Below the pieces are notes generated by a model. The model was not told the origin of the DNA. It searched no databases and saw only the letters and a program-made list of their open reading frames with translations. From a virus, in the IMG/VR virus record IMGVR_UViG_3300045988_171220, positions 1 to 64,000 of that record: a stretch of DNA of 64,000 nucleotides; one strand, written 5' to 3'. Numbering within the stretch: the first letter of the stretch is position 1; every line of letters begins with the position of its first letter. Both the position numbers and the translations under genes were made by a program. Positions 1 to 64,000 of the stretch are shown here, piece by piece.

Positions 1-384
1 ATGGCTTATTTTATTTTACAAAACAGAAGACTACCTAAACAAGCTGTTTCTTATTTCAAGTTTCAAGATCAAACAGCAAACATCTCACCCTATCTTTCCA
101 TAAAGATCAGAAAAAAAGAAGAAATTATTCCTTTCAAGGATAATAAAGAAATGATTCCGGTTAAAGAACGTTTAGTATCAACATTCCCGGATTTTGTGAA
201 AGTAGGGAACAGTTATATCAAAAAGACTATGTTCCGGGAATACAAACCTGTTTCCCGTCCTGATGAAAATGTGTGTTATATCCTATTCAAAACTTCTTTT
301 GGTAGCATAAAAATTAGGTTTGATAACGAAGAAGATTTGAAAAAGGAACTTGTTTCTATGGATCAACTTTTTGATGTAGAATAA
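1..384 (+). CDS. hypothetical protein (127 aa)
   Basis: Open frame from an ATG at window position 1. No recognisable motif. Confidence 0.5.
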   Translation: MAYFILQNRRLPKQAVSYFKFQDQTANISPYLSIKIRKKEEIIPFKDNKEMIPVKERLVSTFPDFVKVGNSYIKKTMFREYKPVSRPDENVCYILFKTSFGSIKIRFDNEEDLKKELVSMDQLFDVE

Positions 385-410
385 TCTAATCATCTCAAAA
401 ACAACAAAAT

Positions 411-920
411 ATGGAAACGAAAGACAGAACAAAAACAGAAGTCTCTATTGAATTAAGGGAAGTTCAAAGAGAAATCAGTAAAGCAAGAAGTACAAGAAAT
501 TGGGCAAAAATTTCTTTTCTGAATCAAAAAAGAATACGCCTGCAAGAAGAACTGGATTACTTAAAATCCAAAGACAAGTTCTATTACCAAGAACAAAATT
601 TGGAAAAATCACTTGTTTCTTGGGCAGCAAAGACACTCAATCTTTCTCTCAATATGGCAGATTTATCCGTGTATTATCTGGACTTGTATTTGCTTCATTT
701 CAAAGAAAGAGGATTTGTTCCTACTGATGAATGGAAAGTTAAAGAAAAAGCATTTCATGAAGCTGCAAAAGAGCTTGCAGAATATATGCGATATTTCTTT
801 AAAGGTAAATCTTCTGACGATAATTCTGAAAGCATGTCGGAGCTTATGGATTTGATCGAAAGAGATTACTATACGGATAGAGAAAAAGTTCATCATAAAC
901 AGTACGAAGAAAAGTTATGA
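411..920 (+). CDS. hypothetical protein (169 aa), charged/helical
   Basis: Longest ORF in the interval; the overlapping ORFs in other frames are low-complexity shadows. Confidence 0.55.
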   Translation: METKDRTKTEVSIELREVQREISKARSTRNWAKISFLNQKRIRLQEELDYLKSKDKFYYQEQNLEKSLVSWAAKTLNLSLNMADLSVYYLDLYLLHFKERGFVPTDEWKVKEKAFHEAAKELAEYMRYFFKGKSSDDNSESMSELMDLIERDYYTDREKVHHKQYEEKL

Positions 921-993
921 CAAGATTGAATAAATTTTTGGGAAGATATGGGCATACTTGAACGACTTGTTAGGTATTATGGAGGATTGAATT

Positions 994-1395
994 ATGACAT
1001 TTACTAAAGCATGTTTTATACGCAAAAATACCCCAGAGCTTCGCAACAAATTAAAAGAGTTGGGGTATGAACCGTCAGAAAGAGTATCTAATGATAATGA
1101 ATTATGTTTGGCTACAGGAATGGACAAATTCACTACCATTAAAAACGAAACTTTTGATTCTTGTAATCCACATACGACATGGAATTGTGCTGGACGAATA
1201 GATTGCAATGATAATGAAGAACTTTTCTTGGCTATTGCTGCAATAAGAAACGATACTGATATCTATCAATGGTTTATCTCACCGCAAGGATTTTTTGCTT
1301 TTAATGATAACCATAAGGATATTTCAAAAGTACCACCCTTTAAATGGCGTAAAGCTACTATCGAAGAATTAATTGAATATTTTGAGGAGGATTGA
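994..1395 (+). CDS. hypothetical protein (133 aa)
   Basis: ATG preceded by GGAGGATTGAATT. The same 17-mer GGAGGATTGAATTATGA recurs at the ORF end (1385-1401). Confidence 0.6.
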   Translation: MTFTKACFIRKNTPELRNKLKELGYEPSERVSNDNELCLATGMDKFTTIKNETFDSCNPHTTWNCAGRIDCNDNEELFLAIAAIRNDTDIYQWFISPQGFFAFNDNHKDISKVPPFKWRKATIEELIEYFEED

Positions 1396-1672
1396 ATTAT
1401 GAGAAATAAAGTTTGGCACTTATATACGAAGCTACACTAAAATAATAAGGCATTATGGAGGTAGATGCTAAAATAGAACAAGGTACTTATGAAGAGTATG
1501 CTCAGGTAGAAGACTGGATTGGTTTTATATGGTGAAACAGACGATTACGAAGGAGATGAAATCGAGAAAATCATCAAAGAATGTAAACTCACCGAAGGAA
1601 AATTGGATTAACAGTTTTCGATATTTTTGGTGAAAACCTAAAAATCAAGCAAAACTTTGCTATATTTGTGGT

Positions 1673-1837
1673 GCGAATTACATTAATACAAACATGGTAA
1701 AGTTTTCATAATAAAAGAAACCAACAACCGTTCTATTCATATTTAAACGGCTTTCGCCTTCCCAACGTTAAGGAAAATCTTACCATGCTTCTTAATGTAA
1801 TTCGCAACCGGGAAAAGCAAAGCCGTTTTTCTTTTTG
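1673..1837 (+). promoter_or_regulatory. long-range stem-loop / pseudoknot-like element with T-tract, upstream of the antirepressor gene
   Basis: GCGAATTACATTAA (1673-1686) pairs with TTAATGTAATTCGC (1792-1805). CATGGTAAAG (1693-1702) pairs with CTTACCATG (1779-1787). AAACGGCTTT (1745-1754) pairs with AAAGCCGTTT (1818-1827), followed by TTTCTTTTT. Confidence 0.35.
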
Positions 1838-1865
1838 CCTATAAATACAATTAAAATACAAAATT

Positions 1866-2669
1866 ATGAACGAGTTAGTTTACAGAAAAGAAAATCAAGT
1901 ATTAACAAACAGCAAACTTGTTGCTATGAAATTTGGGAAAAGACATTCTGACGTAATTAGAGCAATAGAAGATGTTTTCCCGAAACTATCTGAAAATGAA
2001 CAAAAACGCAATTTTGCGTTATCGGAAGAAGATGTAAAGTTGCCCAATGGAGGTTCGAAGAAAAGAAAGTTTTATGTAATGACAGAAACGGGATTCACAC
2101 TTCTTGTTATGGGATTTACTGGAGAAAAAGCGATTCGGTTTAAGATGGATTACATTAACGCTTTCAATGAAATGAAGCAAACAATACAAGCACTTTCTTC
2201 CCCGTCTTATATGGAGGTTGACCCGATCAAGCGTGCGGAGATGTGGATTCAAGAAGAAAAAGAAAGACAGGCTCTAAAGGAACAAGCTAAACAGCTTGCC
2301 GAAGAAAACAAAAATCTGGAAACCCGAATAGAAGAAGATATGCCTAAAGTGATTTTCGCAATGGCTGTAACCGAATCCAAACGTTCCTGTCTTGTTGCCG
2401 AGCTTGCAAAGATTATCTGTCAAAACGGAATGGAGGTAGGGCAGAACCGGTTATTTAAGTGGCTCCGCAAACGCGGATATCTTGGAACGAAAGGAGAATA
2501 CTACAATCAGCCTATGCAAAGATGGGTAGAAGCAGGGATGTTCGAGATCAAGAAAAGAACGATCACAAAACCGAATGGCGATCTGATTACAGTAAGCACA
2601 CCTCTTGTAACCGGCAAAGGTCAAGTGTATCTCGTGAACAAGTTCTTGAAAGAATATATTTCAAAATGA
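1866..2669 (+). CDS. phage antirepressor / regulatory protein (Rha-like N-terminal domain plus KilAC-like C-terminal domain)
   Basis: The N-terminus (LVAMKFGKRHSDVIRAIE...FYVMTETGFTLLVMGFTGEKAIRFKMDYINAF) is typical of the Rha family. The C-terminal part (PKVIFAMAV...LAKII...GQNRLFKWLRKRGYL) is KilAC/Ant-like. Confidence 0.75.
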   Translation: MNELVYRKENQVLTNSKLVAMKFGKRHSDVIRAIEDVFPKLSENEQKRNFALSEEDVKLPNGGSKKRKFYVMTETGFTLLVMGFTGEKAIRFKMDYINAFNEMKQTIQALSSPSYMEVDPIKRAEMWIQEEKERQALKEQAKQLAEENKNLETRIEEDMPKVIFAMAVTESKRSCLVAELAKIICQNGMEVGQNRLFKWLRKRGYLGTKGEYYNQPMQRWVEAGMFEIKKRTITKPNGDLITVSTPLVTGKGQVYLVNKFLKEYISK

Positions 2670-2685
2670 AAATTAAAAATCACCC

Positions 2686-2754
2686 GATTTGTCGCAATAT
2701 AATGTTACATTTTAGTCTGAAAAATCTATTTGACATATTATATTGCGACAAATC
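2686..2754. repeat. 18-bp perfect inverted repeat (stem-loop, 33-nt loop) just after the antirepressor stop
   Basis: GATTTGTCGCAATATAAT (2686-2703) is the reverse complement of ATTATATTGCGACAAATC (2737-2754). Confidence 0.85.
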
Positions 2755-2824
2755 CACAAAAAGTTTGTTACTTATAAACACTTCTGCTCACTATCCTACC
2801 TAAATGTTAAAATCAAAAATCTAT

Positions 2825-3017
2825 GTTTTAGACCTTAAAATCACTCTATTTTTGGTCAAAAATATACAATAAGTAAATTCATTTTCGCCTATAAGGGAAG
2901 TCGAAAATTCAAAATTTATAAATCATTGATATTTAATTGTTTAACTCAAAATCTTATCAGAAATACACTTTTACACCTTATTGTAAAAATATACAATAAG
3001 TCTAAGCTCTGTTTTTA
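2825..3017 (+). repeat. 193-nt direct-repeat unit A of the ORF-free region
   Basis: Alignable by eye along its length with 4370-4562. Starts GTTTTAGACC and ends CTGTTTTTA. Contains two copies of AAAAATATACAATAAGT about 127 nt apart. Confidence 0.75.
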
Positions 3018-3404
3018 CATCTCATTTTACCTCAAATGTTAAATCCAATTTGAAAAAGTAAAAGTAAACAGTTACATTTTAGTAGGAAAATAGTTACAGA
3101 AGGTTAAATAGGAGAAACTACCCTTCCATAAGGCAAAATTCATTCCATATGGATGCTATTTGTGGCAATTCTTGCTGTCTGGTAGCAGGGAATTAACTCT
3201 ATTTTGTAATAACAAACTATTACATTTTGGACAGTTTTTGAGCATTTCTTGGTATCATTTTGTAAAGTAAAACAATAATTGTTCTATCAAAATTTAATGG
3301 TTGAGTGCCTTATGTGATGTATTTTTCAAAATGTCAATAAATCAATTGTTTCTATATCATTTTGTCAAAATAGGGAGATTTTATGTATTGAGCGAAGCGA
3401 TTGT

Positions 3405-3445
3405 CCCTCGGAAGGGAGAAAGAATCCGCAAGGATTCCCCTTCCG
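3405..3445 (+). other. GC-rich bipartite hairpin capped by a GCAA (GNRA) tetraloop; possible ncRNA element
   Basis: CGGAAGGG (3409-3416) pairs with CCCTTCCG (3438-3445). GAATCC-GCAA-GGATTC occupies 3422-3437. An alternative pairing TCCCT(3404-3408)/AGGGA(3413-3417) competes for the same G-run. Confidence 0.5.
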
Positions 3446-4210
3446 AAAGAAAATAGGATAGACCAACTCACCAAAAATCGCCAATAGAGAATTAAATCCA
3501 TATCTCTACATATACCAACAAAGAAAAACAGAAAACCCAGTTATATAGAACAGAAAAAGAAATACCCCTCCCCCATAAAAAAAAGCCCTATAAGAAAGTA
3601 AATCCAAAAATCCTGTATATACAAGAATAGAGAATATTAGAGCATCTATTATTTGTGTAAAAAGTAAATACCCGCCCTCTCCTACTTGATTATATTGAAA
3701 ATCAATGAGATAAATAAAAGAACTTTCTATGGAAATTGGCTATATACAATCTATTTGGAAGTTTTGTCTTGTGACGTGTTAGGCGTATAGTTTGGACGCA
3801 AAGAGGACTTATAGGATTTCAAAATAAAAATTCTATATATATCAACTTACTGAAAATCAATAAGTTAAATATGTGTTTTTATTTTGAAAATCCCTACACG
3901 GGAGCTATTTTGAGATTTTGTCTTGTGGCATGTTGGACACGCCACCTCAATATGGAGAGTCCTCAAACAGTCCCTAAGGATACCCTGGGTAAACAAAATA
4001 CCCCGCCTAACCTATTTCTTTTTGTTTTTCTGGCATTTTATCGTCAAAATGGTATAGATGTACCACCTACCAAAAGAAAGTGCCTTAAATCGTCTTATTT
4101 GGCTTCATATGTTTTGAGGGAATGGAAGCTACTTTAAACTATAGAAACATACCACTCTAAGGACATGTCATTATCCAAGCGTATAGGATAGTCACGATAC
4201 ATTGAAAGTT

Positions 4211-4240
4211 CCTATATATATTATATATAATATATATAGG
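4211..4240. repeat. 30-bp perfect AT-rich palindrome
   Basis: CCTATATATATTATA|TATAATATATATAGG is exactly self-complementary. Confidence 0.9.
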
Positions 4241-4369
4241 AAAAATCAAATATAAGGGTATATTCAGAGCAAAAGAAGATATAAATACGTACGAAATTAT
4301 ATATGATATTCGTATGTACAAATAACGTCCTATTATATCAAAATAGGGTTATTTGTGTCAAATTTGAAA

Positions 4370-4562
4370 GTTTTTAGACCGAATTTTGCCTATTTTCATT
4401 GTAAAAATTACAATAAGTCAAATTCTTTTTGCCTATAGGGCGTACTCGAAAATTCAATTCATTTAAAATATTGATTTTTAGCAAGTTATTTGTTTTTACT
4501 TTAAAAATCCGAGTTTTTGGAACGATCAAAAAATTATACAATAAGTCAATTTGCTTGTTTTA
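4370..4562 (+). repeat. 193-nt direct-repeat unit B of the ORF-free region
   Basis: Partner of 2825-3017. Starts GTTTTTAGACC and ends CTTGTTTTA. Contains AAAAATTACAATAAGT and AAAAATTATACAATAAGT about 125 nt apart. Confidence 0.75.
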
Positions 4563-4634
4563 GTGTCAAAAATGAAAAGTATTGAGGTTTTACAGGTGAA
4601 AAAATAGGTATAATTTGGTATTAGTATAGCTCTC

Positions 4635-4681
4635 AAAATTGGGTCGTATATGGTGCGTTGTAGCGCCGTAGACCCAATTTT
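4635..4681. terminator. A/T-flanked hairpin (bidirectional-terminator-like), twin of 5146-5196
   Basis: AAAATTGGGTC (4635-4645) pairs with GACCCAATTTT (4671-4681). An inner GCG-TTGTA-GCGC mini-hairpin is present. Confidence 0.45.
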
Positions 4682-4838
4682 AAAAACAATAGATATATTA
4701 CCCCAAGAAGGCAAAAAGTAGAAAGCAAACACAATTGCAAACACTCTGGAAGGTACATGAATAAAGGAAAGGTGAGGAATAGAGGGAATGAAGAGGGAAG
4801 GCGTTTTGTGTGGAGTGATGGCGGGCGCGGCGGGATAG

Positions 4839-4956
4839 TTACATACATACACTACCTTAAATCAATTATACACTTAATCAAAAACAAATAATCACACATA
4901 CATACACTTCAAAAACCTTTATATGATCAAAACAAACAATACATATACACTTCTCT
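4839..4956 (+). repeat. iteron-like direct repeats (C)ATACA(T)ACACT, 3-4 copies
   Basis: ACATACATACACT near 4840, TATACACT near 4868, ACATACATACACT near 4896 and ACATATACACT near 4941. They follow a purine-rich tract (4745-4835). Confidence 0.6.
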
Positions 4957-5145
4957 TCTTGCTATTCTTGTTAAATAGAGATTACTTTCCTATTATGCTA
5001 TATAGTTATATTTTCCTATTCTTTTTCTTTTATTTTGATAGATATTTGTGTAATTTGTTGATAATTAGATAATTGTGTTTTAGGTTATTTAGATTCATTC
5101 TAAATAAGGTTTTATTTATTGGTACGGGTTATTCCTATTTGTTTT

Positions 5146-5196
5146 AAAATTGAGGTTCCGCCCGCGCTGTATGCGCTTTCGCTTCGCCTCAATTTT
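5146..5196. terminator. A/T-flanked hairpin (bidirectional-terminator-like), twin of 4635-4681
   Basis: AAAATTGAGG (5146-5155) pairs with CCTCAATTTT (5187-5196). An inner GCGC-TGTAT-GCGC mini-hairpin is present. Confidence 0.45.
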
Positions 5197-5238
5197 GATA
5201 TAAGTAACAAACTAAACAAAGAAAAAGAGGTAAATTAA

Positions 5239-5300
5239 CCTTTCTTAACTATAAAACCTTTGGTATGTAACATTAAAGTGTTACATTTGTATCAAAGAAA
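5239..5300 (+). promoter_or_regulatory. conserved promoter module copy 1 (TGTAACA-N6-TGTTACATTTG)
   Basis: 62-nt block identical to 7044-7105 at 60 of 62 positions. Dyad ATGTAACA (5265-5272) / TGTTACAT (5279-5286). TACATTTG (5282-5289) fits the Bacteroides -7 consensus TAnnTTTG and lies 49 nt before the ATG. Confidence 0.6.
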
Positions 5301-5337
5301 AGAACTAATAACAACAACTAATTAAACAACAAAAGTT

Positions 5338-6144
5338 ATGAAAGCAAAAAGAATCAGCAGCAATCAAGCAAAGGAATTGATCGGCAATGTAAAGTCAGTT
5401 ATTCGTTTGGGTGGCTTTGAAACTGGAAAGCGCACTAATCTAAACAAAGCGATTGAGCTTTGCAAAAGTAGTTACTCAATTGTTTTTTCAAGCCTGGAAT
5501 TTCTGTTTGAAAAAGAATATCAAACGGAACAAAAAGTTCGCTTTATCAACTTTTTGGGCGAAAATTACGAGATTTGGTTCGAAAGTGGCAAAGTCTATAC
5601 CTTCGAAAATGAAGGTGAAAAGTTTTTGGTTGTCACGGGTTTAGGGTTCTGCAACGTTTATAAGCTGATTGAAAAGGATGAAAGCAAAAGCTTCGACGAT
5701 CAGCCGGCAATAACGGATAACGGCGATAGCAAAGGAACTTCTATTTTTTACAAAGGTAAAATGATTAAGATTAATTGCTTGCTATCAAACACGAAGGTTT
5801 GCAAGTGGGATAAAAAGTACCCGGAAAATCACAACCACTACATTATAACAGTGAGCTATGAGGGCAAAAGGTTGTCTTTCGATTGGTTTGATAGCCTCTC
5901 TAACTTTAGAGCCGGAAATATCGACAAAAGTAGAAATGAAATTATTGAAATGTTTTACTTCTACTTACAGGACATTCTTTACAAAAACGAATATTCAGAC
6001 AAAAACAACTTTTGTAAAGAAAATGAAAATACGCTCGCTTTGTGGAATTCGCTATGTAAACAAGAAAGTAAGTATAATAGAGTGTTTGAAGGCGTTGACG
6101 TTTACGAACTTGCAAACTATTTACAGAAAACATTTGAATTATAA
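5338..6144 (+). CDS. hypothetical protein (268 aa)
   Basis: Long ORF directly downstream of promoter module 1. No recognisable motifs. Confidence 0.7.
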   Translation: MKAKRISSNQAKELIGNVKSVIRLGGFETGKRTNLNKAIELCKSSYSIVFSSLEFLFEKEYQTEQKVRFINFLGENYEIWFESGKVYTFENEGEKFLVVTGLGFCNVYKLIEKDESKSFDDQPAITDNGDSKGTSIFYKGKMIKINCLLSNTKVCKWDKKYPENHNHYIITVSYEGKRLSFDWFDSLSNFRAGNIDKSRNEIIEMFYFYLQDILYKNEYSDKNNFCKENENTLALWNSLCKQESKYNRVFEGVDVYELANYLQKTFEL

Positions 6145-6165
6145 ACTATTAAAAAATGATATGTT

Positions 6166-6606
6166 ATGAAATCGATACAGATAAACAGCAGAAAAGAGGC
6201 TTTAAACTTTGTTTTTCAGAATAGCCCTTGTATTTCTATTCGCTTCGATAGAAGGCGCAAAGAAGTAAAGCAAGTTTTGTATTTTGTTTCTTTTGAAGAA
6301 ACAAAAGAAATAGAAGCAAAGAAAATGAAACGGTATGGAAATAAGGAACCATATTTGGACATGCCAATTAAAAAACTAATATGGACAATAAAAAGTTTTG
6401 CCCGAAAAGATAATTACAGGAAAGTTTTAATACAAGGGAATAACGGGTTTTATTGGTGCAACCCGGTTTATGGTCTAAGAGATTACAATAGATCATTTGC
6501 GGGAAAATTGACGGACAAAAACGCGCGTAAGGTGTCATTAATTAATTCTTTAATTGATAAGTGGGTAGATTGTCTACCCACTTATGCGGAAAATCTGAAA
6601 GTATGA
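6166..6606 (+). CDS. hypothetical protein (146 aa)
   Basis: ORF. Its stop overlaps the next start in an ATGA overlap at 6603-6606. Confidence 0.6.
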   Translation: MKSIQINSRKEALNFVFQNSPCISIRFDRRRKEVKQVLYFVSFEETKEIEAKKMKRYGNKEPYLDMPIKKLIWTIKSFARKDNYRKVLIQGNNGFYWCNPVYGLRDYNRSFAGKLTDKNARKVSLINSLIDKWVDCLPTYAENLKV

Positions 6607-6815
6607 AACGCGTGTACAAGTGGGTAGTTAACGGGCTGGAGTTCTCCAGCCTTCAAAAAGCAAAACAATTTTGCAGGGAAAGCGAAACAAATGCAACCGG
6701 TATTTATGGAGTTGACAGGAACGGAAATAATGTAACCTTTACACCTATTGAAAATACAAAACGCGGAATTTCCTTTGGAAAGTCTTACAAAATAAATGTA
6801 AACAATACACTTTAA
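6603..6815 (+). CDS. hypothetical protein (70 aa)
   Basis: Internal ATG of the 6561 ORF, coupled to the upstream stop through ATGA. Confidence 0.5.
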   Translation: MKRVYKWVVNGLEFSSLQKAKQFCRESETNATGIYGVDRNGNNVTFTPIENTKRGISFGKSYKINVNNTL

Positions 6816-6836
6816 TAAACTGTAAAAAACAAAGTT

Positions 6837-7043
6837 ATGAAACTGAAAGCAATACAAATAATATTAGAAGGTTTGAAAGTAGTATTTATTTCCTTCATTA
6901 TCTCTTTGATTTTATTGTATGCGGATAATAACAACGTTTTATACGTTATCTTATCTATTCCGGTGGTGATTGTTTTATTTTATATTCTGATTGAAAAATC
7001 ATTTATAAGTAACAAACAAAACAAAGAAAAACAATTAAATTAG
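6837..7043 (+). CDS. small membrane protein (68 aa, two hydrophobic helices)
   Basis: Hydrophobic stretches VVFISFIISLILLY and VLYVILSIPVVIVLFYILI. Confidence 0.5.
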   Translation: MKLKAIQIILEGLKVVFISFIISLILLYADNNNVLYVILSIPVVIVLFYILIEKSFISNKQNKEKQLN

Positions 7044-7105
7044 CCTTTCTTAACTATAATTCCTTTGGTATGTAACATTAAAGTGTTACATTTGTATCAA
7101 AGAAA
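7044..7105 (+). promoter_or_regulatory. conserved promoter module copy 2
   Basis: Near-identical to 5239-5300. The TACATTTG box is at 7087-7094. Confidence 0.6.
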
Positions 7106-7173
7106 AACAAGTAATAACAGTAACTAAACTAATTAAACAAGGTGCGCAAACCTTGACAAAACGCAATCAAATT

Positions 7174-8139
7174 ATGGCAACTACAATAAATAACAGTAAT
7201 GAAAGTAAAGTAGTAGTAAATAGTATTGGCTTTTCTGGATCATTTTCTAAGTTCTTCAAAGAGAACACACAAATAGATGATATCTTTTTTGAAGGCGGTA
7301 AAAATTATTTGTTCACCTATTCTATAAAATTAGATGATAATTGTAAAAACGGACATTTAACCTTTAGTTTTACGGGGGAAATCAAAGTTAAAAAAGGAAA
7401 TGGAAGGCTTTATGATTATATAAGTGGCGCAATTGCTGATATAATTGTTTATTTTAAGCCGGAACTTTTAATGTTTGAAAGACTACACCTTTGCAACCAC
7501 TTGGGACAACCAATGTTTGCAGATGACATTCGCTTTCATATCAATGAAGGTAAAACAAATGAACAAATAGCGGAAATGTATAATATTTCCGATATGGGAG
7601 CTGTCGAAATTTTGCGAAATGCTTCCGACAATAAGGATTTGTTTTATTATCTGGTATTTCGTTTGGGTGTTGCTGATACATGGGGAAAGTTAGCCAATGA
7701 AGCTATACAGGAAATGGAAGCAAAAACGGGTTTAACCTTGAAAATTGAAAACAAAGATAAAGTTTACAAGCAATTTGACGCGGAAAAGTGCGAAACTTTA
7801 GAAATTCTCTACCAATTAGGCTTTGCAAGCAAACAGGCTAAACAATACCGGGCGCAGCAAGCAGCAGAAGAAAAGAAAGTAAAAGGACTTGCTGAAATTG
7901 AAAAAGAATTTGCCAAAGCTGTAGAAAAGGCAAAAAGAATCTATGAAGTAAAAAAAGCGGTTGTCTCTTTCGGTATAAGTTGGAATAATGTTGTATTTTA
8001 TGACCACAAAAACGAACTTTGTTTTAATTGGTTAGATTGCTGCGAAAAGGTTCCTTCTGATTTAATCAACGAACTTGTGTGCAGTAATACTTTACCGGAA
8101 GGAATAGAGGTAACGAACCTGGACAAAGGTAGGGAGTAA
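7174..8139 (+). CDS. hypothetical protein (about 321 aa)
   Basis: The ORF is open from TTG 7153; the first ATG at 7174 is preferred. No recognisable motifs. Confidence 0.65.
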   Translation: MATTINNSNESKVVVNSIGFSGSFSKFFKENTQIDDIFFEGGKNYLFTYSIKLDDNCKNGHLTFSFTGEIKVKKGNGRLYDYISGAIADIIVYFKPELLMFERLHLCNHLGQPMFADDIRFHINEGKTNEQIAEMYNISDMGAVEILRNASDNKDLFYYLVFRLGVADTWGKLANEAIQEMEAKTGLTLKIENKDKVYKQFDAEKCETLEILYQLGFASKQAKQYRAQQAAEEKKVKGLAEIEKEFAKAVEKAKRIYEVKKAVVSFGISWNNVVFYDHKNELCFNWLDCCEKVPSDLINELVCSNTLPEGIEVTNLDKGRE

Positions 8140-8149
8140 TAACCCTACC
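8128..8149 (+). terminator. short stem-loop overlapping the stop codon
   Basis: GGTAGGG (8128-8134) pairs with CCCTACC (8143-8149), followed by TATTTATT. Confidence 0.35.
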
Positions 8150-8236
8150 TATTTATTAATCAATTAAAAAGAATCAATATTTACAATAACATAAGTAATT
8201 AAATAATAGCAATTTAAACTAATAGGAGATAATAAA

Positions 8237-10270
8237 ATGAAAGCAACTAATAACAGTACAGATACTTTATTTATGGAAATTTTTTTAGAATTGTTGGAAA
8301 TTGCAAAAGCATACTTCCAGGAACTTTTTAAAAACGAAAAACCTGGCGTATATACATTGAAGGAGATTTATACCTACATTGAAAGCTGTGACAACCTCGA
8401 AACAAAGCAAGGGAAAGCAGAAAGACTAACAGAAAAAGAAAAAGAACAAGCGATAAAATACTACACTAAAAGTCCTTACTATTCAAATATTAACCCTATT
8501 CAAAAAAATAGTGTTTCATACTTGTGCAAAGTTTCGAATAACATTGTTTCTATTGAAAAAGGTAATTTCAAATGTAGCTTTGATATGATTAAAGTGTTTG
8601 AATATCTGGAAAGATTCAAACAGTTGTCGGGCGCCAAAGAAAAATTAGAATTTGTCAAAGAAGGAAATCAGATACAAGAAAACAAAAATAATTGTCTTTG
8701 CGCTTTTGATATCATATTTGATAAGAAAGATAAAACGTTTCTAACTGCAAAAACCAAAAATTCAGCTTATTATTTTTGTAACAATGTTTTGATAGATATA
8801 AATTTAGGCAAAATATATGCTACTGATTCGTTTATTTGCAAAAGTAGAAACGTGAGAATATCTAATCTTTACGGTAGTTGGGATAAGCATGTATGTATAT
8901 CTTTTGACGTTTTCAAAAAATTGGTGGGAAAAGATTGTAGAATTATGGTTGATCGCGACAACAAAGAAGATCAAGTAATTGTAACAATCAAAACAACTAA
9001 CGATGAAATTTTCGAATGTCGCTATAATGATTTTAACAAGAATATAAGTATAGAAGAAGTCTATCCTATTTTGTATAAAGAATTGAAATTGACGGTTAAA
9101 GATGGTAAACAGTTTGCGAAGGACTTAAAAACTATATCTAAAATTTCGGAATTTGTTTCTTTCGAAGTAGAAAAAGGATCAGCCCGACTAAAAGTAAATT
9201 ATATCACAGAATTAGGAATAAGCGATACAGAAAATAAATATGGAGAGTTGTTTGTACAATTGTCTGAACCGTCTAATTTTACTTATAGATCAGATAATAG
9301 ATCAAATAGGGTGCTTTCCTGTCTGGATGGTTGGAACGGCGAAATTTATTTTACAAAAGAATATGATTATTGTAAACTTTCTTTTGTCTCTGACAACTGT
9401 GACAACTGTTTTATGATTGATAACAAAATTAATTATTTTAATCCAATTAGAGATAAGAACGATTATTTCCCGGATAAGTTAACGCCTGTTTTTTGTGAAG
9501 AAGAAACAAAAGAATCAGACACAAATATTAAGCCTATAGGAACTTTGGAAAATCAAAACGATACAAACCTACAGGAAAGCAAAGAAATTGCCTTAAATAC
9601 AATAGGAATAAACAAAAATGAGTGGGAAAAGATAGAGTTATCTCTAAAAGATACTTACAGTATAGCATACGAAGACGGAATAATATCTTTTGTCCCCAAA
9701 GATAGCAGCAACCTTATAAGTAAAGTTTATATCTGGACTTATACAGAACGTTTAGGGATATATTCAAAAGTAGGTGTCAGCATAGAAAAGGATATAGATA
9801 CAAACATTCCTTTTGTAGAATTTTTAGAGCAGTCTTTGGCAGATTTAAAGAGACATGCTGCAAACAGAGTATTTTTCTTCATGGAAAAAGAAGGTTATCG
9901 TTGGGAACAACCGAACGCACAAACATTCCACCTATTCAAGAACGGGAAAGAAAAGACGTTTGAAAATGAGTTTGAAGCATATAACTTTGTCCAGAATAAA
10001 GAGAATGAAAGTTACTTTGACTTTAATGTCTCTGACTATACGGACGATATGTTAGAGGTGATTGGGCTTGATCTGGAAAGTATCACGTCTAAAATAAAAC
10101 AGGATAGTTCAAGAGAGCTAAAGGTTATACAGGATATAAAACTATATGATAAAACCGGGAAAATAGTGTTTACTTATGATAATGGAAACATAAACACTAT
10201 AGTAGAAACAATTTTCAACGGCGATAGTGTACTGCAAAGTGTATTACAAAAGATAAACGAAAGCATGTAG
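8237..10270 (+). CDS. large hypothetical protein (677 aa)
   Basis: Long ORF with AGGAG 9 nt upstream. The only hint is a weak clamp-like motif (GKIYATDSFICKSR versus the ATDGHRLA of DnaN). Confidence 0.75.
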   Translation: MKATNNSTDTLFMEIFLELLEIAKAYFQELFKNEKPGVYTLKEIYTYIESCDNLETKQGKAERLTEKEKEQAIKYYTKSPYYSNINPIQKNSVSYLCKVSNNIVSIEKGNFKCSFDMIKVFEYLERFKQLSGAKEKLEFVKEGNQIQENKNNCLCAFDIIFDKKDKTFLTAKTKNSAYYFCNNVLIDINLGKIYATDSFICKSRNVRISNLYGSWDKHVCISFDVFKKLVGKDCRIMVDRDNKEDQVIVTIKTTNDEIFECRYNDFNKNISIEEVYPILYKELKLTVKDGKQFAKDLKTISKISEFVSFEVEKGSARLKVNYITELGISDTENKYGELFVQLSEPSNFTYRSDNRSNRVLSCLDGWNGEIYFTKEYDYCKLSFVSDNCDNCFMIDNKINYFNPIRDKNDYFPDKLTPVFCEEETKESDTNIKPIGTLENQNDTNLQESKEIALNTIGINKNEWEKIELSLKDTYSIAYEDGIISFVPKDSSNLISKVYIWTYTERLGIYSKVGVSIEKDIDTNIPFVEFLEQSLADLKRHAANRVFFFMEKEGYRWEQPNAQTFHLFKNGKEKTFENEFEAYNFVQNKENESYFDFNVSDYTDDMLEVIGLDLESITSKIKQDSSRELKVIQDIKLYDKTGKIVFTYDNGNINTIVETIFNGDSVLQSVLQKINESM

Positions 10271-10352
10271 CACTATGATTCGGTTAAGTAAATTCCTTTC
10301 CTTGTTTGTCTCTAAAAAGACAGATAAGGAAAGAGTAAAAGGAAAGAGCAGA

Positions 10353-10664
10353 ATGAAGTACTACACAAAAGACAATGTCAAATTTGTAACATGGAAATAT
10401 GATGCCGGCATACCGTGTTTCTATCTGAACAAATCTGTAAATATTGTGAAAGTGCTTTTATTAAACGACTCAAGGAAATTACAAGGCTTTTTCTGTAGAG
10501 GATATTTTGTAAAGAATATCCTAAAGAAGAACAAAAAGAAATTTTTGCCGGGTAACTTTTATCAGTTCCTTTACAAATTGGTATATGTCGGCTATAAAAT
10601 AGAGAATGGAGAAAAACTAAAAATGTATCAACTTAAAGAGGTTGCATTTTTTGAAAGTGTTTGA
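10353..10664 (+). CDS. hypothetical protein (about 103 aa)
   Basis: The ORF is open from 10275. The internal ATG (MKYYTKDN) is preferred because the first 26 codons abut the preceding stop. Confidence 0.45.
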   Translation: MKYYTKDNVKFVTWKYDAGIPCFYLNKSVNIVKVLLLNDSRKLQGFFCRGYFVKNILKKNKKKFLPGNFYQFLYKLVYVGYKIENGEKLKMYQLKEVAFFESV

Positions 10665-10784
10665 CCCGACAAGAAAAGAATTGTGTTATCTTTGTTATGT
10701 GTAGAGACCTATTTGTCATATATTAGTTTAGTTATTTAATATAGTATTTAGTAATTGGTTTAGTTTATGTTATTATTACTTGCT

Positions 10785-10821
10785 GTCCCTACCGGTATGT
10801 GATATATAGGTAGGGACTTTT
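10785..10821 (+). terminator. rho-independent terminator
   Basis: GTCCCTACC (10785-10793) pairs with GGTAGGGAC (10809-10817), followed by TTTTGCTTTTGTT. Confidence 0.65.
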
Positions 10822-10880
10822 GCTTTTGTTCTTTCTTTAGTGTAGCTTTGCCATATAATAACTATTAAATTTTTGTCAAA

Positions 10881-11051
10881 ATGAAACTACAAAAGTCTGT
10901 AAGTAAACCTTCTATAGTTTGTGATAACTGTAGATACAAAATTGAGTGTCCCTATGTGGACAAATCAGAATGCTTCGAGTATAATAGCGCGCAACTTTCA
11001 AAATCTCAAATTGAGGACTTGAACCATGAAGAAACAGAAACAACTTACTAA
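10881..11051 (+). CDS. small Cys-rich protein (56 aa)
   Basis: ATG ORF below the track cut-off. Contains the motif CDNCRYKIECPYVDKSEC and overlaps the next start. Confidence 0.3.
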   Translation: MKLQKSVSKPSIVCDNCRYKIECPYVDKSECFEYNSAQLSKSQIEDLNHEETETTY

Positions 11052-12165
11052 TAAGGATTTGCCGGCTATTTCTCAAAAGGATTTTGTGGAAATAATAGAA
11101 CAGGCTCCGGAAGTGATCCAAACCGCTTCCAGTGAGTTAAAAAACGCTTTTGTTGCTCTGGAAATGGCAGAAAGGGCACTGTCTGAATCGTCTTACCGGT
11201 TCTTTGTCTTTGAAGGTAAGGATGGGGAGGAAATTACGGCCGACTTGAAAAGCTACTCTGCAAAGGGTTTTATCCTCCGTCACGGTGGGAAAGAGTCGGA
11301 CGTAAAGAAAGCACAACGGCACAAAGAAATGTACGTCATGCCTCTTATAGAAGAAATAAAGAGGTGCAAAGAAACATTTAATGATATTTACCGAAAAGAA
11401 ATGCTTTCCTCCGTTACCCCGGAGATCATGACCTATATTGTGAAACTGTTTGGGGAAATGAACGGCGTTGATGATGTCCAAAAGATTCTAAAGGAAGAAA
11501 AGAAGATAAAACTTACCCAAAAGGAACTACAGGCTATCTTTGCCAAAAAGAAAGCGGAAATCGAAAGCAAACGTGCCGTGTTCCTTGCTTCATCCAATCA
11601 ATACAAGGTAGCAACAGAAGCCGGACGGCTACAGATCATAAACACTATTATCATTGACCTTCAACACCGATATCAAAAATATCTGGCAGAAGAAAAAGAA
11701 GAAAAGGCATTGATATTCGAACGGGAAATCAGAAACATGCTGGAGCAAGCCCGGAAAGAAGTAAAGGGAAATGAGCTAAAGCTGACTGTAGACGGAAAAA
11801 TAGACATTGTCGCTACCTTGCACGGACAAGAAAACGTTTCTCGTGTATTCCGTACACTTCCCATTAATTCTATCATAATAGGTCTTGTCGCTGCCAAGTC
11901 TGGACTTGATCCTACAGTATTAGTGCACCAGCTTGCAACAAGTTACTACAAGGACTTCAATGGCTTTAATAAAACTATTCTGGGTAGGGAAAAGATCATG
12001 CTTCCAGGCGATCTGATCCGTGCAGCCAATTGGGAAGAACTGGAAAAACAAAACCAAAAGTTCTTAGACGAAATGACGCCTTATGAAGTGCAGGAGGCTA
12101 CTTATATAGATGATGAAAGAAAAGCCTCTGTAAAGGACAGATTAAAGGCTTTACGACTTAAATAG
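11026..12165 (+). CDS. hypothetical protein (379 aa), coiled-coil rich
   Basis: Long ORF. No recognisable catalytic motif. Confidence 0.7.
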   Translation: MKKQKQLTNKDLPAISQKDFVEIIEQAPEVIQTASSELKNAFVALEMAERALSESSYRFFVFEGKDGEEITADLKSYSAKGFILRHGGKESDVKKAQRHKEMYVMPLIEEIKRCKETFNDIYRKEMLSSVTPEIMTYIVKLFGEMNGVDDVQKILKEEKKIKLTQKELQAIFAKKKAEIESKRAVFLASSNQYKVATEAGRLQIINTIIIDLQHRYQKYLAEEKEEKALIFEREIRNMLEQARKEVKGNELKLTVDGKIDIVATLHGQENVSRVFRTLPINSIIIGLVAAKSGLDPTVLVHQLATSYYKDFNGFNKTILGREKIMLPGDLIRAANWEELEKQNQKFLDEMTPYEVQEATYIDDERKASVKDRLKALRLK

Positions 12166-12177
12166 GGAGGGGAAACC

Positions 12178-12693
12178 ATGACGAACAAGGAAAGAAAGAT
12201 AAACCTCTATTTAAAAAGAGTGGAAAGGTTCAACGAGCTTTGTCCTTCTAACGGGTTCTTGTGGGGAAGTACGATAATAAAACCCATCACAAGACGGAAT
12301 TTGAAAATAGCCCTGTCGGAAGAGAAAGAAGAAAACATAGATCGGAAGATAAAAGGAGTGGAAAAGTTTATAAAATACTTGGAAGGGGACGCGGGTAGTG
12401 ACGGAAGAAAAAGAATGCTGCCGGAACTGAAAAAGTATCTGGTAAACGTAAAGGACGCGAAAATAAAAATATCCCCATCTATAAAAGTGTTTGTAAATGG
12501 GGATATAAGATCGCGCTTGTCTCTTTTGGAAAAGAAAGACGGAAAATGGACTGTATCGGACTACCGGGGAACGGTATTGAAACTGAAAAATCAGGAATCA
12601 GCCCTTCAAAGGGAAATCCTGTTCAGATTGAAAGCAAAGTACGACCGGTCGATTGTACCCAATACAAAAACCATTTTCCGGGCTTATTCTTAA
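12178..12693 (+). CDS. hypothetical protein (171 aa)
   Basis: ORF with GGGAGGGG 7 nt upstream. Last gene of the plus-strand block. Confidence 0.65.
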   Translation: MTNKERKINLYLKRVERFNELCPSNGFLWGSTIIKPITRRNLKIALSEEKEENIDRKIKGVEKFIKYLEGDAGSDGRKRMLPELKKYLVNVKDAKIKISPSIKVFVNGDIRSRLSLLEKKDGKWTVSDYRGTVLKLKNQESALQREILFRLKAKYDRSIVPNTKTIFRAYS

Positions 12694-13109
12694 CCCAGAT
12701 ACATCTCTCCATGAAGTTCGGGATATTTGGAATCACGCATAATGTTCCGTACCTTTGTCTTTGTCCAAGCAGGAACAGCATTCTTTACCGGAATGATCAT
12801 AGGTTTCTTTTTGGGAGTTTCAATATTCTTCTTTTCGTAAGGCATACTATTAGTTTTTAAAGACGAAAGGGCTAAGAACCGATTTTTACAGATTGTGTTC
12901 AAAGCCCTTTCTTGATTAACGTAATTTACTAACAACGAGATTGTTAATGTACCTACTCTGTTAAGGATTTTCGGCATCCTCCTTTATTAAAACTTAGATT
13001 TGTTCATAGAGGAATTTAGGATAGATTTTTACTATTTCATATTTTCACCTCCTTTCTTTTAATAGGTTTGCAACTCGATTGACTATAAACAATTATACAG
13101 GTATGTTTC

Positions 13110-13571
13110 TTACTCAATTGTAATCCAAATATCCTCTTTTGAGGAAGAAAGTTTAGAATATACTTTTTCAAAGGCTTCTTTGATAGAAGTGAGCCTTCCT
13201 ACTTCTGTGTTAAACCCTACACCTACACACCCTTCTACATTGTCGGCTGTGGCGGCAGAATGAATCAAAACGCCAGAAAAGCCTTTTATTCCTTCCAGTC
13301 TTGGAACTTTCCCTTTGCATACATTCATATAAAATTCCTTTTGACTGAATTTAGGAGAAACTACATTCATAAGAACTTTGTATCTTCCGGTGGGAATAGC
13401 TGTTTTCCCATATATTTTTTTAGACTTTATTTCTTCTTCCGACATATCTTGGGACAATCCTCTGTCCGTATCTTCTATTGTGTTACAAATAAATTCACCA
13501 TCAATATACAACCTTCCTATTGTATATTTTTCTTTTTTCCATTTTCTGTCTACTTTAATCTCCATAATCAA
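13110..13571 (-). CDS. DUF5675-like / YkuD-like protein, possible cell-wall enzyme
   Basis: Pattern TIGRLYIDG...AIPTGRYKV...GVLIHSAATADNVEGCVGVG, a His...Gly-Cys arrangement as in the L,D-transpeptidase fold. Adjacent to a small membrane protein. Confidence 0.4.
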   Translation of the reverse strand: MIMEIKVDRKWKKEKYTIGRLYIDGEFICNTIEDTDRGLSQDMSEEEIKSKKIYGKTAIPTGRYKVLMNVVSPKFSQKEFYMNVCKGKVPRLEGIKGFSGVLIHSAATADNVEGCVGVGFNTEVGRLTSIKEAFEKVYSKLSSSKEDIWITIE

Positions 13572-13586
13572 TTGATTTTTAAAAGT

Positions 13587-13874
13587 TTATAATAAATCAA
13601 GCATGTCTTCTACTGTCACTTCCTTTAGGTTTATGCCGGGATATTCGTCTTTGATCAGTTCGTCTATGTATTCTACATCTTCAAACCTTTCTTGCTGGAT
13701 CAAGATATTTCTAAAACCGATAAGGTAGTTAAGTCTTACCGAATCAATTCTTGAATCTATTGCCATGCAATAGTGTTTCAAATTCTTTACTCTTAACCAA
13801 AGGATAAAAACAGTTCCCAATAGAAAAACTGCTATTATTCCCAGTAATATAATGCAAATTGTCGAAAATTCCAT
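13587..13874 (-). CDS. small N-terminally anchored membrane protein (95 aa), holin/spanin-type candidate
   Basis: N-terminal TM segment FSTICIILLGIIAVFLLGTVFILWL. Confidence 0.45.
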   Translation of the reverse strand: MEFSTICIILLGIIAVFLLGTVFILWLRVKNLKHYCMAIDSRIDSVRLNYLIGFRNILIQQERFEDVEYIDELIKDEYPGINLKEVTVEDMLDLL

Positions 13875-13879
13875 GTCTT

Positions 13880-14197
13880 TTATCGTTTGTAAGCCATTTT
13901 TTCTAACTCTACAGTAGTCATATTCTCCGGGATTGTTTTAAGGCGTTTATAACGCCCTCTTTCAATCCGTTCTATAAATTCTGCCCTGTAAAGATAGGTA
14001 ATAGTTTTTCTAAGTGTACCGTTAAAGAATAAATTGCATTTGGAGATGTCGCAAAACTCAAACGGACGATCTATGGAATTGATATGTCTAATAAGTTTTT
14101 GAAGCTCTGTTTCTTTCTTTCTGCTCATGTCTTGTTGCTTTTTAAATTGTACTTGTGAAAAACAGGAAAGCGTATCTTCACAGACCGGCTTTCCCAA
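13880..14197 (-). CDS. hypothetical protein (105 aa)
   Basis: ORF tightly packed with its neighbours. Confidence 0.5.
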   Translation of the reverse strand: MGKPVCEDTLSCFSQVQFKKQQDMSRKKETELQKLIRHINSIDRPFEFCDISKCNLFFNGTLRKTITYLYRAEFIERIERGRYKRLKTIPENMTTVELEKMAYKR

Positions 14198-14234
14198 AAC
14201 GAATCTTAACTATTATGGAAAAATATAAACTGTT

Positions 14235-14660
14235 TCAGTCTATCTTTAAATATGTTTCTATTTCTGTAAGTGTAACCGACTTTATAACCAGATCATTAAT
14301 ATCCGACAGAAAATCAAAATATTGTTTTGTCCTTTCTATGGCTTCCGTATCAGAACTGGATCGAACCATCAAAACAGCTTTCTGCATTTTTACTTTTCCT
14401 TTAGGAGTTACTTCTGGAAAATAGGAAACGACTTTGAAAAATTTCTCTCCCTCTCCTACTACAGAAATAATGTCTGTTTCCTTGATAGGAGAAACTTTAA
14501 AGTCCTCATTTGTTTCTTTCGTTCCCCAATCAGTAGTGATAGCTTCTACTTCCGTATAGGTATAAGCCCTGACAAGAATGGTTCTCTTAACAAGTATTCT
14601 TGGTGGTTTGAACCCGTCTGGGTTATCTGTCCAATAACTTATAGTTGATTCAAAATACAT
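14235..14660 (-). CDS. hypothetical protein (141 aa)
   Basis: ORF tightly packed with its neighbours. Confidence 0.55.
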   Translation of the reverse strand: MYFESTISYWTDNPDGFKPPRILVKRTILVRAYTYTEVEAITTDWGTKETNEDFKVSPIKETDIISVVGEGEKFFKVVSYFPEVTPKGKVKMQKAVLMVRSSSDTEAIERTKQYFDFLSDINDLVIKSVTLTEIETYLKID

Positions 14661-14666
14661 GATTCT

Positions 14667-15152
14667 TTAGATTAATGATTGTAAAACAATTCCTTTTGTA
14701 AAATCGCATCCTTCGCTACCTCTTGGAATGATAACGAAATTCTTAGACGGTGATTCCATCTTAAAATTGTAGGTTATTTCCGGGTCGGGAAGGAAAGATG
14801 CTTTTTCTATGTACAGAAACTTTTTGGCTTTCTTTTTCCATGCGGAAAAATCATAAGAAAAAAGTGGTATTCCTTCTGCCGACAATAAAGATATCCAGTT
14901 CCCCCACATATCCATTACAAGAAGTCCTGCTGTTGCTTTGAAACTGTCGCCGGTATTCAAAGTAAAATTCATTACATGGTTGTAATCATCTTTGATACAC
15001 TCTGCAAGTTCCCTTCCAAATTCTGAATGATTTTTTAAAGTGACCGCAAGAGTGAGATGCCCGGTTTCGTGTATCTCATCACATCTCATAGCTCTTGCGT
15101 CACTATCTAAAGCGACAAGGACATCTTTTGTAATTCCATCATTATTCCCCAT
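14667..15152 (-). CDS. hypothetical protein (about 161 aa)
   Basis: The ORF is open to 15194. The internal ATG (MGNNDG) minimises overlap with the upstream gene. Confidence 0.5.
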   Translation of the reverse strand: MGNNDGITKDVLVALDSDARAMRCDEIHETGHLTLAVTLKNHSEFGRELAECIKDDYNHVMNFTLNTGDSFKATAGLLVMDMWGNWISLLSAEGIPLFSYDFSAWKKKAKKFLYIEKASFLPDPEITYNFKMESPSKNFVIIPRGSEGCDFTKGIVLQSLI

Positions 15153-15489
15153 CTTCTTTTTTGTTGGGGATAAGAAGAACGGACGGTACACCATTACAAC
15201 CCTGATTCAAAGGAATTTCATTCCATTTGCCTTTTGTAAAGGCTTTCACTTTCAAAAATACATCCAAAGGAATGTGCAACATTAATGGTTGCGGTTTATA
15301 AGAATTGTCCTTTTTCCATTTCGCCACTTGAAGATCAATGTTTACCTTTATAGCTTCCATAGGTGGCAAATAGGGTTCCAGACCTTCTATTTTGTTTGCA
15401 TTGAAAAGTGATATCTTCCTATTTTCATGAGGAACAATGATATAAAGTTTATTCTTCTTCATCTTCTTTTGATTCTTTGTTTTGTTCAA
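15142..15489 (-). CDS. hypothetical protein (115 aa)
   Basis: ORF in the minus-strand operon. Confidence 0.5.
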   Translation of the reverse strand: MNKTKNQKKMKKNKLYIIVPHENRKISLFNANKIEGLEPYLPPMEAIKVNIDLQVAKWKKDNSYKPQPLMLHIPLDVFLKVKAFTKGKWNEIPLNQGCNGVPSVLLIPNKKEDGE

Positions 15490-15592
15490 TCTGCTCTATT
15501 TTGTAATAGAAATAATTTTCGAGTATGCAATGTACCGTGATACAAATAGCAATTATGATAATTGTAAGAAAAATCCAACCTGTAGTGCTCAT
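15449..15592 (-). CDS. small membrane protein (47 aa)
   Basis: ATG ORF below the track cut-off: MSTTGWIFLTIIIIAICITVHCIL followed by an acidic tail. Confidence 0.3.
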   Translation of the reverse strand: MSTTGWIFLTIIIIAICITVHCILENYFYYKIEQIEQNKESKEDEEE

Positions 15593-15599
15593 ATCCTTT

Positions 15600-15800
15600 T
15601 TATTTTTGTTCTGATAATACAGCGTTCAACCAACTTTTAGCTTGGTCGATTTTAGAATGTTGTTCTTGGGATAACTGTTCATACTTTTTCATTAAGTTTA
15701 CATCGCCAGTTAATGCTATAAGTTCATAGAACTTGTAACTTTCAAATGAATCAAGAAGATTGATAGCTTCTTGCAATGCTTTCAACTCTAATTTGTTCAT
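15600..15800 (-). CDS. hypothetical protein (66 aa)
   Basis: First ORF downstream of promoter module 3. Confidence 0.5.
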   Translation of the reverse strand: MNKLELKALQEAINLLDSFESYKFYELIALTGDVNLMKKYEQLSQEQHSKIDQAKSWLNAVLSEQK

Positions 15801-15821
15801 ATCTCATATTTTTAGTTTTTG

Positions 15822-15935
15822 ATGTTGCAAATGTAACACTATACTGTTACATAACCACCCTTTTATAGTTAAAATATGTAAAATTGTCAGTTTTTATAGT
15901 GTTACACCTGCAATTGTTTGTTACTTATAAGCGTT
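15822..15935 (-). promoter_or_regulatory. conserved promoter module copy 3 (minus strand)
   Basis: The minus strand reads TTAACTATAAAAGGGTGGTTATGTAACAGTATAGTGTTACATTTGCAAC. The TACATTTG box is at 15835-15828. Upstream elements CTGACAATT and TATAAGTAACAAAC are shared with the other copies. Confidence 0.55.
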
Positions 15936-18474
15936 ATTCTCCTGTTTCTATATGACAATAAACCAGTTCTTCTTTTGCTCTTGTAATAGCGACAAATTTT
16001 AAACATTCTTCTGCATACAGAGCTTTAGGTGTCTTTGCAAATTTAGAAGGAATGAGTTCAGGATTTAAAAAGAAAACACGTTTTGCTTCCAATCCTTTGC
16101 TTTTATGTATGGTAGAAAGAATGATGCCGGTTTTGTCGTCAGAGAAAATGTTTTTGATCTTTTGCTTCAAAGCTAAAAAAGAACCGGGGAAACGCTTATA
16201 CAAGATTTCAATGATAGAAACTTTTTCTTTCAAAGCTACATAAGAAGCGTTGTTGGTAATAGCGATTTCAGACAAACCTTTTTCTTTTAATTTAGAGACT
16301 TTATCTTCTAATAAGAGGTATAGATCGTCCAAGCGTTCCTGTCCGTCTAAAAGTCGGCAAAGACTTTCTCCAAAGTCCCGTCCCATGATGGATGCTTTCT
16401 TTCCTTTTTCCAATAGCATAATAAAAGTAGCAACTAATGGATAATTATTCCGACAAAGAATAAAATCTCCGCTTTCGGCTTCAAAAATATCACCACTTCT
16501 TATGACACCTTCTATTGCTGTAGGAATACATTCAGTACCGGGGAATACTTCGTTTGCTTTCTCGACTATTTTCTTTGCGCACCGGTAAGTAACAGAAAGA
16601 GGAAGACAAACAGTATTGGGCATTCCTTTTATGGAAGTAAATACATCCAAATCGGAACCCATGAAATTATAAATAAGCTGTTTTGAATCTCCTACAGCTA
16701 TAAACCTACCTCTTGGTTTGATGTATCTTTGTAAAATTTCCTTTTGAAGTGTAAACGAATCTTGGCAATTGTGCGCAACTATTCCACTGTTTTCATTTTT
16801 ACTTTTATTATTGGTAAAGTTTTTAGAAGTAACAATGAAGTTATGATTGTCTTTCACTTCTATGTCAAATACTTCTTTTGAATCACCTTCTTTTGTTATC
16901 TTAGTCACACAAGTGTGACCTTCTTTTGGAATAGAAAAATCCCATTCATAAGAGCCTATAAGATGTTTGTATTCTTTAGGAATTTTATAATCCATAGAAG
17001 GATGAGTATAACAAGCAATGTTCTCAAAAAATGTTTTTGTAGAACTTCTACTTACTCTTATAAACCAATAAACTCTACCTGTTAAAGATGATTTGGACTT
17101 AATTATGGCATTTTCAATTCCCATAGCTTTCATTCTATTGGACATGACAGTTATTAATTCCTTTGACGGAGCACAACTGTATATACGGACATCACTCTTG
17201 TTTATTAAACTTCCATCATCCATATACAAAATAGCCAATTGCTTGAAAGACATACTTTTTAATATACTCTCTTTATTAACTTCCTCTGGATAAAAACAAA
17301 GTCCTTGCGTCTGGAACCTGTATGCTATTTTTTTGGAAAATCCATTATTCGGAATTATATCAACATAATCTTCTCTTCCAAGTAAACAGGCTTTCCAAAA
17401 CAAATATTCTAATTGCTTTTCGCCATGTATAAAGCTGCATCTATAGGTATTCAAAGAAATTTTCTTTAAACTTCCATCACCTATGCTACTTATTAAAACG
17501 AAATCTTTTTGATCTTGATTCAAGCTATTATGATATGGTTGGTTTGTTGTGTCCGATACAAGAATTTCTCCAATATTTAACTCATCAGCCCTTTTCCATC
17601 CATTTACAGTTAGAAACAAATGATTGTATGTGCATTCTATTTTTCTTTTTCCTGCAACAACAATTTTCATCACCTCTCTAACTCCTTTTGAACTCGCATT
17701 TAAAACTTTCTTTAGTTCAAATCTTCTTTCTTTTTCGTTGTATGACTTTACAAAAACAGAATTTCCTTCATTAACCTGTTTGGTTAGATCATCTATCCTC
17801 ATTTTTCCGTTACTTGTGGCAATACAGGTATCTCCAACGAAACATTCGTCCATCATAACAACTTGATATTTAGGAAAGTTTACCTCATCCACAAAATTAT
17901 ATGGAATCCATAGCATGTCTGGAAAATCCATTTTGAAAGATTTGTTGCCTTGTATTTTAGCACAATCTTTTCTCCATCTTTCATTGATTTTATTTAGATC
18001 ACTTATCATTGATTTTTCATAATCCAAATCATATTCGATGCAAAGCGCAGAGATATTTTCTTCGTTGATTTCGCAAAGCGATAATCTGATCTTTTCCCAT
18101 AATGTTTGTAAGGAAAAATAATATCGCATTTTCTCTTTGTATTCCTTTTTCCTAAAATCAAATAATTCCATACAAAGAGAAAAACATTTGTTTTCTTCAA
18201 GCTGCATTCGGAATCGAAAATTTTTCATTAATGTACGAAGTCCCATTGAATGAAAAGTGTTGCACTCTACTGTAGTAGGTAGTTTTGTTTTTAGCTCTTC
18301 TGCAATACTTTTGTTAAAAGCCATAAACAAACAACTTGTACCTTCTTTTGTCCGATTGCATAACTCTTTGAGTGTAAATGTTTTACCGCTACCCGGTGCA
18401 GCTTCTACTACTATGTTTTTATTGGTATTTTCGTAAGCATCGAAAATAGCCAATTGATACTTGCTCCATTCCAT
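15934..18474 (-). CDS. UvrD/Rep-type SF1 DNA helicase, intein-containing
   Basis: Walker A AAPGSGKT. Motif II VMMDE|CQDS is restored after removing the intein. C-terminal VAITRAKEEL motif. Confidence 0.85.
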   Translation of the reverse strand: MEWSKYQLAIFDAYENTNKNIVVEAAPGSGKTFTLKELCNRTKEGTSCLFMAFNKSIAEELKTKLPTTVECNTFHSMGLRTLMKNFRFRMQLEENKCFSLCMELFDFRKKEYKEKMRYYFSLQTLWEKIRLSLCEINEENISALCIEYDLDYEKSMISDLNKINERWRKDCAKIQGNKSFKMDFPDMLWIPYNFVDEVNFPKYQVVMMDECFVGDTCIATSNGKMRIDDLTKQVNEGNSVFVKSYNEKERRFELKKVLNASSKGVREVMKIVVAGKRKIECTYNHLFLTVNGWKRADELNIGEILVSDTTNQPYHNSLNQDQKDFVLISSIGDGSLKKISLNTYRCSFIHGEKQLEYLFWKACLLGREDYVDIIPNNGFSKKIAYRFQTQGLCFYPEEVNKESILKSMSFKQLAILYMDDGSLINKSDVRIYSCAPSKELITVMSNRMKAMGIENAIIKSKSSLTGRVYWFIRVSRSSTKTFFENIACYTHPSMDYKIPKEYKHLIGSYEWDFSIPKEGHTCVTKITKEGDSKEVFDIEVKDNHNFIVTSKNFTNNKSKNENSGIVAHNCQDSFTLQKEILQRYIKPRGRFIAVGDSKQLIYNFMGSDLDVFTSIKGMPNTVCLPLSVTYRCAKKIVEKANEVFPGTECIPTAIEGVIRSGDIFEAESGDFILCRNNYPLVATFIMLLEKGKKASIMGRDFGESLCRLLDGQERLDDLYLLLEDKVSKLKEKGLSEIAITNNASYVALKEKVSIIEILYKRFPGSFLALKQKIKNIFSDDKTGIILSTIHKSKGLEAKRVFFLNPELIPSKFAKTPKALYAEECLKFVAITRAKEELVYCHIETGE
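16768..17844 (-). mobile_element. class 1 intein (359 aa) with LAGLIDADG homing endonuclease, in helicase motif II
   Basis: Starts CFVGDT directly after MMDE and ends VAHN followed by C(+1)QDS. Block B is CTYNH. LAGLIDADG-like motifs LISSIGDGSL and LAILYMDDGSL. Confidence 0.85.
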
Positions 18475-18571
18475 AATTCTTTTCGTTTGCTTTTATTGTT
18501 GTTAATCTTCTTTCCTTAGATAATGAAGAAACTCGAACGGTTTTCTTATTCCTTCCAGATAACGATCGTCT

Positions 18572-18850
18572 TTATCGTTGGTAAAAGCCTCTTTTTTCAA
18601 AAGAGATATTTTTATAAGCCTTTTTAAAGCTCCAATAACATATTGCTCTAAATAGGTATTCTGTTCTATACCAAATAAAGAACGGTATTACCAATAATTC
18701 CATCTGTTGTCGCAGGTGTATGCTTTCATGATTGATCGTTCTCTTTCCTATTGGCTTATACTCTTTCCTTGCAAAAATGAAAGGAAAGATGGTCATTGCC
18801 ACATATCCCTTGAAAGGGATCAGCTTATTGTAAATAATTATCTTTTTCAT
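18572..18850 (-). CDS. small membrane protein with an HExxH motif (possible metalloprotease-like)
   Basis: Sequence INHESIHLRQQMELLVIPFFIWY. Start uncertain: the ORF is open to 18931 and overlaps the RNase H gene. Confidence 0.35.
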   Translation of the reverse strand: MKKIIIYNKLIPFKGYVAMTIFPFIFARKEYKPIGKRTINHESIHLRQQMELLVIPFFIWYRTEYLFRAICYWSFKKAYKNISFEKRGFYQR

Positions 18851-19322
18851 ATTCACTGAATTTTTTGTAATCCGCCAAATAATCAGCAATAAAATTTCCG
18901 CAAACAATAGGATCATTATAATCTTTCCCATGTCCCGGAATCCATTTGACCTTTATTCTTAGTTTCGTGTGTTCCAAAACTTCCATGAAGATTTTCTCCC
19001 ACAAATCCTGATTTTCTACACGCAAGTCCTCTCTTACCCAATCTACAAATTTATACCTCAATTGATCAGCCACATACTGACTATCTATATAGAAGGTAAC
19101 GGTTGCTCTTAAATCCTTTCGAATAGCTCTTAGAGCCATCAGAACAGCTTCCGTCTCCCTTCTGCCTATAGTGGTATGAGAAAACCCTTTTCTTATGTGA
19201 TATTCTTTGTCTTTCCATTTGATGTAAACAGACGATCCACCCAATCTTTTAGGATGTTTTGCATAGCAACTTCCATCTGTCCAAACTTCAAGAACCTTTC
19301 CTTTTCTTTGCTTTTTCGCCAT
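18825..19322 (-). CDS. rnhA: ribonuclease HI
   Basis: Motifs VWTDGS, ETEAVLMAL, FYIDSQYV and GHGKDYNDPIVCGNFIADYLA are arranged as in RNase H1. Confidence 0.8.
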   Translation of the reverse strand: MAKKQRKGKVLEVWTDGSCYAKHPKRLGGSSVYIKWKDKEYHIRKGFSHTTIGRRETEAVLMALRAIRKDLRATVTFYIDSQYVADQLRYKFVDWVREDLRVENQDLWEKIFMEVLEHTKLRIKVKWIPGHGKDYNDPIVCGNFIADYLADYKKFSEYEKDNYLQ

Positions 19323-20994
19323 AACTCTTTAAAATCATTAGACTTGAATCATCCTCAAAGCCTTTGTTCAACATATCGGTTATCGACTTTTTGTTTTTCA
19401 GCATTTCCCACAAATCCTTATCTATGGTAGAAGATGAAAGCAGGTATTGAATTGTAACCGGGTTTTCTTGCCCACTTCTTTCCAATCTTCCTATTACCTG
19501 TACAAGATCACTTGGACGAGGTGGTAATTCCAAAATAGCCATATTCGAACAAACCTTTTGAAGCCCATCTACCCCTGTACCTAAGCATCCCATATTGGCA
19601 AATAAAAGTCTCTTGGAAGGATCGGAAGAAAAATCAAATAATGCCTTTTCCCTTTTCTTTCCGGTCGTCTCACCTATGACAAGCAGGCTGTTCTTGAAAA
19701 GTTTCTGAATGTCTTTCAAAATAGAAGAATGAGAACCGAATACGAGTAATTTGTCATCTTCGTTTGCTTCTAACCATTCTTCTATCCATTTTTTAATTGT
19801 TTTCACCTTTCCTTCCAAAGAAAGCTGTTTTAGAAGATTCATCTTTACCAAAAACTCCGCTCTTGCAGCTTTTTCCACCTTTTCTTCATCCTTGAAATGT
19901 TTAAAGATAAATTCCAGCAAATCTTCTTCCGCAGCCTTGTAAGCCTTCTTGTTGGTTATCTCGCATTCTATCATGTTTTCGGTTACAGGCGGAAGTTCCT
20001 TTAAGGCATCCCGCTTGCTTACATGGAAATAGCAACATTTGGTGAGAAGATCGTTCAGTTCCTTGATATTGGAAGCTCCTGTTAAGTCCATTCCAAAAAA
20101 AGTTTCTTTCATGTTGCAATATCTTTCAAAGAAATAGTGATGGTAAGGGTCATCCGGCGCAATCTCTTTCAATCTTCCTATAAGTGCAAGTATGTTCAAC
20201 AGTTCTGACGGACGGTTCATGATAAGCGTACCGGTTAACCCTATGATGGCAGAGGATTTTCCCGTCAACTTTTTGAATGTTTTACTCCGTATGGATTTCC
20301 TGTTTTTCAGAAAATGGATTTCATCGGCTATGATAAGAGAGAATGTCTTTTTCTTCATCCCGTCCAGTCTTACTTCGATAGAGGTCTTGCCGTTCTTTTC
20401 TGTTCTTCTCCCCAGAATGTCGTAATTGATCACAAGAACATCAGCATCAAAATCTTCTGCCGGTGAAGTAGTGGAAATAACAGATACCTGTCTATTTGGA
20501 TTTGCTTCTTTCCACTCTCTTAGCCAGCCGGATTTTACAGAAGCCGGACATACGACCATACAAGGAAAAAGATCAAGGATTTCTGCATAGAAAATGGACG
20601 AAAGACTTTTCCCCGTACCAACAGAGGAACCGTTTACATGGTTTCCGTGATTGATCGCGTAATATAAATAGTCCATTTGATAACTTCTCGGCTTTTTCAA
20701 GAGAGAAAGACCGTTTACCAATAGTTCTATATCCTTTCTTGATAAAAGTTCTTCAAAGGGCTTTATTTCAGCTTTGCAACCTGTACGAACGATAGAAAGA
20801 GGATCGACTTCTTCTATTTCAAAATCCGATACAAATTCTTTGAGCAGAATTTCTTTTGCGGGATCAGATTTAATATATAACTCCTTGTTGGCAGAATTTC
20901 TTTTATAAGAAGAAATAAGTTTAAGCCTAATCAGAGCTTCCTTGTCCAATCCGGCAAAATACCAATAATCTTTTTCCTTGTAGTAGTATGTCAT
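19288..20994 (-). CDS. SNF2-family helicase/translocase
   Basis: Motifs PRSYQ, GTGKS, IIADEIHFLKN (DExH) and LTGTLIMNRPSEL, plus a C-terminal helicase lobe. Confidence 0.85.
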   Translation of the reverse strand: MTYYYKEKDYWYFAGLDKEALIRLKLISSYKRNSANKELYIKSDPAKEILLKEFVSDFEIEEVDPLSIVRTGCKAEIKPFEELLSRKDIELLVNGLSLLKKPRSYQMDYLYYAINHGNHVNGSSVGTGKSLSSIFYAEILDLFPCMVVCPASVKSGWLREWKEANPNRQVSVISTTSPAEDFDADVLVINYDILGRRTEKNGKTSIEVRLDGMKKKTFSLIIADEIHFLKNRKSIRSKTFKKLTGKSSAIIGLTGTLIMNRPSELLNILALIGRLKEIAPDDPYHHYFFERYCNMKETFFGMDLTGASNIKELNDLLTKCCYFHVSKRDALKELPPVTENMIECEITNKKAYKAAEEDLLEFIFKHFKDEEKVEKAARAEFLVKMNLLKQLSLEGKVKTIKKWIEEWLEANEDDKLLVFGSHSSILKDIQKLFKNSLLVIGETTGKKREKALFDFSSDPSKRLLFANMGCLGTGVDGLQKVCSNMAILELPPRPSDLVQVIGRLERSGQENPVTIQYLLSSSTIDKDLWEMLKNKKSITDMLNKGFEDDSSLMILKSYGEKAKKRKGS

Positions 20995-21488
20995 TGATTC
21001 AATTTTATGTATTTACCTGGTAATGATAAATTTTTAAGAATATTGTCAGCTTTGTTCCCATAAGCAACGAAGCAACTATCCGTTCCTGGGCTTCCGCCTT
21101 CTTTTCCATGTTCGTCAATAAATCTGATTCTTTTCCTTAGAAAATAAATAGAAGTAGCTTTGCTCCATATAAATTCATGAAACATTGTATTCCCTACTCG
21201 TGCATAAATAAGAGCTATTCCATTACCATGTTCTGATAATTTTTTCATAAATAGCTTTATTGTAGGATTTGAATAAGGTGGATTAAGAAATACAAACCCT
21301 TTCCAATCCTGTACAAGTCCATCATCTTCTTTGGTAAAGCATTTCTTTGCAGTGTACCAGTCTTTTTTAGGAGCGCAAGGGTCAAGATCAAAATCATTTC
21401 CTAACGCTTCTAAAATGTAAGGTGGTGTGTACCATTCTACTGTTGCTGACTTACCACCTCCAAATTTTGTTTCAAAATTAGTATTCAT
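20991..21488 (-). CDS. dam: DNA N6-adenine methyltransferase (phage Dam family)
   Basis: Motifs EWYTPPYILEAL, FDLDPCA and FLNPPYS. Confidence 0.8.
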   Translation of the reverse strand: MNTNFETKFGGGKSATVEWYTPPYILEALGNDFDLDPCAPKKDWYTAKKCFTKEDDGLVQDWKGFVFLNPPYSNPTIKLFMKKLSEHGNGIALIYARVGNTMFHEFIWSKATSIYFLRKRIRFIDEHGKEGGSPGTDSCFVAYGNKADNILKNLSLPGKYIKLNQ

Positions 21489-21736
21489 TTCTTTCTATTG
21501 TCTATAAATTCAAAATAATACTTGCCATTCTTACACTTAACCTTCTTAATGATACAGAAATTCTTGATATTGACTTTTCCGTCTTTTTCCAGTTTGTCAA
21601 ATATGACTTCAAAAAGTAGGGAGATAATCTTGTCTACAGACCGCATGGAAATAAAACTTCTGGCATTTGTTCTAAACCCGGCTTTATTCAATGCTTTCAT
21701 GAAGTTGAAAGTTACCTCCCTGTAAATCTTATTCAT
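21485..21736 (-). CDS. small basic protein, possibly HU/IHF-like DNA-binding
   Basis: 83 aa. The pattern ...FEVIFDKLEKDGKVNIKNF... is reminiscent of the HU core. Weak evidence. Confidence 0.3.
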   Translation of the reverse strand: MNKIYREVTFNFMKALNKAGFRTNARSFISMRSVDKIISLLFEVIFDKLEKDGKVNIKNFCIIKKVKCKNGKYYFEFIDNRKK

Positions 21737-21824
21737 TCGTTTTATGTCAAATTAAACTACTCGAATTGATCGTCTTCATTAGGATCATAAGTTTCTTCAT
21801 CCTCGAAGTCGTTGATCCAATCTT

Positions 21825-23753
21825 CTATTTCTCTTTCCATCCCATCTTGATTTCAAATTCTTCCGGTGTCAAAATAGGAATTTTCAATTCCTTTGCTTTC
21901 TTCACTTTGGACGAAGAACTTTCTTTGTCTTTTGTTACAAGGATTGTAGTGTTTTTAGATACACCGGAAACGACTTTGTGTCCTTCTTTTACAAGACGCT
22001 CTTCCCACTGTTTGTTTCTGAATCCTGTAAAACAAACTGATTCGGGATTGTCGTTTTCCACCGTTTCCTCTTGGATAAAAGAAATAGAGATAGATAAGCC
22101 ATAACAAAAATCAAAGAATATTTTTAACCCGTTATTAAAAGCCTTTGCGGTGGTATCGGCAATGCCGTCAATGGAAAGCAAGTCTTTCATAGGGACTTCC
22201 CCATTTTCAAACAGGTAATCTATCTGATTTTTGGTGAGACTGTTGAAAATCATTTGACAAGTCTTTTCTCCTATTACGCCACCAAACACATTATAGGCAG
22301 TCAAAATCCTTGCAAAAGGAACCCCATCATCTACATAGGAATCAAATTGCTTTCGTAGCTTTTTAGAAAGACTTTTTCCTATTCCTTCGATTTTTTCAAG
22401 TTCCTTTTCTGTTGCATTTACAATGTCTTCAATAGAGAAAAGCCCACCTTTATAGAGCTTTCTTACAGTTGCTTCCTGCATTTCTTCCGTACCCAGTGTA
22501 GCAAAGAAATAGACGAGTTGCTTTACTGCTTTTTCATCACAATTCGGGTTCACACAAACAAGATCGGTTAAATTTGTATCCCATCTCAACGGTTCTCCGC
22601 AAGAAGGGCAAAACATCATACTGTCACACATTCCCTCAAAACATTCTACACTATATTTTAGTGTTTCTAAGTGCTTAGGGATAACATCTCCGCTTCTTGT
22701 AACCACTATGTAGGCATTAGGACAAATATGGTTGTCTGTAATGTATTTTGCGTTGTAACCGGTACAGCGTGTGACTGTAGCTCCATCAAACTCAACTGGT
22801 TCAAAAACGATTACAGGCTTGCTTTTGCCATCTTTTGAAATACCCCATTCAATTCCAATGACACGAGTAGTGTATCTTTCTTGCCAGTCGGGATTTTTGT
22901 AAGCAATCGCGTAACGCGGATTTCCATTAGGAAGTCTACCCAAAGCATTACGAATATTCTTGTCATCCACTTCAATCACAAGACCGTCACATTTAAAGTT
23001 TTTGGTAAGATCAAACAGTTCGTTCAAATAATCAAGAGCGGATTTTTCATCATCAAAAATAGAAGCAGAAGTCACCCAGTATTGTGTTGCATACGGTTCA
23101 TAAGTATTGTAAAGCTCTGCAAGCTGCAAAGATTTATCCCTATCTGAATCCATGATACCGTACCGGATATAGGCGGTATTCCCTAAAACCTGCGGATTCA
23201 TTTCGTCCGCATTGAAAGCTCCTGCCACAGAATTTCTTGCACTTTTGTAACCAAGTGGTTTTACATTTTTCAGAAACATACCGACAGGAATAATGGCTTC
23301 ACCAAAAGTAAAACAAGATTTTTTGCCGATAGGGCTGCCATGATTGACGTATTCGTAATGTCGGTCGCTTCTTTGTCCTTCTATCCCATCACCTCTTGTC
23401 CAGCATTCATTTGTTGTTTCGTCCACCAAAAGAGAAATACCGTCATATTTGGGCGTAATAACGATTTTGTTAGTAGGGTGAAGTTCCCATATATCTTTAG
23501 CCCATCTTCTGATTTCACTGATTGTTTTTACCTTTTCCAAAGAAAACATAGGATAAGGTAGCTTTTCCATCCGGTCACCCTTTTTATTTTCTTCAATGAT
23601 AGGCTTTGTCAGGATTTCACTATCAGGATATTCCTTTTTCAACTGATCGATCAAAAGATCATACTCCTTATCGTTCATGATAGGAGCACCTTCTCTGTAT
23701 TTTTGGTTGGCTTCTATGATTTTGCCTTCCAGTTCTTTTTGTTTCTTTGCCAT
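21825..23753 (-). CDS. ligA: NAD-dependent DNA ligase
   Basis: Adenylation motif PKYDGISL. Zn finger CPSCGEPL...CVNPNC. HhH region. C-terminal BRCT-like VCFTGFRN...ILVT. Confidence 0.9.
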   Translation of the reverse strand: MAKKQKELEGKIIEANQKYREGAPIMNDKEYDLLIDQLKKEYPDSEILTKPIIEENKKGDRMEKLPYPMFSLEKVKTISEIRRWAKDIWELHPTNKIVITPKYDGISLLVDETTNECWTRGDGIEGQRSDRHYEYVNHGSPIGKKSCFTFGEAIIPVGMFLKNVKPLGYKSARNSVAGAFNADEMNPQVLGNTAYIRYGIMDSDRDKSLQLAELYNTYEPYATQYWVTSASIFDDEKSALDYLNELFDLTKNFKCDGLVIEVDDKNIRNALGRLPNGNPRYAIAYKNPDWQERYTTRVIGIEWGISKDGKSKPVIVFEPVEFDGATVTRCTGYNAKYITDNHICPNAYIVVTRSGDVIPKHLETLKYSVECFEGMCDSMMFCPSCGEPLRWDTNLTDLVCVNPNCDEKAVKQLVYFFATLGTEEMQEATVRKLYKGGLFSIEDIVNATEKELEKIEGIGKSLSKKLRKQFDSYVDDGVPFARILTAYNVFGGVIGEKTCQMIFNSLTKNQIDYLFENGEVPMKDLLSIDGIADTTAKAFNNGLKIFFDFCYGLSISISFIQEETVENDNPESVCFTGFRNKQWEERLVKEGHKVVSGVSKNTTILVTKDKESSSSKVKKAKELKIPILTPEEFEIKMGWKEK

Positions 23754-23754
23754 C

Positions 23755-24240
23755 TCAAATTCTTTTCGTTACCTTTAGTAATATAAATAATGCAATCAGA
23801 ATAGTAAAAGCTCCTACTCCCATCCCTCCTAAAAAAGAAAGCAATCTGTTGGGAGACGCTTTTACTTCTTCTTTCAAGTTTCCGTTTTCTTCGCTCATCT
23901 TGGACAGTCTTTCTTTAAGGCTTTTTACAACCAATTCCAGACTATCGCAAGAAGCTGTTACAATAATGGTGTCACCTATTTTCTGAACAATCACGTTTGC
24001 TTGCCCCTTGCTTGTCTCCCTCTTTTCTCCATCTTCCATCTTTTTAGGATTGATAGTGAGGTTTACAATTGAATAGGGAATCTTTATAAGCGTGTCTGTC
24101 AGTTCTCTTTCCCAGAATAGGGAATCCTTTAATGTGAAGTTATAGTCTGTTCTTTGGGAAGGACGGGATTTGCACCCGCCCAAACCAATAAAACAACAAA
24201 ATAACAAACAAAAAGCAATTACTGAATTTCTTTTCATCAT
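23755..24240 (-). CDS. lipoprotein with C-terminal transmembrane anchor (u-spanin-like topology)
   Basis: N-terminal signal with lipobox-like FIGLGGC. C-terminal TM segment LLSFLGGMGVGAFTILIALFILL. Confidence 0.5.
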   Translation of the reverse strand: MMKRNSVIAFCLLFCCFIGLGGCKSRPSQRTDYNFTLKDSLFWERELTDTLIKIPYSIVNLTINPKKMEDGEKRETSKGQANVIVQKIGDTIIVTASCDSLELVVKSLKERLSKMSEENGNLKEEVKASPNRLLSFLGGMGVGAFTILIALFILLKVTKRI

Positions 24241-24446
24241 ATACTTTCCTTTATGATTGCGGATTTTAAAAATCCTGTTATCCCTATCTTTAGGGATTTC
24301 AATTTTCCGTTTCGAACAACATCCAGTTCAATGTTTCTGAAATCCCTTGCCACTCTCACTCCTTTGATTGTGGCTTCTCCTATCCCGGGAAGTTCTATTG
24401 TCTTATCTCTCAATCTGTTTAGGATACAGTTATTCTTCGAGTTCAT
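24237..24446 (-). CDS. hypothetical protein (69 aa)
   Basis: ORF overlapping its neighbours by a few nt (operon packing). Confidence 0.45.
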   Translation of the reverse strand: MNSKNNCILNRLRDKTIELPGIGEATIKGVRVARDFRNIELDVVRNGKLKSLKIGITGFLKSAIIKESI

Positions 24447-24750
24447 GCGGTTTTAGAACGCTTTTGTAAATCACGAAGTTATCATGTCCGAAACCAATAG
24501 AGACAGAATCACATTCTTTTATCCACCCCCTTATTGTTCCTTCCGAATAATTGGAAAGGTTGGCTTTCAGGATAATATCTGTAATATCCCTTCCAATTGC
24601 TTCGTTTTGGTAAAAGTCTCTTATTTTCCCATTGAAGTTGTCTAAAAGAATAGTCCTTTCCATCTTTCCGTCTGCCGACATAATAGCAAGAACAGGCTTC
24701 TTTCCTATTCGTTGCATATGACTGATAGCTATGTAAGAATTACGTTCCAT
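24430..24750 (-). CDS. hypothetical protein (106 aa)
   Basis: ORF in the operon. Confidence 0.5.
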   Translation of the reverse strand: MERNSYIAISHMQRIGKKPVLAIMSADGKMERTILLDNFNGKIRDFYQNEAIGRDITDIILKANLSNYSEGTIRGWIKECDSVSIGFGHDNFVIYKSVLKPHELEE

Positions 24751-24756
24751 GGTTAA

Positions 24757-25086
24757 TTACTTATAGTTCAACATGTTCTTAATTGCTTTCTCTTGATAGA
24801 AGCGTTTTCTATCCTCGCTTCCGTCTTTCTTTGAAAAATCGTTTGCCCTTTTCTTCAGTACCTTTGCCTTGTTTTCGGTGGACATCATCTTAAATTCTCC
24901 TATGGAAATATCGGGAACTGTTTCGTTCTTTTCTTCTTCATAAGAGACTTGCTTTCCACATACCGGACATTTGGGAAGATTTGAAGGGACAAGTTTATTG
25001 TACCGAAAGACGAACTTTGCATTTGTCATGGGAGATTTTATCCCAAACCTTTCGCAGTTTTCATTATCACAATAAATTCTTATCAT
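24757..25086 (-). CDS. zinc-ribbon protein (109 aa)
   Basis: CDNENC...CPVCGK four-Cys arrangement. Confidence 0.5.
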   Translation of the reverse strand: MIRIYCDNENCERFGIKSPMTNAKFVFRYNKLVPSNLPKCPVCGKQVSYEEEKNETVPDISIGEFKMMSTENKAKVLKKRANDFSKKDGSEDRKRFYQEKAIKNMLNYK

Positions 25087-25255
25087 TCTGAATCTGTTTG
25101 ATTTTGTCCTTCAAAAGAGAAAGTTGCTTTTCCACTTCTTCCAATCTTGAAGGGTCGTTTACATTGTTTTTAAGGTAGGAAAGATCGTGTTCAATACTTT
25201 CCAGTCTGTCCAAGAAAGACAAGACAAAAATGTTCAAATATTTACCGTTTGCCAT
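25067..25255 (-). CDS. hypothetical coiled-coil protein (62 aa)
   Basis: First ORF downstream of promoter module 4. Confidence 0.45.
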   Translation of the reverse strand: MANGKYLNIFVLSFLDRLESIEHDLSYLKNNVNDPSRLEEVEKQLSLLKDKIKQIQNDKNLL

Positions 25256-25284
25256 AATCGAAATTATTTGTTTGTTACTTATAA

Positions 25285-25355
25285 CGGACGCAAATGTAAC
25301 AGTATATTATTACATCTCCAAGCATTTTTGTACATTTTTGTCTTGAAATTGTCAG
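25285..25355 (-). promoter_or_regulatory. conserved promoter module copy 4 (minus strand)
   Basis: The minus strand reads GGAGATGTAATAATATACTGTTACATTTGCG. The TACATTTG box is at 25298-25291. The CTGACAATT element lies upstream at 25355-25347. Confidence 0.5.
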
Positions 25356-25359
25356 ATTT

Positions 25360-25872
25360 CTAAATCAGTCCTTTCCGTCTTGCGTATTCGGCAATCAGAA
25401 TACCATCCCTATCCGGGTGTTTTAGAAGCACTTCCGGGAACAGCCTTTTCCCTATATCCAAAGAAGCCTTTTTAAGCTCTGGTGCGCCTGTAATTCCCTT
25501 TGGTAGTAGCTCTCTTTGCCATTCCTTGGAATCCACAAAAATGTATGGCACTTGATAAAGCTCCAATACGGTCAATTCCGCTTCCAATGCACGCATGGCG
25601 GAACAGGTAGCTTCAAACCGTGCAGGGTTTTTCATAGGACGTTCTACGATCGCAACGCATGGTGCGTGTTCCTGTAAATCTGCAATGATCTCTGCCAGTA
25701 CCTTTACATCCACACGAGAGATGTTTTTCTTTGTTTTTGTGTAATCCTGACCGGAAATAACAGGCGTTTTTACCATGTTGTAGTAGGTAAGGTCTTTCCC
25801 TACTATTCCAATCGAGCCGGTCACACCGTTGTCTATCCCAATGTAAAATTTCAATTCTGTTTCTTTGCTCAT
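25360..25872 (-). CDS. RuvC-like Holliday junction resolvase
   Basis: N-terminal YIGIDNGVTGSIG (RNase H-fold first Asp), VERP (Glu) and C-terminal PDRDGILIAEYA acidic residues. ATGA overlap with the upstream gene. Confidence 0.6.
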   Translation of the reverse strand: MSKETELKFYIGIDNGVTGSIGIVGKDLTYYNMVKTPVISGQDYTKTKKNISRVDVKVLAEIIADLQEHAPCVAIVERPMKNPARFEATCSAMRALEAELTVLELYQVPYIFVDSKEWQRELLPKGITGAPELKKASLDIGKRLFPEVLLKHPDRDGILIAEYARRKGLI

Positions 25873-28280
25873 TGTTCAATACGGCTTACACCGTTCTCCT
25901 TTATTATTTTAAGTGTTTTGCACTTAGCGTTTTCGTTCGAAATATGAGTAGTAACCAAAATAGGATATTGGATAAATTCCAATGCTTCGATCACATCATA
26001 CAGACTTTCTTTTGATAGCCCTTCCGTGATCTCATCAATGGATAGGAATTGCAATCCTCCCCATCTGTTTGTTTCATTTATCATATTCTGGATAGCGATA
26101 ATAAGAGCTATTTCTACTCTTGCACGTTCACCGCCACTGTAGTACCAAAAGTTTTCTGCTTCGTCCCGGACGACATACGGAGTTATTTCTTCTTTGATAT
26201 CTCCGTCCGCTTTTGTCTTAAATCCTTCTATTAAGATACGAAGGTCGCTATTTTCTGCTTTCAGGATATTGTTCGCTCTTGATTGAATATTTTTCAACTG
26301 TTCCAACGCAAGGTACATTTTGAAAGACTTAAACCTGCCGATCCATTCTTTTTTCTTGAATAGAAGGGCATCCAAATCGGAAAGCTCTTTGTCGTATCTG
26401 GCAATCGAAAGCATAATGTCTTTTATTTGCTTTTCCTGCGAAGACATATCCACTTTTGTAGCTTTTTCTTTCTTGATTTCTTTTATCTGTCTTTCGTTGT
26501 TTTTAATATCGATCAAGTTGGATTCAATCTTTTCAGACAAGGTTTTCTTTTTCCTTTCCAAAGAAGAAATAGTGTTCTTGGTGTATTCAATATCGTCATT
26601 GATCTTGTAAAGAGATGTATTGATTTCCTGTGCTGACTGACGAATCTTGTCGATTTCATCTTCTTGCTCGTTTTTCAATTGAATGAAAGACGAAATAAGT
26701 TCTTCATATTCTTTCAAAGATTCATCTAAAGCCTCCATCTCAGAAACAACTTCCTTCTCTTGCTTTCCTATTTTTATCTTTTTCTTTTCTTCCTGTTCCA
26801 GTGTAGTGTCTTTCAGTGTAAGGAATTTGTGCTTACATTTTGGGCAAGTAATCGCACCGGATAAGTTTACAAGGACTTTTCTAAGGGATACTTTCAGTTC
26901 ATCATGAATTTTTGAAAGTTCTTCTTTCATTTCCAGCACTTCATTCTGATTTGCTTTTGTTTCCCCCAATTCCTTTTTAACAGATTCAATCACTTCCTGA
27001 ATTTCTTTGGTAGAAGGAAGTTGGTCTTTCTTCTTTTCTTCTTCTTTCAAAAGAGCTTCCAGTTCTTCCAAAGTGGAATTATTTTCCTTGATACTTTTAT
27101 CTGCACGACCAATTTCATACCGGAAAGAATCAATTTCTTCTTTCAGAGATTTTATTACACTTTCTCTTTTTTCGATACGAGATAGTTTGTCGGATTCAAA
27201 GTCAAAATTGGCAGCATCTTCTATTACCTGTTTTAGTGCCTCTATGCTACCTTCTGCACGATCCTTTTTACTTTGAATAGCAAGTTTTTGAGAAGACAAA
27301 ACATCCAGTTCTTTTTGAATGATGTCTTTTGTCCCATCCAAAAAATCGTAATTGATAAACCGGCTGATAAGAGCCAGCTTATCCGTATTGGAGCTTTTAA
27401 AGAACGATTTGTAGTATTCCTTACAAATAAGGAAATAGCTTTTCAAATCTTCCGGAGAAATAGCAATCCAAGAAAGGATATAGTTATTCCCATCTTTTAC
27501 GGTAGCAAGTTCTACCGGTTTGCCGTTCAAAGACACATTCAGTTTGCTGCTCCCTTTTAAGGGCAAAATACGCTCGATAGAGAGAGTTTCTTTTCTTATC
27601 GGACACTCTATATCAAGCAACACTTTCGCTTCCTTCTCGCCCCTTCTAATGAGCTTTTTGTCCACACTGCTTCGGTAATTGTTCCCGGTAATGGCAAAAT
27701 AGACAGCTTGCTGCATAGATGAATTGTGAGTAGGAATGTAGTTGTTTGTAACAAACATACCGTCTTCACCGGAAACAGTTATGCACTGTTGTTCTTCTGC
27801 ACCCAAACAAGTAAAGGCAATCATCTTTCGGGAAGGTTTACCCAAACATTCCGGCACTTCAAAAAAGACTTCTTCGTCTTTTGATCTTTCCATGATTTCT
27901 TCAAGCGGGATCACGTACCAGTCTTCATCTTTGTGCAAACGTACTTTCCATAAATGGCTTCTGTTGCATTTGACTTCCGTCCCGTCAGAAAACGTAATCT
28001 TATAAACAACATCAATGTCATGAAAAGGAATAGCCCTTACTACTTGATACCCACCGGAAGGATGAAGAATAACATCTCCTACCTTTATTTCTCTCATTTT
28101 TACAAACCCATTAGGAGTAAGGATGTCTGCATCCATTGTTAAGGCTTTCCCGCTACCATTACTTCCTTGATTGTCGTCTGTTTTATTTAACCCTACAAGT
28201 GCAGTTACCCCATCTTGAAATTCGTATTTAAAGTGTTCGAATGACACGAAATTTGTTGCTTCAATTCTAATCGGCTTCAT
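25869..28280 (-). CDS. Rad50/SbcC-like recombination ATPase, intein-containing
   Basis: Start at MKPIRIE (ATG 28280). Walker A GSNGSGK|S is interrupted by the intein. Long coiled coil with a CPKC zinc hook. Signature SGGERARV. Walker B FLSIDE. Confidence 0.85.
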   Translation of the reverse strand: MKPIRIEATNFVSFEHFKYEFQDGVTALVGLNKTDDNQGSNGSGKALTMDADILTPNGFVKMREIKVGDVILHPSGGYQVVRAIPFHDIDVVYKITFSDGTEVKCNRSHLWKVRLHKDEDWYVIPLEEIMERSKDEEVFFEVPECLGKPSRKMIAFTCLGAEEQQCITVSGEDGMFVTNNYIPTHNSSMQQAVYFAITGNNYRSSVDKKLIRRGEKEAKVLLDIECPIRKETLSIERILPLKGSSKLNVSLNGKPVELATVKDGNNYILSWIAISPEDLKSYFLICKEYYKSFFKSSNTDKLALISRFINYDFLDGTKDIIQKELDVLSSQKLAIQSKKDRAEGSIEALKQVIEDAANFDFESDKLSRIEKRESVIKSLKEEIDSFRYEIGRADKSIKENNSTLEELEALLKEEEKKKDQLPSTKEIQEVIESVKKELGETKANQNEVLEMKEELSKIHDELKVSLRKVLVNLSGAITCPKCKHKFLTLKDTTLEQEEKKKIKIGKQEKEVVSEMEALDESLKEYEELISSFIQLKNEQEDEIDKIRQSAQEINTSLYKINDDIEYTKNTISSLERKKKTLSEKIESNLIDIKNNERQIKEIKKEKATKVDMSSQEKQIKDIMLSIARYDKELSDLDALLFKKKEWIGRFKSFKMYLALEQLKNIQSRANNILKAENSDLRILIEGFKTKADGDIKEEITPYVVRDEAENFWYYSGGERARVEIALIIAIQNMINETNRWGGLQFLSIDEITEGLSKESLYDVIEALEFIQYPILVTTHISNENAKCKTLKIIKENGVSRIEQ
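27723..28145 (-). mobile_element. class 3-type mini-intein (141 aa) after the P-loop lysine
   Basis: Begins ALTMDADILTP (Ala1) and ends IPTHN followed by S(+1). Block B RSHLW gives the Trp, block F QQCITVSG gives the Cys, and THN gives the Thr, forming the W-C-T triplet. Confidence 0.8.
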
Positions 28281-29349
28281 TTTCTTCTTCCTTGTTTTCA
28301 AATGTTGTTTCTTTCTTTCTGAACGTATCAAGAACATCCTTCTTGATTTTCCCAAACAGCTTTGCATCTTCCAAAAGACGTTTTCTTGCTTTCGGGAACC
28401 CGAATCCTATTTTTTCTTCCCCATAGTAGATGTAGGTTCCCCTTTTGGAAAGCACACCCAAATCAAGTCCCATATTTACGATTTCCATCACCTTGTCAAT
28501 CCCTATCCCGAACCGGATAATGATCTGACATGCTTTGAAAGGCGGTGCAACCTTATTTTTCTTACAGGTTATCTTCACCTTGTTGGAAACCTGTGTTTCT
28601 CCTTCCTTTTCAGAACCCACACGGGCAAGCTCGATTCTCTGACTTGCATAGAAAGGAATGGCAAACCCTCCCGGCGTTGTGGTGGCTGCGCCGTATCCGC
28701 CTATGTTAGACCGGATTTGATTGATACAAAAAAGGATACATCCGGTCTGCTTGCAGATGTTCTTCAGAATATTTACTTGGGAGCTTAAAAGACGCGCTGT
28801 AAGTCCTATATGTGCGTCCCCTGCCTCTCCATTCAAAAGAGCGGTAGGAACAAGACCGGCAATGGAGTCAATCACGACAAGTCCGATAGATTCCTCATTG
28901 CACATTTCCTTTGCTATTTCAAGCACTTCTTCTGCGGTAGAAGGTTGGGAAAGGATAAACTTGTCAGGGGACAAATCAATTCCTATTGCTTGCATGTATT
29001 TTGGGTCAACAGCGTTTTCGGTATCAAGATACCCTACTGCTTTCCCTGATTTCTGCATTTCTGTTACCAAGTGAAAAGCAATGCTTGTCTTGCCAGAAGA
29101 AAAACCTCCATAGGCTTCCACAACACGACCTTTTGCCCATCCTCCACCAAGTATTTCATCCAATAAATAAGAACCAGAATGGACGAACTCAACATCTTGC
29201 CTTCTTCCGGCTATAGCATCCTTACCAAAACGATCTTCTATTCTTGAAATAAGATCACCCAAACGATTGGTTTTTTTAGTTTCTGTGGATTGTTCTTCTG
29301 TTATCGTCTGGGTTTCTTCTATCTTTTTAGTTTCCTTTTTCTTCGCCAT
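28267..29349 (-). CDS. recA: RecA/UvsX-type recombinase
   Basis: Motifs LDEILGGGWAKGRVVEAYGGFSSGKTS (Walker A) and LVVIDSIAGL (Walker B), with RecA-like L1/L2 context. Confidence 0.9.
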   Translation of the reverse strand: MAKKKETKKIEETQTITEEQSTETKKTNRLGDLISRIEDRFGKDAIAGRRQDVEFVHSGSYLLDEILGGGWAKGRVVEAYGGFSSGKTSIAFHLVTEMQKSGKAVGYLDTENAVDPKYMQAIGIDLSPDKFILSQPSTAEEVLEIAKEMCNEESIGLVVIDSIAGLVPTALLNGEAGDAHIGLTARLLSSQVNILKNICKQTGCILFCINQIRSNIGGYGAATTTPGGFAIPFYASQRIELARVGSEKEGETQVSNKVKITCKKNKVAPPFKACQIIIRFGIGIDKVMEIVNMGLDLGVLSKRGTYIYYGEEKIGFGFPKARKRLLEDAKLFGKIKKDVLDTFRKKETTFENKEEENEAD

Positions 29350-30382
29350 AAAGCAGTTTGTTTAATATTTCCTTTCCTTCTTTTTCGTCATATCCGTTTT
29401 CTTTGCAGAAAGACGAAAATCTGTCTTCTATATCTTTTGCTTCCAAAGTCTTTACCTCTACAGTAGGAGCAAGGACTTCTTTTATTTCAATTTCCTTGAA
29501 TTTCTTTTTGATGTCCACACCTTCTTTTGTAAAAGCATCTTTATCAAAAGCATCAAGTGAAGATTGTTCTCCCCAAACCTCTACTCTTACACGAGCGGTA
29601 GGATTCTCTTTCTTGAACTTGTTAATAAGTGCCACCGCTTGTTTGTGAGGAGTTTCCTCCAAGTCGATTTCCAGTTTTTTGAATACTGTTCCTTTTGTGG
29701 AAGGAATGAGGTCAACCTCCAAATCAGAATCTAGAAGCCAGAAACCCTTCTTTTCATCTTCCCCAAAATTGTTCTGCTGGACACTTCCCAAATGGTAAAT
29801 GTTACTGCCTACACGCTGGTAATTGTGATAGTGTCCCAAATACACTTTTTTAAACATCTCGAACATGGAAGGCTTTAGTTCACTTTTTACTTCTGTACCG
29901 TCCATGTTCTTGCTACCAGTTACGGCAAAATGCCCGAATAGGATGTTTTTCTTTCTCTTGTCCCCGATTTCCGCTAATTCATCAAGCAAAATATCATCAG
30001 TGAAAAACGGCAAGAAAAAACAATAAACACCTTCTATTTGCATACCGTCCAATTCTTCCACCAAAGTAAAAGAAGGATGATGTTTAAAGGCTGTAAGAAA
30101 TGACTTTTGACTTGAATAGGATGTTTTGTCATGATTACCGGGAATACAAATTATTTGATGCCCGTTTTCATCATACGCTTCCAATATTTCGTGAAGTGTA
30201 GAAAGACACACTTCCCTTTGAGATACCCTGTTGTCAAAAACATCACCCAGCCAGATATGGGTTTTGATACCCTTTTTGCTGGCTATTTCCATTTCTTCCA
30301 TCAAAATGTCTTTTATAGTAGAAGCGTTTCCCTCTGACAGATGATGATCAGTCGAGATGATAGCTAAATATTTTTTACCCAT
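29327..30382 (-). CDS. Mre11/SbcD-like nuclease (metallophosphoesterase)
   Basis: Motifs ISTDHH, WLGDVFDN, IPGNHD, FGHFAV and LGHYHN in canonical order. Confidence 0.85.
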   Translation of the reverse strand: MGKKYLAIISTDHHLSEGNASTIKDILMEEMEIASKKGIKTHIWLGDVFDNRVSQREVCLSTLHEILEAYDENGHQIICIPGNHDKTSYSSQKSFLTAFKHHPSFTLVEELDGMQIEGVYCFFLPFFTDDILLDELAEIGDKRKKNILFGHFAVTGSKNMDGTEVKSELKPSMFEMFKKVYLGHYHNYQRVGSNIYHLGSVQQNNFGEDEKKGFWLLDSDLEVDLIPSTKGTVFKKLEIDLEETPHKQAVALINKFKKENPTARVRVEVWGEQSSLDAFDKDAFTKEGVDIKKKFKEIEIKEVLAPTVEVKTLEAKDIEDRFSSFCKENGYDEKEGKEILNKLLYGEEKGN

Positions 30383-30403
30383 GTTTGTTTTGTTAGAAAG
30401 GAA

Positions 30404-30425
30404 GGGGACTGTATTTCAAGTCCCC
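30404..30425 (-). terminator. stem-loop between the SSB-like and Mre11-like genes
   Basis: GGGGACT (30404-30410) pairs with AGTCCCC (30419-30425). T-rich on the minus strand afterwards. Confidence 0.4.
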
Positions 30426-30465
30426 AAACCAAATTAGAAAAAATATGAAAACTAAAAAGAAGAAA

Positions 30466-31860
30466 TTATTTCTTTTTCATTTTGTCTTTCAGAGCTTGCA
30501 ATCTTGCTTTAGCTTTTAAAAGTTCTTCGTCCTTGTCCGTAGCATTTTCGTCAATAGGAGATTCTTCTTTGGGTTCTTCCTTATTTTCCGGTTCGGATGC
30601 CGTTTCTGTGGAAGTTTCATCTTCTTCCGGGAAAGGAAGCGCCTCACCAGCTTGTGCCAAATCATACCAAGAACGAACCTCTGCTATCGTCAGATCGTCC
30701 GGCAGTTCAGCTTCCGGATACTCTTCCCCAATATACTCTTCCAAGAACTTTTTCATCTTTGAAAGGGGAGGGTAGGAAGCGACTTTTGCTGCTTTTTCTT
30801 TTGCCGGTGCACTTGCCGGATTCTCTCTCGGAGCAGATTTTTCTTCTTCCTCATCTTCGTTTTCCGGTTCTTCCGCTTTCTTTGACTTAGAAGTGGATTT
30901 TGTCTTTTTGGGAGCTTCATCTTCCCCCTCATCGTCTTTGCTACCCTCTTCCGGGATCAATGCAGCCATCTCCTCTATTTCAGTAAGGAAGCCATCATCA
31001 GCAAAAATATCGTATCCGTTTTCTTCGTCAAAACGCTTCAACCCGTCAAGAGCCATATTGAAATCTTTCTGTGAATAAACATCCTTGTAGATTTCTTCCA
31101 GCGTAGGAACTTCATTCAAGAAATATTCCATGTCTTCATCAGGAATAGCAGTTTCTTCAAAGAACTCATCCCAAGATTGTCCTTTTTTCGGAACGCCGGC
31201 AGACAAAGAATAGGTTTTCTTTCCTTTATCATCTTCTCCCATTGTGATCACAAGCGGGTACGCTCCTTCCAATTGAGAGAAGATATCAAAAGAAACCGTT
31301 TCATCGTCCGACATTTCAACCGAAATTTCCTTTATGCGGTTCATCCATGTTCCATACAATTGCAAACGGGCAAAGTCTTTCGAACCCTGATATACATAGC
31401 AAACATACGCCAAAGATGGATTGATACCCCATACAAACTTGTTTCCCTTTTTATACCCCATAATAGGATTGAGGAATTTTCTGCGCTCTGCTTCATCCTG
31501 ATATTCTTCGGAAGCCTTTTTTCTCACGTAGTCGCAGTACAGGACAATAGGGTCTTTTCCTTTCAAAAGGTTCTTTCCGTGAATGTCGGCGCAGAAAACA
31601 TTCTTATCTTTTACTTCTTTACCGGTCACCTTGCCATTCGCATCATAAGTAGGCACTTCTACACGCAATTTGGACATTTTACAGGCCACATAAGCCTTGC
31701 CCATTGCCGGGACAACGCGGAATACATTTTTTCCTTTCTGAACAGTCGCAAAGCCTGTATAGCTCTTACCGCCTTTGTACATTGTTTTTTCAGCTTGCTT
31801 TACTTCCGCTTCTACATCTTCAATTGATTGCTTCTTGAACTTCGATCTGTCAAATTTCAT
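30466..31860 (-). CDS. possible ssDNA-binding protein (gp32-like) with long acidic low-complexity C-terminus
   Basis: N-terminal GKNVFRVVPA resembles the gp32 RFLP strand. The C-terminal third is E/D/K-rich. Its position beside RecA/Mre11/Rad50 fits. Assignment is weak. Confidence 0.4.
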   Translation of the reverse strand: MKFDRSKFKKQSIEDVEAEVKQAEKTMYKGGKSYTGFATVQKGKNVFRVVPAMGKAYVACKMSKLRVEVPTYDANGKVTGKEVKDKNVFCADIHGKNLLKGKDPIVLYCDYVRKKASEEYQDEAERRKFLNPIMGYKKGNKFVWGINPSLAYVCYVYQGSKDFARLQLYGTWMNRIKEISVEMSDDETVSFDIFSQLEGAYPLVITMGEDDKGKKTYSLSAGVPKKGQSWDEFFEETAIPDEDMEYFLNEVPTLEEIYKDVYSQKDFNMALDGLKRFDEENGYDIFADDGFLTEIEEMAALIPEEGSKDDEGEDEAPKKTKSTSKSKKAEEPENEDEEEEKSAPRENPASAPAKEKAAKVASYPPLSKMKKFLEEYIGEEYPEAELPDDLTIAEVRSWYDLAQAGEALPFPEEDETSTETASEPENKEEPKEESPIDENATDKDEELLKAKARLQALKDKMKKK

Positions 31861-31895
31861 AATTCTTTTAATTTAATTGATTGATAAATAAATTG

Positions 31896-32177
31896 TTATT
31901 TCTCTTTTACCTGTTTTAAGAACACTTCAATAATCTGTTTTTGTTCTTTTTCAAACATACCCACAAACTCTTTAAAAGAAACGGGTTTATTTGCCTTGTC
32001 TTCTACCTCAAAATAGGGCACTCTTTCAGCAACTCCCTTTAAGTCTATACCATAGGCTTCTGCTGTTTCATACTGCTTACCCGTTTCCTTTGCTGTTCTG
32101 ATTCTGTACAAATCCCATAGAAACGGTGCATTCGTACATTGAATGATTTTAAATTCTTCCGTTAGCTTAATTTCCAT
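31896..32177 (-). CDS. hypothetical protein (93 aa)
   Basis: ORF in the operon. Confidence 0.5.
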   Translation of the reverse strand: MEIKLTEEFKIIQCTNAPFLWDLYRIRTAKETGKQYETAEAYGIDLKGVAERVPYFEVEDKANKPVSFKEFVGMFEKEQKQIIEVFLKQVKEK

Positions 32178-32178
32178 A

Positions 32179-32709
32179 CTATTTCTCTTTGATGATTAAA
32201 AATGTGTTGATCTCACCTTCTACCAAATTGTCCAGAAATTCTTCCGGTGTCACCTTCGGAACCAACCCTGTCAATTTCTTGTCCTTTGACTGTAAAGCCC
32301 AATAGAGACTATCTATTTCCGCCAAATGCTTTTTCTTTTTGACCAAATCTTTTTGCATGGCATGTAGCTCCGGGTTGATTGTCAAAATATCATCCAAAGA
32401 ACTTTCCGTAAGTTTCACAAGTCCTATGTCTTCCACTTTAACCTTTCCACCGTTTACAATAGATTCACGTCTTATCTGTGTAGCAAGTTGTGCTTTATAG
32501 ACATTAAATTCCACTTTTGCAGATTCATACTCTGATTCTGCTTGTGCTCTAAGAAGCCCTACTTTGTTCAACAGGACGGAACAAGTGGCGATTTCCCCAT
32601 ACAAATTTGCATGGTCTATGGAAGTCACCGCATCCATGTCCAATTCGTTTTTCAAATCATTGGAGAGTAAAACTATTACTTTATCTCCAATATTCCTTAC
32701 AAGTTTCAT
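32179..32709 (-). CDS. hypothetical protein (176 aa)
   Basis: ORF abutting the polymerase gene. Confidence 0.55.
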   Translation of the reverse strand: MKLVRNIGDKVIVLLSNDLKNELDMDAVTSIDHANLYGEIATCSVLLNKVGLLRAQAESEYESAKVEFNVYKAQLATQIRRESIVNGGKVKVEDIGLVKLTESSLDDILTINPELHAMQKDLVKKKKHLAEIDSLYWALQSKDKKLTGLVPKVTPEEFLDNLVEGEINTFLIIKEK

Positions 32710-35600
32710 ACTCCAAGTTTTATAAATTTACTGTTACTGTTTACTTGCAATACATATTCTTCTTTAAACTTGTCAAAGTTAGCCTTTCCACTTAGAAGAA
32801 GGATGCTTTTCTTTGAAGATATAAAGAAGTCTGCGTTCTCCTCGTAATCGTCCGGGAAAATAACCACACGAAGGAATTTGTAATTGCTTTCAAGCAAAAG
32901 ATTGGCAAACCGCCCTTTCCTTCCTTCTCTTTCTTCCACTTCCAAAACATAACCACCTACCATAACCATTTCATAGGTCGATCCGTCATAGTTTTGCAAA
33001 TCTTCCACATTGTAAAAAACCCCATTTCTAACTTTTGGTTTTAGGTATTCCCTTACCAATCCTTCGTAGTCAAAGAAAGCAAAACCGGACTTGTTCTTTT
33101 GTTGTAAAAGCCACCACCAATCCTTTGCAATCTTTTTCTTTTCAAAGGCAAGAAAATATTCATCCTTTTCTTTGTCAATTTTGATCTTGTTCTTTTCCCG
33201 ATACTTTCCAAGCATGAACTCCCTTGCAGAAAAGATATTGGAAAATTCCCTTGTTTCATCCATCATATCGAACGCACCGGAATAAATAAGATTTTCAATA
33301 ACGGATTTGTTCACTGCCGATCCTTTGAACGTGTGACGGTCTATAAATTCAGCCAAAGAAAAATACTCCCCATTCTTAGAACGTTCTTCCATAATCTGAT
33401 TCTGTGCCTTTTCTCCTACTTGTTTTGTTGCATTGATCGCCCAATAGATGCTATTATCTTTTTTGTCCGCCACAATGTTTATATCAGACTTGTTGATATT
33501 TACAGGTTTAATCTCTATCCCTTCTGTCTGTTGCATTTCATTGACGTATTGGGGAAAGTCATCTTCACTTGCACGGGACAAAGCAACCGACCAAAATTCC
33601 AAAGGATAATGTACTTTCAACCACAAAGAATTATAAGCATTAATAGCGTAACTTGCTGAATGACTATTGCAAGTTATAATCCCTTGATCTGTGCAAAAAT
33701 TATGATTAGGATCATCTATTTCCACATCATAAACATTCTCTGTTTTATCTGGCTCAATACTTACTATTTTCGACAAAGCAGATGGGTATCCTTTCTCACC
33801 TCTTTTCATCCTACCAAATTCACGATAATGAATTTTCTTATGACAAGAAGGACAGATAGCAATAAGGTTTTCATCTTCATTATTTCTTCTATTCCCGTCT
33901 ACATGATGAATTTCCAATCTGCCTTCTTTTCCACAATTTTTACAAATTCCAAACCCACCATTTTTCTCTCTAAAAGATTCAAACTTAGAAGATTCCCCAT
34001 TTGTTTTTATAAAACCCATATGTCCTTTTTTGGAATTTAAAGATTCCGGATTGTATTTACTCCAATTTTTACCTCTCATATCGGTAAAATTGTATCGCTG
34101 ACTATCCGTTTTCTCATATGGCATTTGCACGTACAAACTATCTTCTCCTACTCTCAAATCCTTACACATAACCTTACCTCTTTGAGTAGGGAATTTATGG
34201 TTGTCTGTTACGGATACAAAACGACCATCCTCTAAAGTTATTTTATAAGTTTGCTTTACCCCAGCAAATCTAATATCTTTAATTTTTCGATCTCTTATAC
34301 GTCCATCTTTACACATAGTAAGACAGCTTCCGTAACCAACTCTCAAATATTTGCCCCTAAGAGGAATCCAATTGTTTGCTTTCGCAAATGCAAGATCATT
34401 CTTAACCAAATACATTTCCTCGATAGTAGGCTGTCTTTTGTTTTTGGGACAAGAATTTCTTAAAATTCTGTAACTACCTGATATACAGCGGTTAAAAGCA
34501 TACAAACCAAATTTTTCCATCTGTTTCCAGAGTGCTTCTGCGCTTTCTTTCGTTACCCCTTTTGAAGCAAATCTTTTTACATACCCATCCACAAATTTAG
34601 GATGAATTTTCTCTACTTTGTCCTTCTTTTTCTTTGCAATTGCAGCACGGGCAACATCTGCTTCTTCTTCCGAAAACCCAGCAAGAACTTGCACCATTTT
34701 AAGAATTTGTTCTTGGTACACCATAGAGGAATAAGTATCTTTCAAAATTTCTTCTGCTCCAATGGGGTATTCTGGCTCTTTTTCTCCATTTTTCAAAGCA
34801 ATGTAGTCCATGTGAAAACCATTTTCCATTGGCCCCGGACGGAACAAGGAAAGTGCTGCCACTACATCATCCATGTTTTTAGGCTTCAATTTTTGCGTAT
34901 AGGCTGATAACCCTTTTGCTGAAAACTGAAATATATCACTAAGCCAGCCATTTGCAAAATACCTGTAAACCTCTGGATCATCATATTCTATATCAGAATA
35001 GAGATTGATTTTCCTACCCGTATTCTTTTCAATCAGATTCAGAATATCAGTGAATTTGTCCAATTGCTCAATACCAAGAATATCTTCTTTCAAAAAACCG
35101 GCTTCGTCCATCTCTCCACCTTCCCATTCACTGACAATCAAATCACCCGATTTTCTAACCGGACACCATTCATACATTGACTTTTCTTTTGGAAAGATCA
35201 TCATAGCACAAGCATGAATAGAAGCTGCCTTTTGTTGTCCAAGAAGAAGAAAAACAATGTTCATCATTTCTGGATATTTATTCAGAAATTGATTTACTTC
35301 TGACTTCTTGCAAGCAAGTTTCAAAAAATCTTCTTCTGTCTTTACATCTTCTATCATTTTGGTAAGCCTCCTAAGAGTAGGAATTGAAGCTCCATAAATC
35401 TTTCCTACATCATTTATAGCCTGTTTTATCTGCAAAGTGGTATATGTACCCACAGAACAAACTTGCGAAGCTCCAAAACGATTTTCCATGTATTGTTTTA
35501 CTGCCGGTCGGTATTCTCCCGGCACATCCGTATCAATGTCTAACGCTCCCCCTTGTCCGAAAACAAGGGGGAAATTGATCGGGGAGCGATCCCGGTACAA
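32706..35600 (-). CDS. dnaE: DNA polymerase III alpha (DnaE-type), C-terminal fragment, intein-containing
   Basis: Contains LDIDTD (catalytic Asp pair), SIHACAMMI, AFNR|SHSASYA (interrupted by the intein) and a C-terminal OB-fold-like region. The only available start is TTG at 35600, preceded by GAGGTGGAG. Confidence 0.8.
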   Translation of the reverse strand: MYRDRSPINFPLVFGQGGALDIDTDVPGEYRPAVKQYMENRFGASQVCSVGTYTTLQIKQAINDVGKIYGASIPTLRRLTKMIEDVKTEEDFLKLACKKSEVNQFLNKYPEMMNIVFLLLGQQKAASIHACAMMIFPKEKSMYEWCPVRKSGDLIVSEWEGGEMDEAGFLKEDILGIEQLDKFTDILNLIEKNTGRKINLYSDIEYDDPEVYRYFANGWLSDIFQFSAKGLSAYTQKLKPKNMDDVVAALSLFRPGPMENGFHMDYIALKNGEKEPEYPIGAEEILKDTYSSMVYQEQILKMVQVLAGFSEEEADVARAAIAKKKKDKVEKIHPKFVDGYVKRFASKGVTKESAEALWKQMEKFGLYAFNRCISGSYRILRNSCPKNKRQPTIEEMYLVKNDLAFAKANNWIPLRGKYLRVGYGSCLTMCKDGRIRDRKIKDIRFAGVKQTYKITLEDGRFVSVTDNHKFPTQRGKVMCKDLRVGEDSLYVQMPYEKTDSQRYNFTDMRGKNWSKYNPESLNSKKGHMGFIKTNGESSKFESFREKNGGFGICKNCGKEGRLEIHHVDGNRRNNEDENLIAICPSCHKKIHYREFGRMKRGEKGYPSALSKIVSIEPDKTENVYDVEIDDPNHNFCTDQGIITCNSHSASYAINAYNSLWLKVHYPLEFWSVALSRASEDDFPQYVNEMQQTEGIEIKPVNINKSDINIVADKKDNSIYWAINATKQVGEKAQNQIMEERSKNGEYFSLAEFIDRHTFKGSAVNKSVIENLIYSGAFDMMDETREFSNIFSAREFMLGKYREKNKIKIDKEKDEYFLAFEKKKIAKDWWWLLQQKNKSGFAFFDYEGLVREYLKPKVRNGVFYNVEDLQNYDGSTYEMVMVGGYVLEVEEREGRKGRFANLLLESNYKFLRVVIFPDDYEENADFFISSKKSILLLSGKANFDKFKEEYVLQVNSNSKFIKLGV
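33666..34487 (-). mobile_element. class 1 intein (274 aa) with HNH endonuclease domain in dnaE
   Basis: Begins CISGSY after AFNR and ends GIITCN followed by S(+1)HSASYA. Block B is VTDNH. HNH module CKNCGKEGRLEIHHVDGNRRNNEDENLIAICPSCHKKIH. Confidence 0.8.
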
Positions 35601-35795
35601 ATCGCTCCACCTCTATTTCTTTAATTTTTTCTATTTTCATATTCTTGTTACTTGATATTAGACTAAAATATCATCTCCTACTTTCAATGCTTTAGTTGTT
35701 ATATTGATAGGAAGGACTTTCTTTGTTCCATCTTCAAGAGTTACTTCGTACATCTTTTTCTTTTCGAAATGTCCTAATCGTCCTCTTGTCAAAAA
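35535..35795 (-). other. intervening segment splitting dnaE (stop-rich spacer, two GC hairpins, flanking imperfect direct repeat)
   Basis: Direct-repeat copies at 35768-35795 and 35535-35563. Hairpins at 35583-35608 and 35548-35571. Four in-frame stops lie between 35660 and 35613. Confidence 0.6.
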
Positions 35796-37208
35796 TCTTT
35801 CAAAAAGTAAGTTAAACTTCAAAGGATGTGTATTTATGATACCAAAAAGGTAAGAAATTAAAGAACCGCTTGCACTTCCGCGACCTGCACCTAACAAAAT
35901 GTTATTTTCTTTGCACCAATTTACAATATCGCGCAAGATCAAAAAGTAATCCACAACATCGCCAAACTTAATGATCTTAGATTCTCTTTCGATCCTTTCC
36001 ACAAGCACATCTTCCGAGTAATCTTCCAAAAGTTCCGGTTTGTTCTCCAATCCTTCATAAATCAAAGAATCAAACATATCTTCATTGGAAGTGTACTTTT
36101 TCTTTTCCTCTTCCGTCATTTCATAACGGGGAAGATGCCGGCTGTCAGTAGGAATTTCAAAGTTGCAGCTTTCTGCAATCATATCAGCATTGCTTCTTGC
36201 TATCATATAAAACTCTTCCCCCTTCTCACTATCCCCAAATAAAGAAAGAAGTTCTTCCATATAAGTCGCTTCATCTTTGAAATACTGATTACCAGATTTG
36301 TAGTTTACTTTCCCGTCAATCTTATTTACTACTTCTCGAAGTATGGCGTATTCTGGCTCGATATAATAAGCATCGAAAATGGCTATGGGCTTCATTTTGG
36401 ACTTATAGAACTTTTCAAAGTTCATCAAGTAGGAAGTGTCCCTATCGTTTTTTGTGTATTTCACAGTATCAACCTGCCAAAACACATTAGGTTTGTTTTT
36501 TAAAAGGATAGGAACATCTTCAAACTGTATCGTTTTCGGATCAAATACGATATACACATCTGAAACATGTTCCGACATATCTTTTGGGGAAACGAACTTT
36601 CCATTATCACCACAGTTCAAAATCTTGTTTAATGCAAGTAGATGCTGCCAGCCTTTTTCATTCTTTGCATAGATTTTGTAAGTATAGACAATATCCTTCT
36701 TTTCATCCTTTACCGGAATTTCCAGACCAAACACAGGGATGATTCCTTCTGCCTTGCAGGCATTCTGAAATTTGAGCGCACCTGCCAAAGTTGCTTTTTC
36801 AGCAATCCCCAGTCTTTCTATCCCTAAGAATTTGGCTTTCTTTACCCAATCTGGATACAATCCCGTACCATTCAAAAGTTCAAACGATCCGTGCACTCCC
36901 AAGAAATTAGTAGAAAGACCTGCCATTTCACTTTGTCCTCTCCATTTTACCCGATTAAGTTTAGGCTCGTTTTCCTTCCCTTTGTCCAATGTGTACCATA
37001 CACCGCCAAGGCGGAAGATATAACCATCTTCTTCAGTGCGTTCACAATCCCAACGAAAATCCTCTGAAAAGAAATATCCGTCCTCGTTAGGTTCAAAGAC
37101 TTCGTATGATTTCCCCTCAAAGGAAACAGTGTAATTTTCCTTATCAAGAGAGTATTGTATAGTATTGGAAGAAAGATATTCTTCCAACTCATTTAAAAGT
37201 CGATCCAT
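35658..37208 (-). CDS. dnaE: DNA polymerase III alpha (DnaE-type), N-terminal fragment (PHP domain to the FERFL motif)
   Basis: PHP-like VHGSFELLNG...AEKATLAG. GAGRGSASGSLISYLFGI and LLFERFL motifs. The last roughly 39 residues do not resemble DnaE. Confidence 0.85.
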   Translation of the reverse strand: MDRLLNELEEYLSSNTIQYSLDKENYTVSFEGKSYEVFEPNEDGYFFSEDFRWDCERTEEDGYIFRLGGVWYTLDKGKENEPKLNRVKWRGQSEMAGLSTNFLGVHGSFELLNGTGLYPDWVKKAKFLGIERLGIAEKATLAGALKFQNACKAEGIIPVFGLEIPVKDEKKDIVYTYKIYAKNEKGWQHLLALNKILNCGDNGKFVSPKDMSEHVSDVYIVFDPKTIQFEDVPILLKNKPNVFWQVDTVKYTKNDRDTSYLMNFEKFYKSKMKPIAIFDAYYIEPEYAILREVVNKIDGKVNYKSGNQYFKDEATYMEELLSLFGDSEKGEEFYMIARSNADMIAESCNFEIPTDSRHLPRYEMTEEEKKKYTSNEDMFDSLIYEGLENKPELLEDYSEDVLVERIERESKIIKFGDVVDYFLILRDIVNWCKENNILLGAGRGSASGSLISYLFGIINTHPLKFNLLFERFLTRGRLGHFEKKKMYEVTLEDGTKKVLPINITTKALKVGDDILV

Positions 37209-37236
37209 CGTATTTTCTTCTTTTCGTTTTCACAGA

Positions 37237-37262
37237 CAAACATACAACTTTTGTATGCAATT
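37237..37262 (-). promoter_or_regulatory. palindromic promoter-like motif (class 2)
   Basis: The minus strand reads GCATACAAAAGTTGTATGTTTG. Dyad CATACAA-N3-TTGTATG (37241-37257) overlaps TATGTTTG (TAnnTTTG, 37244-37237). It lies 29 nt upstream of the dnaE start. Confidence 0.45.
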
Positions 37263-37294
37263 ATTGTATGTTTTTACAATCCTTAACCCTGCTT

Positions 37295-37843
37295 TTAACC
37301 TAAGTTTATTCGTGTATTTAAAACACTTTTGATAAACTTCAATCGGTTAAAAGGAGTATCGTTTGGTATCACTTCATAAGGTAATTTTCTTTCTATCAAA
37401 AACTTCCTTATTTCTGCATCCCAACATTTTCTTCTCTCTGCATCTGCCATTCTTTCCCCATCATTTTCTACATCCCAATAAATAGGGAAATAAAAGATAA
37501 TAGGAAGAAAATATTCACTAACGTTTATAAAATCCAATTGTCTTTTCAATTCTGCGTCTCTTTGAATAGAAGCAGGAATTGTTTTCGTAAACGTATGCAC
37601 GTCTATTATGCTTCTATCGGAAACATAGCAATCTGTGTTCAGCAATTCCGCATACTTATCAAAAATCAGTTTTTGATTTTGAACAGAAGTAAAGGAAGGT
37701 TCTATCTTCCCTTCCTTTACTAATTGTCTTGTTATGCTATCTATCTTATCGAACCGGTCAAACGACCTGTCTTTCTTTAAAAGTTCAAACACAGAAGTCT
37801 TTCCGACACAAGAAGCACCCAAAAAAGTTATAGCCCTAACCAT
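37295..37843 (-). CDS. P-loop kinase/NTPase (AAA_28/NadR-kinase-like or dNMP-kinase-like)
   Basis: Walker A GASCVGKT at residue 8. Small size. DRS...D motif. Confidence 0.5.
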   Translation of the reverse strand: MVRAITFLGASCVGKTSVFELLKKDRSFDRFDKIDSITRQLVKEGKIEPSFTSVQNQKLIFDKYAELLNTDCYVSDRSIIDVHTFTKTIPASIQRDAELKRQLDFINVSEYFLPIIFYFPIYWDVENDGERMADAERRKCWDAEIRKFLIERKLPYEVIPNDTPFNRLKFIKSVLNTRINLG

Positions 37844-38385
37844 TACCGATTATCTCCGTCACCGTGAATTTTGTTTTCTGCCTTTCTCTTTGCCAGCTTT
37901 TCCACATTCTGCTTTGCAATGGAAATCAAAGACTGGTTCGATTCCTTTCCTTCAATGTAGACAACAAGATTCTGCAATCCCACAAGAATCTGTTCCAATG
38001 CGGTATGACAAAGTTCTTTTCTCTTTTCGGGGAAAGGTTTGCTGTAATCATCGTCCCGGAAGTATTTCTTCACTTGACCGTTAATGATACCTACCTGTTG
38101 GAGCAAATAGGAGGGACTTAATCTGTACACATCCGTATCATCCAATTTGTGTAATTCTTCGGGGAACTCAACCGGCGGCAATTGCAATTCCTGTCTTGTC
38201 ATTGCGACATACCAAAGGACATCTCCTATTTCTTTCATGATTTCCTTTGCTTCGGCAGCATTATCCACCTTTTCAAAAACTTCTGCCAATTCATTGGTAA
38301 GTCCCATTACCACATACGAGATAGCTACCTCTTTTGCATAACACGCTGTCGAAGCCGCGTGCGCTTCATACTCTTTAAAAGTCAT
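37843..38385 (-). CDS. MazG-like nucleotide pyrophosphohydrolase
   Basis: GLTNELAEVFEK...EIGDVLWYV matches the MazG EExxE...D helix pair. Confidence 0.6.
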   Translation of the reverse strand: MTFKEYEAHAASTACYAKEVAISYVVMGLTNELAEVFEKVDNAAEAKEIMKEIGDVLWYVAMTRQELQLPPVEFPEELHKLDDTDVYRLSPSYLLQQVGIINGQVKKYFRDDDYSKPFPEKRKELCHTALEQILVGLQNLVVYIEGKESNQSLISIAKQNVEKLAKRKAENKIHGDGDNR

Positions 38386-38409
38386 AATACGAAATTTAAA
38401 TTAATTGAT

Positions 38410-38898
38410 TTAAAACAACTTACCATCAAAACACATGATAAGCCTTTTTATTTTGATGTTTGAATATTCCACATCTTTTTTCTTTCCGTTCACCTTAATG
38501 GTAATTGTTTGGTTCTTTATATCGTTCTTCAAAATCCGACACTCCTTCTCATCATAAATGACAACCTGATCCTTTCCAAGTAAATAGATCATATCCCAAA
38601 ACCACTGTGAGTTTCTTTTCTGCTCATTGGTGGAATACTGGAAATTAGGAATGCCAGTAGGATTCAAGAACTCTTTCTCGTAGAAAGAAAAGTATTCTTC
38701 CACCGAAAAGAAAATAGACCGTTTAAAATGTCTTTTTGCCAACAACTCGATCCGTTCCTTTTTAAACTCTGCAATATCATTTGCCATCTTGACAAATTCC
38801 GGCTTATCAAAAATAAGGCTTCTTACCTTGTGGGTAAAGTATTCCAATTGGAGCACTTTCAAATATTCGTCTATCGACAATTCTCTGCTTCTATCCAT
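38410..38898 (-). CDS. hypothetical protein (162 aa)
   Basis: ORF in the operon. Confidence 0.55.
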   Translation of the reverse strand: MDRSRELSIDEYLKVLQLEYFTHKVRSLIFDKPEFVKMANDIAEFKKERIELLAKRHFKRSIFFSVEEYFSFYEKEFLNPTGIPNFQYSTNEQKRNSQWFWDMIYLLGKDQVVIYDEKECRILKNDIKNQTITIKVNGKKKDVEYSNIKIKRLIMCFDGKLF

Positions 38899-38940
38899 CT
38901 GATCTTATGATTTGTAGTTTTCAACAAAAGTAGGAATAAC

Positions 38941-39945
38941 CTACCACATTTTCTTGATTTTAGAGACGTAAAAATTAATAGGATCATATAAGTTACTTAA
39001 CACATCGTCCAGATAATCTATATCCATATCTCCCGGATCAATACCGGGCTTATAAAGATAAGCTATCTTGGTATTGAATGTTTTTGCAAGCATTAGTCCT
39101 GCACTTTTGGATTCTTCAACAGTTGCATCATCATACATCAAGATCACATTCTCTACCCCTTTTCTTTCCAAATAGGATATTTGTTCCTTGCTTATACTAT
39201 TTCCAAAAGTAAACACACACTTCAAATCCCTGCAATCCCAAAGTTTTAAAAGATTGTCTATACCTACCTTGTCAAACAATCCTTCTACTATTATCACATC
39301 CTTTACAGTAGGAGAAAGCTCATTGTAGCCACCTAATATTTTTGTAAAGTTCGTGCCTATACTGTTTTCGTATCGTAAATGTGGCTTAGTACCGGTTTCC
39401 TTTGCCCTTTCCAAATCTCTTTTATGCCACTCTTTGGAATATCTGCTTCTGCCGAGCCACCCTACCAACTTATCGTCCATTTTCATTTTGAAGATGATAT
39501 AGTTTTTCAAATCCTTCTCTAAAATAGATTTGGTTTCAGAAGGTTCAAAAAGTGCGTAATGATACGCTCTAAACCCTCTTTCGTCTAAATAAGGGTCAGA
39601 TTTCAGTCTTTCAAGACGAAGGGGAAGTTTTACTTCCGGCAATTCTTCAGACACATCTTCATCCACATCATCTTTCAAAGGTGTAAGTTTTACACTTAAT
39701 GAATTTTGATATTCCATCCGTATAAGATCTTTCCTTCCTATCTTGTCCAGGAAATCCTTCAATGGTTTTTTACTACCACATTTCCAACAGTGAAACACAC
39801 CGCCGTGAGGATTCAAAAGAACACCCCATTTCTTCGATTTTCCACAATAGGGACAATCCATGTTTTTATTGGAGAGCCACCCCTGCGAACCGAATATGCG
39901 AAGTCCAATCGCTGCCTTTACTTCTTCTTCGTCTATCCGTATCAT
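38941..39945 (-). CDS. DNA primase (zinc finger plus TOPRIM)
   Basis: CPYCGKS...HCWKCGS zinc ribbon. TOPRIM motifs IIVEGLFDKV and ILMYDDAT. The start is taken at MIRIDEE, 5 nt after the helicase stop. Confidence 0.75.
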   Translation of the reverse strand: MIRIDEEEVKAAIGLRIFGSQGWLSNKNMDCPYCGKSKKWGVLLNPHGGVFHCWKCGSKKPLKDFLDKIGRKDLIRMEYQNSLSVKLTPLKDDVDEDVSEELPEVKLPLRLERLKSDPYLDERGFRAYHYALFEPSETKSILEKDLKNYIIFKMKMDDKLVGWLGRSRYSKEWHKRDLERAKETGTKPHLRYENSIGTNFTKILGGYNELSPTVKDVIIVEGLFDKVGIDNLLKLWDCRDLKCVFTFGNSISKEQISYLERKGVENVILMYDDATVEESKSAGLMLAKTFNTKIAYLYKPGIDPGDMDIDYLDDVLSNLYDPINFYVSKIKKMW

Positions 39946-39949
39946 AAGC

Positions 39950-42475
39950 CTAAATGCTTTCCATTTTATCTGCTTGCACCTTTTTTCTGCGAGCTTGTTT
40001 CTTTTCTTCTTTCCTTTCGGAAACTTGATTATACATTTCCATCGTTCGCCCCCTGTGATAGAATCGTCTTTTGTCATAATTGGTAGCAATCGTGATCACT
40101 TCTTGACTTTCCTTGTAATCACGGAGCTTATCGACATAAATACGGGCTGTTGCGTTTGCTTTTTCCTCTATTGTCATGTTCAGAGTAAACACGAAAGAAA
40201 AAGGTTTTACAAGCGTTTTATCACCTTCCGTATAAGAGCGGTCGATCACCTTGTCTGGGTTGTTCCATACTTCAAACGGAACATCACTTGTCTGTGTGGC
40301 TGTAATAATAGGAGCACCTATTTCATCAGCCAAGTTCTTTAATAACTGGGCACACGTCTGTAACTTTTCTTTCTTGTGGTCGGGGTCGGAATCAATCTTT
40401 TTGGATATGCCGGTTTTTACCAAATCCAAAGAATCGAGTATCACCAATCCGGGAAACTTGCCATGTGTATTAAAATAGTCATAACAAAGTTGCCTAACAT
40501 CACTCATGGAAGCCTGCCCGAACTTTTTGAATCCATACACTTCAATGTCAGAACTAAGTTCCTTTACCTCTTTGATAGCTTGTTCTATCTTCTTTCTATC
40601 CTTTGGACTGATATTGCCGGATTTGATATCGGAATAGGATTGGGCAGACCATAATTGATCGTATATTTGCATACAGGCTTTGACTCCACCTTCCAACTGG
40701 ATATGAAGAACTGGCACACCTCTAATAGCAGCAGAATACCCATGCCATTTTAATACAGTCGTATTGTGAGTGACGATAAAATCGTTCGTCAGAAAAAGAC
40801 CTTCTTCTCCTGATACTTTTATACACTGCATCTCTTTTACGCCAATGTATTCAACAGACACTATCCTTCTCTCAACAAAATTCTTTTTCTTTGGATTTAC
40901 CTCTCTTTCGTGTTTCCTTGAAAGATGAAATAAATTTAACCCTTTAGGGGGTGTAATTCTTAATCTATATCTGTATTTACAGATAACCTTCTCTCTCCTT
41001 TTGTTTACATAAGAAGCTCTTTTTGGTTCTGAAACCCTACAGAGACATCCTAATGATCTTGCAATAAAAGTAGCATCATCTATCAACTGTTTAGAAGATA
41101 GAGAAAGTTCTATTTGTCCTGTTTTTTCAACATACCCATCAGTATCTAAAAGTCCTCTAAGAATTTCCAGACGAACTTCTTTACTATTGAAAATATAATC
41201 TTTTGGAATAAACTTTTCGTGAGAAAGTTTCCCAAAAAGTCCGTATTTTTCTAAATAATATCGGAAATTATGCTCACTTTCCTCTTTGTTAACCCTATAT
41301 CCAAATCTTGCTACATACTTTAAACACATCTGTTCGGGAAACTTTAGCCTTTCTCTAATTTCATCATCTGGCAATGTTACAGTTAAACCACCAGCTTTAG
41401 CAGAAAAACACCCATCACCTAAAAGAACTCCCAATGTATAGGGATCAATAGAGACTTCTTTTTCTCCAAAATCAATACCTTCCACCAATGGTATAGAAAA
41501 ACGAGGACGCGGATGAGAACCGTATCTTACAATATTATTTTTAGTAAGGTATTTTTGCCCGTTATGATGCCCTCCAAATTTGACGCCCTTCTCCATTATT
41601 TCCGACAAAGGAACAGTAAAATGACACTTCTTTTCACTTTTACAATCCCTTATCGTCCAAAGATGATCTTTGCTACAATCAACAAAACTTCCATCTGCAA
41701 AAGTTACACGATACGTTTTCTTTCTTCCTTGTGGATATACCCCAACTATTGTTTGAGTACCGCCTTTTCTATCACAAATAATATCTCCTACCTTAGCATC
41801 TTTCATCAAAATATAACCAGTAGGAGTGAGAATTTTGCTGTCCAAAGTCAACGCTTTACCCGTACCGCTTCGAGCAATCCAAAGGGACGTGTCCCCCATC
41901 TCCATACCGCCAAAAGAAACATCATCCAATCTGTCTATTCCAAAAGGTACTTTTATAGGCTTTTCAACGATCATATCGCTTTCCATGCGTCTTTCTACCA
42001 TCCGTTCATGAAAACCTCCAAAAACAGACTGAAAACCGCCTGATTTGGAACGAAACGACATTTCCAATATCCTTTGGGATTCTTCAGCATTGACACGTAT
42101 TGCTTCTTCCTTCTTCCCTTCTTCGTACAAGTCATGTACTTTTCTTGAAAGAAGTTCAAATTCTGTTTCTTTGACAAAAGACTGTAATTGGTCTATTGCA
42201 ATTTCCCTGTCTATCAAAGCCGCCTTCTTTATTTCCTTTGCCGCATCTTGCACAACATCTTCATCAGCAAATTTCTGACAAATAGCACCAATAGAAGGTA
42301 GCTTATTCTTTTCTGTATATTGTATGATCGCTTCCCTAAGAATGAATTTATAACCCGACCATTCTTTAGGAATCAATTCATATTTCAAATATTCCGAAGC
42401 TATACGCATTATGACTTCATCAGAAAACATCAATTTAAAGATTTCCGCCATGAAGCCGGGATTCAGTTTGCCCAT
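39950..42475 (-). CDS. DnaB-like replicative helicase, intein-containing
   Basis: Walker A ARSGTGK|TT is interrupted by the intein. Walker B LVILDSLD. ITATQTS motif. Confidence 0.8.
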   Translation of the reverse strand: MGKLNPGFMAEIFKLMFSDEVIMRIASEYLKYELIPKEWSGYKFILREAIIQYTEKNKLPSIGAICQKFADEDVVQDAAKEIKKAALIDREIAIDQLQSFVKETEFELLSRKVHDLYEEGKKEEAIRVNAEESQRILEMSFRSKSGGFQSVFGGFHERMVERRMESDMIVEKPIKVPFGIDRLDDVSFGGMEMGDTSLWIARSGTGKALTLDSKILTPTGYILMKDAKVGDIICDRKGGTQTIVGVYPQGRKKTYRVTFADGSFVDCSKDHLWTIRDCKSEKKCHFTVPLSEIMEKGVKFGGHHNGQKYLTKNNIVRYGSHPRPRFSIPLVEGIDFGEKEVSIDPYTLGVLLGDGCFSAKAGGLTVTLPDDEIRERLKFPEQMCLKYVARFGYRVNKEESEHNFRYYLEKYGLFGKLSHEKFIPKDYIFNSKEVRLEILRGLLDTDGYVEKTGQIELSLSSKQLIDDATFIARSLGCLCRVSEPKRASYVNKRREKVICKYRYRLRITPPKGLNLFHLSRKHEREVNPKKKNFVERRIVSVEYIGVKEMQCIKVSGEEGLFLTNDFIVTHNTTVLKWHGYSAAIRGVPVLHIQLEGGVKACMQIYDQLWSAQSYSDIKSGNISPKDRKKIEQAIKEVKELSSDIEVYGFKKFGQASMSDVRQLCYDYFNTHGKFPGLVILDSLDLVKTGISKKIDSDPDHKKEKLQTCAQLLKNLADEIGAPIITATQTSDVPFEVWNNPDKVIDRSYTEGDKTLVKPFSFVFTLNMTIEEKANATARIYVDKLRDYKESQEVITIATNYDKRRFYHRGRTMEMYNQVSERKEEKKQARRKKVQADKMESI
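40763..41854 (-). mobile_element. class 3-type intein (364 aa) with LAGLIDADG endonuclease after the P-loop lysine
   Basis: Begins ALTLDSKILTP (Ala1) and ends FIVTHN followed by T(+1). KDHLW gives the Trp, MQCIKVSG the Cys and THN the Thr. LAGLIDADG-like motifs LGVLLGDGC and LRGLLDTDGY. Confidence 0.8.
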
Positions 42476-42488
42476 TTCCTATTTTGTT

Positions 42489-52300: not shown

Positions 52301-55300
52301 GGCATGGGATTAAAGTCAATAACTACTTCTTTATCACTATCCAAAGTAAGATTTCCATTTACAGGAATCCAATTCTGTTTTTCGACCAAATAAGAATAAC
52401 TACCGCCTAACAAATCATTAAAAACAGCTTTACCATCTGTTCCTGTCCTTCTACTTTGTGAAACTACCAATGCGTTTTCATCCGATCTTTCGTTTGACAC
52501 CAAAGTAACGTTTGCACCTTCTACTGCGCCAGTAGAAGCATTTGTTACTGTAAATGTTAAATCATAAAGCGGAATCAAAATCATTTCAACCGGTTCAGAT
52601 TGATCATCCTGTACATTGATATTCTTGTTTATGGTATAATATCCATCTTTTGTGACAGTGTAAGGGTAAAGACCGGGGAAAGCATAAAACACCGCATTAC
52701 CATAAGAATCCGTATTTTTAAACTCTCCATTAAAAACTATCTGTGCACCAGAAATAGGAAGTCCTTGTTCATTCCTTACAATGAAAGTGATTTTTCTTTC
52801 GTAAATATCACCTTGCAACAAGATATATTCGATTTGAGTGTCCTCTTCATCTTCCAAAACCGATAAAAGATAATCTTTTATCGGTAAGAACAAGTTTTTC
52901 TCCACATCAACAGAATAATCACCGGGGAACAAAACTATATCAGCTTCCCCGTTTCTATTGGTTGTAAGAACATCTTCCAGAATGGAAATTTTTGCTCCCT
53001 CAATATAAGAACCCCTATCAGAAATAACTTTGAAAATAACTTTCTTTTGAACCAAAGGACGTATTTCGTTATCTCCTATTATGTTTTTGTAAGCAACCAA
53101 ATAGGTTTCCATAAAGTCTTTTACACCTTCATTACTTACCAAAGAGTTGTTTTTATAATAGGCGGCTATCACATCCTTTTCTCCCAAATGCCCTTGATAA
53201 AACGGCAAGAAAATAGGTTTTATCTTGATATCATAGACATAAACACTGCTTGATGTTTGCGATCTGTCTTGGGTGAGAGAAAGTGATAAATAAGAGGTTC
53301 CTTCTTTCATTTGAAGTCCTCTGCCGTATAGGAAGTTCAAATCCACCGGACTTGCATAAGCTCTGTCTTTTCTTGACAAAATACCTCTACATTCATAATA
53401 AACGCCCGCAAATGGCAATCTTAAAATACCATCTGTTACAGGAGCCTGTGAAGTTGTAATTTTACTTACTTCATTTATATTCAGAACCCAACTGTCAAGG
53501 CTACCCGTAGAAGCAGACGTAACTTCAATATATTCCATAAACACCATACCGGCAGGTATGTCGTATTTTGTGTCATACAAAGTCATTTCTACAGGGATAT
53601 TCCCGCCTTCAATTGTTACAGTTTCGATTGTTGTTTCCTGTGTCTGGTGCCATACTTTTCTCGTTAATGTAATAGGATACCTAAAACTGGGAATCCAAAA
53701 AGAATAAGTTACCGGCATAGGTTCAGCCGTAGAAGCTATCATTTCCGGCGGAAGCCCTTCATCCGTAATATTAGCAAGAACCCTCATAAGGATTTCGTCA
53801 TTAATAGCTCCCGTTGTGTTTCGTTTATACTGTAGCGAAGCAAAATCTCTTGCCGTTGGCAAATAAATTTCAACAGTTTGTCCTTCTTTTGGAGAATCCA
53901 AAGCATCTGACAATAAATTGCCCGGATTCTCCAAACTTCCTGCATAAAATTCGTTCATTACAATAGGAAGGGAAGCCTCTGAATCTGCAACAACAGATAA
54001 AGTGGCTGTAGTCGGATATGTCGTAACTGTGTCAGGTTTTTTGGTATAAAGTCCAATCAAAACGGCTCCTGTAAAATTAGGCAAATCCAAAGAAAAAGGA
54101 TTAGAATCAATATAATAAGCATACTGCTTTCCTGACGCAGATATTATAGATAGTATCGCCCCATAATCGCTTGAATCAAACCCACCCAATTGAAAGACAC
54201 CTTTAGGGCTAATAACGTGACTTACGTCCATATTAGCAAGGATGATCATAGGGAAGCCACCTGACAAAACATATTCTTTACTGGCAATAGGGGATGGCGA
54301 TCCTTCTGTTAAAAGACTAAAATTCTCTATTTTTAGTTCATGGTCTGTAGCCGTAAAATCCCCGGTCACAGCAACACCCTCCATTTCTTCCCCTCCAATA
54401 AGTGTTCCATCTTGTTGGAAGAAGAAAAACATATTGTTGAATCCGTACCCGCTATCACCCTCCAAAGTAGGATTATCGAGATTAGGAAATTGTTCTATCA
54501 AATCCGTACTGAAAGAATAATCGTATTGTGGATCTCCATCTCCTTCCGGTATGAAATTAGTGCTTTCTACATTTCCATAAGATTCTTTACAAACTATCCC
54601 CTGTTTGTCTTTGTTAAAGACTTCAACACCAAACTTCAAATTTTGATTATTAACAGAAGATGATTTTACCTTAAAAGAAAGCTGATAAGTCAAATTTTCA
54701 GATACAGGAAGTAACTTTGATTTGTCCTCTGCCGAAGATATACCCACTAAACTATTTCCCACAAAAGTCATAGCTTGAATAGGATTTCCATCATTGTCAA
54801 TATCGCTTACCACAACCACACCGGTAGGATTGACCAAAGGATAAGCATTCAAATCTGTTATACTTTCTGTTGTCTCATATCCTTTGGTAACGTTTAAAAC
54901 AGTATCGGTTCTGTTCCATGTGGGGGAACTGTACCCCATTGTCCATCCTGTGTCACGTGACATCAAAAGAGCAAAAATAAATTCTTCTTCCGACTTGTAC
55001 CGGATAAGACGAAGAAGCTCACCGAGTATTGTGCCTTCTTTGTTTACAATATCAATTGTCCCTCTTTTTCGGTATTCCCTTACATAATTATCAAACAGAT
55101 ATTGCATCTGTTCAAGCGTATCAACTTCATCCGTCACAAGTCCTCTGTTTTCAATAAACAATTCAAACAGAATCTTATTTGTATCAATCTCATTGTATTG
55201 CTTTGCATACAATACAACAAGGGCAAATATGTGACAGACTGTTTCCCAATATGCCTTAAAATCCTCACCGTCTTTCTTTATGAAAGTAGGAAGAATGCCG

Positions 55301-55407
55301 GGCGAAGATACTTTTTCAAGTACATTCTCCGCCCATTCCAGTACGGCAGGATCGTTTTCTTCAAAGAACCGTTTGAATACGGTTTTATTGTAGATTTCCT
55401 GTGACAT
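49360..55407 (-). CDS. giant tail fibre / adhesin-like protein (2015 aa): tandem CarboxypepD_reg-like Ig domains plus C-terminal BspA/DUF285-type LRR
   Basis: About 9-10 tandem 80-90-aa repeats of the pattern Y-x-[LV]-T-F-x-V...G-x-P-[LVI]-x-G-A-x-V...T-[DN]-x-x-G...G-x-Y-x-Y (approx 50.8-53.1 kb). The last 412 aa (49363-50598) carry 12 copies of F-x-[GNED]-C-[TKRS]-x-[LIV]. Confidence 0.8.
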   Translation of the reverse strand: MSQEIYNKTVFKRFFEENDPAVLEWAENVLEKVSSPGILPTFIKKDGEDFKAYWETVCHIFALVVLYAKQYNEIDTNKILFELFIENRGLVTDEVDTLEQMQYLFDNYVREYRKRGTIDIVNKEGTILGELLRLIRYKSEEEFIFALLMSRDTGWTMGYSSPTWNRTDTVLNVTKGYETTESITDLNAYPLVNPTGVVVVSDIDNDGNPIQAMTFVGNSLVGISSAEDKSKLLPVSENLTYQLSFKVKSSSVNNQNLKFGVEVFNKDKQGIVCKESYGNVESTNFIPEGDGDPQYDYSFSTDLIEQFPNLDNPTLEGDSGYGFNNMFFFFQQDGTLIGGEEMEGVAVTGDFTATDHELKIENFSLLTEGSPSPIASKEYVLSGGFPMIILANMDVSHVISPKGVFQLGGFDSSDYGAILSIISASGKQYAYYIDSNPFSLDLPNFTGAVLIGLYTKKPDTVTTYPTTATLSVVADSEASLPIVMNEFYAGSLENPGNLLSDALDSPKEGQTVEIYLPTARDFASLQYKRNTTGAINDEILMRVLANITDEGLPPEMIASTAEPMPVTYSFWIPSFRYPITLTRKVWHQTQETTIETVTIEGGNIPVEMTLYDTKYDIPAGMVFMEYIEVTSASTGSLDSWVLNINEVSKITTSQAPVTDGILRLPFAGVYYECRGILSRKDRAYASPVDLNFLYGRGLQMKEGTSYLSLSLTQDRSQTSSSVYVYDIKIKPIFLPFYQGHLGEKDVIAAYYKNNSLVSNEGVKDFMETYLVAYKNIIGDNEIRPLVQKKVIFKVISDRGSYIEGAKISILEDVLTTNRNGEADIVLFPGDYSVDVEKNLFLPIKDYLLSVLEDEEDTQIEYILLQGDIYERKITFIVRNEQGLPISGAQIVFNGEFKNTDSYGNAVFYAFPGLYPYTVTKDGYYTINKNINVQDDQSEPVEMILIPLYDLTFTVTNASTGAVEGANVTLVSNERSDENALVVSQSRRTGTDGKAVFNDLLGGSYSYLVEKQNWIPVNGNLTLDSDKEVVIDFNPMPTYNMVFTVNDYNTFTGEKVPLQGVTVSFAGLTKVTDDNGQASFEGVLGGKYTYDIRYTNDYQRVIVENYEFYGDANLTIDLARLTYKTTIKVIGAGGVALTDATVVIDETHTYTQKDSSGIVLDLPNGTYKAVASYEEYNDKEQSFTVNRAAQTVTIDMSQILYNLTFVVTEDNGSVSNGTRISLNSGEQEGLTNNGQVVFQVPRNLYNWVASKQYFENQVGVVQPNDLPKTVYVAMPRKEVRVQFYVYNSDTGLPVSGASIKPEGLSAQNTGSDGTTTFTMQMGKTYVCEVSVYDYQTTTYSVTVNQESMPQQRVGISNKTYNAHITVKSRNGYNINRAYVTYGGKSGYTNSSGLLTLTGIQSGTYDATCTATNYQSQTKYNVAMSGSDVYIDFVLDYDLTTTYIYLRKENVLQAYASVSVRTTAPDGSTYSNTTEQTNGSGRVTVSSPSGGYVYASASDSQCVSTGEEITDAGGSSIYLYLWKALIVTYSGSPQTPSVSSGVYEIVGSEVRVQAGSRNTSSPGTVRANFKNHTRATTIKQWPESFSIQGSTGTFNIDATGGNPGAFMGCTSLSSIATNAIPSISGGVISWFRGCTSLKSIPQGLFTKMTGNSCAGAFYGSGVTSLPGGQLVPLSCIYHSSMFRECKSLTSCVGSGTFGRGGGEDDFHAVFTDCTALVSTGGLSATSSPFSNATNAKYMQYTFQGCTKIDALPVIWFRNCTNIVSFMGCFVGCTRLRDEWSTAMFSFNTKATNMQSLFENCTYLSIPYGQALPSSVTNASRMFANCRNVTDITSFDVKNGKLQNAASMFESTSVKQVPANFFNGMTTLTNLRRCFANCTSLTSFGWTTNYVGQLSSSLAPINVDRGNQFENTPMDILGNTLDCTEMFSGCTNLSLGTQSAYAISYTSLFARASTPGVGKVNMDRMFYNCSKLATVPVYELSSGSPNYRLITDSTDSSVTSHSQTFYGTNCQNVPSGWK

Positions 55408-55431
55408 TCTAAAAATTTTTGAATTGTTTTG

Positions 55432-56088
55432 TTATACCGTTTCTACATACGTCCCCACAAGGTCTTTTAAATCATGTGAGAGCGGTTGTCCGCTATCGCG
55501 GGTACATTTGTACTTCACGCCGTCTTGCGTGTAAAATTTGCCGTTAAAAATCTCCATAGGCGGTGTATAAGGAATAGGATCATTTTCTGTACCTTCATGA
55601 TCTTCTACAACAACTTTCCAAAGAGAAGCTGTTTCAAGTGATGGCTTCCAGTTTTCCTGTGTTTTGTGACCCTTAGTACACTCCCAAAGAATATTGTCAC
55701 ACTTATATCGTTCTGACACTTTCACATCAATTCCAATCGTCCATTCAGGATAGCGATCTTTTACCTTCAATGCTTTCGAAGGAGTAAGATTGTAAGTGTT
55801 GATTTCCTTTGTTGCTTCCTTATCCAATTCGTTCAAAGCAAGCAATCTACTGAATTGTCTGTTAATTGCTGGTTCTTCTCCTTCTGGATAGCTCCATTCT
55901 TCACTGTTTAAAAGTTCAGACAAAGTTGGATCACTGAAACTGTAACGAGGAAAATCTTCGTCATTAAAAGGAGCAAGGTATTCCTCATGTAAGATCACTT
56001 TACTTTGATCAACACTGGTTCTCATTTCTGGCAATATATCAATTCCATGTGATTTTGCCCAAACTAAATCTACTATTGCGTATCTCAT
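55432..56088 (-). CDS. hypothetical protein with CBM5/12-like carbohydrate-binding motifs
   Basis: YKCDNILWECTKGHKTQENWKPSLETASLWKVV and GKFYTQDGVKYKCTRD resemble the CBM5/12 aromatic pattern. Confidence 0.4.
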   Translation of the reverse strand: MRYAIVDLVWAKSHGIDILPEMRTSVDQSKVILHEEYLAPFNDEDFPRYSFSDPTLSELLNSEEWSYPEGEEPAINRQFSRLLALNELDKEATKEINTYNLTPSKALKVKDRYPEWTIGIDVKVSERYKCDNILWECTKGHKTQENWKPSLETASLWKVVVEDHEGTENDPIPYTPPMEIFNGKFYTQDGVKYKCTRDSGQPLSHDLKDLVGTYVETV

Positions 56089-56119
56089 GATTATTTTCTC
56101 TAATTATTTTATTTCGAAA

Positions 56120-58138
56120 TTATTTTGCTTTTAGTGTTTGTAAGTAGTTATATGCTTTTATGCAATCCTCTTTGGAAAGGACTGTTGGATAGATAGCAAG
56201 ATTTTTGAAAGCGAGTTTTGTGAAGTAGGTATTACCTACATTGCCAATTAAAAGGCTGCTGACAATATCGAACAAATCACCTGAATTCACTTTGGTAGTA
56301 TTCCAATCTTCATCATAAATAGTACCATCTCCTACAGCTCCCAATATTTTATTTATATTTAAAGTAGTATTAATAGAAGTACTATTGATATACACACGAG
56401 CACCAAGTATATTATTATAAAAGTAGATCTGATATATCTTAATTACCCCTGCATTCATATTTTCTTTTTGTATAAATTCCCATTCCCCAACCATTGTCCA
56501 ATCCTTACCCATTAAGAAAGGTGAACTCTGAATCTTATCATCCACACCATCTGTTACCAGATAGCCTTCGTATTCTGGGATTTGTTCTATAGTAATGTCG
56601 CAAGATTCTTGAATCTTTCCAAAAATGAAACCATAAACATTGCCCATTGCAGGAAAATCAAATGACGGCAAATTATAGATACCATCTGTATCTATGCTTA
56701 AATAAGCGCTTGCCCCACCCTCATAATATTGATATCTCAATGTTTGCTCTTCAGTCAAACCAGTAATCTTTACTTTAAAGGCAGAAACAACAAAGGGCTG
56801 TTGACTGCCGGAGGATTGACGGTACAATTGAATAATATTAGCTTGCTTTATGGCTTTAACATTGAATGATTTAGTAGTTTTAGTGGCATCAATTCTATTC
56901 ACATTACCGATATACCACTTAGAGAAATCATCCCCATACAACCCATACCCACTATTCTCTGCAAACCCAAAGTTACTCAATACAAGATTATTACCATTGC
57001 CCGTTATGTTAGCTATGGTAGCCCTGTCGGTATCTTCGTTGGTTTTACCGACTACTGTCCATGCTTGGTCGGGGAATAGCCAGGGATATTCTTGTTTGTA
57101 GTAGTCTTGGATTTTTTGGAGTTCTTCTTCGGTGGCGTCGTGATCGAGGATACAAATTTCCCAAACGACTGCGTTGACATAATAGCTTCTGCTCCCCATT
57201 CTCCCTACATAAAAAATATCAACTCCTTTTTCTAAAGAACCAATATTTATAGCTTTACCATTATATGAAGTAGATGTTTGATATGTGAAAGGCATAGAAC
57301 GCGTACCTGATTCAACGATAGTATAGCCACCAAAACTGAATGAACTTTTAGAATCCCCGTTAAAATCCTCAAAGACAAAAGCGCCATCAGTCCTACTGTT
57401 TCCATTCGTCATCAAACCATAAAATAGATTATCGTTAGGTGTGGTTATCCACTGTCTCAACGCCACAACCGTATAACCCTTTTCTTTAGTCAGAATAGGG
57501 AAGTTCTCACAGACACCATAATCGTCTACTCCGTCAAAGACAAGAGCGCCGGGGTAGAGGGGGAGTTGCTCGATGGTGATGTCACAGGATTCTTGAATTT
57601 TATTTAATTGAAAACCATAAAAACCACCATTAGCGGAAAATTCAAATTCAGGTAATCTATAAATCCCATCCTCTTTTATATTTAAAATCAAACCATTAGA
57701 TGATCTATAATCAATATTTTGACCTTCCATCAATCCACTTACTTTAACACTATAAGAAGGAACTGTAAATGAGGGCTGGCTACCATAAGCTTGATAATAA
57801 AGCTGAACACCATTAATCTTAACAGAGGTTACATTGATAAAATTACCTGTATAAAAGATATCAGCCCTACTTGAAGCGTAAGTCCAACGATTGCCTTTAT
57901 AGTTTTGTTCGTACCCATTTACTCCGGACATCCCTGCCCAACCAAAGTTCTTCATCTGTAAATCATGTCCATTACCTGTAAGGTCTTTCCATACAGGGTT
58001 CTCTGCCATTTGTTCATTAGTAAGACCTAATGCTGAATATCTTGCAATCATACCGGGAATATAAGGGAAGGGCATACCGCCGCCTCCCCCAAACCTTCTT
58101 CTAAAAGGAATTGCGTTTATGTTTCCTAATAGCATCAT
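56120..58138 (-). CDS. tail-associated protein with two tandem LamG/ConA-like lectin halves (672 aa)
   Basis: Two homologous halves each carry ..TGNG..L....FG[WF]A..SG.. and IQESCDITIEQ[LI]P.Y.G.LV.DGVDD. Confidence 0.65.
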   Translation of the reverse strand: MMLLGNINAIPFRRRFGGGGGMPFPYIPGMIARYSALGLTNEQMAENPVWKDLTGNGHDLQMKNFGWAGMSGVNGYEQNYKGNRWTYASSRADIFYTGNFINVTSVKINGVQLYYQAYGSQPSFTVPSYSVKVSGLMEGQNIDYRSSNGLILNIKEDGIYRLPEFEFSANGGFYGFQLNKIQESCDITIEQLPLYPGALVFDGVDDYGVCENFPILTKEKGYTVVALRQWITTPNDNLFYGLMTNGNSRTDGAFVFEDFNGDSKSSFSFGGYTIVESGTRSMPFTYQTSTSYNGKAINIGSLEKGVDIFYVGRMGSRSYYVNAVVWEICILDHDATEEELQKIQDYYKQEYPWLFPDQAWTVVGKTNEDTDRATIANITGNGNNLVLSNFGFAENSGYGLYGDDFSKWYIGNVNRIDATKTTKSFNVKAIKQANIIQLYRQSSGSQQPFVVSAFKVKITGLTEEQTLRYQYYEGGASAYLSIDTDGIYNLPSFDFPAMGNVYGFIFGKIQESCDITIEQIPEYEGYLVTDGVDDKIQSSPFLMGKDWTMVGEWEFIQKENMNAGVIKIYQIYFYNNILGARVYINSTSINTTLNINKILGAVGDGTIYDEDWNTTKVNSGDLFDIVSSLLIGNVGNTYFTKLAFKNLAIYPTVLSKEDCIKAYNYLQTLKAK

Positions 58139-58156
58139 ACCGCCGCCTCCCCCTTT

Positions 58157-58483
58157 TTAAATCCCAATACTCAAAGAAGAAACAGTCGTACCCTCTTTCA
58201 CAATTTTCTGAACCATGTACATAAGAGGATTGCCGATATTTGCATTCACTTCGGCTTCTGAAATAGTATATTCCATGCCACCGGCAAGAATCACTTTAAT
58301 TGTACCTGCCACAAGAGGAATAATAACAAAAGAAACCGGTTGACCGTTTTGGTCGATAAGTGTTATATCTTCATCAATAGAAGCAAAATTCCATGCACTA
58401 CTGATTAGCGAAGGTGCTGCATCACCATTATTAGTTATCAGCTTATTGGAGTTAGCTGTTACTGTTCTTTTTATAATATTCAT
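58157..58483 (-). CDS. hypothetical protein (108 aa)
   Basis: The ORF is in the same frame as the downstream 672-aa ORF, separated by one TAA plus 6 codons. Confidence 0.5.
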   Translation of the reverse strand: MNIIKRTVTANSNKLITNNGDAAPSLISSAWNFASIDEDITLIDQNGQPVSFVIIPLVAGTIKVILAGGMEYTISEAEVNANIGNPLMYMVQKIVKEGTTVSSLSIGI

Positions 58484-58584
58484 GATTGTAAAAATTTTAA
58501 ACGTTTAAAATATTGTCTAAGTATATACTACCCACAAAGATAATCTTTTCTCAACAAACATAGCAAACGCATATCTTTTTCTTT

Positions 58585-58625
58585 TTACAAATACATCTCC
58601 CTCCTTTTAGTAGGGAGAGGGGGAG
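58585..58625. repeat. left 41-nt inverted repeat of the putative invertible fibre cassette
   Basis: TTACAAATACATCTCCCTCCTTTTAGTAGGGAGAGGGGGAG is the exact reverse complement of 60175-60215. Internal dyad TCTCCCT-N9-AGGGAGA. Confidence 0.9.
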
Positions 58626-59350
58626 TTGGTAAAAATACTGACAACGCTCCTAATGCACCTCAATGGATTGGTGGTTGTATGGGTGGAGATGGCGGTATGA
58701 TCGCTTACAAAAAAAACATAATAACTTCCAGTGACGGTGTTGGTGGTATGGGTTGGATTACTCAAATAGACTTTAGACACAGTATGTCCGGTTCATCTTC
58801 TCCCGGTTTGTATGTTCGTTACAATCAAAGTTTAGGAAATGAAATAACCGCCTTTTTAGGCGATATGTCCAACGGACAGGATCACAGACAGGATTATTGG
58901 GAATTTGCTTTAAATGGAGAAACAGATAGTGATCTTTTCGTTTATGGAAGAACAGAAGGCGGTCTTGCAACTTCTGTTTTAACAGCCGGTAGTGGTGGTA
59001 CTTATGGAAGTGGCGAACAAACTACATCTACTGTTTCAACTATGCAAGGCGGAGAAGGTGGTGACGGAAGACTTGGAACACAAGGTCCAGATTATAACAC
59101 CGGAATTAGAGCAAGTGAAACCATTCCTATCCAGTCTGTATTTGGTGGTATAGGAACCGGTGGGTTAAGTTACTTCACTTCTACTACGAATTGTAAAGCC
59201 AGTGGTGGAGGTGGTTATGGAGAAGCAAATCCAAATGGATCGGCGGGATATGGAGCCGGTGGAACTTGTTTTAAAATAGGAAGTGGAACAAATGATTACA
59301 ACAAAGGTGCAGGTATTGTTTGTATCTATTACCACAACAATCCTATTTAA
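58586..59350 (+). CDS. start-less alternative tail-fibre C-terminal cassette (glycine-rich tip paralog)
   Basis: The frame is open from 58544 with no ATG before 58679. It reads YKYISLLLVGRGG through the repeat and ends GAGIVCIYYHNNPI, paralogous to the fibre end GDGIVCLYYHNEPI. Confidence 0.65.
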   Translation, partial: YKYISLLLVGRGGVGKNTDNAPNAPQWIGGCMGGDGGMIAYKKNIITSSDGVGGMGWITQIDFRHSMSGSSSPGLYVRYNQSLGNEITAFLGDMSNGQDHRQDYWEFALNGETDSDLFVYGRTEGGLATSVLTAGSGGTYGSGEQTTSTVSTMQGGEGGDGRLGTQGPDYNTGIRASETIPIQSVFGGIGTGGLSYFTSTTNCKASGGGGYGEANPNGSAGYGAGGTCFKIGSGTNDYNKGAGIVCIYYHNNPI

Positions 59351-59374
59351 ATAACTGAATATCAATAAATTAAA

Positions 59375-59398
59375 AGGGAGAGTGTTTAAGCTCTCCCT
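59375..59398. terminator. bidirectional rho-independent terminator between the convergent cassettes
   Basis: AGGGAGAG (59375-59382) pairs with CTCTCCCT (59391-59398). Flanked by AAAA on the 5' side and ATTTTGTTTTT on the 3' side. Confidence 0.7.
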
Positions 59399-59407
59399 AT
59401 TTTGTTT

Positions 59408-64000: not shown

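Follow-up and report, generated by a model that had tools for sequence, protein, structure and literature searches.

The two ATPase genes and their inteins

The window, a stretch of 64,000 nucleotides from IMG/VR virus record IMGVR_UViG_3300045988_171220, belongs to a human-gut phage and carries two ATPase genes that are each interrupted by an intein directly after the Walker A lysine. Both genes lie on the minus strand. The first encodes an SbcC/Rad50-like ABC-type ATPase (25869..28280(-)), with a precursor of 803 aa and a spliced product of 662 aa. Its ORF spans 25869..28367(-), and the true start is probably MKPIR at 28280; the orthologues are 803 aa long and start with MKP(I/V). Pfam recognises nothing in the unspliced ORF; once spliced, the protein hits PHROG 77, the SbcC-like subunit, at 7e-47, as well as Pfam SMC_N. 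An SbcD-like nuclease is encoded nearby, at 29327..30382.

The intein of the SbcC-like gene is a mini-intein of 141 aa without an endonuclease (27723..28145(-), aa 75-215 of the ORF), flanked by the Walker A Lys codon (28146-28148) and the Ser+1 codon (27720-27722). Its junctions read GSNGSGK/ALTMDADIL and NNYIPTHN/SSMQQ, the slash marking the splice point. Removing it restores Walker A as GSNGSGK/SS, as in intein-free homologues, and the intein-free alleles, of about 660 aa, read GSNGSGK/SSIQQ, in agreement with the predicted ligated exteins. Block B contributes His64-Leu65-Trp66 (B10 to B12; 27948..27956(-), with the W66 codon at 27948-27950), which align with H65-Q-W67 of the Mycobacterium smegmatis DnaBi1 intein (6bs8). 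The predicted initiating nucleophile is Cys121 at block F position 4 (27783..27785(-)), aligned to Cys118 of 6bs8, and block G comprises Thr139-His140-Asn141 (27723..27731(-)), also aligned to 6bs8. The codons of Ala1, of the key residues in blocks B, F and G and of Ser+1 were checked. Cys60 and Cys100 of the mini-intein are conserved together with Cys121, and in M. smegmatis DnaBi1 a regulatory disulfide is formed.

The second gene encodes a DnaB-like replicative helicase (39950..42475(-); precursor of 841 aa, 477 aa after splicing), recognised in its spliced form by Pfam DnaB_C (1e-11) and PHROG 19 (3e-43). Its best 120 homologues are all intein-free, 95-99% identical and 477 aa long, which is the predicted spliced length. 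The intein of 364 aa (40763..41854(-), aa 208-571 of the ORF) sits between the Walker A Lys codon (41855-41857) and the Thr+1 codon (40760-40762), with the junctions ARSGTGK/ALTLDSKIL and NDFIVTHN/TTVLKW. Its removal restores the Walker A sequence ARSGTGK/TT found in intein-free homologues, and the uninterrupted junction ARSGTGK/TTVLKW occurs in 44 alleles. Block B His64-Leu65-Trp66 (41657..41665(-); W66 codon at 41657-41659, codons checked) was placed by alignment to 6bs8, as was the predicted initiating nucleophile, Cys344 at block F position 4 (40823..40825(-)), which aligns with Cys118. The codons of Ala1, Cys344, block G Thr362-His363-Asn364 (40763..40771(-)) and Thr+1 were likewise checked. 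This intein carries a LAGLIDADG homing endonuclease domain, approximately bounded at 40880..41482(-) from Pfam and an alignment to PI-PfuI (1dq3). Both LAGLIDADG motifs are present with their acidic residues (LLGDG at 41411-41425 and LLDTDG at 41135-41152), and Pfam PF14528 (1.8e-8) and PF05204 (4e-6) are matched past their cut-offs, in this intein alone.

A sequence-only reading of the window had already described a mini-intein at 27723-28145 and a LAGLIDADG-bearing intein at 40763-41854, inserted at the same point of two 'unrelated' ATPases. Its coordinates and sequences are exact to the base, the intein-free alleles bear out the shared insertion point, and the distinction between the two inteins holds. 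'Unrelated' is not strictly right for the hosts, since the ABC/SMC-type and RecA-type ATPases are both P-loop NTPases. For the split DnaE, noted in passing, a search of Rfam turned up no group I intron.

Assignment to class 3 and comparison with known inteins

Both inteins display the sequence features of class 3, as proposed in that reading: Ala1, block B His-x-Trp, a block F Cys, Thr-His-Asn and Ser/Thr+1. With their boundaries fixed by intein-free alleles, residue 1 is Ala in both, and neither has a Cys, Ser or Thr nucleophile there. Their Trp, Cys and Thr align with W67, C118 and T137 of the class 3 intein M. smegmatis DnaBi1 (6bs8). Block G ends in PTHN in the mini-intein and VTHN in the DnaB intein, and the +1 residue is Ser in SbcC and Thr in DnaB. 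Class 3 has been defined, and most of its members located in ATPase P-loops, in earlier work (PMC2807308).

In a phmmer search of the PDB both inteins matched solved inteins (E-values of 1e-9 to 1e-13), those matched by the mini-intein being 6riz, 6qaz and 6bs8. Foldseek with an AF2 model of the mini-intein, a model of moderate quality (pLDDT 68, TM ~0.5), returned only inteins and Hedgehog domains among its top 40 hits, with 6bs8 first; the best structural matches were 6bs8, 6riz and 6riy. Pfam Hint models remained below threshold for the Hint parts of both inteins.

The mini-intein alone, run against a word index of proteins, gave only three matches, and an exhaustive search of 1.84 billion representative proteins was required to assemble the family. 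Among the 7,332 matches, the 149 best, which form our family set, are all proteins with W-C-T inteins, mostly at GxGK/A, in many different ATPases. Trp occupies B12 in 218 of 222 Hint N-domains, and every member with both ends has Cys at F4 and Thr at G5 (178/178). Ala is the first residue in 150 of them, GK precedes the intein in 131, and the +1 residue is T, S or C. Judged by sequence, the two inteins of the window are additions to a large and already described P-loop class 3 kind. A route to splicing other than that of class 3, such as a direct attack by Ser/Thr+1 at the N-terminal junction in the manner of the class 2 KlbA inteins, appears highly improbable. Ala1 by itself would fit class 2 as well, and the class 3 mechanism is assigned by homology; however, the full W-C-T triplet combined with Ser/Thr+1 is a class 3 signature absent from class 2 (PMC2807308), and the Cys at F4 is invariant among the 178 relatives.

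The closest described parallels are the mycobacterial DnaB-b P-loop mini-inteins, namely M. smegmatis DnaBi1 (6bs8), M. chimaera DnaB1 (6rix, 6riy) and M. leprae DnaB. They have in common with the window inteins Ala1 after the Walker A GK, block B His-x-Trp and Thr-His-Asn (PMC6195587, PMC7664689), as well as a Ser/Thr+1 that doubles as a P-loop residue and, for one of the two, a DnaB helicase as host. The residue of M. smegmatis DnaBi1 that aligns with C121 and C344, C118, is its catalytic block F Cys (PMC6195587). They differ in that identity is only about 20-25% in structural alignment, their host is actinobacterial rather than a gut phage, their block B reads DxxH instead of N/SxxH, and they are mini-inteins, unlike the window DnaB intein with its LAGLIDADG endonuclease. 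The sequence-only reading had instead named the mycobacteriophage Bethlehem DnaB intein (MP-Be DnaB) as its example. That intein is indeed the class 3 prototype, and as in the window it combines W-C-T, Thr+1 and a LAGLIDADG endonuclease within about 340-360 aa in a phage DnaB-type helicase. However, according to its published description, on which our comparison is based, it begins with Pro1 after the N-extein VSQDQ and is thus not at the Walker A Lys (PMC2807308), which makes mycobacterial DnaBi1 the closer parallel.

The best PDB sequence match for both window inteins is the gp41-1 split intein from a cyanophage-like gp41 helicase (6qaz; engineered WCT version, 6riz), with E-values of 3e-7 to 1e-13. 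It resembles them in the Thr at G5, the block B sequence C-x-x-x-H-L and a similar Hint size, but it is a naturally split class 1 intein, with Cys1, Phe at B12 and Asp at F4. Grafting W-C-T onto gp41-1 gave no splicing (PMC7664689). 'Classic' P-loop inteins occupy the same site, between Lys and Ser/Thr, in other hosts: mycobacteriophage TerL1-a, Deinococcus radiodurans Snf2, PhoH and Pyrococcus horikoshii RadA. This 'classic' Lys/Thr site and the similarity of class 3 inteins across hosts have been described (PMC5050341), and the 41-55% identity between DnaB-b and TerL1-c/e class 3 inteins is a published precedent for transfer between genes (PMC5050341, PMC2807308). Our literature searches turned up no description of an intein in the P-loop of SbcC/Rad50. 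No annotated genome in the phage genome collection has one; an unannotated relative, MT835601, does. SbcC/Rad50 seems not to have been described before as a host of inteins.

Opposite histories in the phage population

The SbcC mini-intein was found in 66 contigs, over which the identities of intein and extein correlate (r = 0.96); its dN/dS is 0.05-0.08, and dS exceeds 1.5 between sublineages. The DnaB intein was found in eight contigs, all of which belong to those 66 and which are spread over both sublineages. DnaB inteins agree at 99.5-100% between phages even where the DnaB exteins around them have only about 80% identity. The intein is missing from the closest DnaB alleles and varies in its occurrence from genome to genome; DnaB is intein-free in most genomes that carry the SbcC intein. 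In the DnaB intein, the Hint part has a dN/dS of about 0.15 and the endonuclease one of about 0.14. As far as these sequence comparisons reach, the two inteins of the window have opposite histories: the SbcC copy is fixed and inherited with its gene, and the DnaB copy is sporadic and recently transferred between phages.

One could suspect that one or both inserts are decayed remnants that no longer splice and leave the host ATPase inactive. The mini-intein is indeed devoid of an endonuclease, and the engineered gp41-1_WCT illustrates that a protein may have the triplet and still not splice (PMC7664689). Nevertheless, all catalytic residues are conserved in the 66 contigs with the mini-intein and the eight with the DnaB intein, and dN/dS values of 0.05-0.16 indicate strong purifying selection on both. 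Decay would moreover leave a broken Walker A motif in a replicative helicase and in a repair ATPase whose exteins are themselves under strong purifying selection (dN/dS of 0.03-0.08). We regard decay as scarcely credible.

Kinship of the two inteins

The similarity of the N-terminal regions noted in the sequence-only reading was recovered by BLASTP, with 41% identity over 90 aa (E = 6e-23) between the two inteins and a further 50% over 36 aa (E = 1e-11). Over the splicing blocks they are about 44% identical. Related phages harbour full-length LAGLIDADG inteins at the SbcC site (P0175, P0188 and P0203). In a neighbour-joining tree of 135 large inteins with 200 replicates, these three form a clade of five with the window DnaB intein and another DnaB-site intein, P0025 (bootstrap 200/200), and the endonuclease domain is conserved throughout that clade. 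Within it, P0025 groups with the three SbcC-site inteins in 199/200 replicates, and the two DnaB-site inteins never pair (0/200). Neither the DnaB-site nor the SbcC-site inteins form a monophyletic set of their own, so that at least one jump between these genes took place among these phages. Over Hint and endonuclease, P0025 and the full-length inteins of the SbcC site are 51-53% identical, and the best identity outside the group is at most 42%, a gap that was identical in an independent scan of IMG/VR. The same resource, scanned for close relatives of the P0025 intein, yielded none.

As for the mini-intein, Hint-only neighbour-joining trees place it weakly, with an all-SbcC-site clade in 56/200 replicates and a rival grouping with the mini-intein P0064 in 63/200. 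We therefore relied on bootstrapped nearest-neighbour identity, which put an SbcC-site intein closest to it in 977 of 1000 replicates; it also has the motifs QQCITVS and HLWKV in common with P0203. All trees are neighbour-joining trees built on short alignments. Members of the comparison set were selected for their likeness to the mini-intein, and closer relatives of the DnaB intein, housed in other genes, could thus be missed. The representative library did not yield the SbcC-site full-length inteins, which surfaced only in a search with the SbcC extein, and the first tree consequently understated the link between the two sites. A comparison of GC content between intein and extein was not informative. 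When the DNA target sites were reconstituted, those of SbcC and DnaB agreed at 13/24 positions and showed no special likeness, the agreement with TerL P-loop sites being 12-14/24. Altogether, a cross-gene jump of one intein lineage between DnaB and SbcC is well supported by the sequence relationships, and the neighbour-joining topology suggests that it went from DnaB to SbcC.

Alternatively, the two inteins might have arrived separately, each out of the wider pool of P-loop inteins of class 3, with a likeness that is merely that of the family. Dozens of PhoH, SNF2, RecA, AAA+ and TerL inteins are 41-44% similar to the mini-intein, close to the value for the DnaB intein, and a clade of seven members appears in just 6-19/200 replicates of the Hint-only trees. 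We consider this unlikely, however, because the SbcC-site full-length inteins bridge the two: they form the 200/200 clade with DnaB-site inteins, endonuclease domain included, and are nearest to the mini-intein in 97.7% of bootstraps.

The sequence-only reading had proposed that the intein spread between the two P-loops within one genome. Transfer between DnaB and SbcC within the phage group agrees with the 200/200 clade, but the copies in the window, with their opposite histories and only about 44% identity, are not recent duplicates. Recent copying within this genome would explain the identical insertion point, the similarity of the N-terminal 90 aa and the common sub-clade. It is nevertheless very unlikely, given such divergent splicing blocks, a mini-intein that lacks the endonuclease and has diverged together with SbcC, the intein-free DnaB of most SbcC-intein genomes, and the SbcC-site full-length inteins of other phages, which are nearer to the mini-intein than is the window's own DnaB intein.

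Discussion

Our preferred reading, to which we give a probability of roughly 80% for its mechanistic and evolutionary parts taken together, is that both elements are functional class 3 inteins of one P-loop family. The course of splicing can be proposed from two homologues that have been characterised, Msm DnaBi1 and MP-Be DnaB. C121 or C344, as the block F Cys placed by His64/Trp66 and the block G Thr, would attack the bond between Lys(-1) and Ala1 to form a thioester branched intermediate. The hydroxyl of Ser+1 or Thr+1 would then receive the N-extein, the penultimate His would aid cyclisation of the terminal Asn to free the intein, and an O-to-N shift would regenerate GxxGxGK[S/T]. As the Walker A Ser/Thr itself serves as +1 residue, both ATPases would be without an intact P-loop before splicing.

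Both inteins would fall in a sub-clade with LAGLIDADG-bearing members at the DnaB and the SbcC P-loop in human-gut phages of about 100 kb; since it is found at both P-loops, the element would have crossed between the genes at least once. The SbcC copy of the window is probably an old derivative that lost its endonuclease, became fixed and is vertically inherited under purifying selection. The DnaB copy, in contrast, has kept its endonuclease under purifying selection, is present in only some genomes and would have moved recently between diverged phages by homing.

It is tempting to speculate that the LAGLIDADG endonuclease of this clade still tolerates both P-loop-coding targets. We find this doubtful. 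If it were true, the phage population would be a natural system of homing endonuclease retargeting between two non-homologous genes, and empty, full-length and endonuclease-less alleles, sampled at both sites, could be used to dissect experimentally how an endonuclease switches genes.

The presence of class 3 inteins in ATPase P-loops was already established by 2009-2010, and the finding therefore changes no concept. The 141-aa class 3 mini-intein, as close kin of the class 1 gp41-1, might be of interest to protein engineers and for the interconversion of splicing classes. The overall value of these observations is modest. Nevertheless, they document with good support the movement of a single intein lineage between two different ATPase genes. 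A single genome also appears to hold two stages of the intein life cycle side by side, a fixed mini-intein without endonuclease and a sporadic intein with presumably active homing, and this gut-phage population would give an unusually clean view of both.

Two inteins in the P-loops of SbcC-like and DnaB-like ATPases

The window belongs to a human gut phage genome of about 100 kb. Its DNA is ~92% identical to that of MT835601 and MT835760, two unannotated fecal 'Bacteriophage sp.' scaffolds that both carry the same two inteins, and more than 60 related IMG/VR contigs span 80-108 kb each. Homologues of the exteins found in cultured phages indicate phages of Bacteroidota.

The first intein, a mini-intein of 141 aa (27723..28145, minus strand), lies in an SbcC-like ORF (25869..28367, minus strand) that reads GSNGSGK/ALTMD...PTHN/SSMQQ (slashes mark junctions). 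The start of this ORF is probably the MKPIR at 28280, matching 803-aa orthologues. The second, of 364 aa (40763..41854, minus strand), interrupts a DnaB-like ORF (39950..42475, minus strand) that reads ARSGTGK/ALTLD...VTHN/TTVLKW. Re-read from ORF translations and codons, these intein coordinates are exactly those of the sequence-only reading. After in-silico splicing, the first host is an SbcC-like ABC/SMC-type ATPase (PHROG 77 at 7e-47, Pfam SMC_N), whose gene is adjoined by those of an SbcD-like nuclease and RecA, and the second a DnaB-like helicase (PHROG 19 at 3e-43, Pfam DnaB_C).

Because intein-free alleles match the predicted ligated exteins, they prove, at the level of sequence, the boundaries of both inteins. 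The predicted spliced DnaB returned 350 matches, the best 120 of which are all 477 aa long, the exact predicted ligated length, and 95-99% identical; the junction ARSGTGK/TTVLKW was read in 44 of these 120. With spliced SbcC as the query, all complete relatives at ≥79% identity are 803 aa long with the mini-intein, and those at ≤63% identity are mostly ~660 aa long and intein-free, with GSNGSGK/SSIQQ or similar. The clusters P0175, P0188 and P0203, related-phage proteins of 1020-1029 aa, harbour, at precisely this SbcC site, a LAGLIDADG intein of 361-363 aa.

Class 3 assignment and proposed splicing mechanism

Class 3 inteins are defined by a missing N-terminal nucleophile, a W-C-T triplet (Trp at block B position 12, B12; Cys at block F position 4, F4; Thr at block G position 5, G5) and Thr or Ser at +1 (PMC2807308). 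Both inteins show all three sequence features, and both match the solved structures of gp41-1 (6qaz, 6riz), Mycobacterium smegmatis DnaBi1 (6bs8) and M. chimaera DnaB1 (6rix, 6riy). In the alignment of the mini-intein with 6bs8, H64-L-W66 corresponds to H65-Q-W67, Cys121 to Cys118 and PTHN to P-T137-H-N, the 6bs8 residues to which the W-C-T triplet and the catalytic cysteine of DnaBi1 were assigned (PMC6195587). The DnaB intein equivalents are H64, W66, C344 and T362. The class 3 call made from the sequence alone is thus supported, its W, C and T falling on class 3 positions, and the LAGLIDADG endonuclease proposed for the larger intein was also found (PF14528 and PF05204 above cut-offs, motifs LLGDG and LLDTDG). 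AlphaFold gave a mini-intein model of moderate quality (pLDDT 68), for which Foldseek ranked 6bs8, 6riz and 6riy first, with only further inteins and Hedgehog domains below them.

In sequence, both class 3 inteins of the window are nearer to the class 1 split intein gp41-1 (PDB 6qaz), with E-values of 3e-7 and 1e-10, than to the mycobacterial class 3 inteins (1e-5 and 2e-3). Cys60, which precedes the block B His by four residues, is common to the class 3 inteins of the window and gp41-1. Our comparisons suggest that one Hint subfamily contains class 1 as well as class 3 members.

By homology, the F4 Cys would attack the Lys(-1)-Ala1 bond, the N-extein would be handed to Ser/Thr+1, the terminal Asn would cyclise and an O-to-N acyl shift would restore an intact GxxGxGK[S/T]. 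As the Walker A loop is physically split before splicing, the unspliced precursors should be ATPase-dead.

An intein lineage that crossed between genes

The similarity that had been noticed between the two inteins is well above chance (E 6e-23 and 1e-11). In the representative set alone, the DnaB intein does not stand out among the many relatives at roughly the same distance from the mini-intein, and the two are not joined in the tree built on that set. The full-length inteins at the SbcC site alter this picture: they are 51-53% identical over ~360 aa, endonuclease included, to P0025, a DnaB-site intein, and 45-49% identical to the DnaB intein of the window, which itself shares just 51% identity with P0025. 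The best intein from any other gene reaches ≤42%, and an independent profile scan of IMG/VR gave the same identity gap. In neighbour-joining (NJ) analyses of 135 large inteins, all 200/200 replicates unite the window DnaB intein, P0025, P0175, P0188 and P0203 in one clade; within it, P0025 joins the SbcC-site trio in 199/200 and the two DnaB-site inteins pair in 0/200. At least one transfer of this lineage between DnaB and SbcC therefore took place, and the NJ topology suggests a direction from DnaB to SbcC.

Over 124 splicing-block columns, the nearest non-orthologous relatives of the mini-intein are exactly these five clade members (P0203, 53.7%; P0175, 50.4%; P0188, 49.6%; P0025, 45.2%; window DnaB intein, 44.3%), its nearest neighbour being an SbcC-site intein in 977/1000 bootstraps. 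It has the motifs HLWKV and QQCITVS in common with P0203. A clade of all SbcC-site inteins including this short, fast-evolving sequence was recovered in 56/200 NJ replicates, a weak placement. Most economically, the mini-intein can be read as a P0203-like SbcC-site intein after endonuclease loss. The reconstituted SbcC and DnaB DNA sites are identical at 13/24 positions, in generic P-loop codons only, no more than either is to the TerL P-loop.

Contrasting population histories

Across 66 IMG/VR contigs, mini-intein identity tracks that of the SbcC extein (r = 0.96), with ~95% versus 92% in the near sublineage and ~78% versus 75% in the far one, and dN/dS is 0.05-0.08. Judged from these sequences, the mini-intein is vertically inherited under strong constraint, as expected for an immobile intein that must keep splicing. 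The DnaB intein, in contrast, is present in 8 contigs only, spread over both sublineages, and is 99.5-100% identical across contigs whose DnaB exteins are just 80-82% identical; the DnaB alleles closest to the exteins of the window lack it. Purifying selection acts on both its Hint (dN/dS ~0.15) and endonuclease (~0.14) parts. Such patchy presence of near-identical inteins in diverged genes is characteristic of recent horizontal homing through a predicted active endonuclease. The earlier proposal of spread from P-loop to P-loop within one genome thus holds in part: the lineage did cross sites, as the 200/200 clade indicates, but these two copies have opposite histories, and therefore the data do not show within-genome spread between them.

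Occurrence of the family

When 1.84 billion representative proteins were searched exhaustively by HMMER, the mini-intein as query gave 7,332 matches at E ≤1e-3. In the best 149 proteins among these 7,332 matches, comprising 222 Hint N-domains, Trp occupies B12 in 218/222, and Cys at F4 and Thr at G5 occur in all 178 inteins with both ends identified; 150 members start with Ala, 131 are placed directly after 'GK', and T, S or C occupies +1. They interrupt a wide range of P-loop ATPases (DnaB, PhoH, AAA+, SF2 and SNF2 helicases, RecA, terminases), in agreement with the report that inteins without an N-terminal nucleophile occur mainly in the ATPase P-loops of helicase and terminase proteins (PMC2807308). 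W-C-T inteins occur in twos or threes in many metagenomic ATPases (e.g. P0005, P0019, P0029, P0083, P0021, P0031), some of which have two just 3-5 residues apart, in or beside one P-loop (...THN/TGK/L..., ...THN/CGK/A...).

Insertion at Lys/Thr has been named 'classic' for P-loops, and identity between class 3 inteins from different ATPases can be 41-55% (PMC5050341); the P-loop position of DnaB, occupied by an Ala1 class 3 intein, is the known DnaB-b site (PMC6195587). Both inteins are new members of this well-known kind, the DnaB one at the established DnaB-b site. SbcC seems to be a new intein host gene: we found no report of an SbcC or Rad50 intein in the literature, and none in annotated phage genomes.

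An intein-rich phage

The window holds at least five predicted inteins. A 135-aa class 1 mini-intein (43785-44189, minus strand; SRGSGK/CNII...VCHN/SYMW) lies in the terminase large subunit ORF (42489-44588). It starts with Cys1, matches Pfam Hom_end_hint at 1e-20 and occupies the same Walker A position as both class 3 inteins, to which no similarity was detectable. A 274-aa class 1 intein with an HNH endonuclease (33666-34487, minus strand; FNR/CISG...ITCN/SHSA) resides in the DNA polymerase III alpha ORF (32706-35600); the stretch over its HNH domain (aa 493-607) is unaligned in L001, a 92%-identical relative, so this intein varies among close relatives. The fifth, a 359-aa class 1 intein with LAGLIDADG_2 (16768-17844, minus strand; VVMMDE/CFVGD...IVAHN/CQDS), is inserted at the Walker B/DExx box of a UvrD-like helicase (ORF 15937-18492). 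Rfam also identified a DUF805b RNA motif (12950-12984, minus strand; 52 bits versus a gathering score of 35.6).

DnaE is also split (35540-35720), with a gap at 35601-35657 between ORFs 35658-37208 and 32706-35600. It is broken between ERFLTRGR and ALDIDTD by ~73 extra in-frame codons comprising four stop codons, a Shine-Dalgarno sequence with a TTG start and two strong hairpins. Among 66 related contigs, DnaE is uninterrupted (FERFLNKGRVLSSLPDIDTD) in 37 and has the same insert in ~21. Others have larger inserts, with a GIY-YIG-like ORF in contig L091 and a different insert in L118, a contig that also bears a HEARO/IscB RNA. A split intein would not fit in so short an insert, and an Rfam scan of the insert gave no intron match; it probably represents a mobile-element scar or small intron.

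The main value of these observations is that, in an intein-rich phage, they offer a clean natural case both of how inteins live and decay and of a jump from one gene to another.
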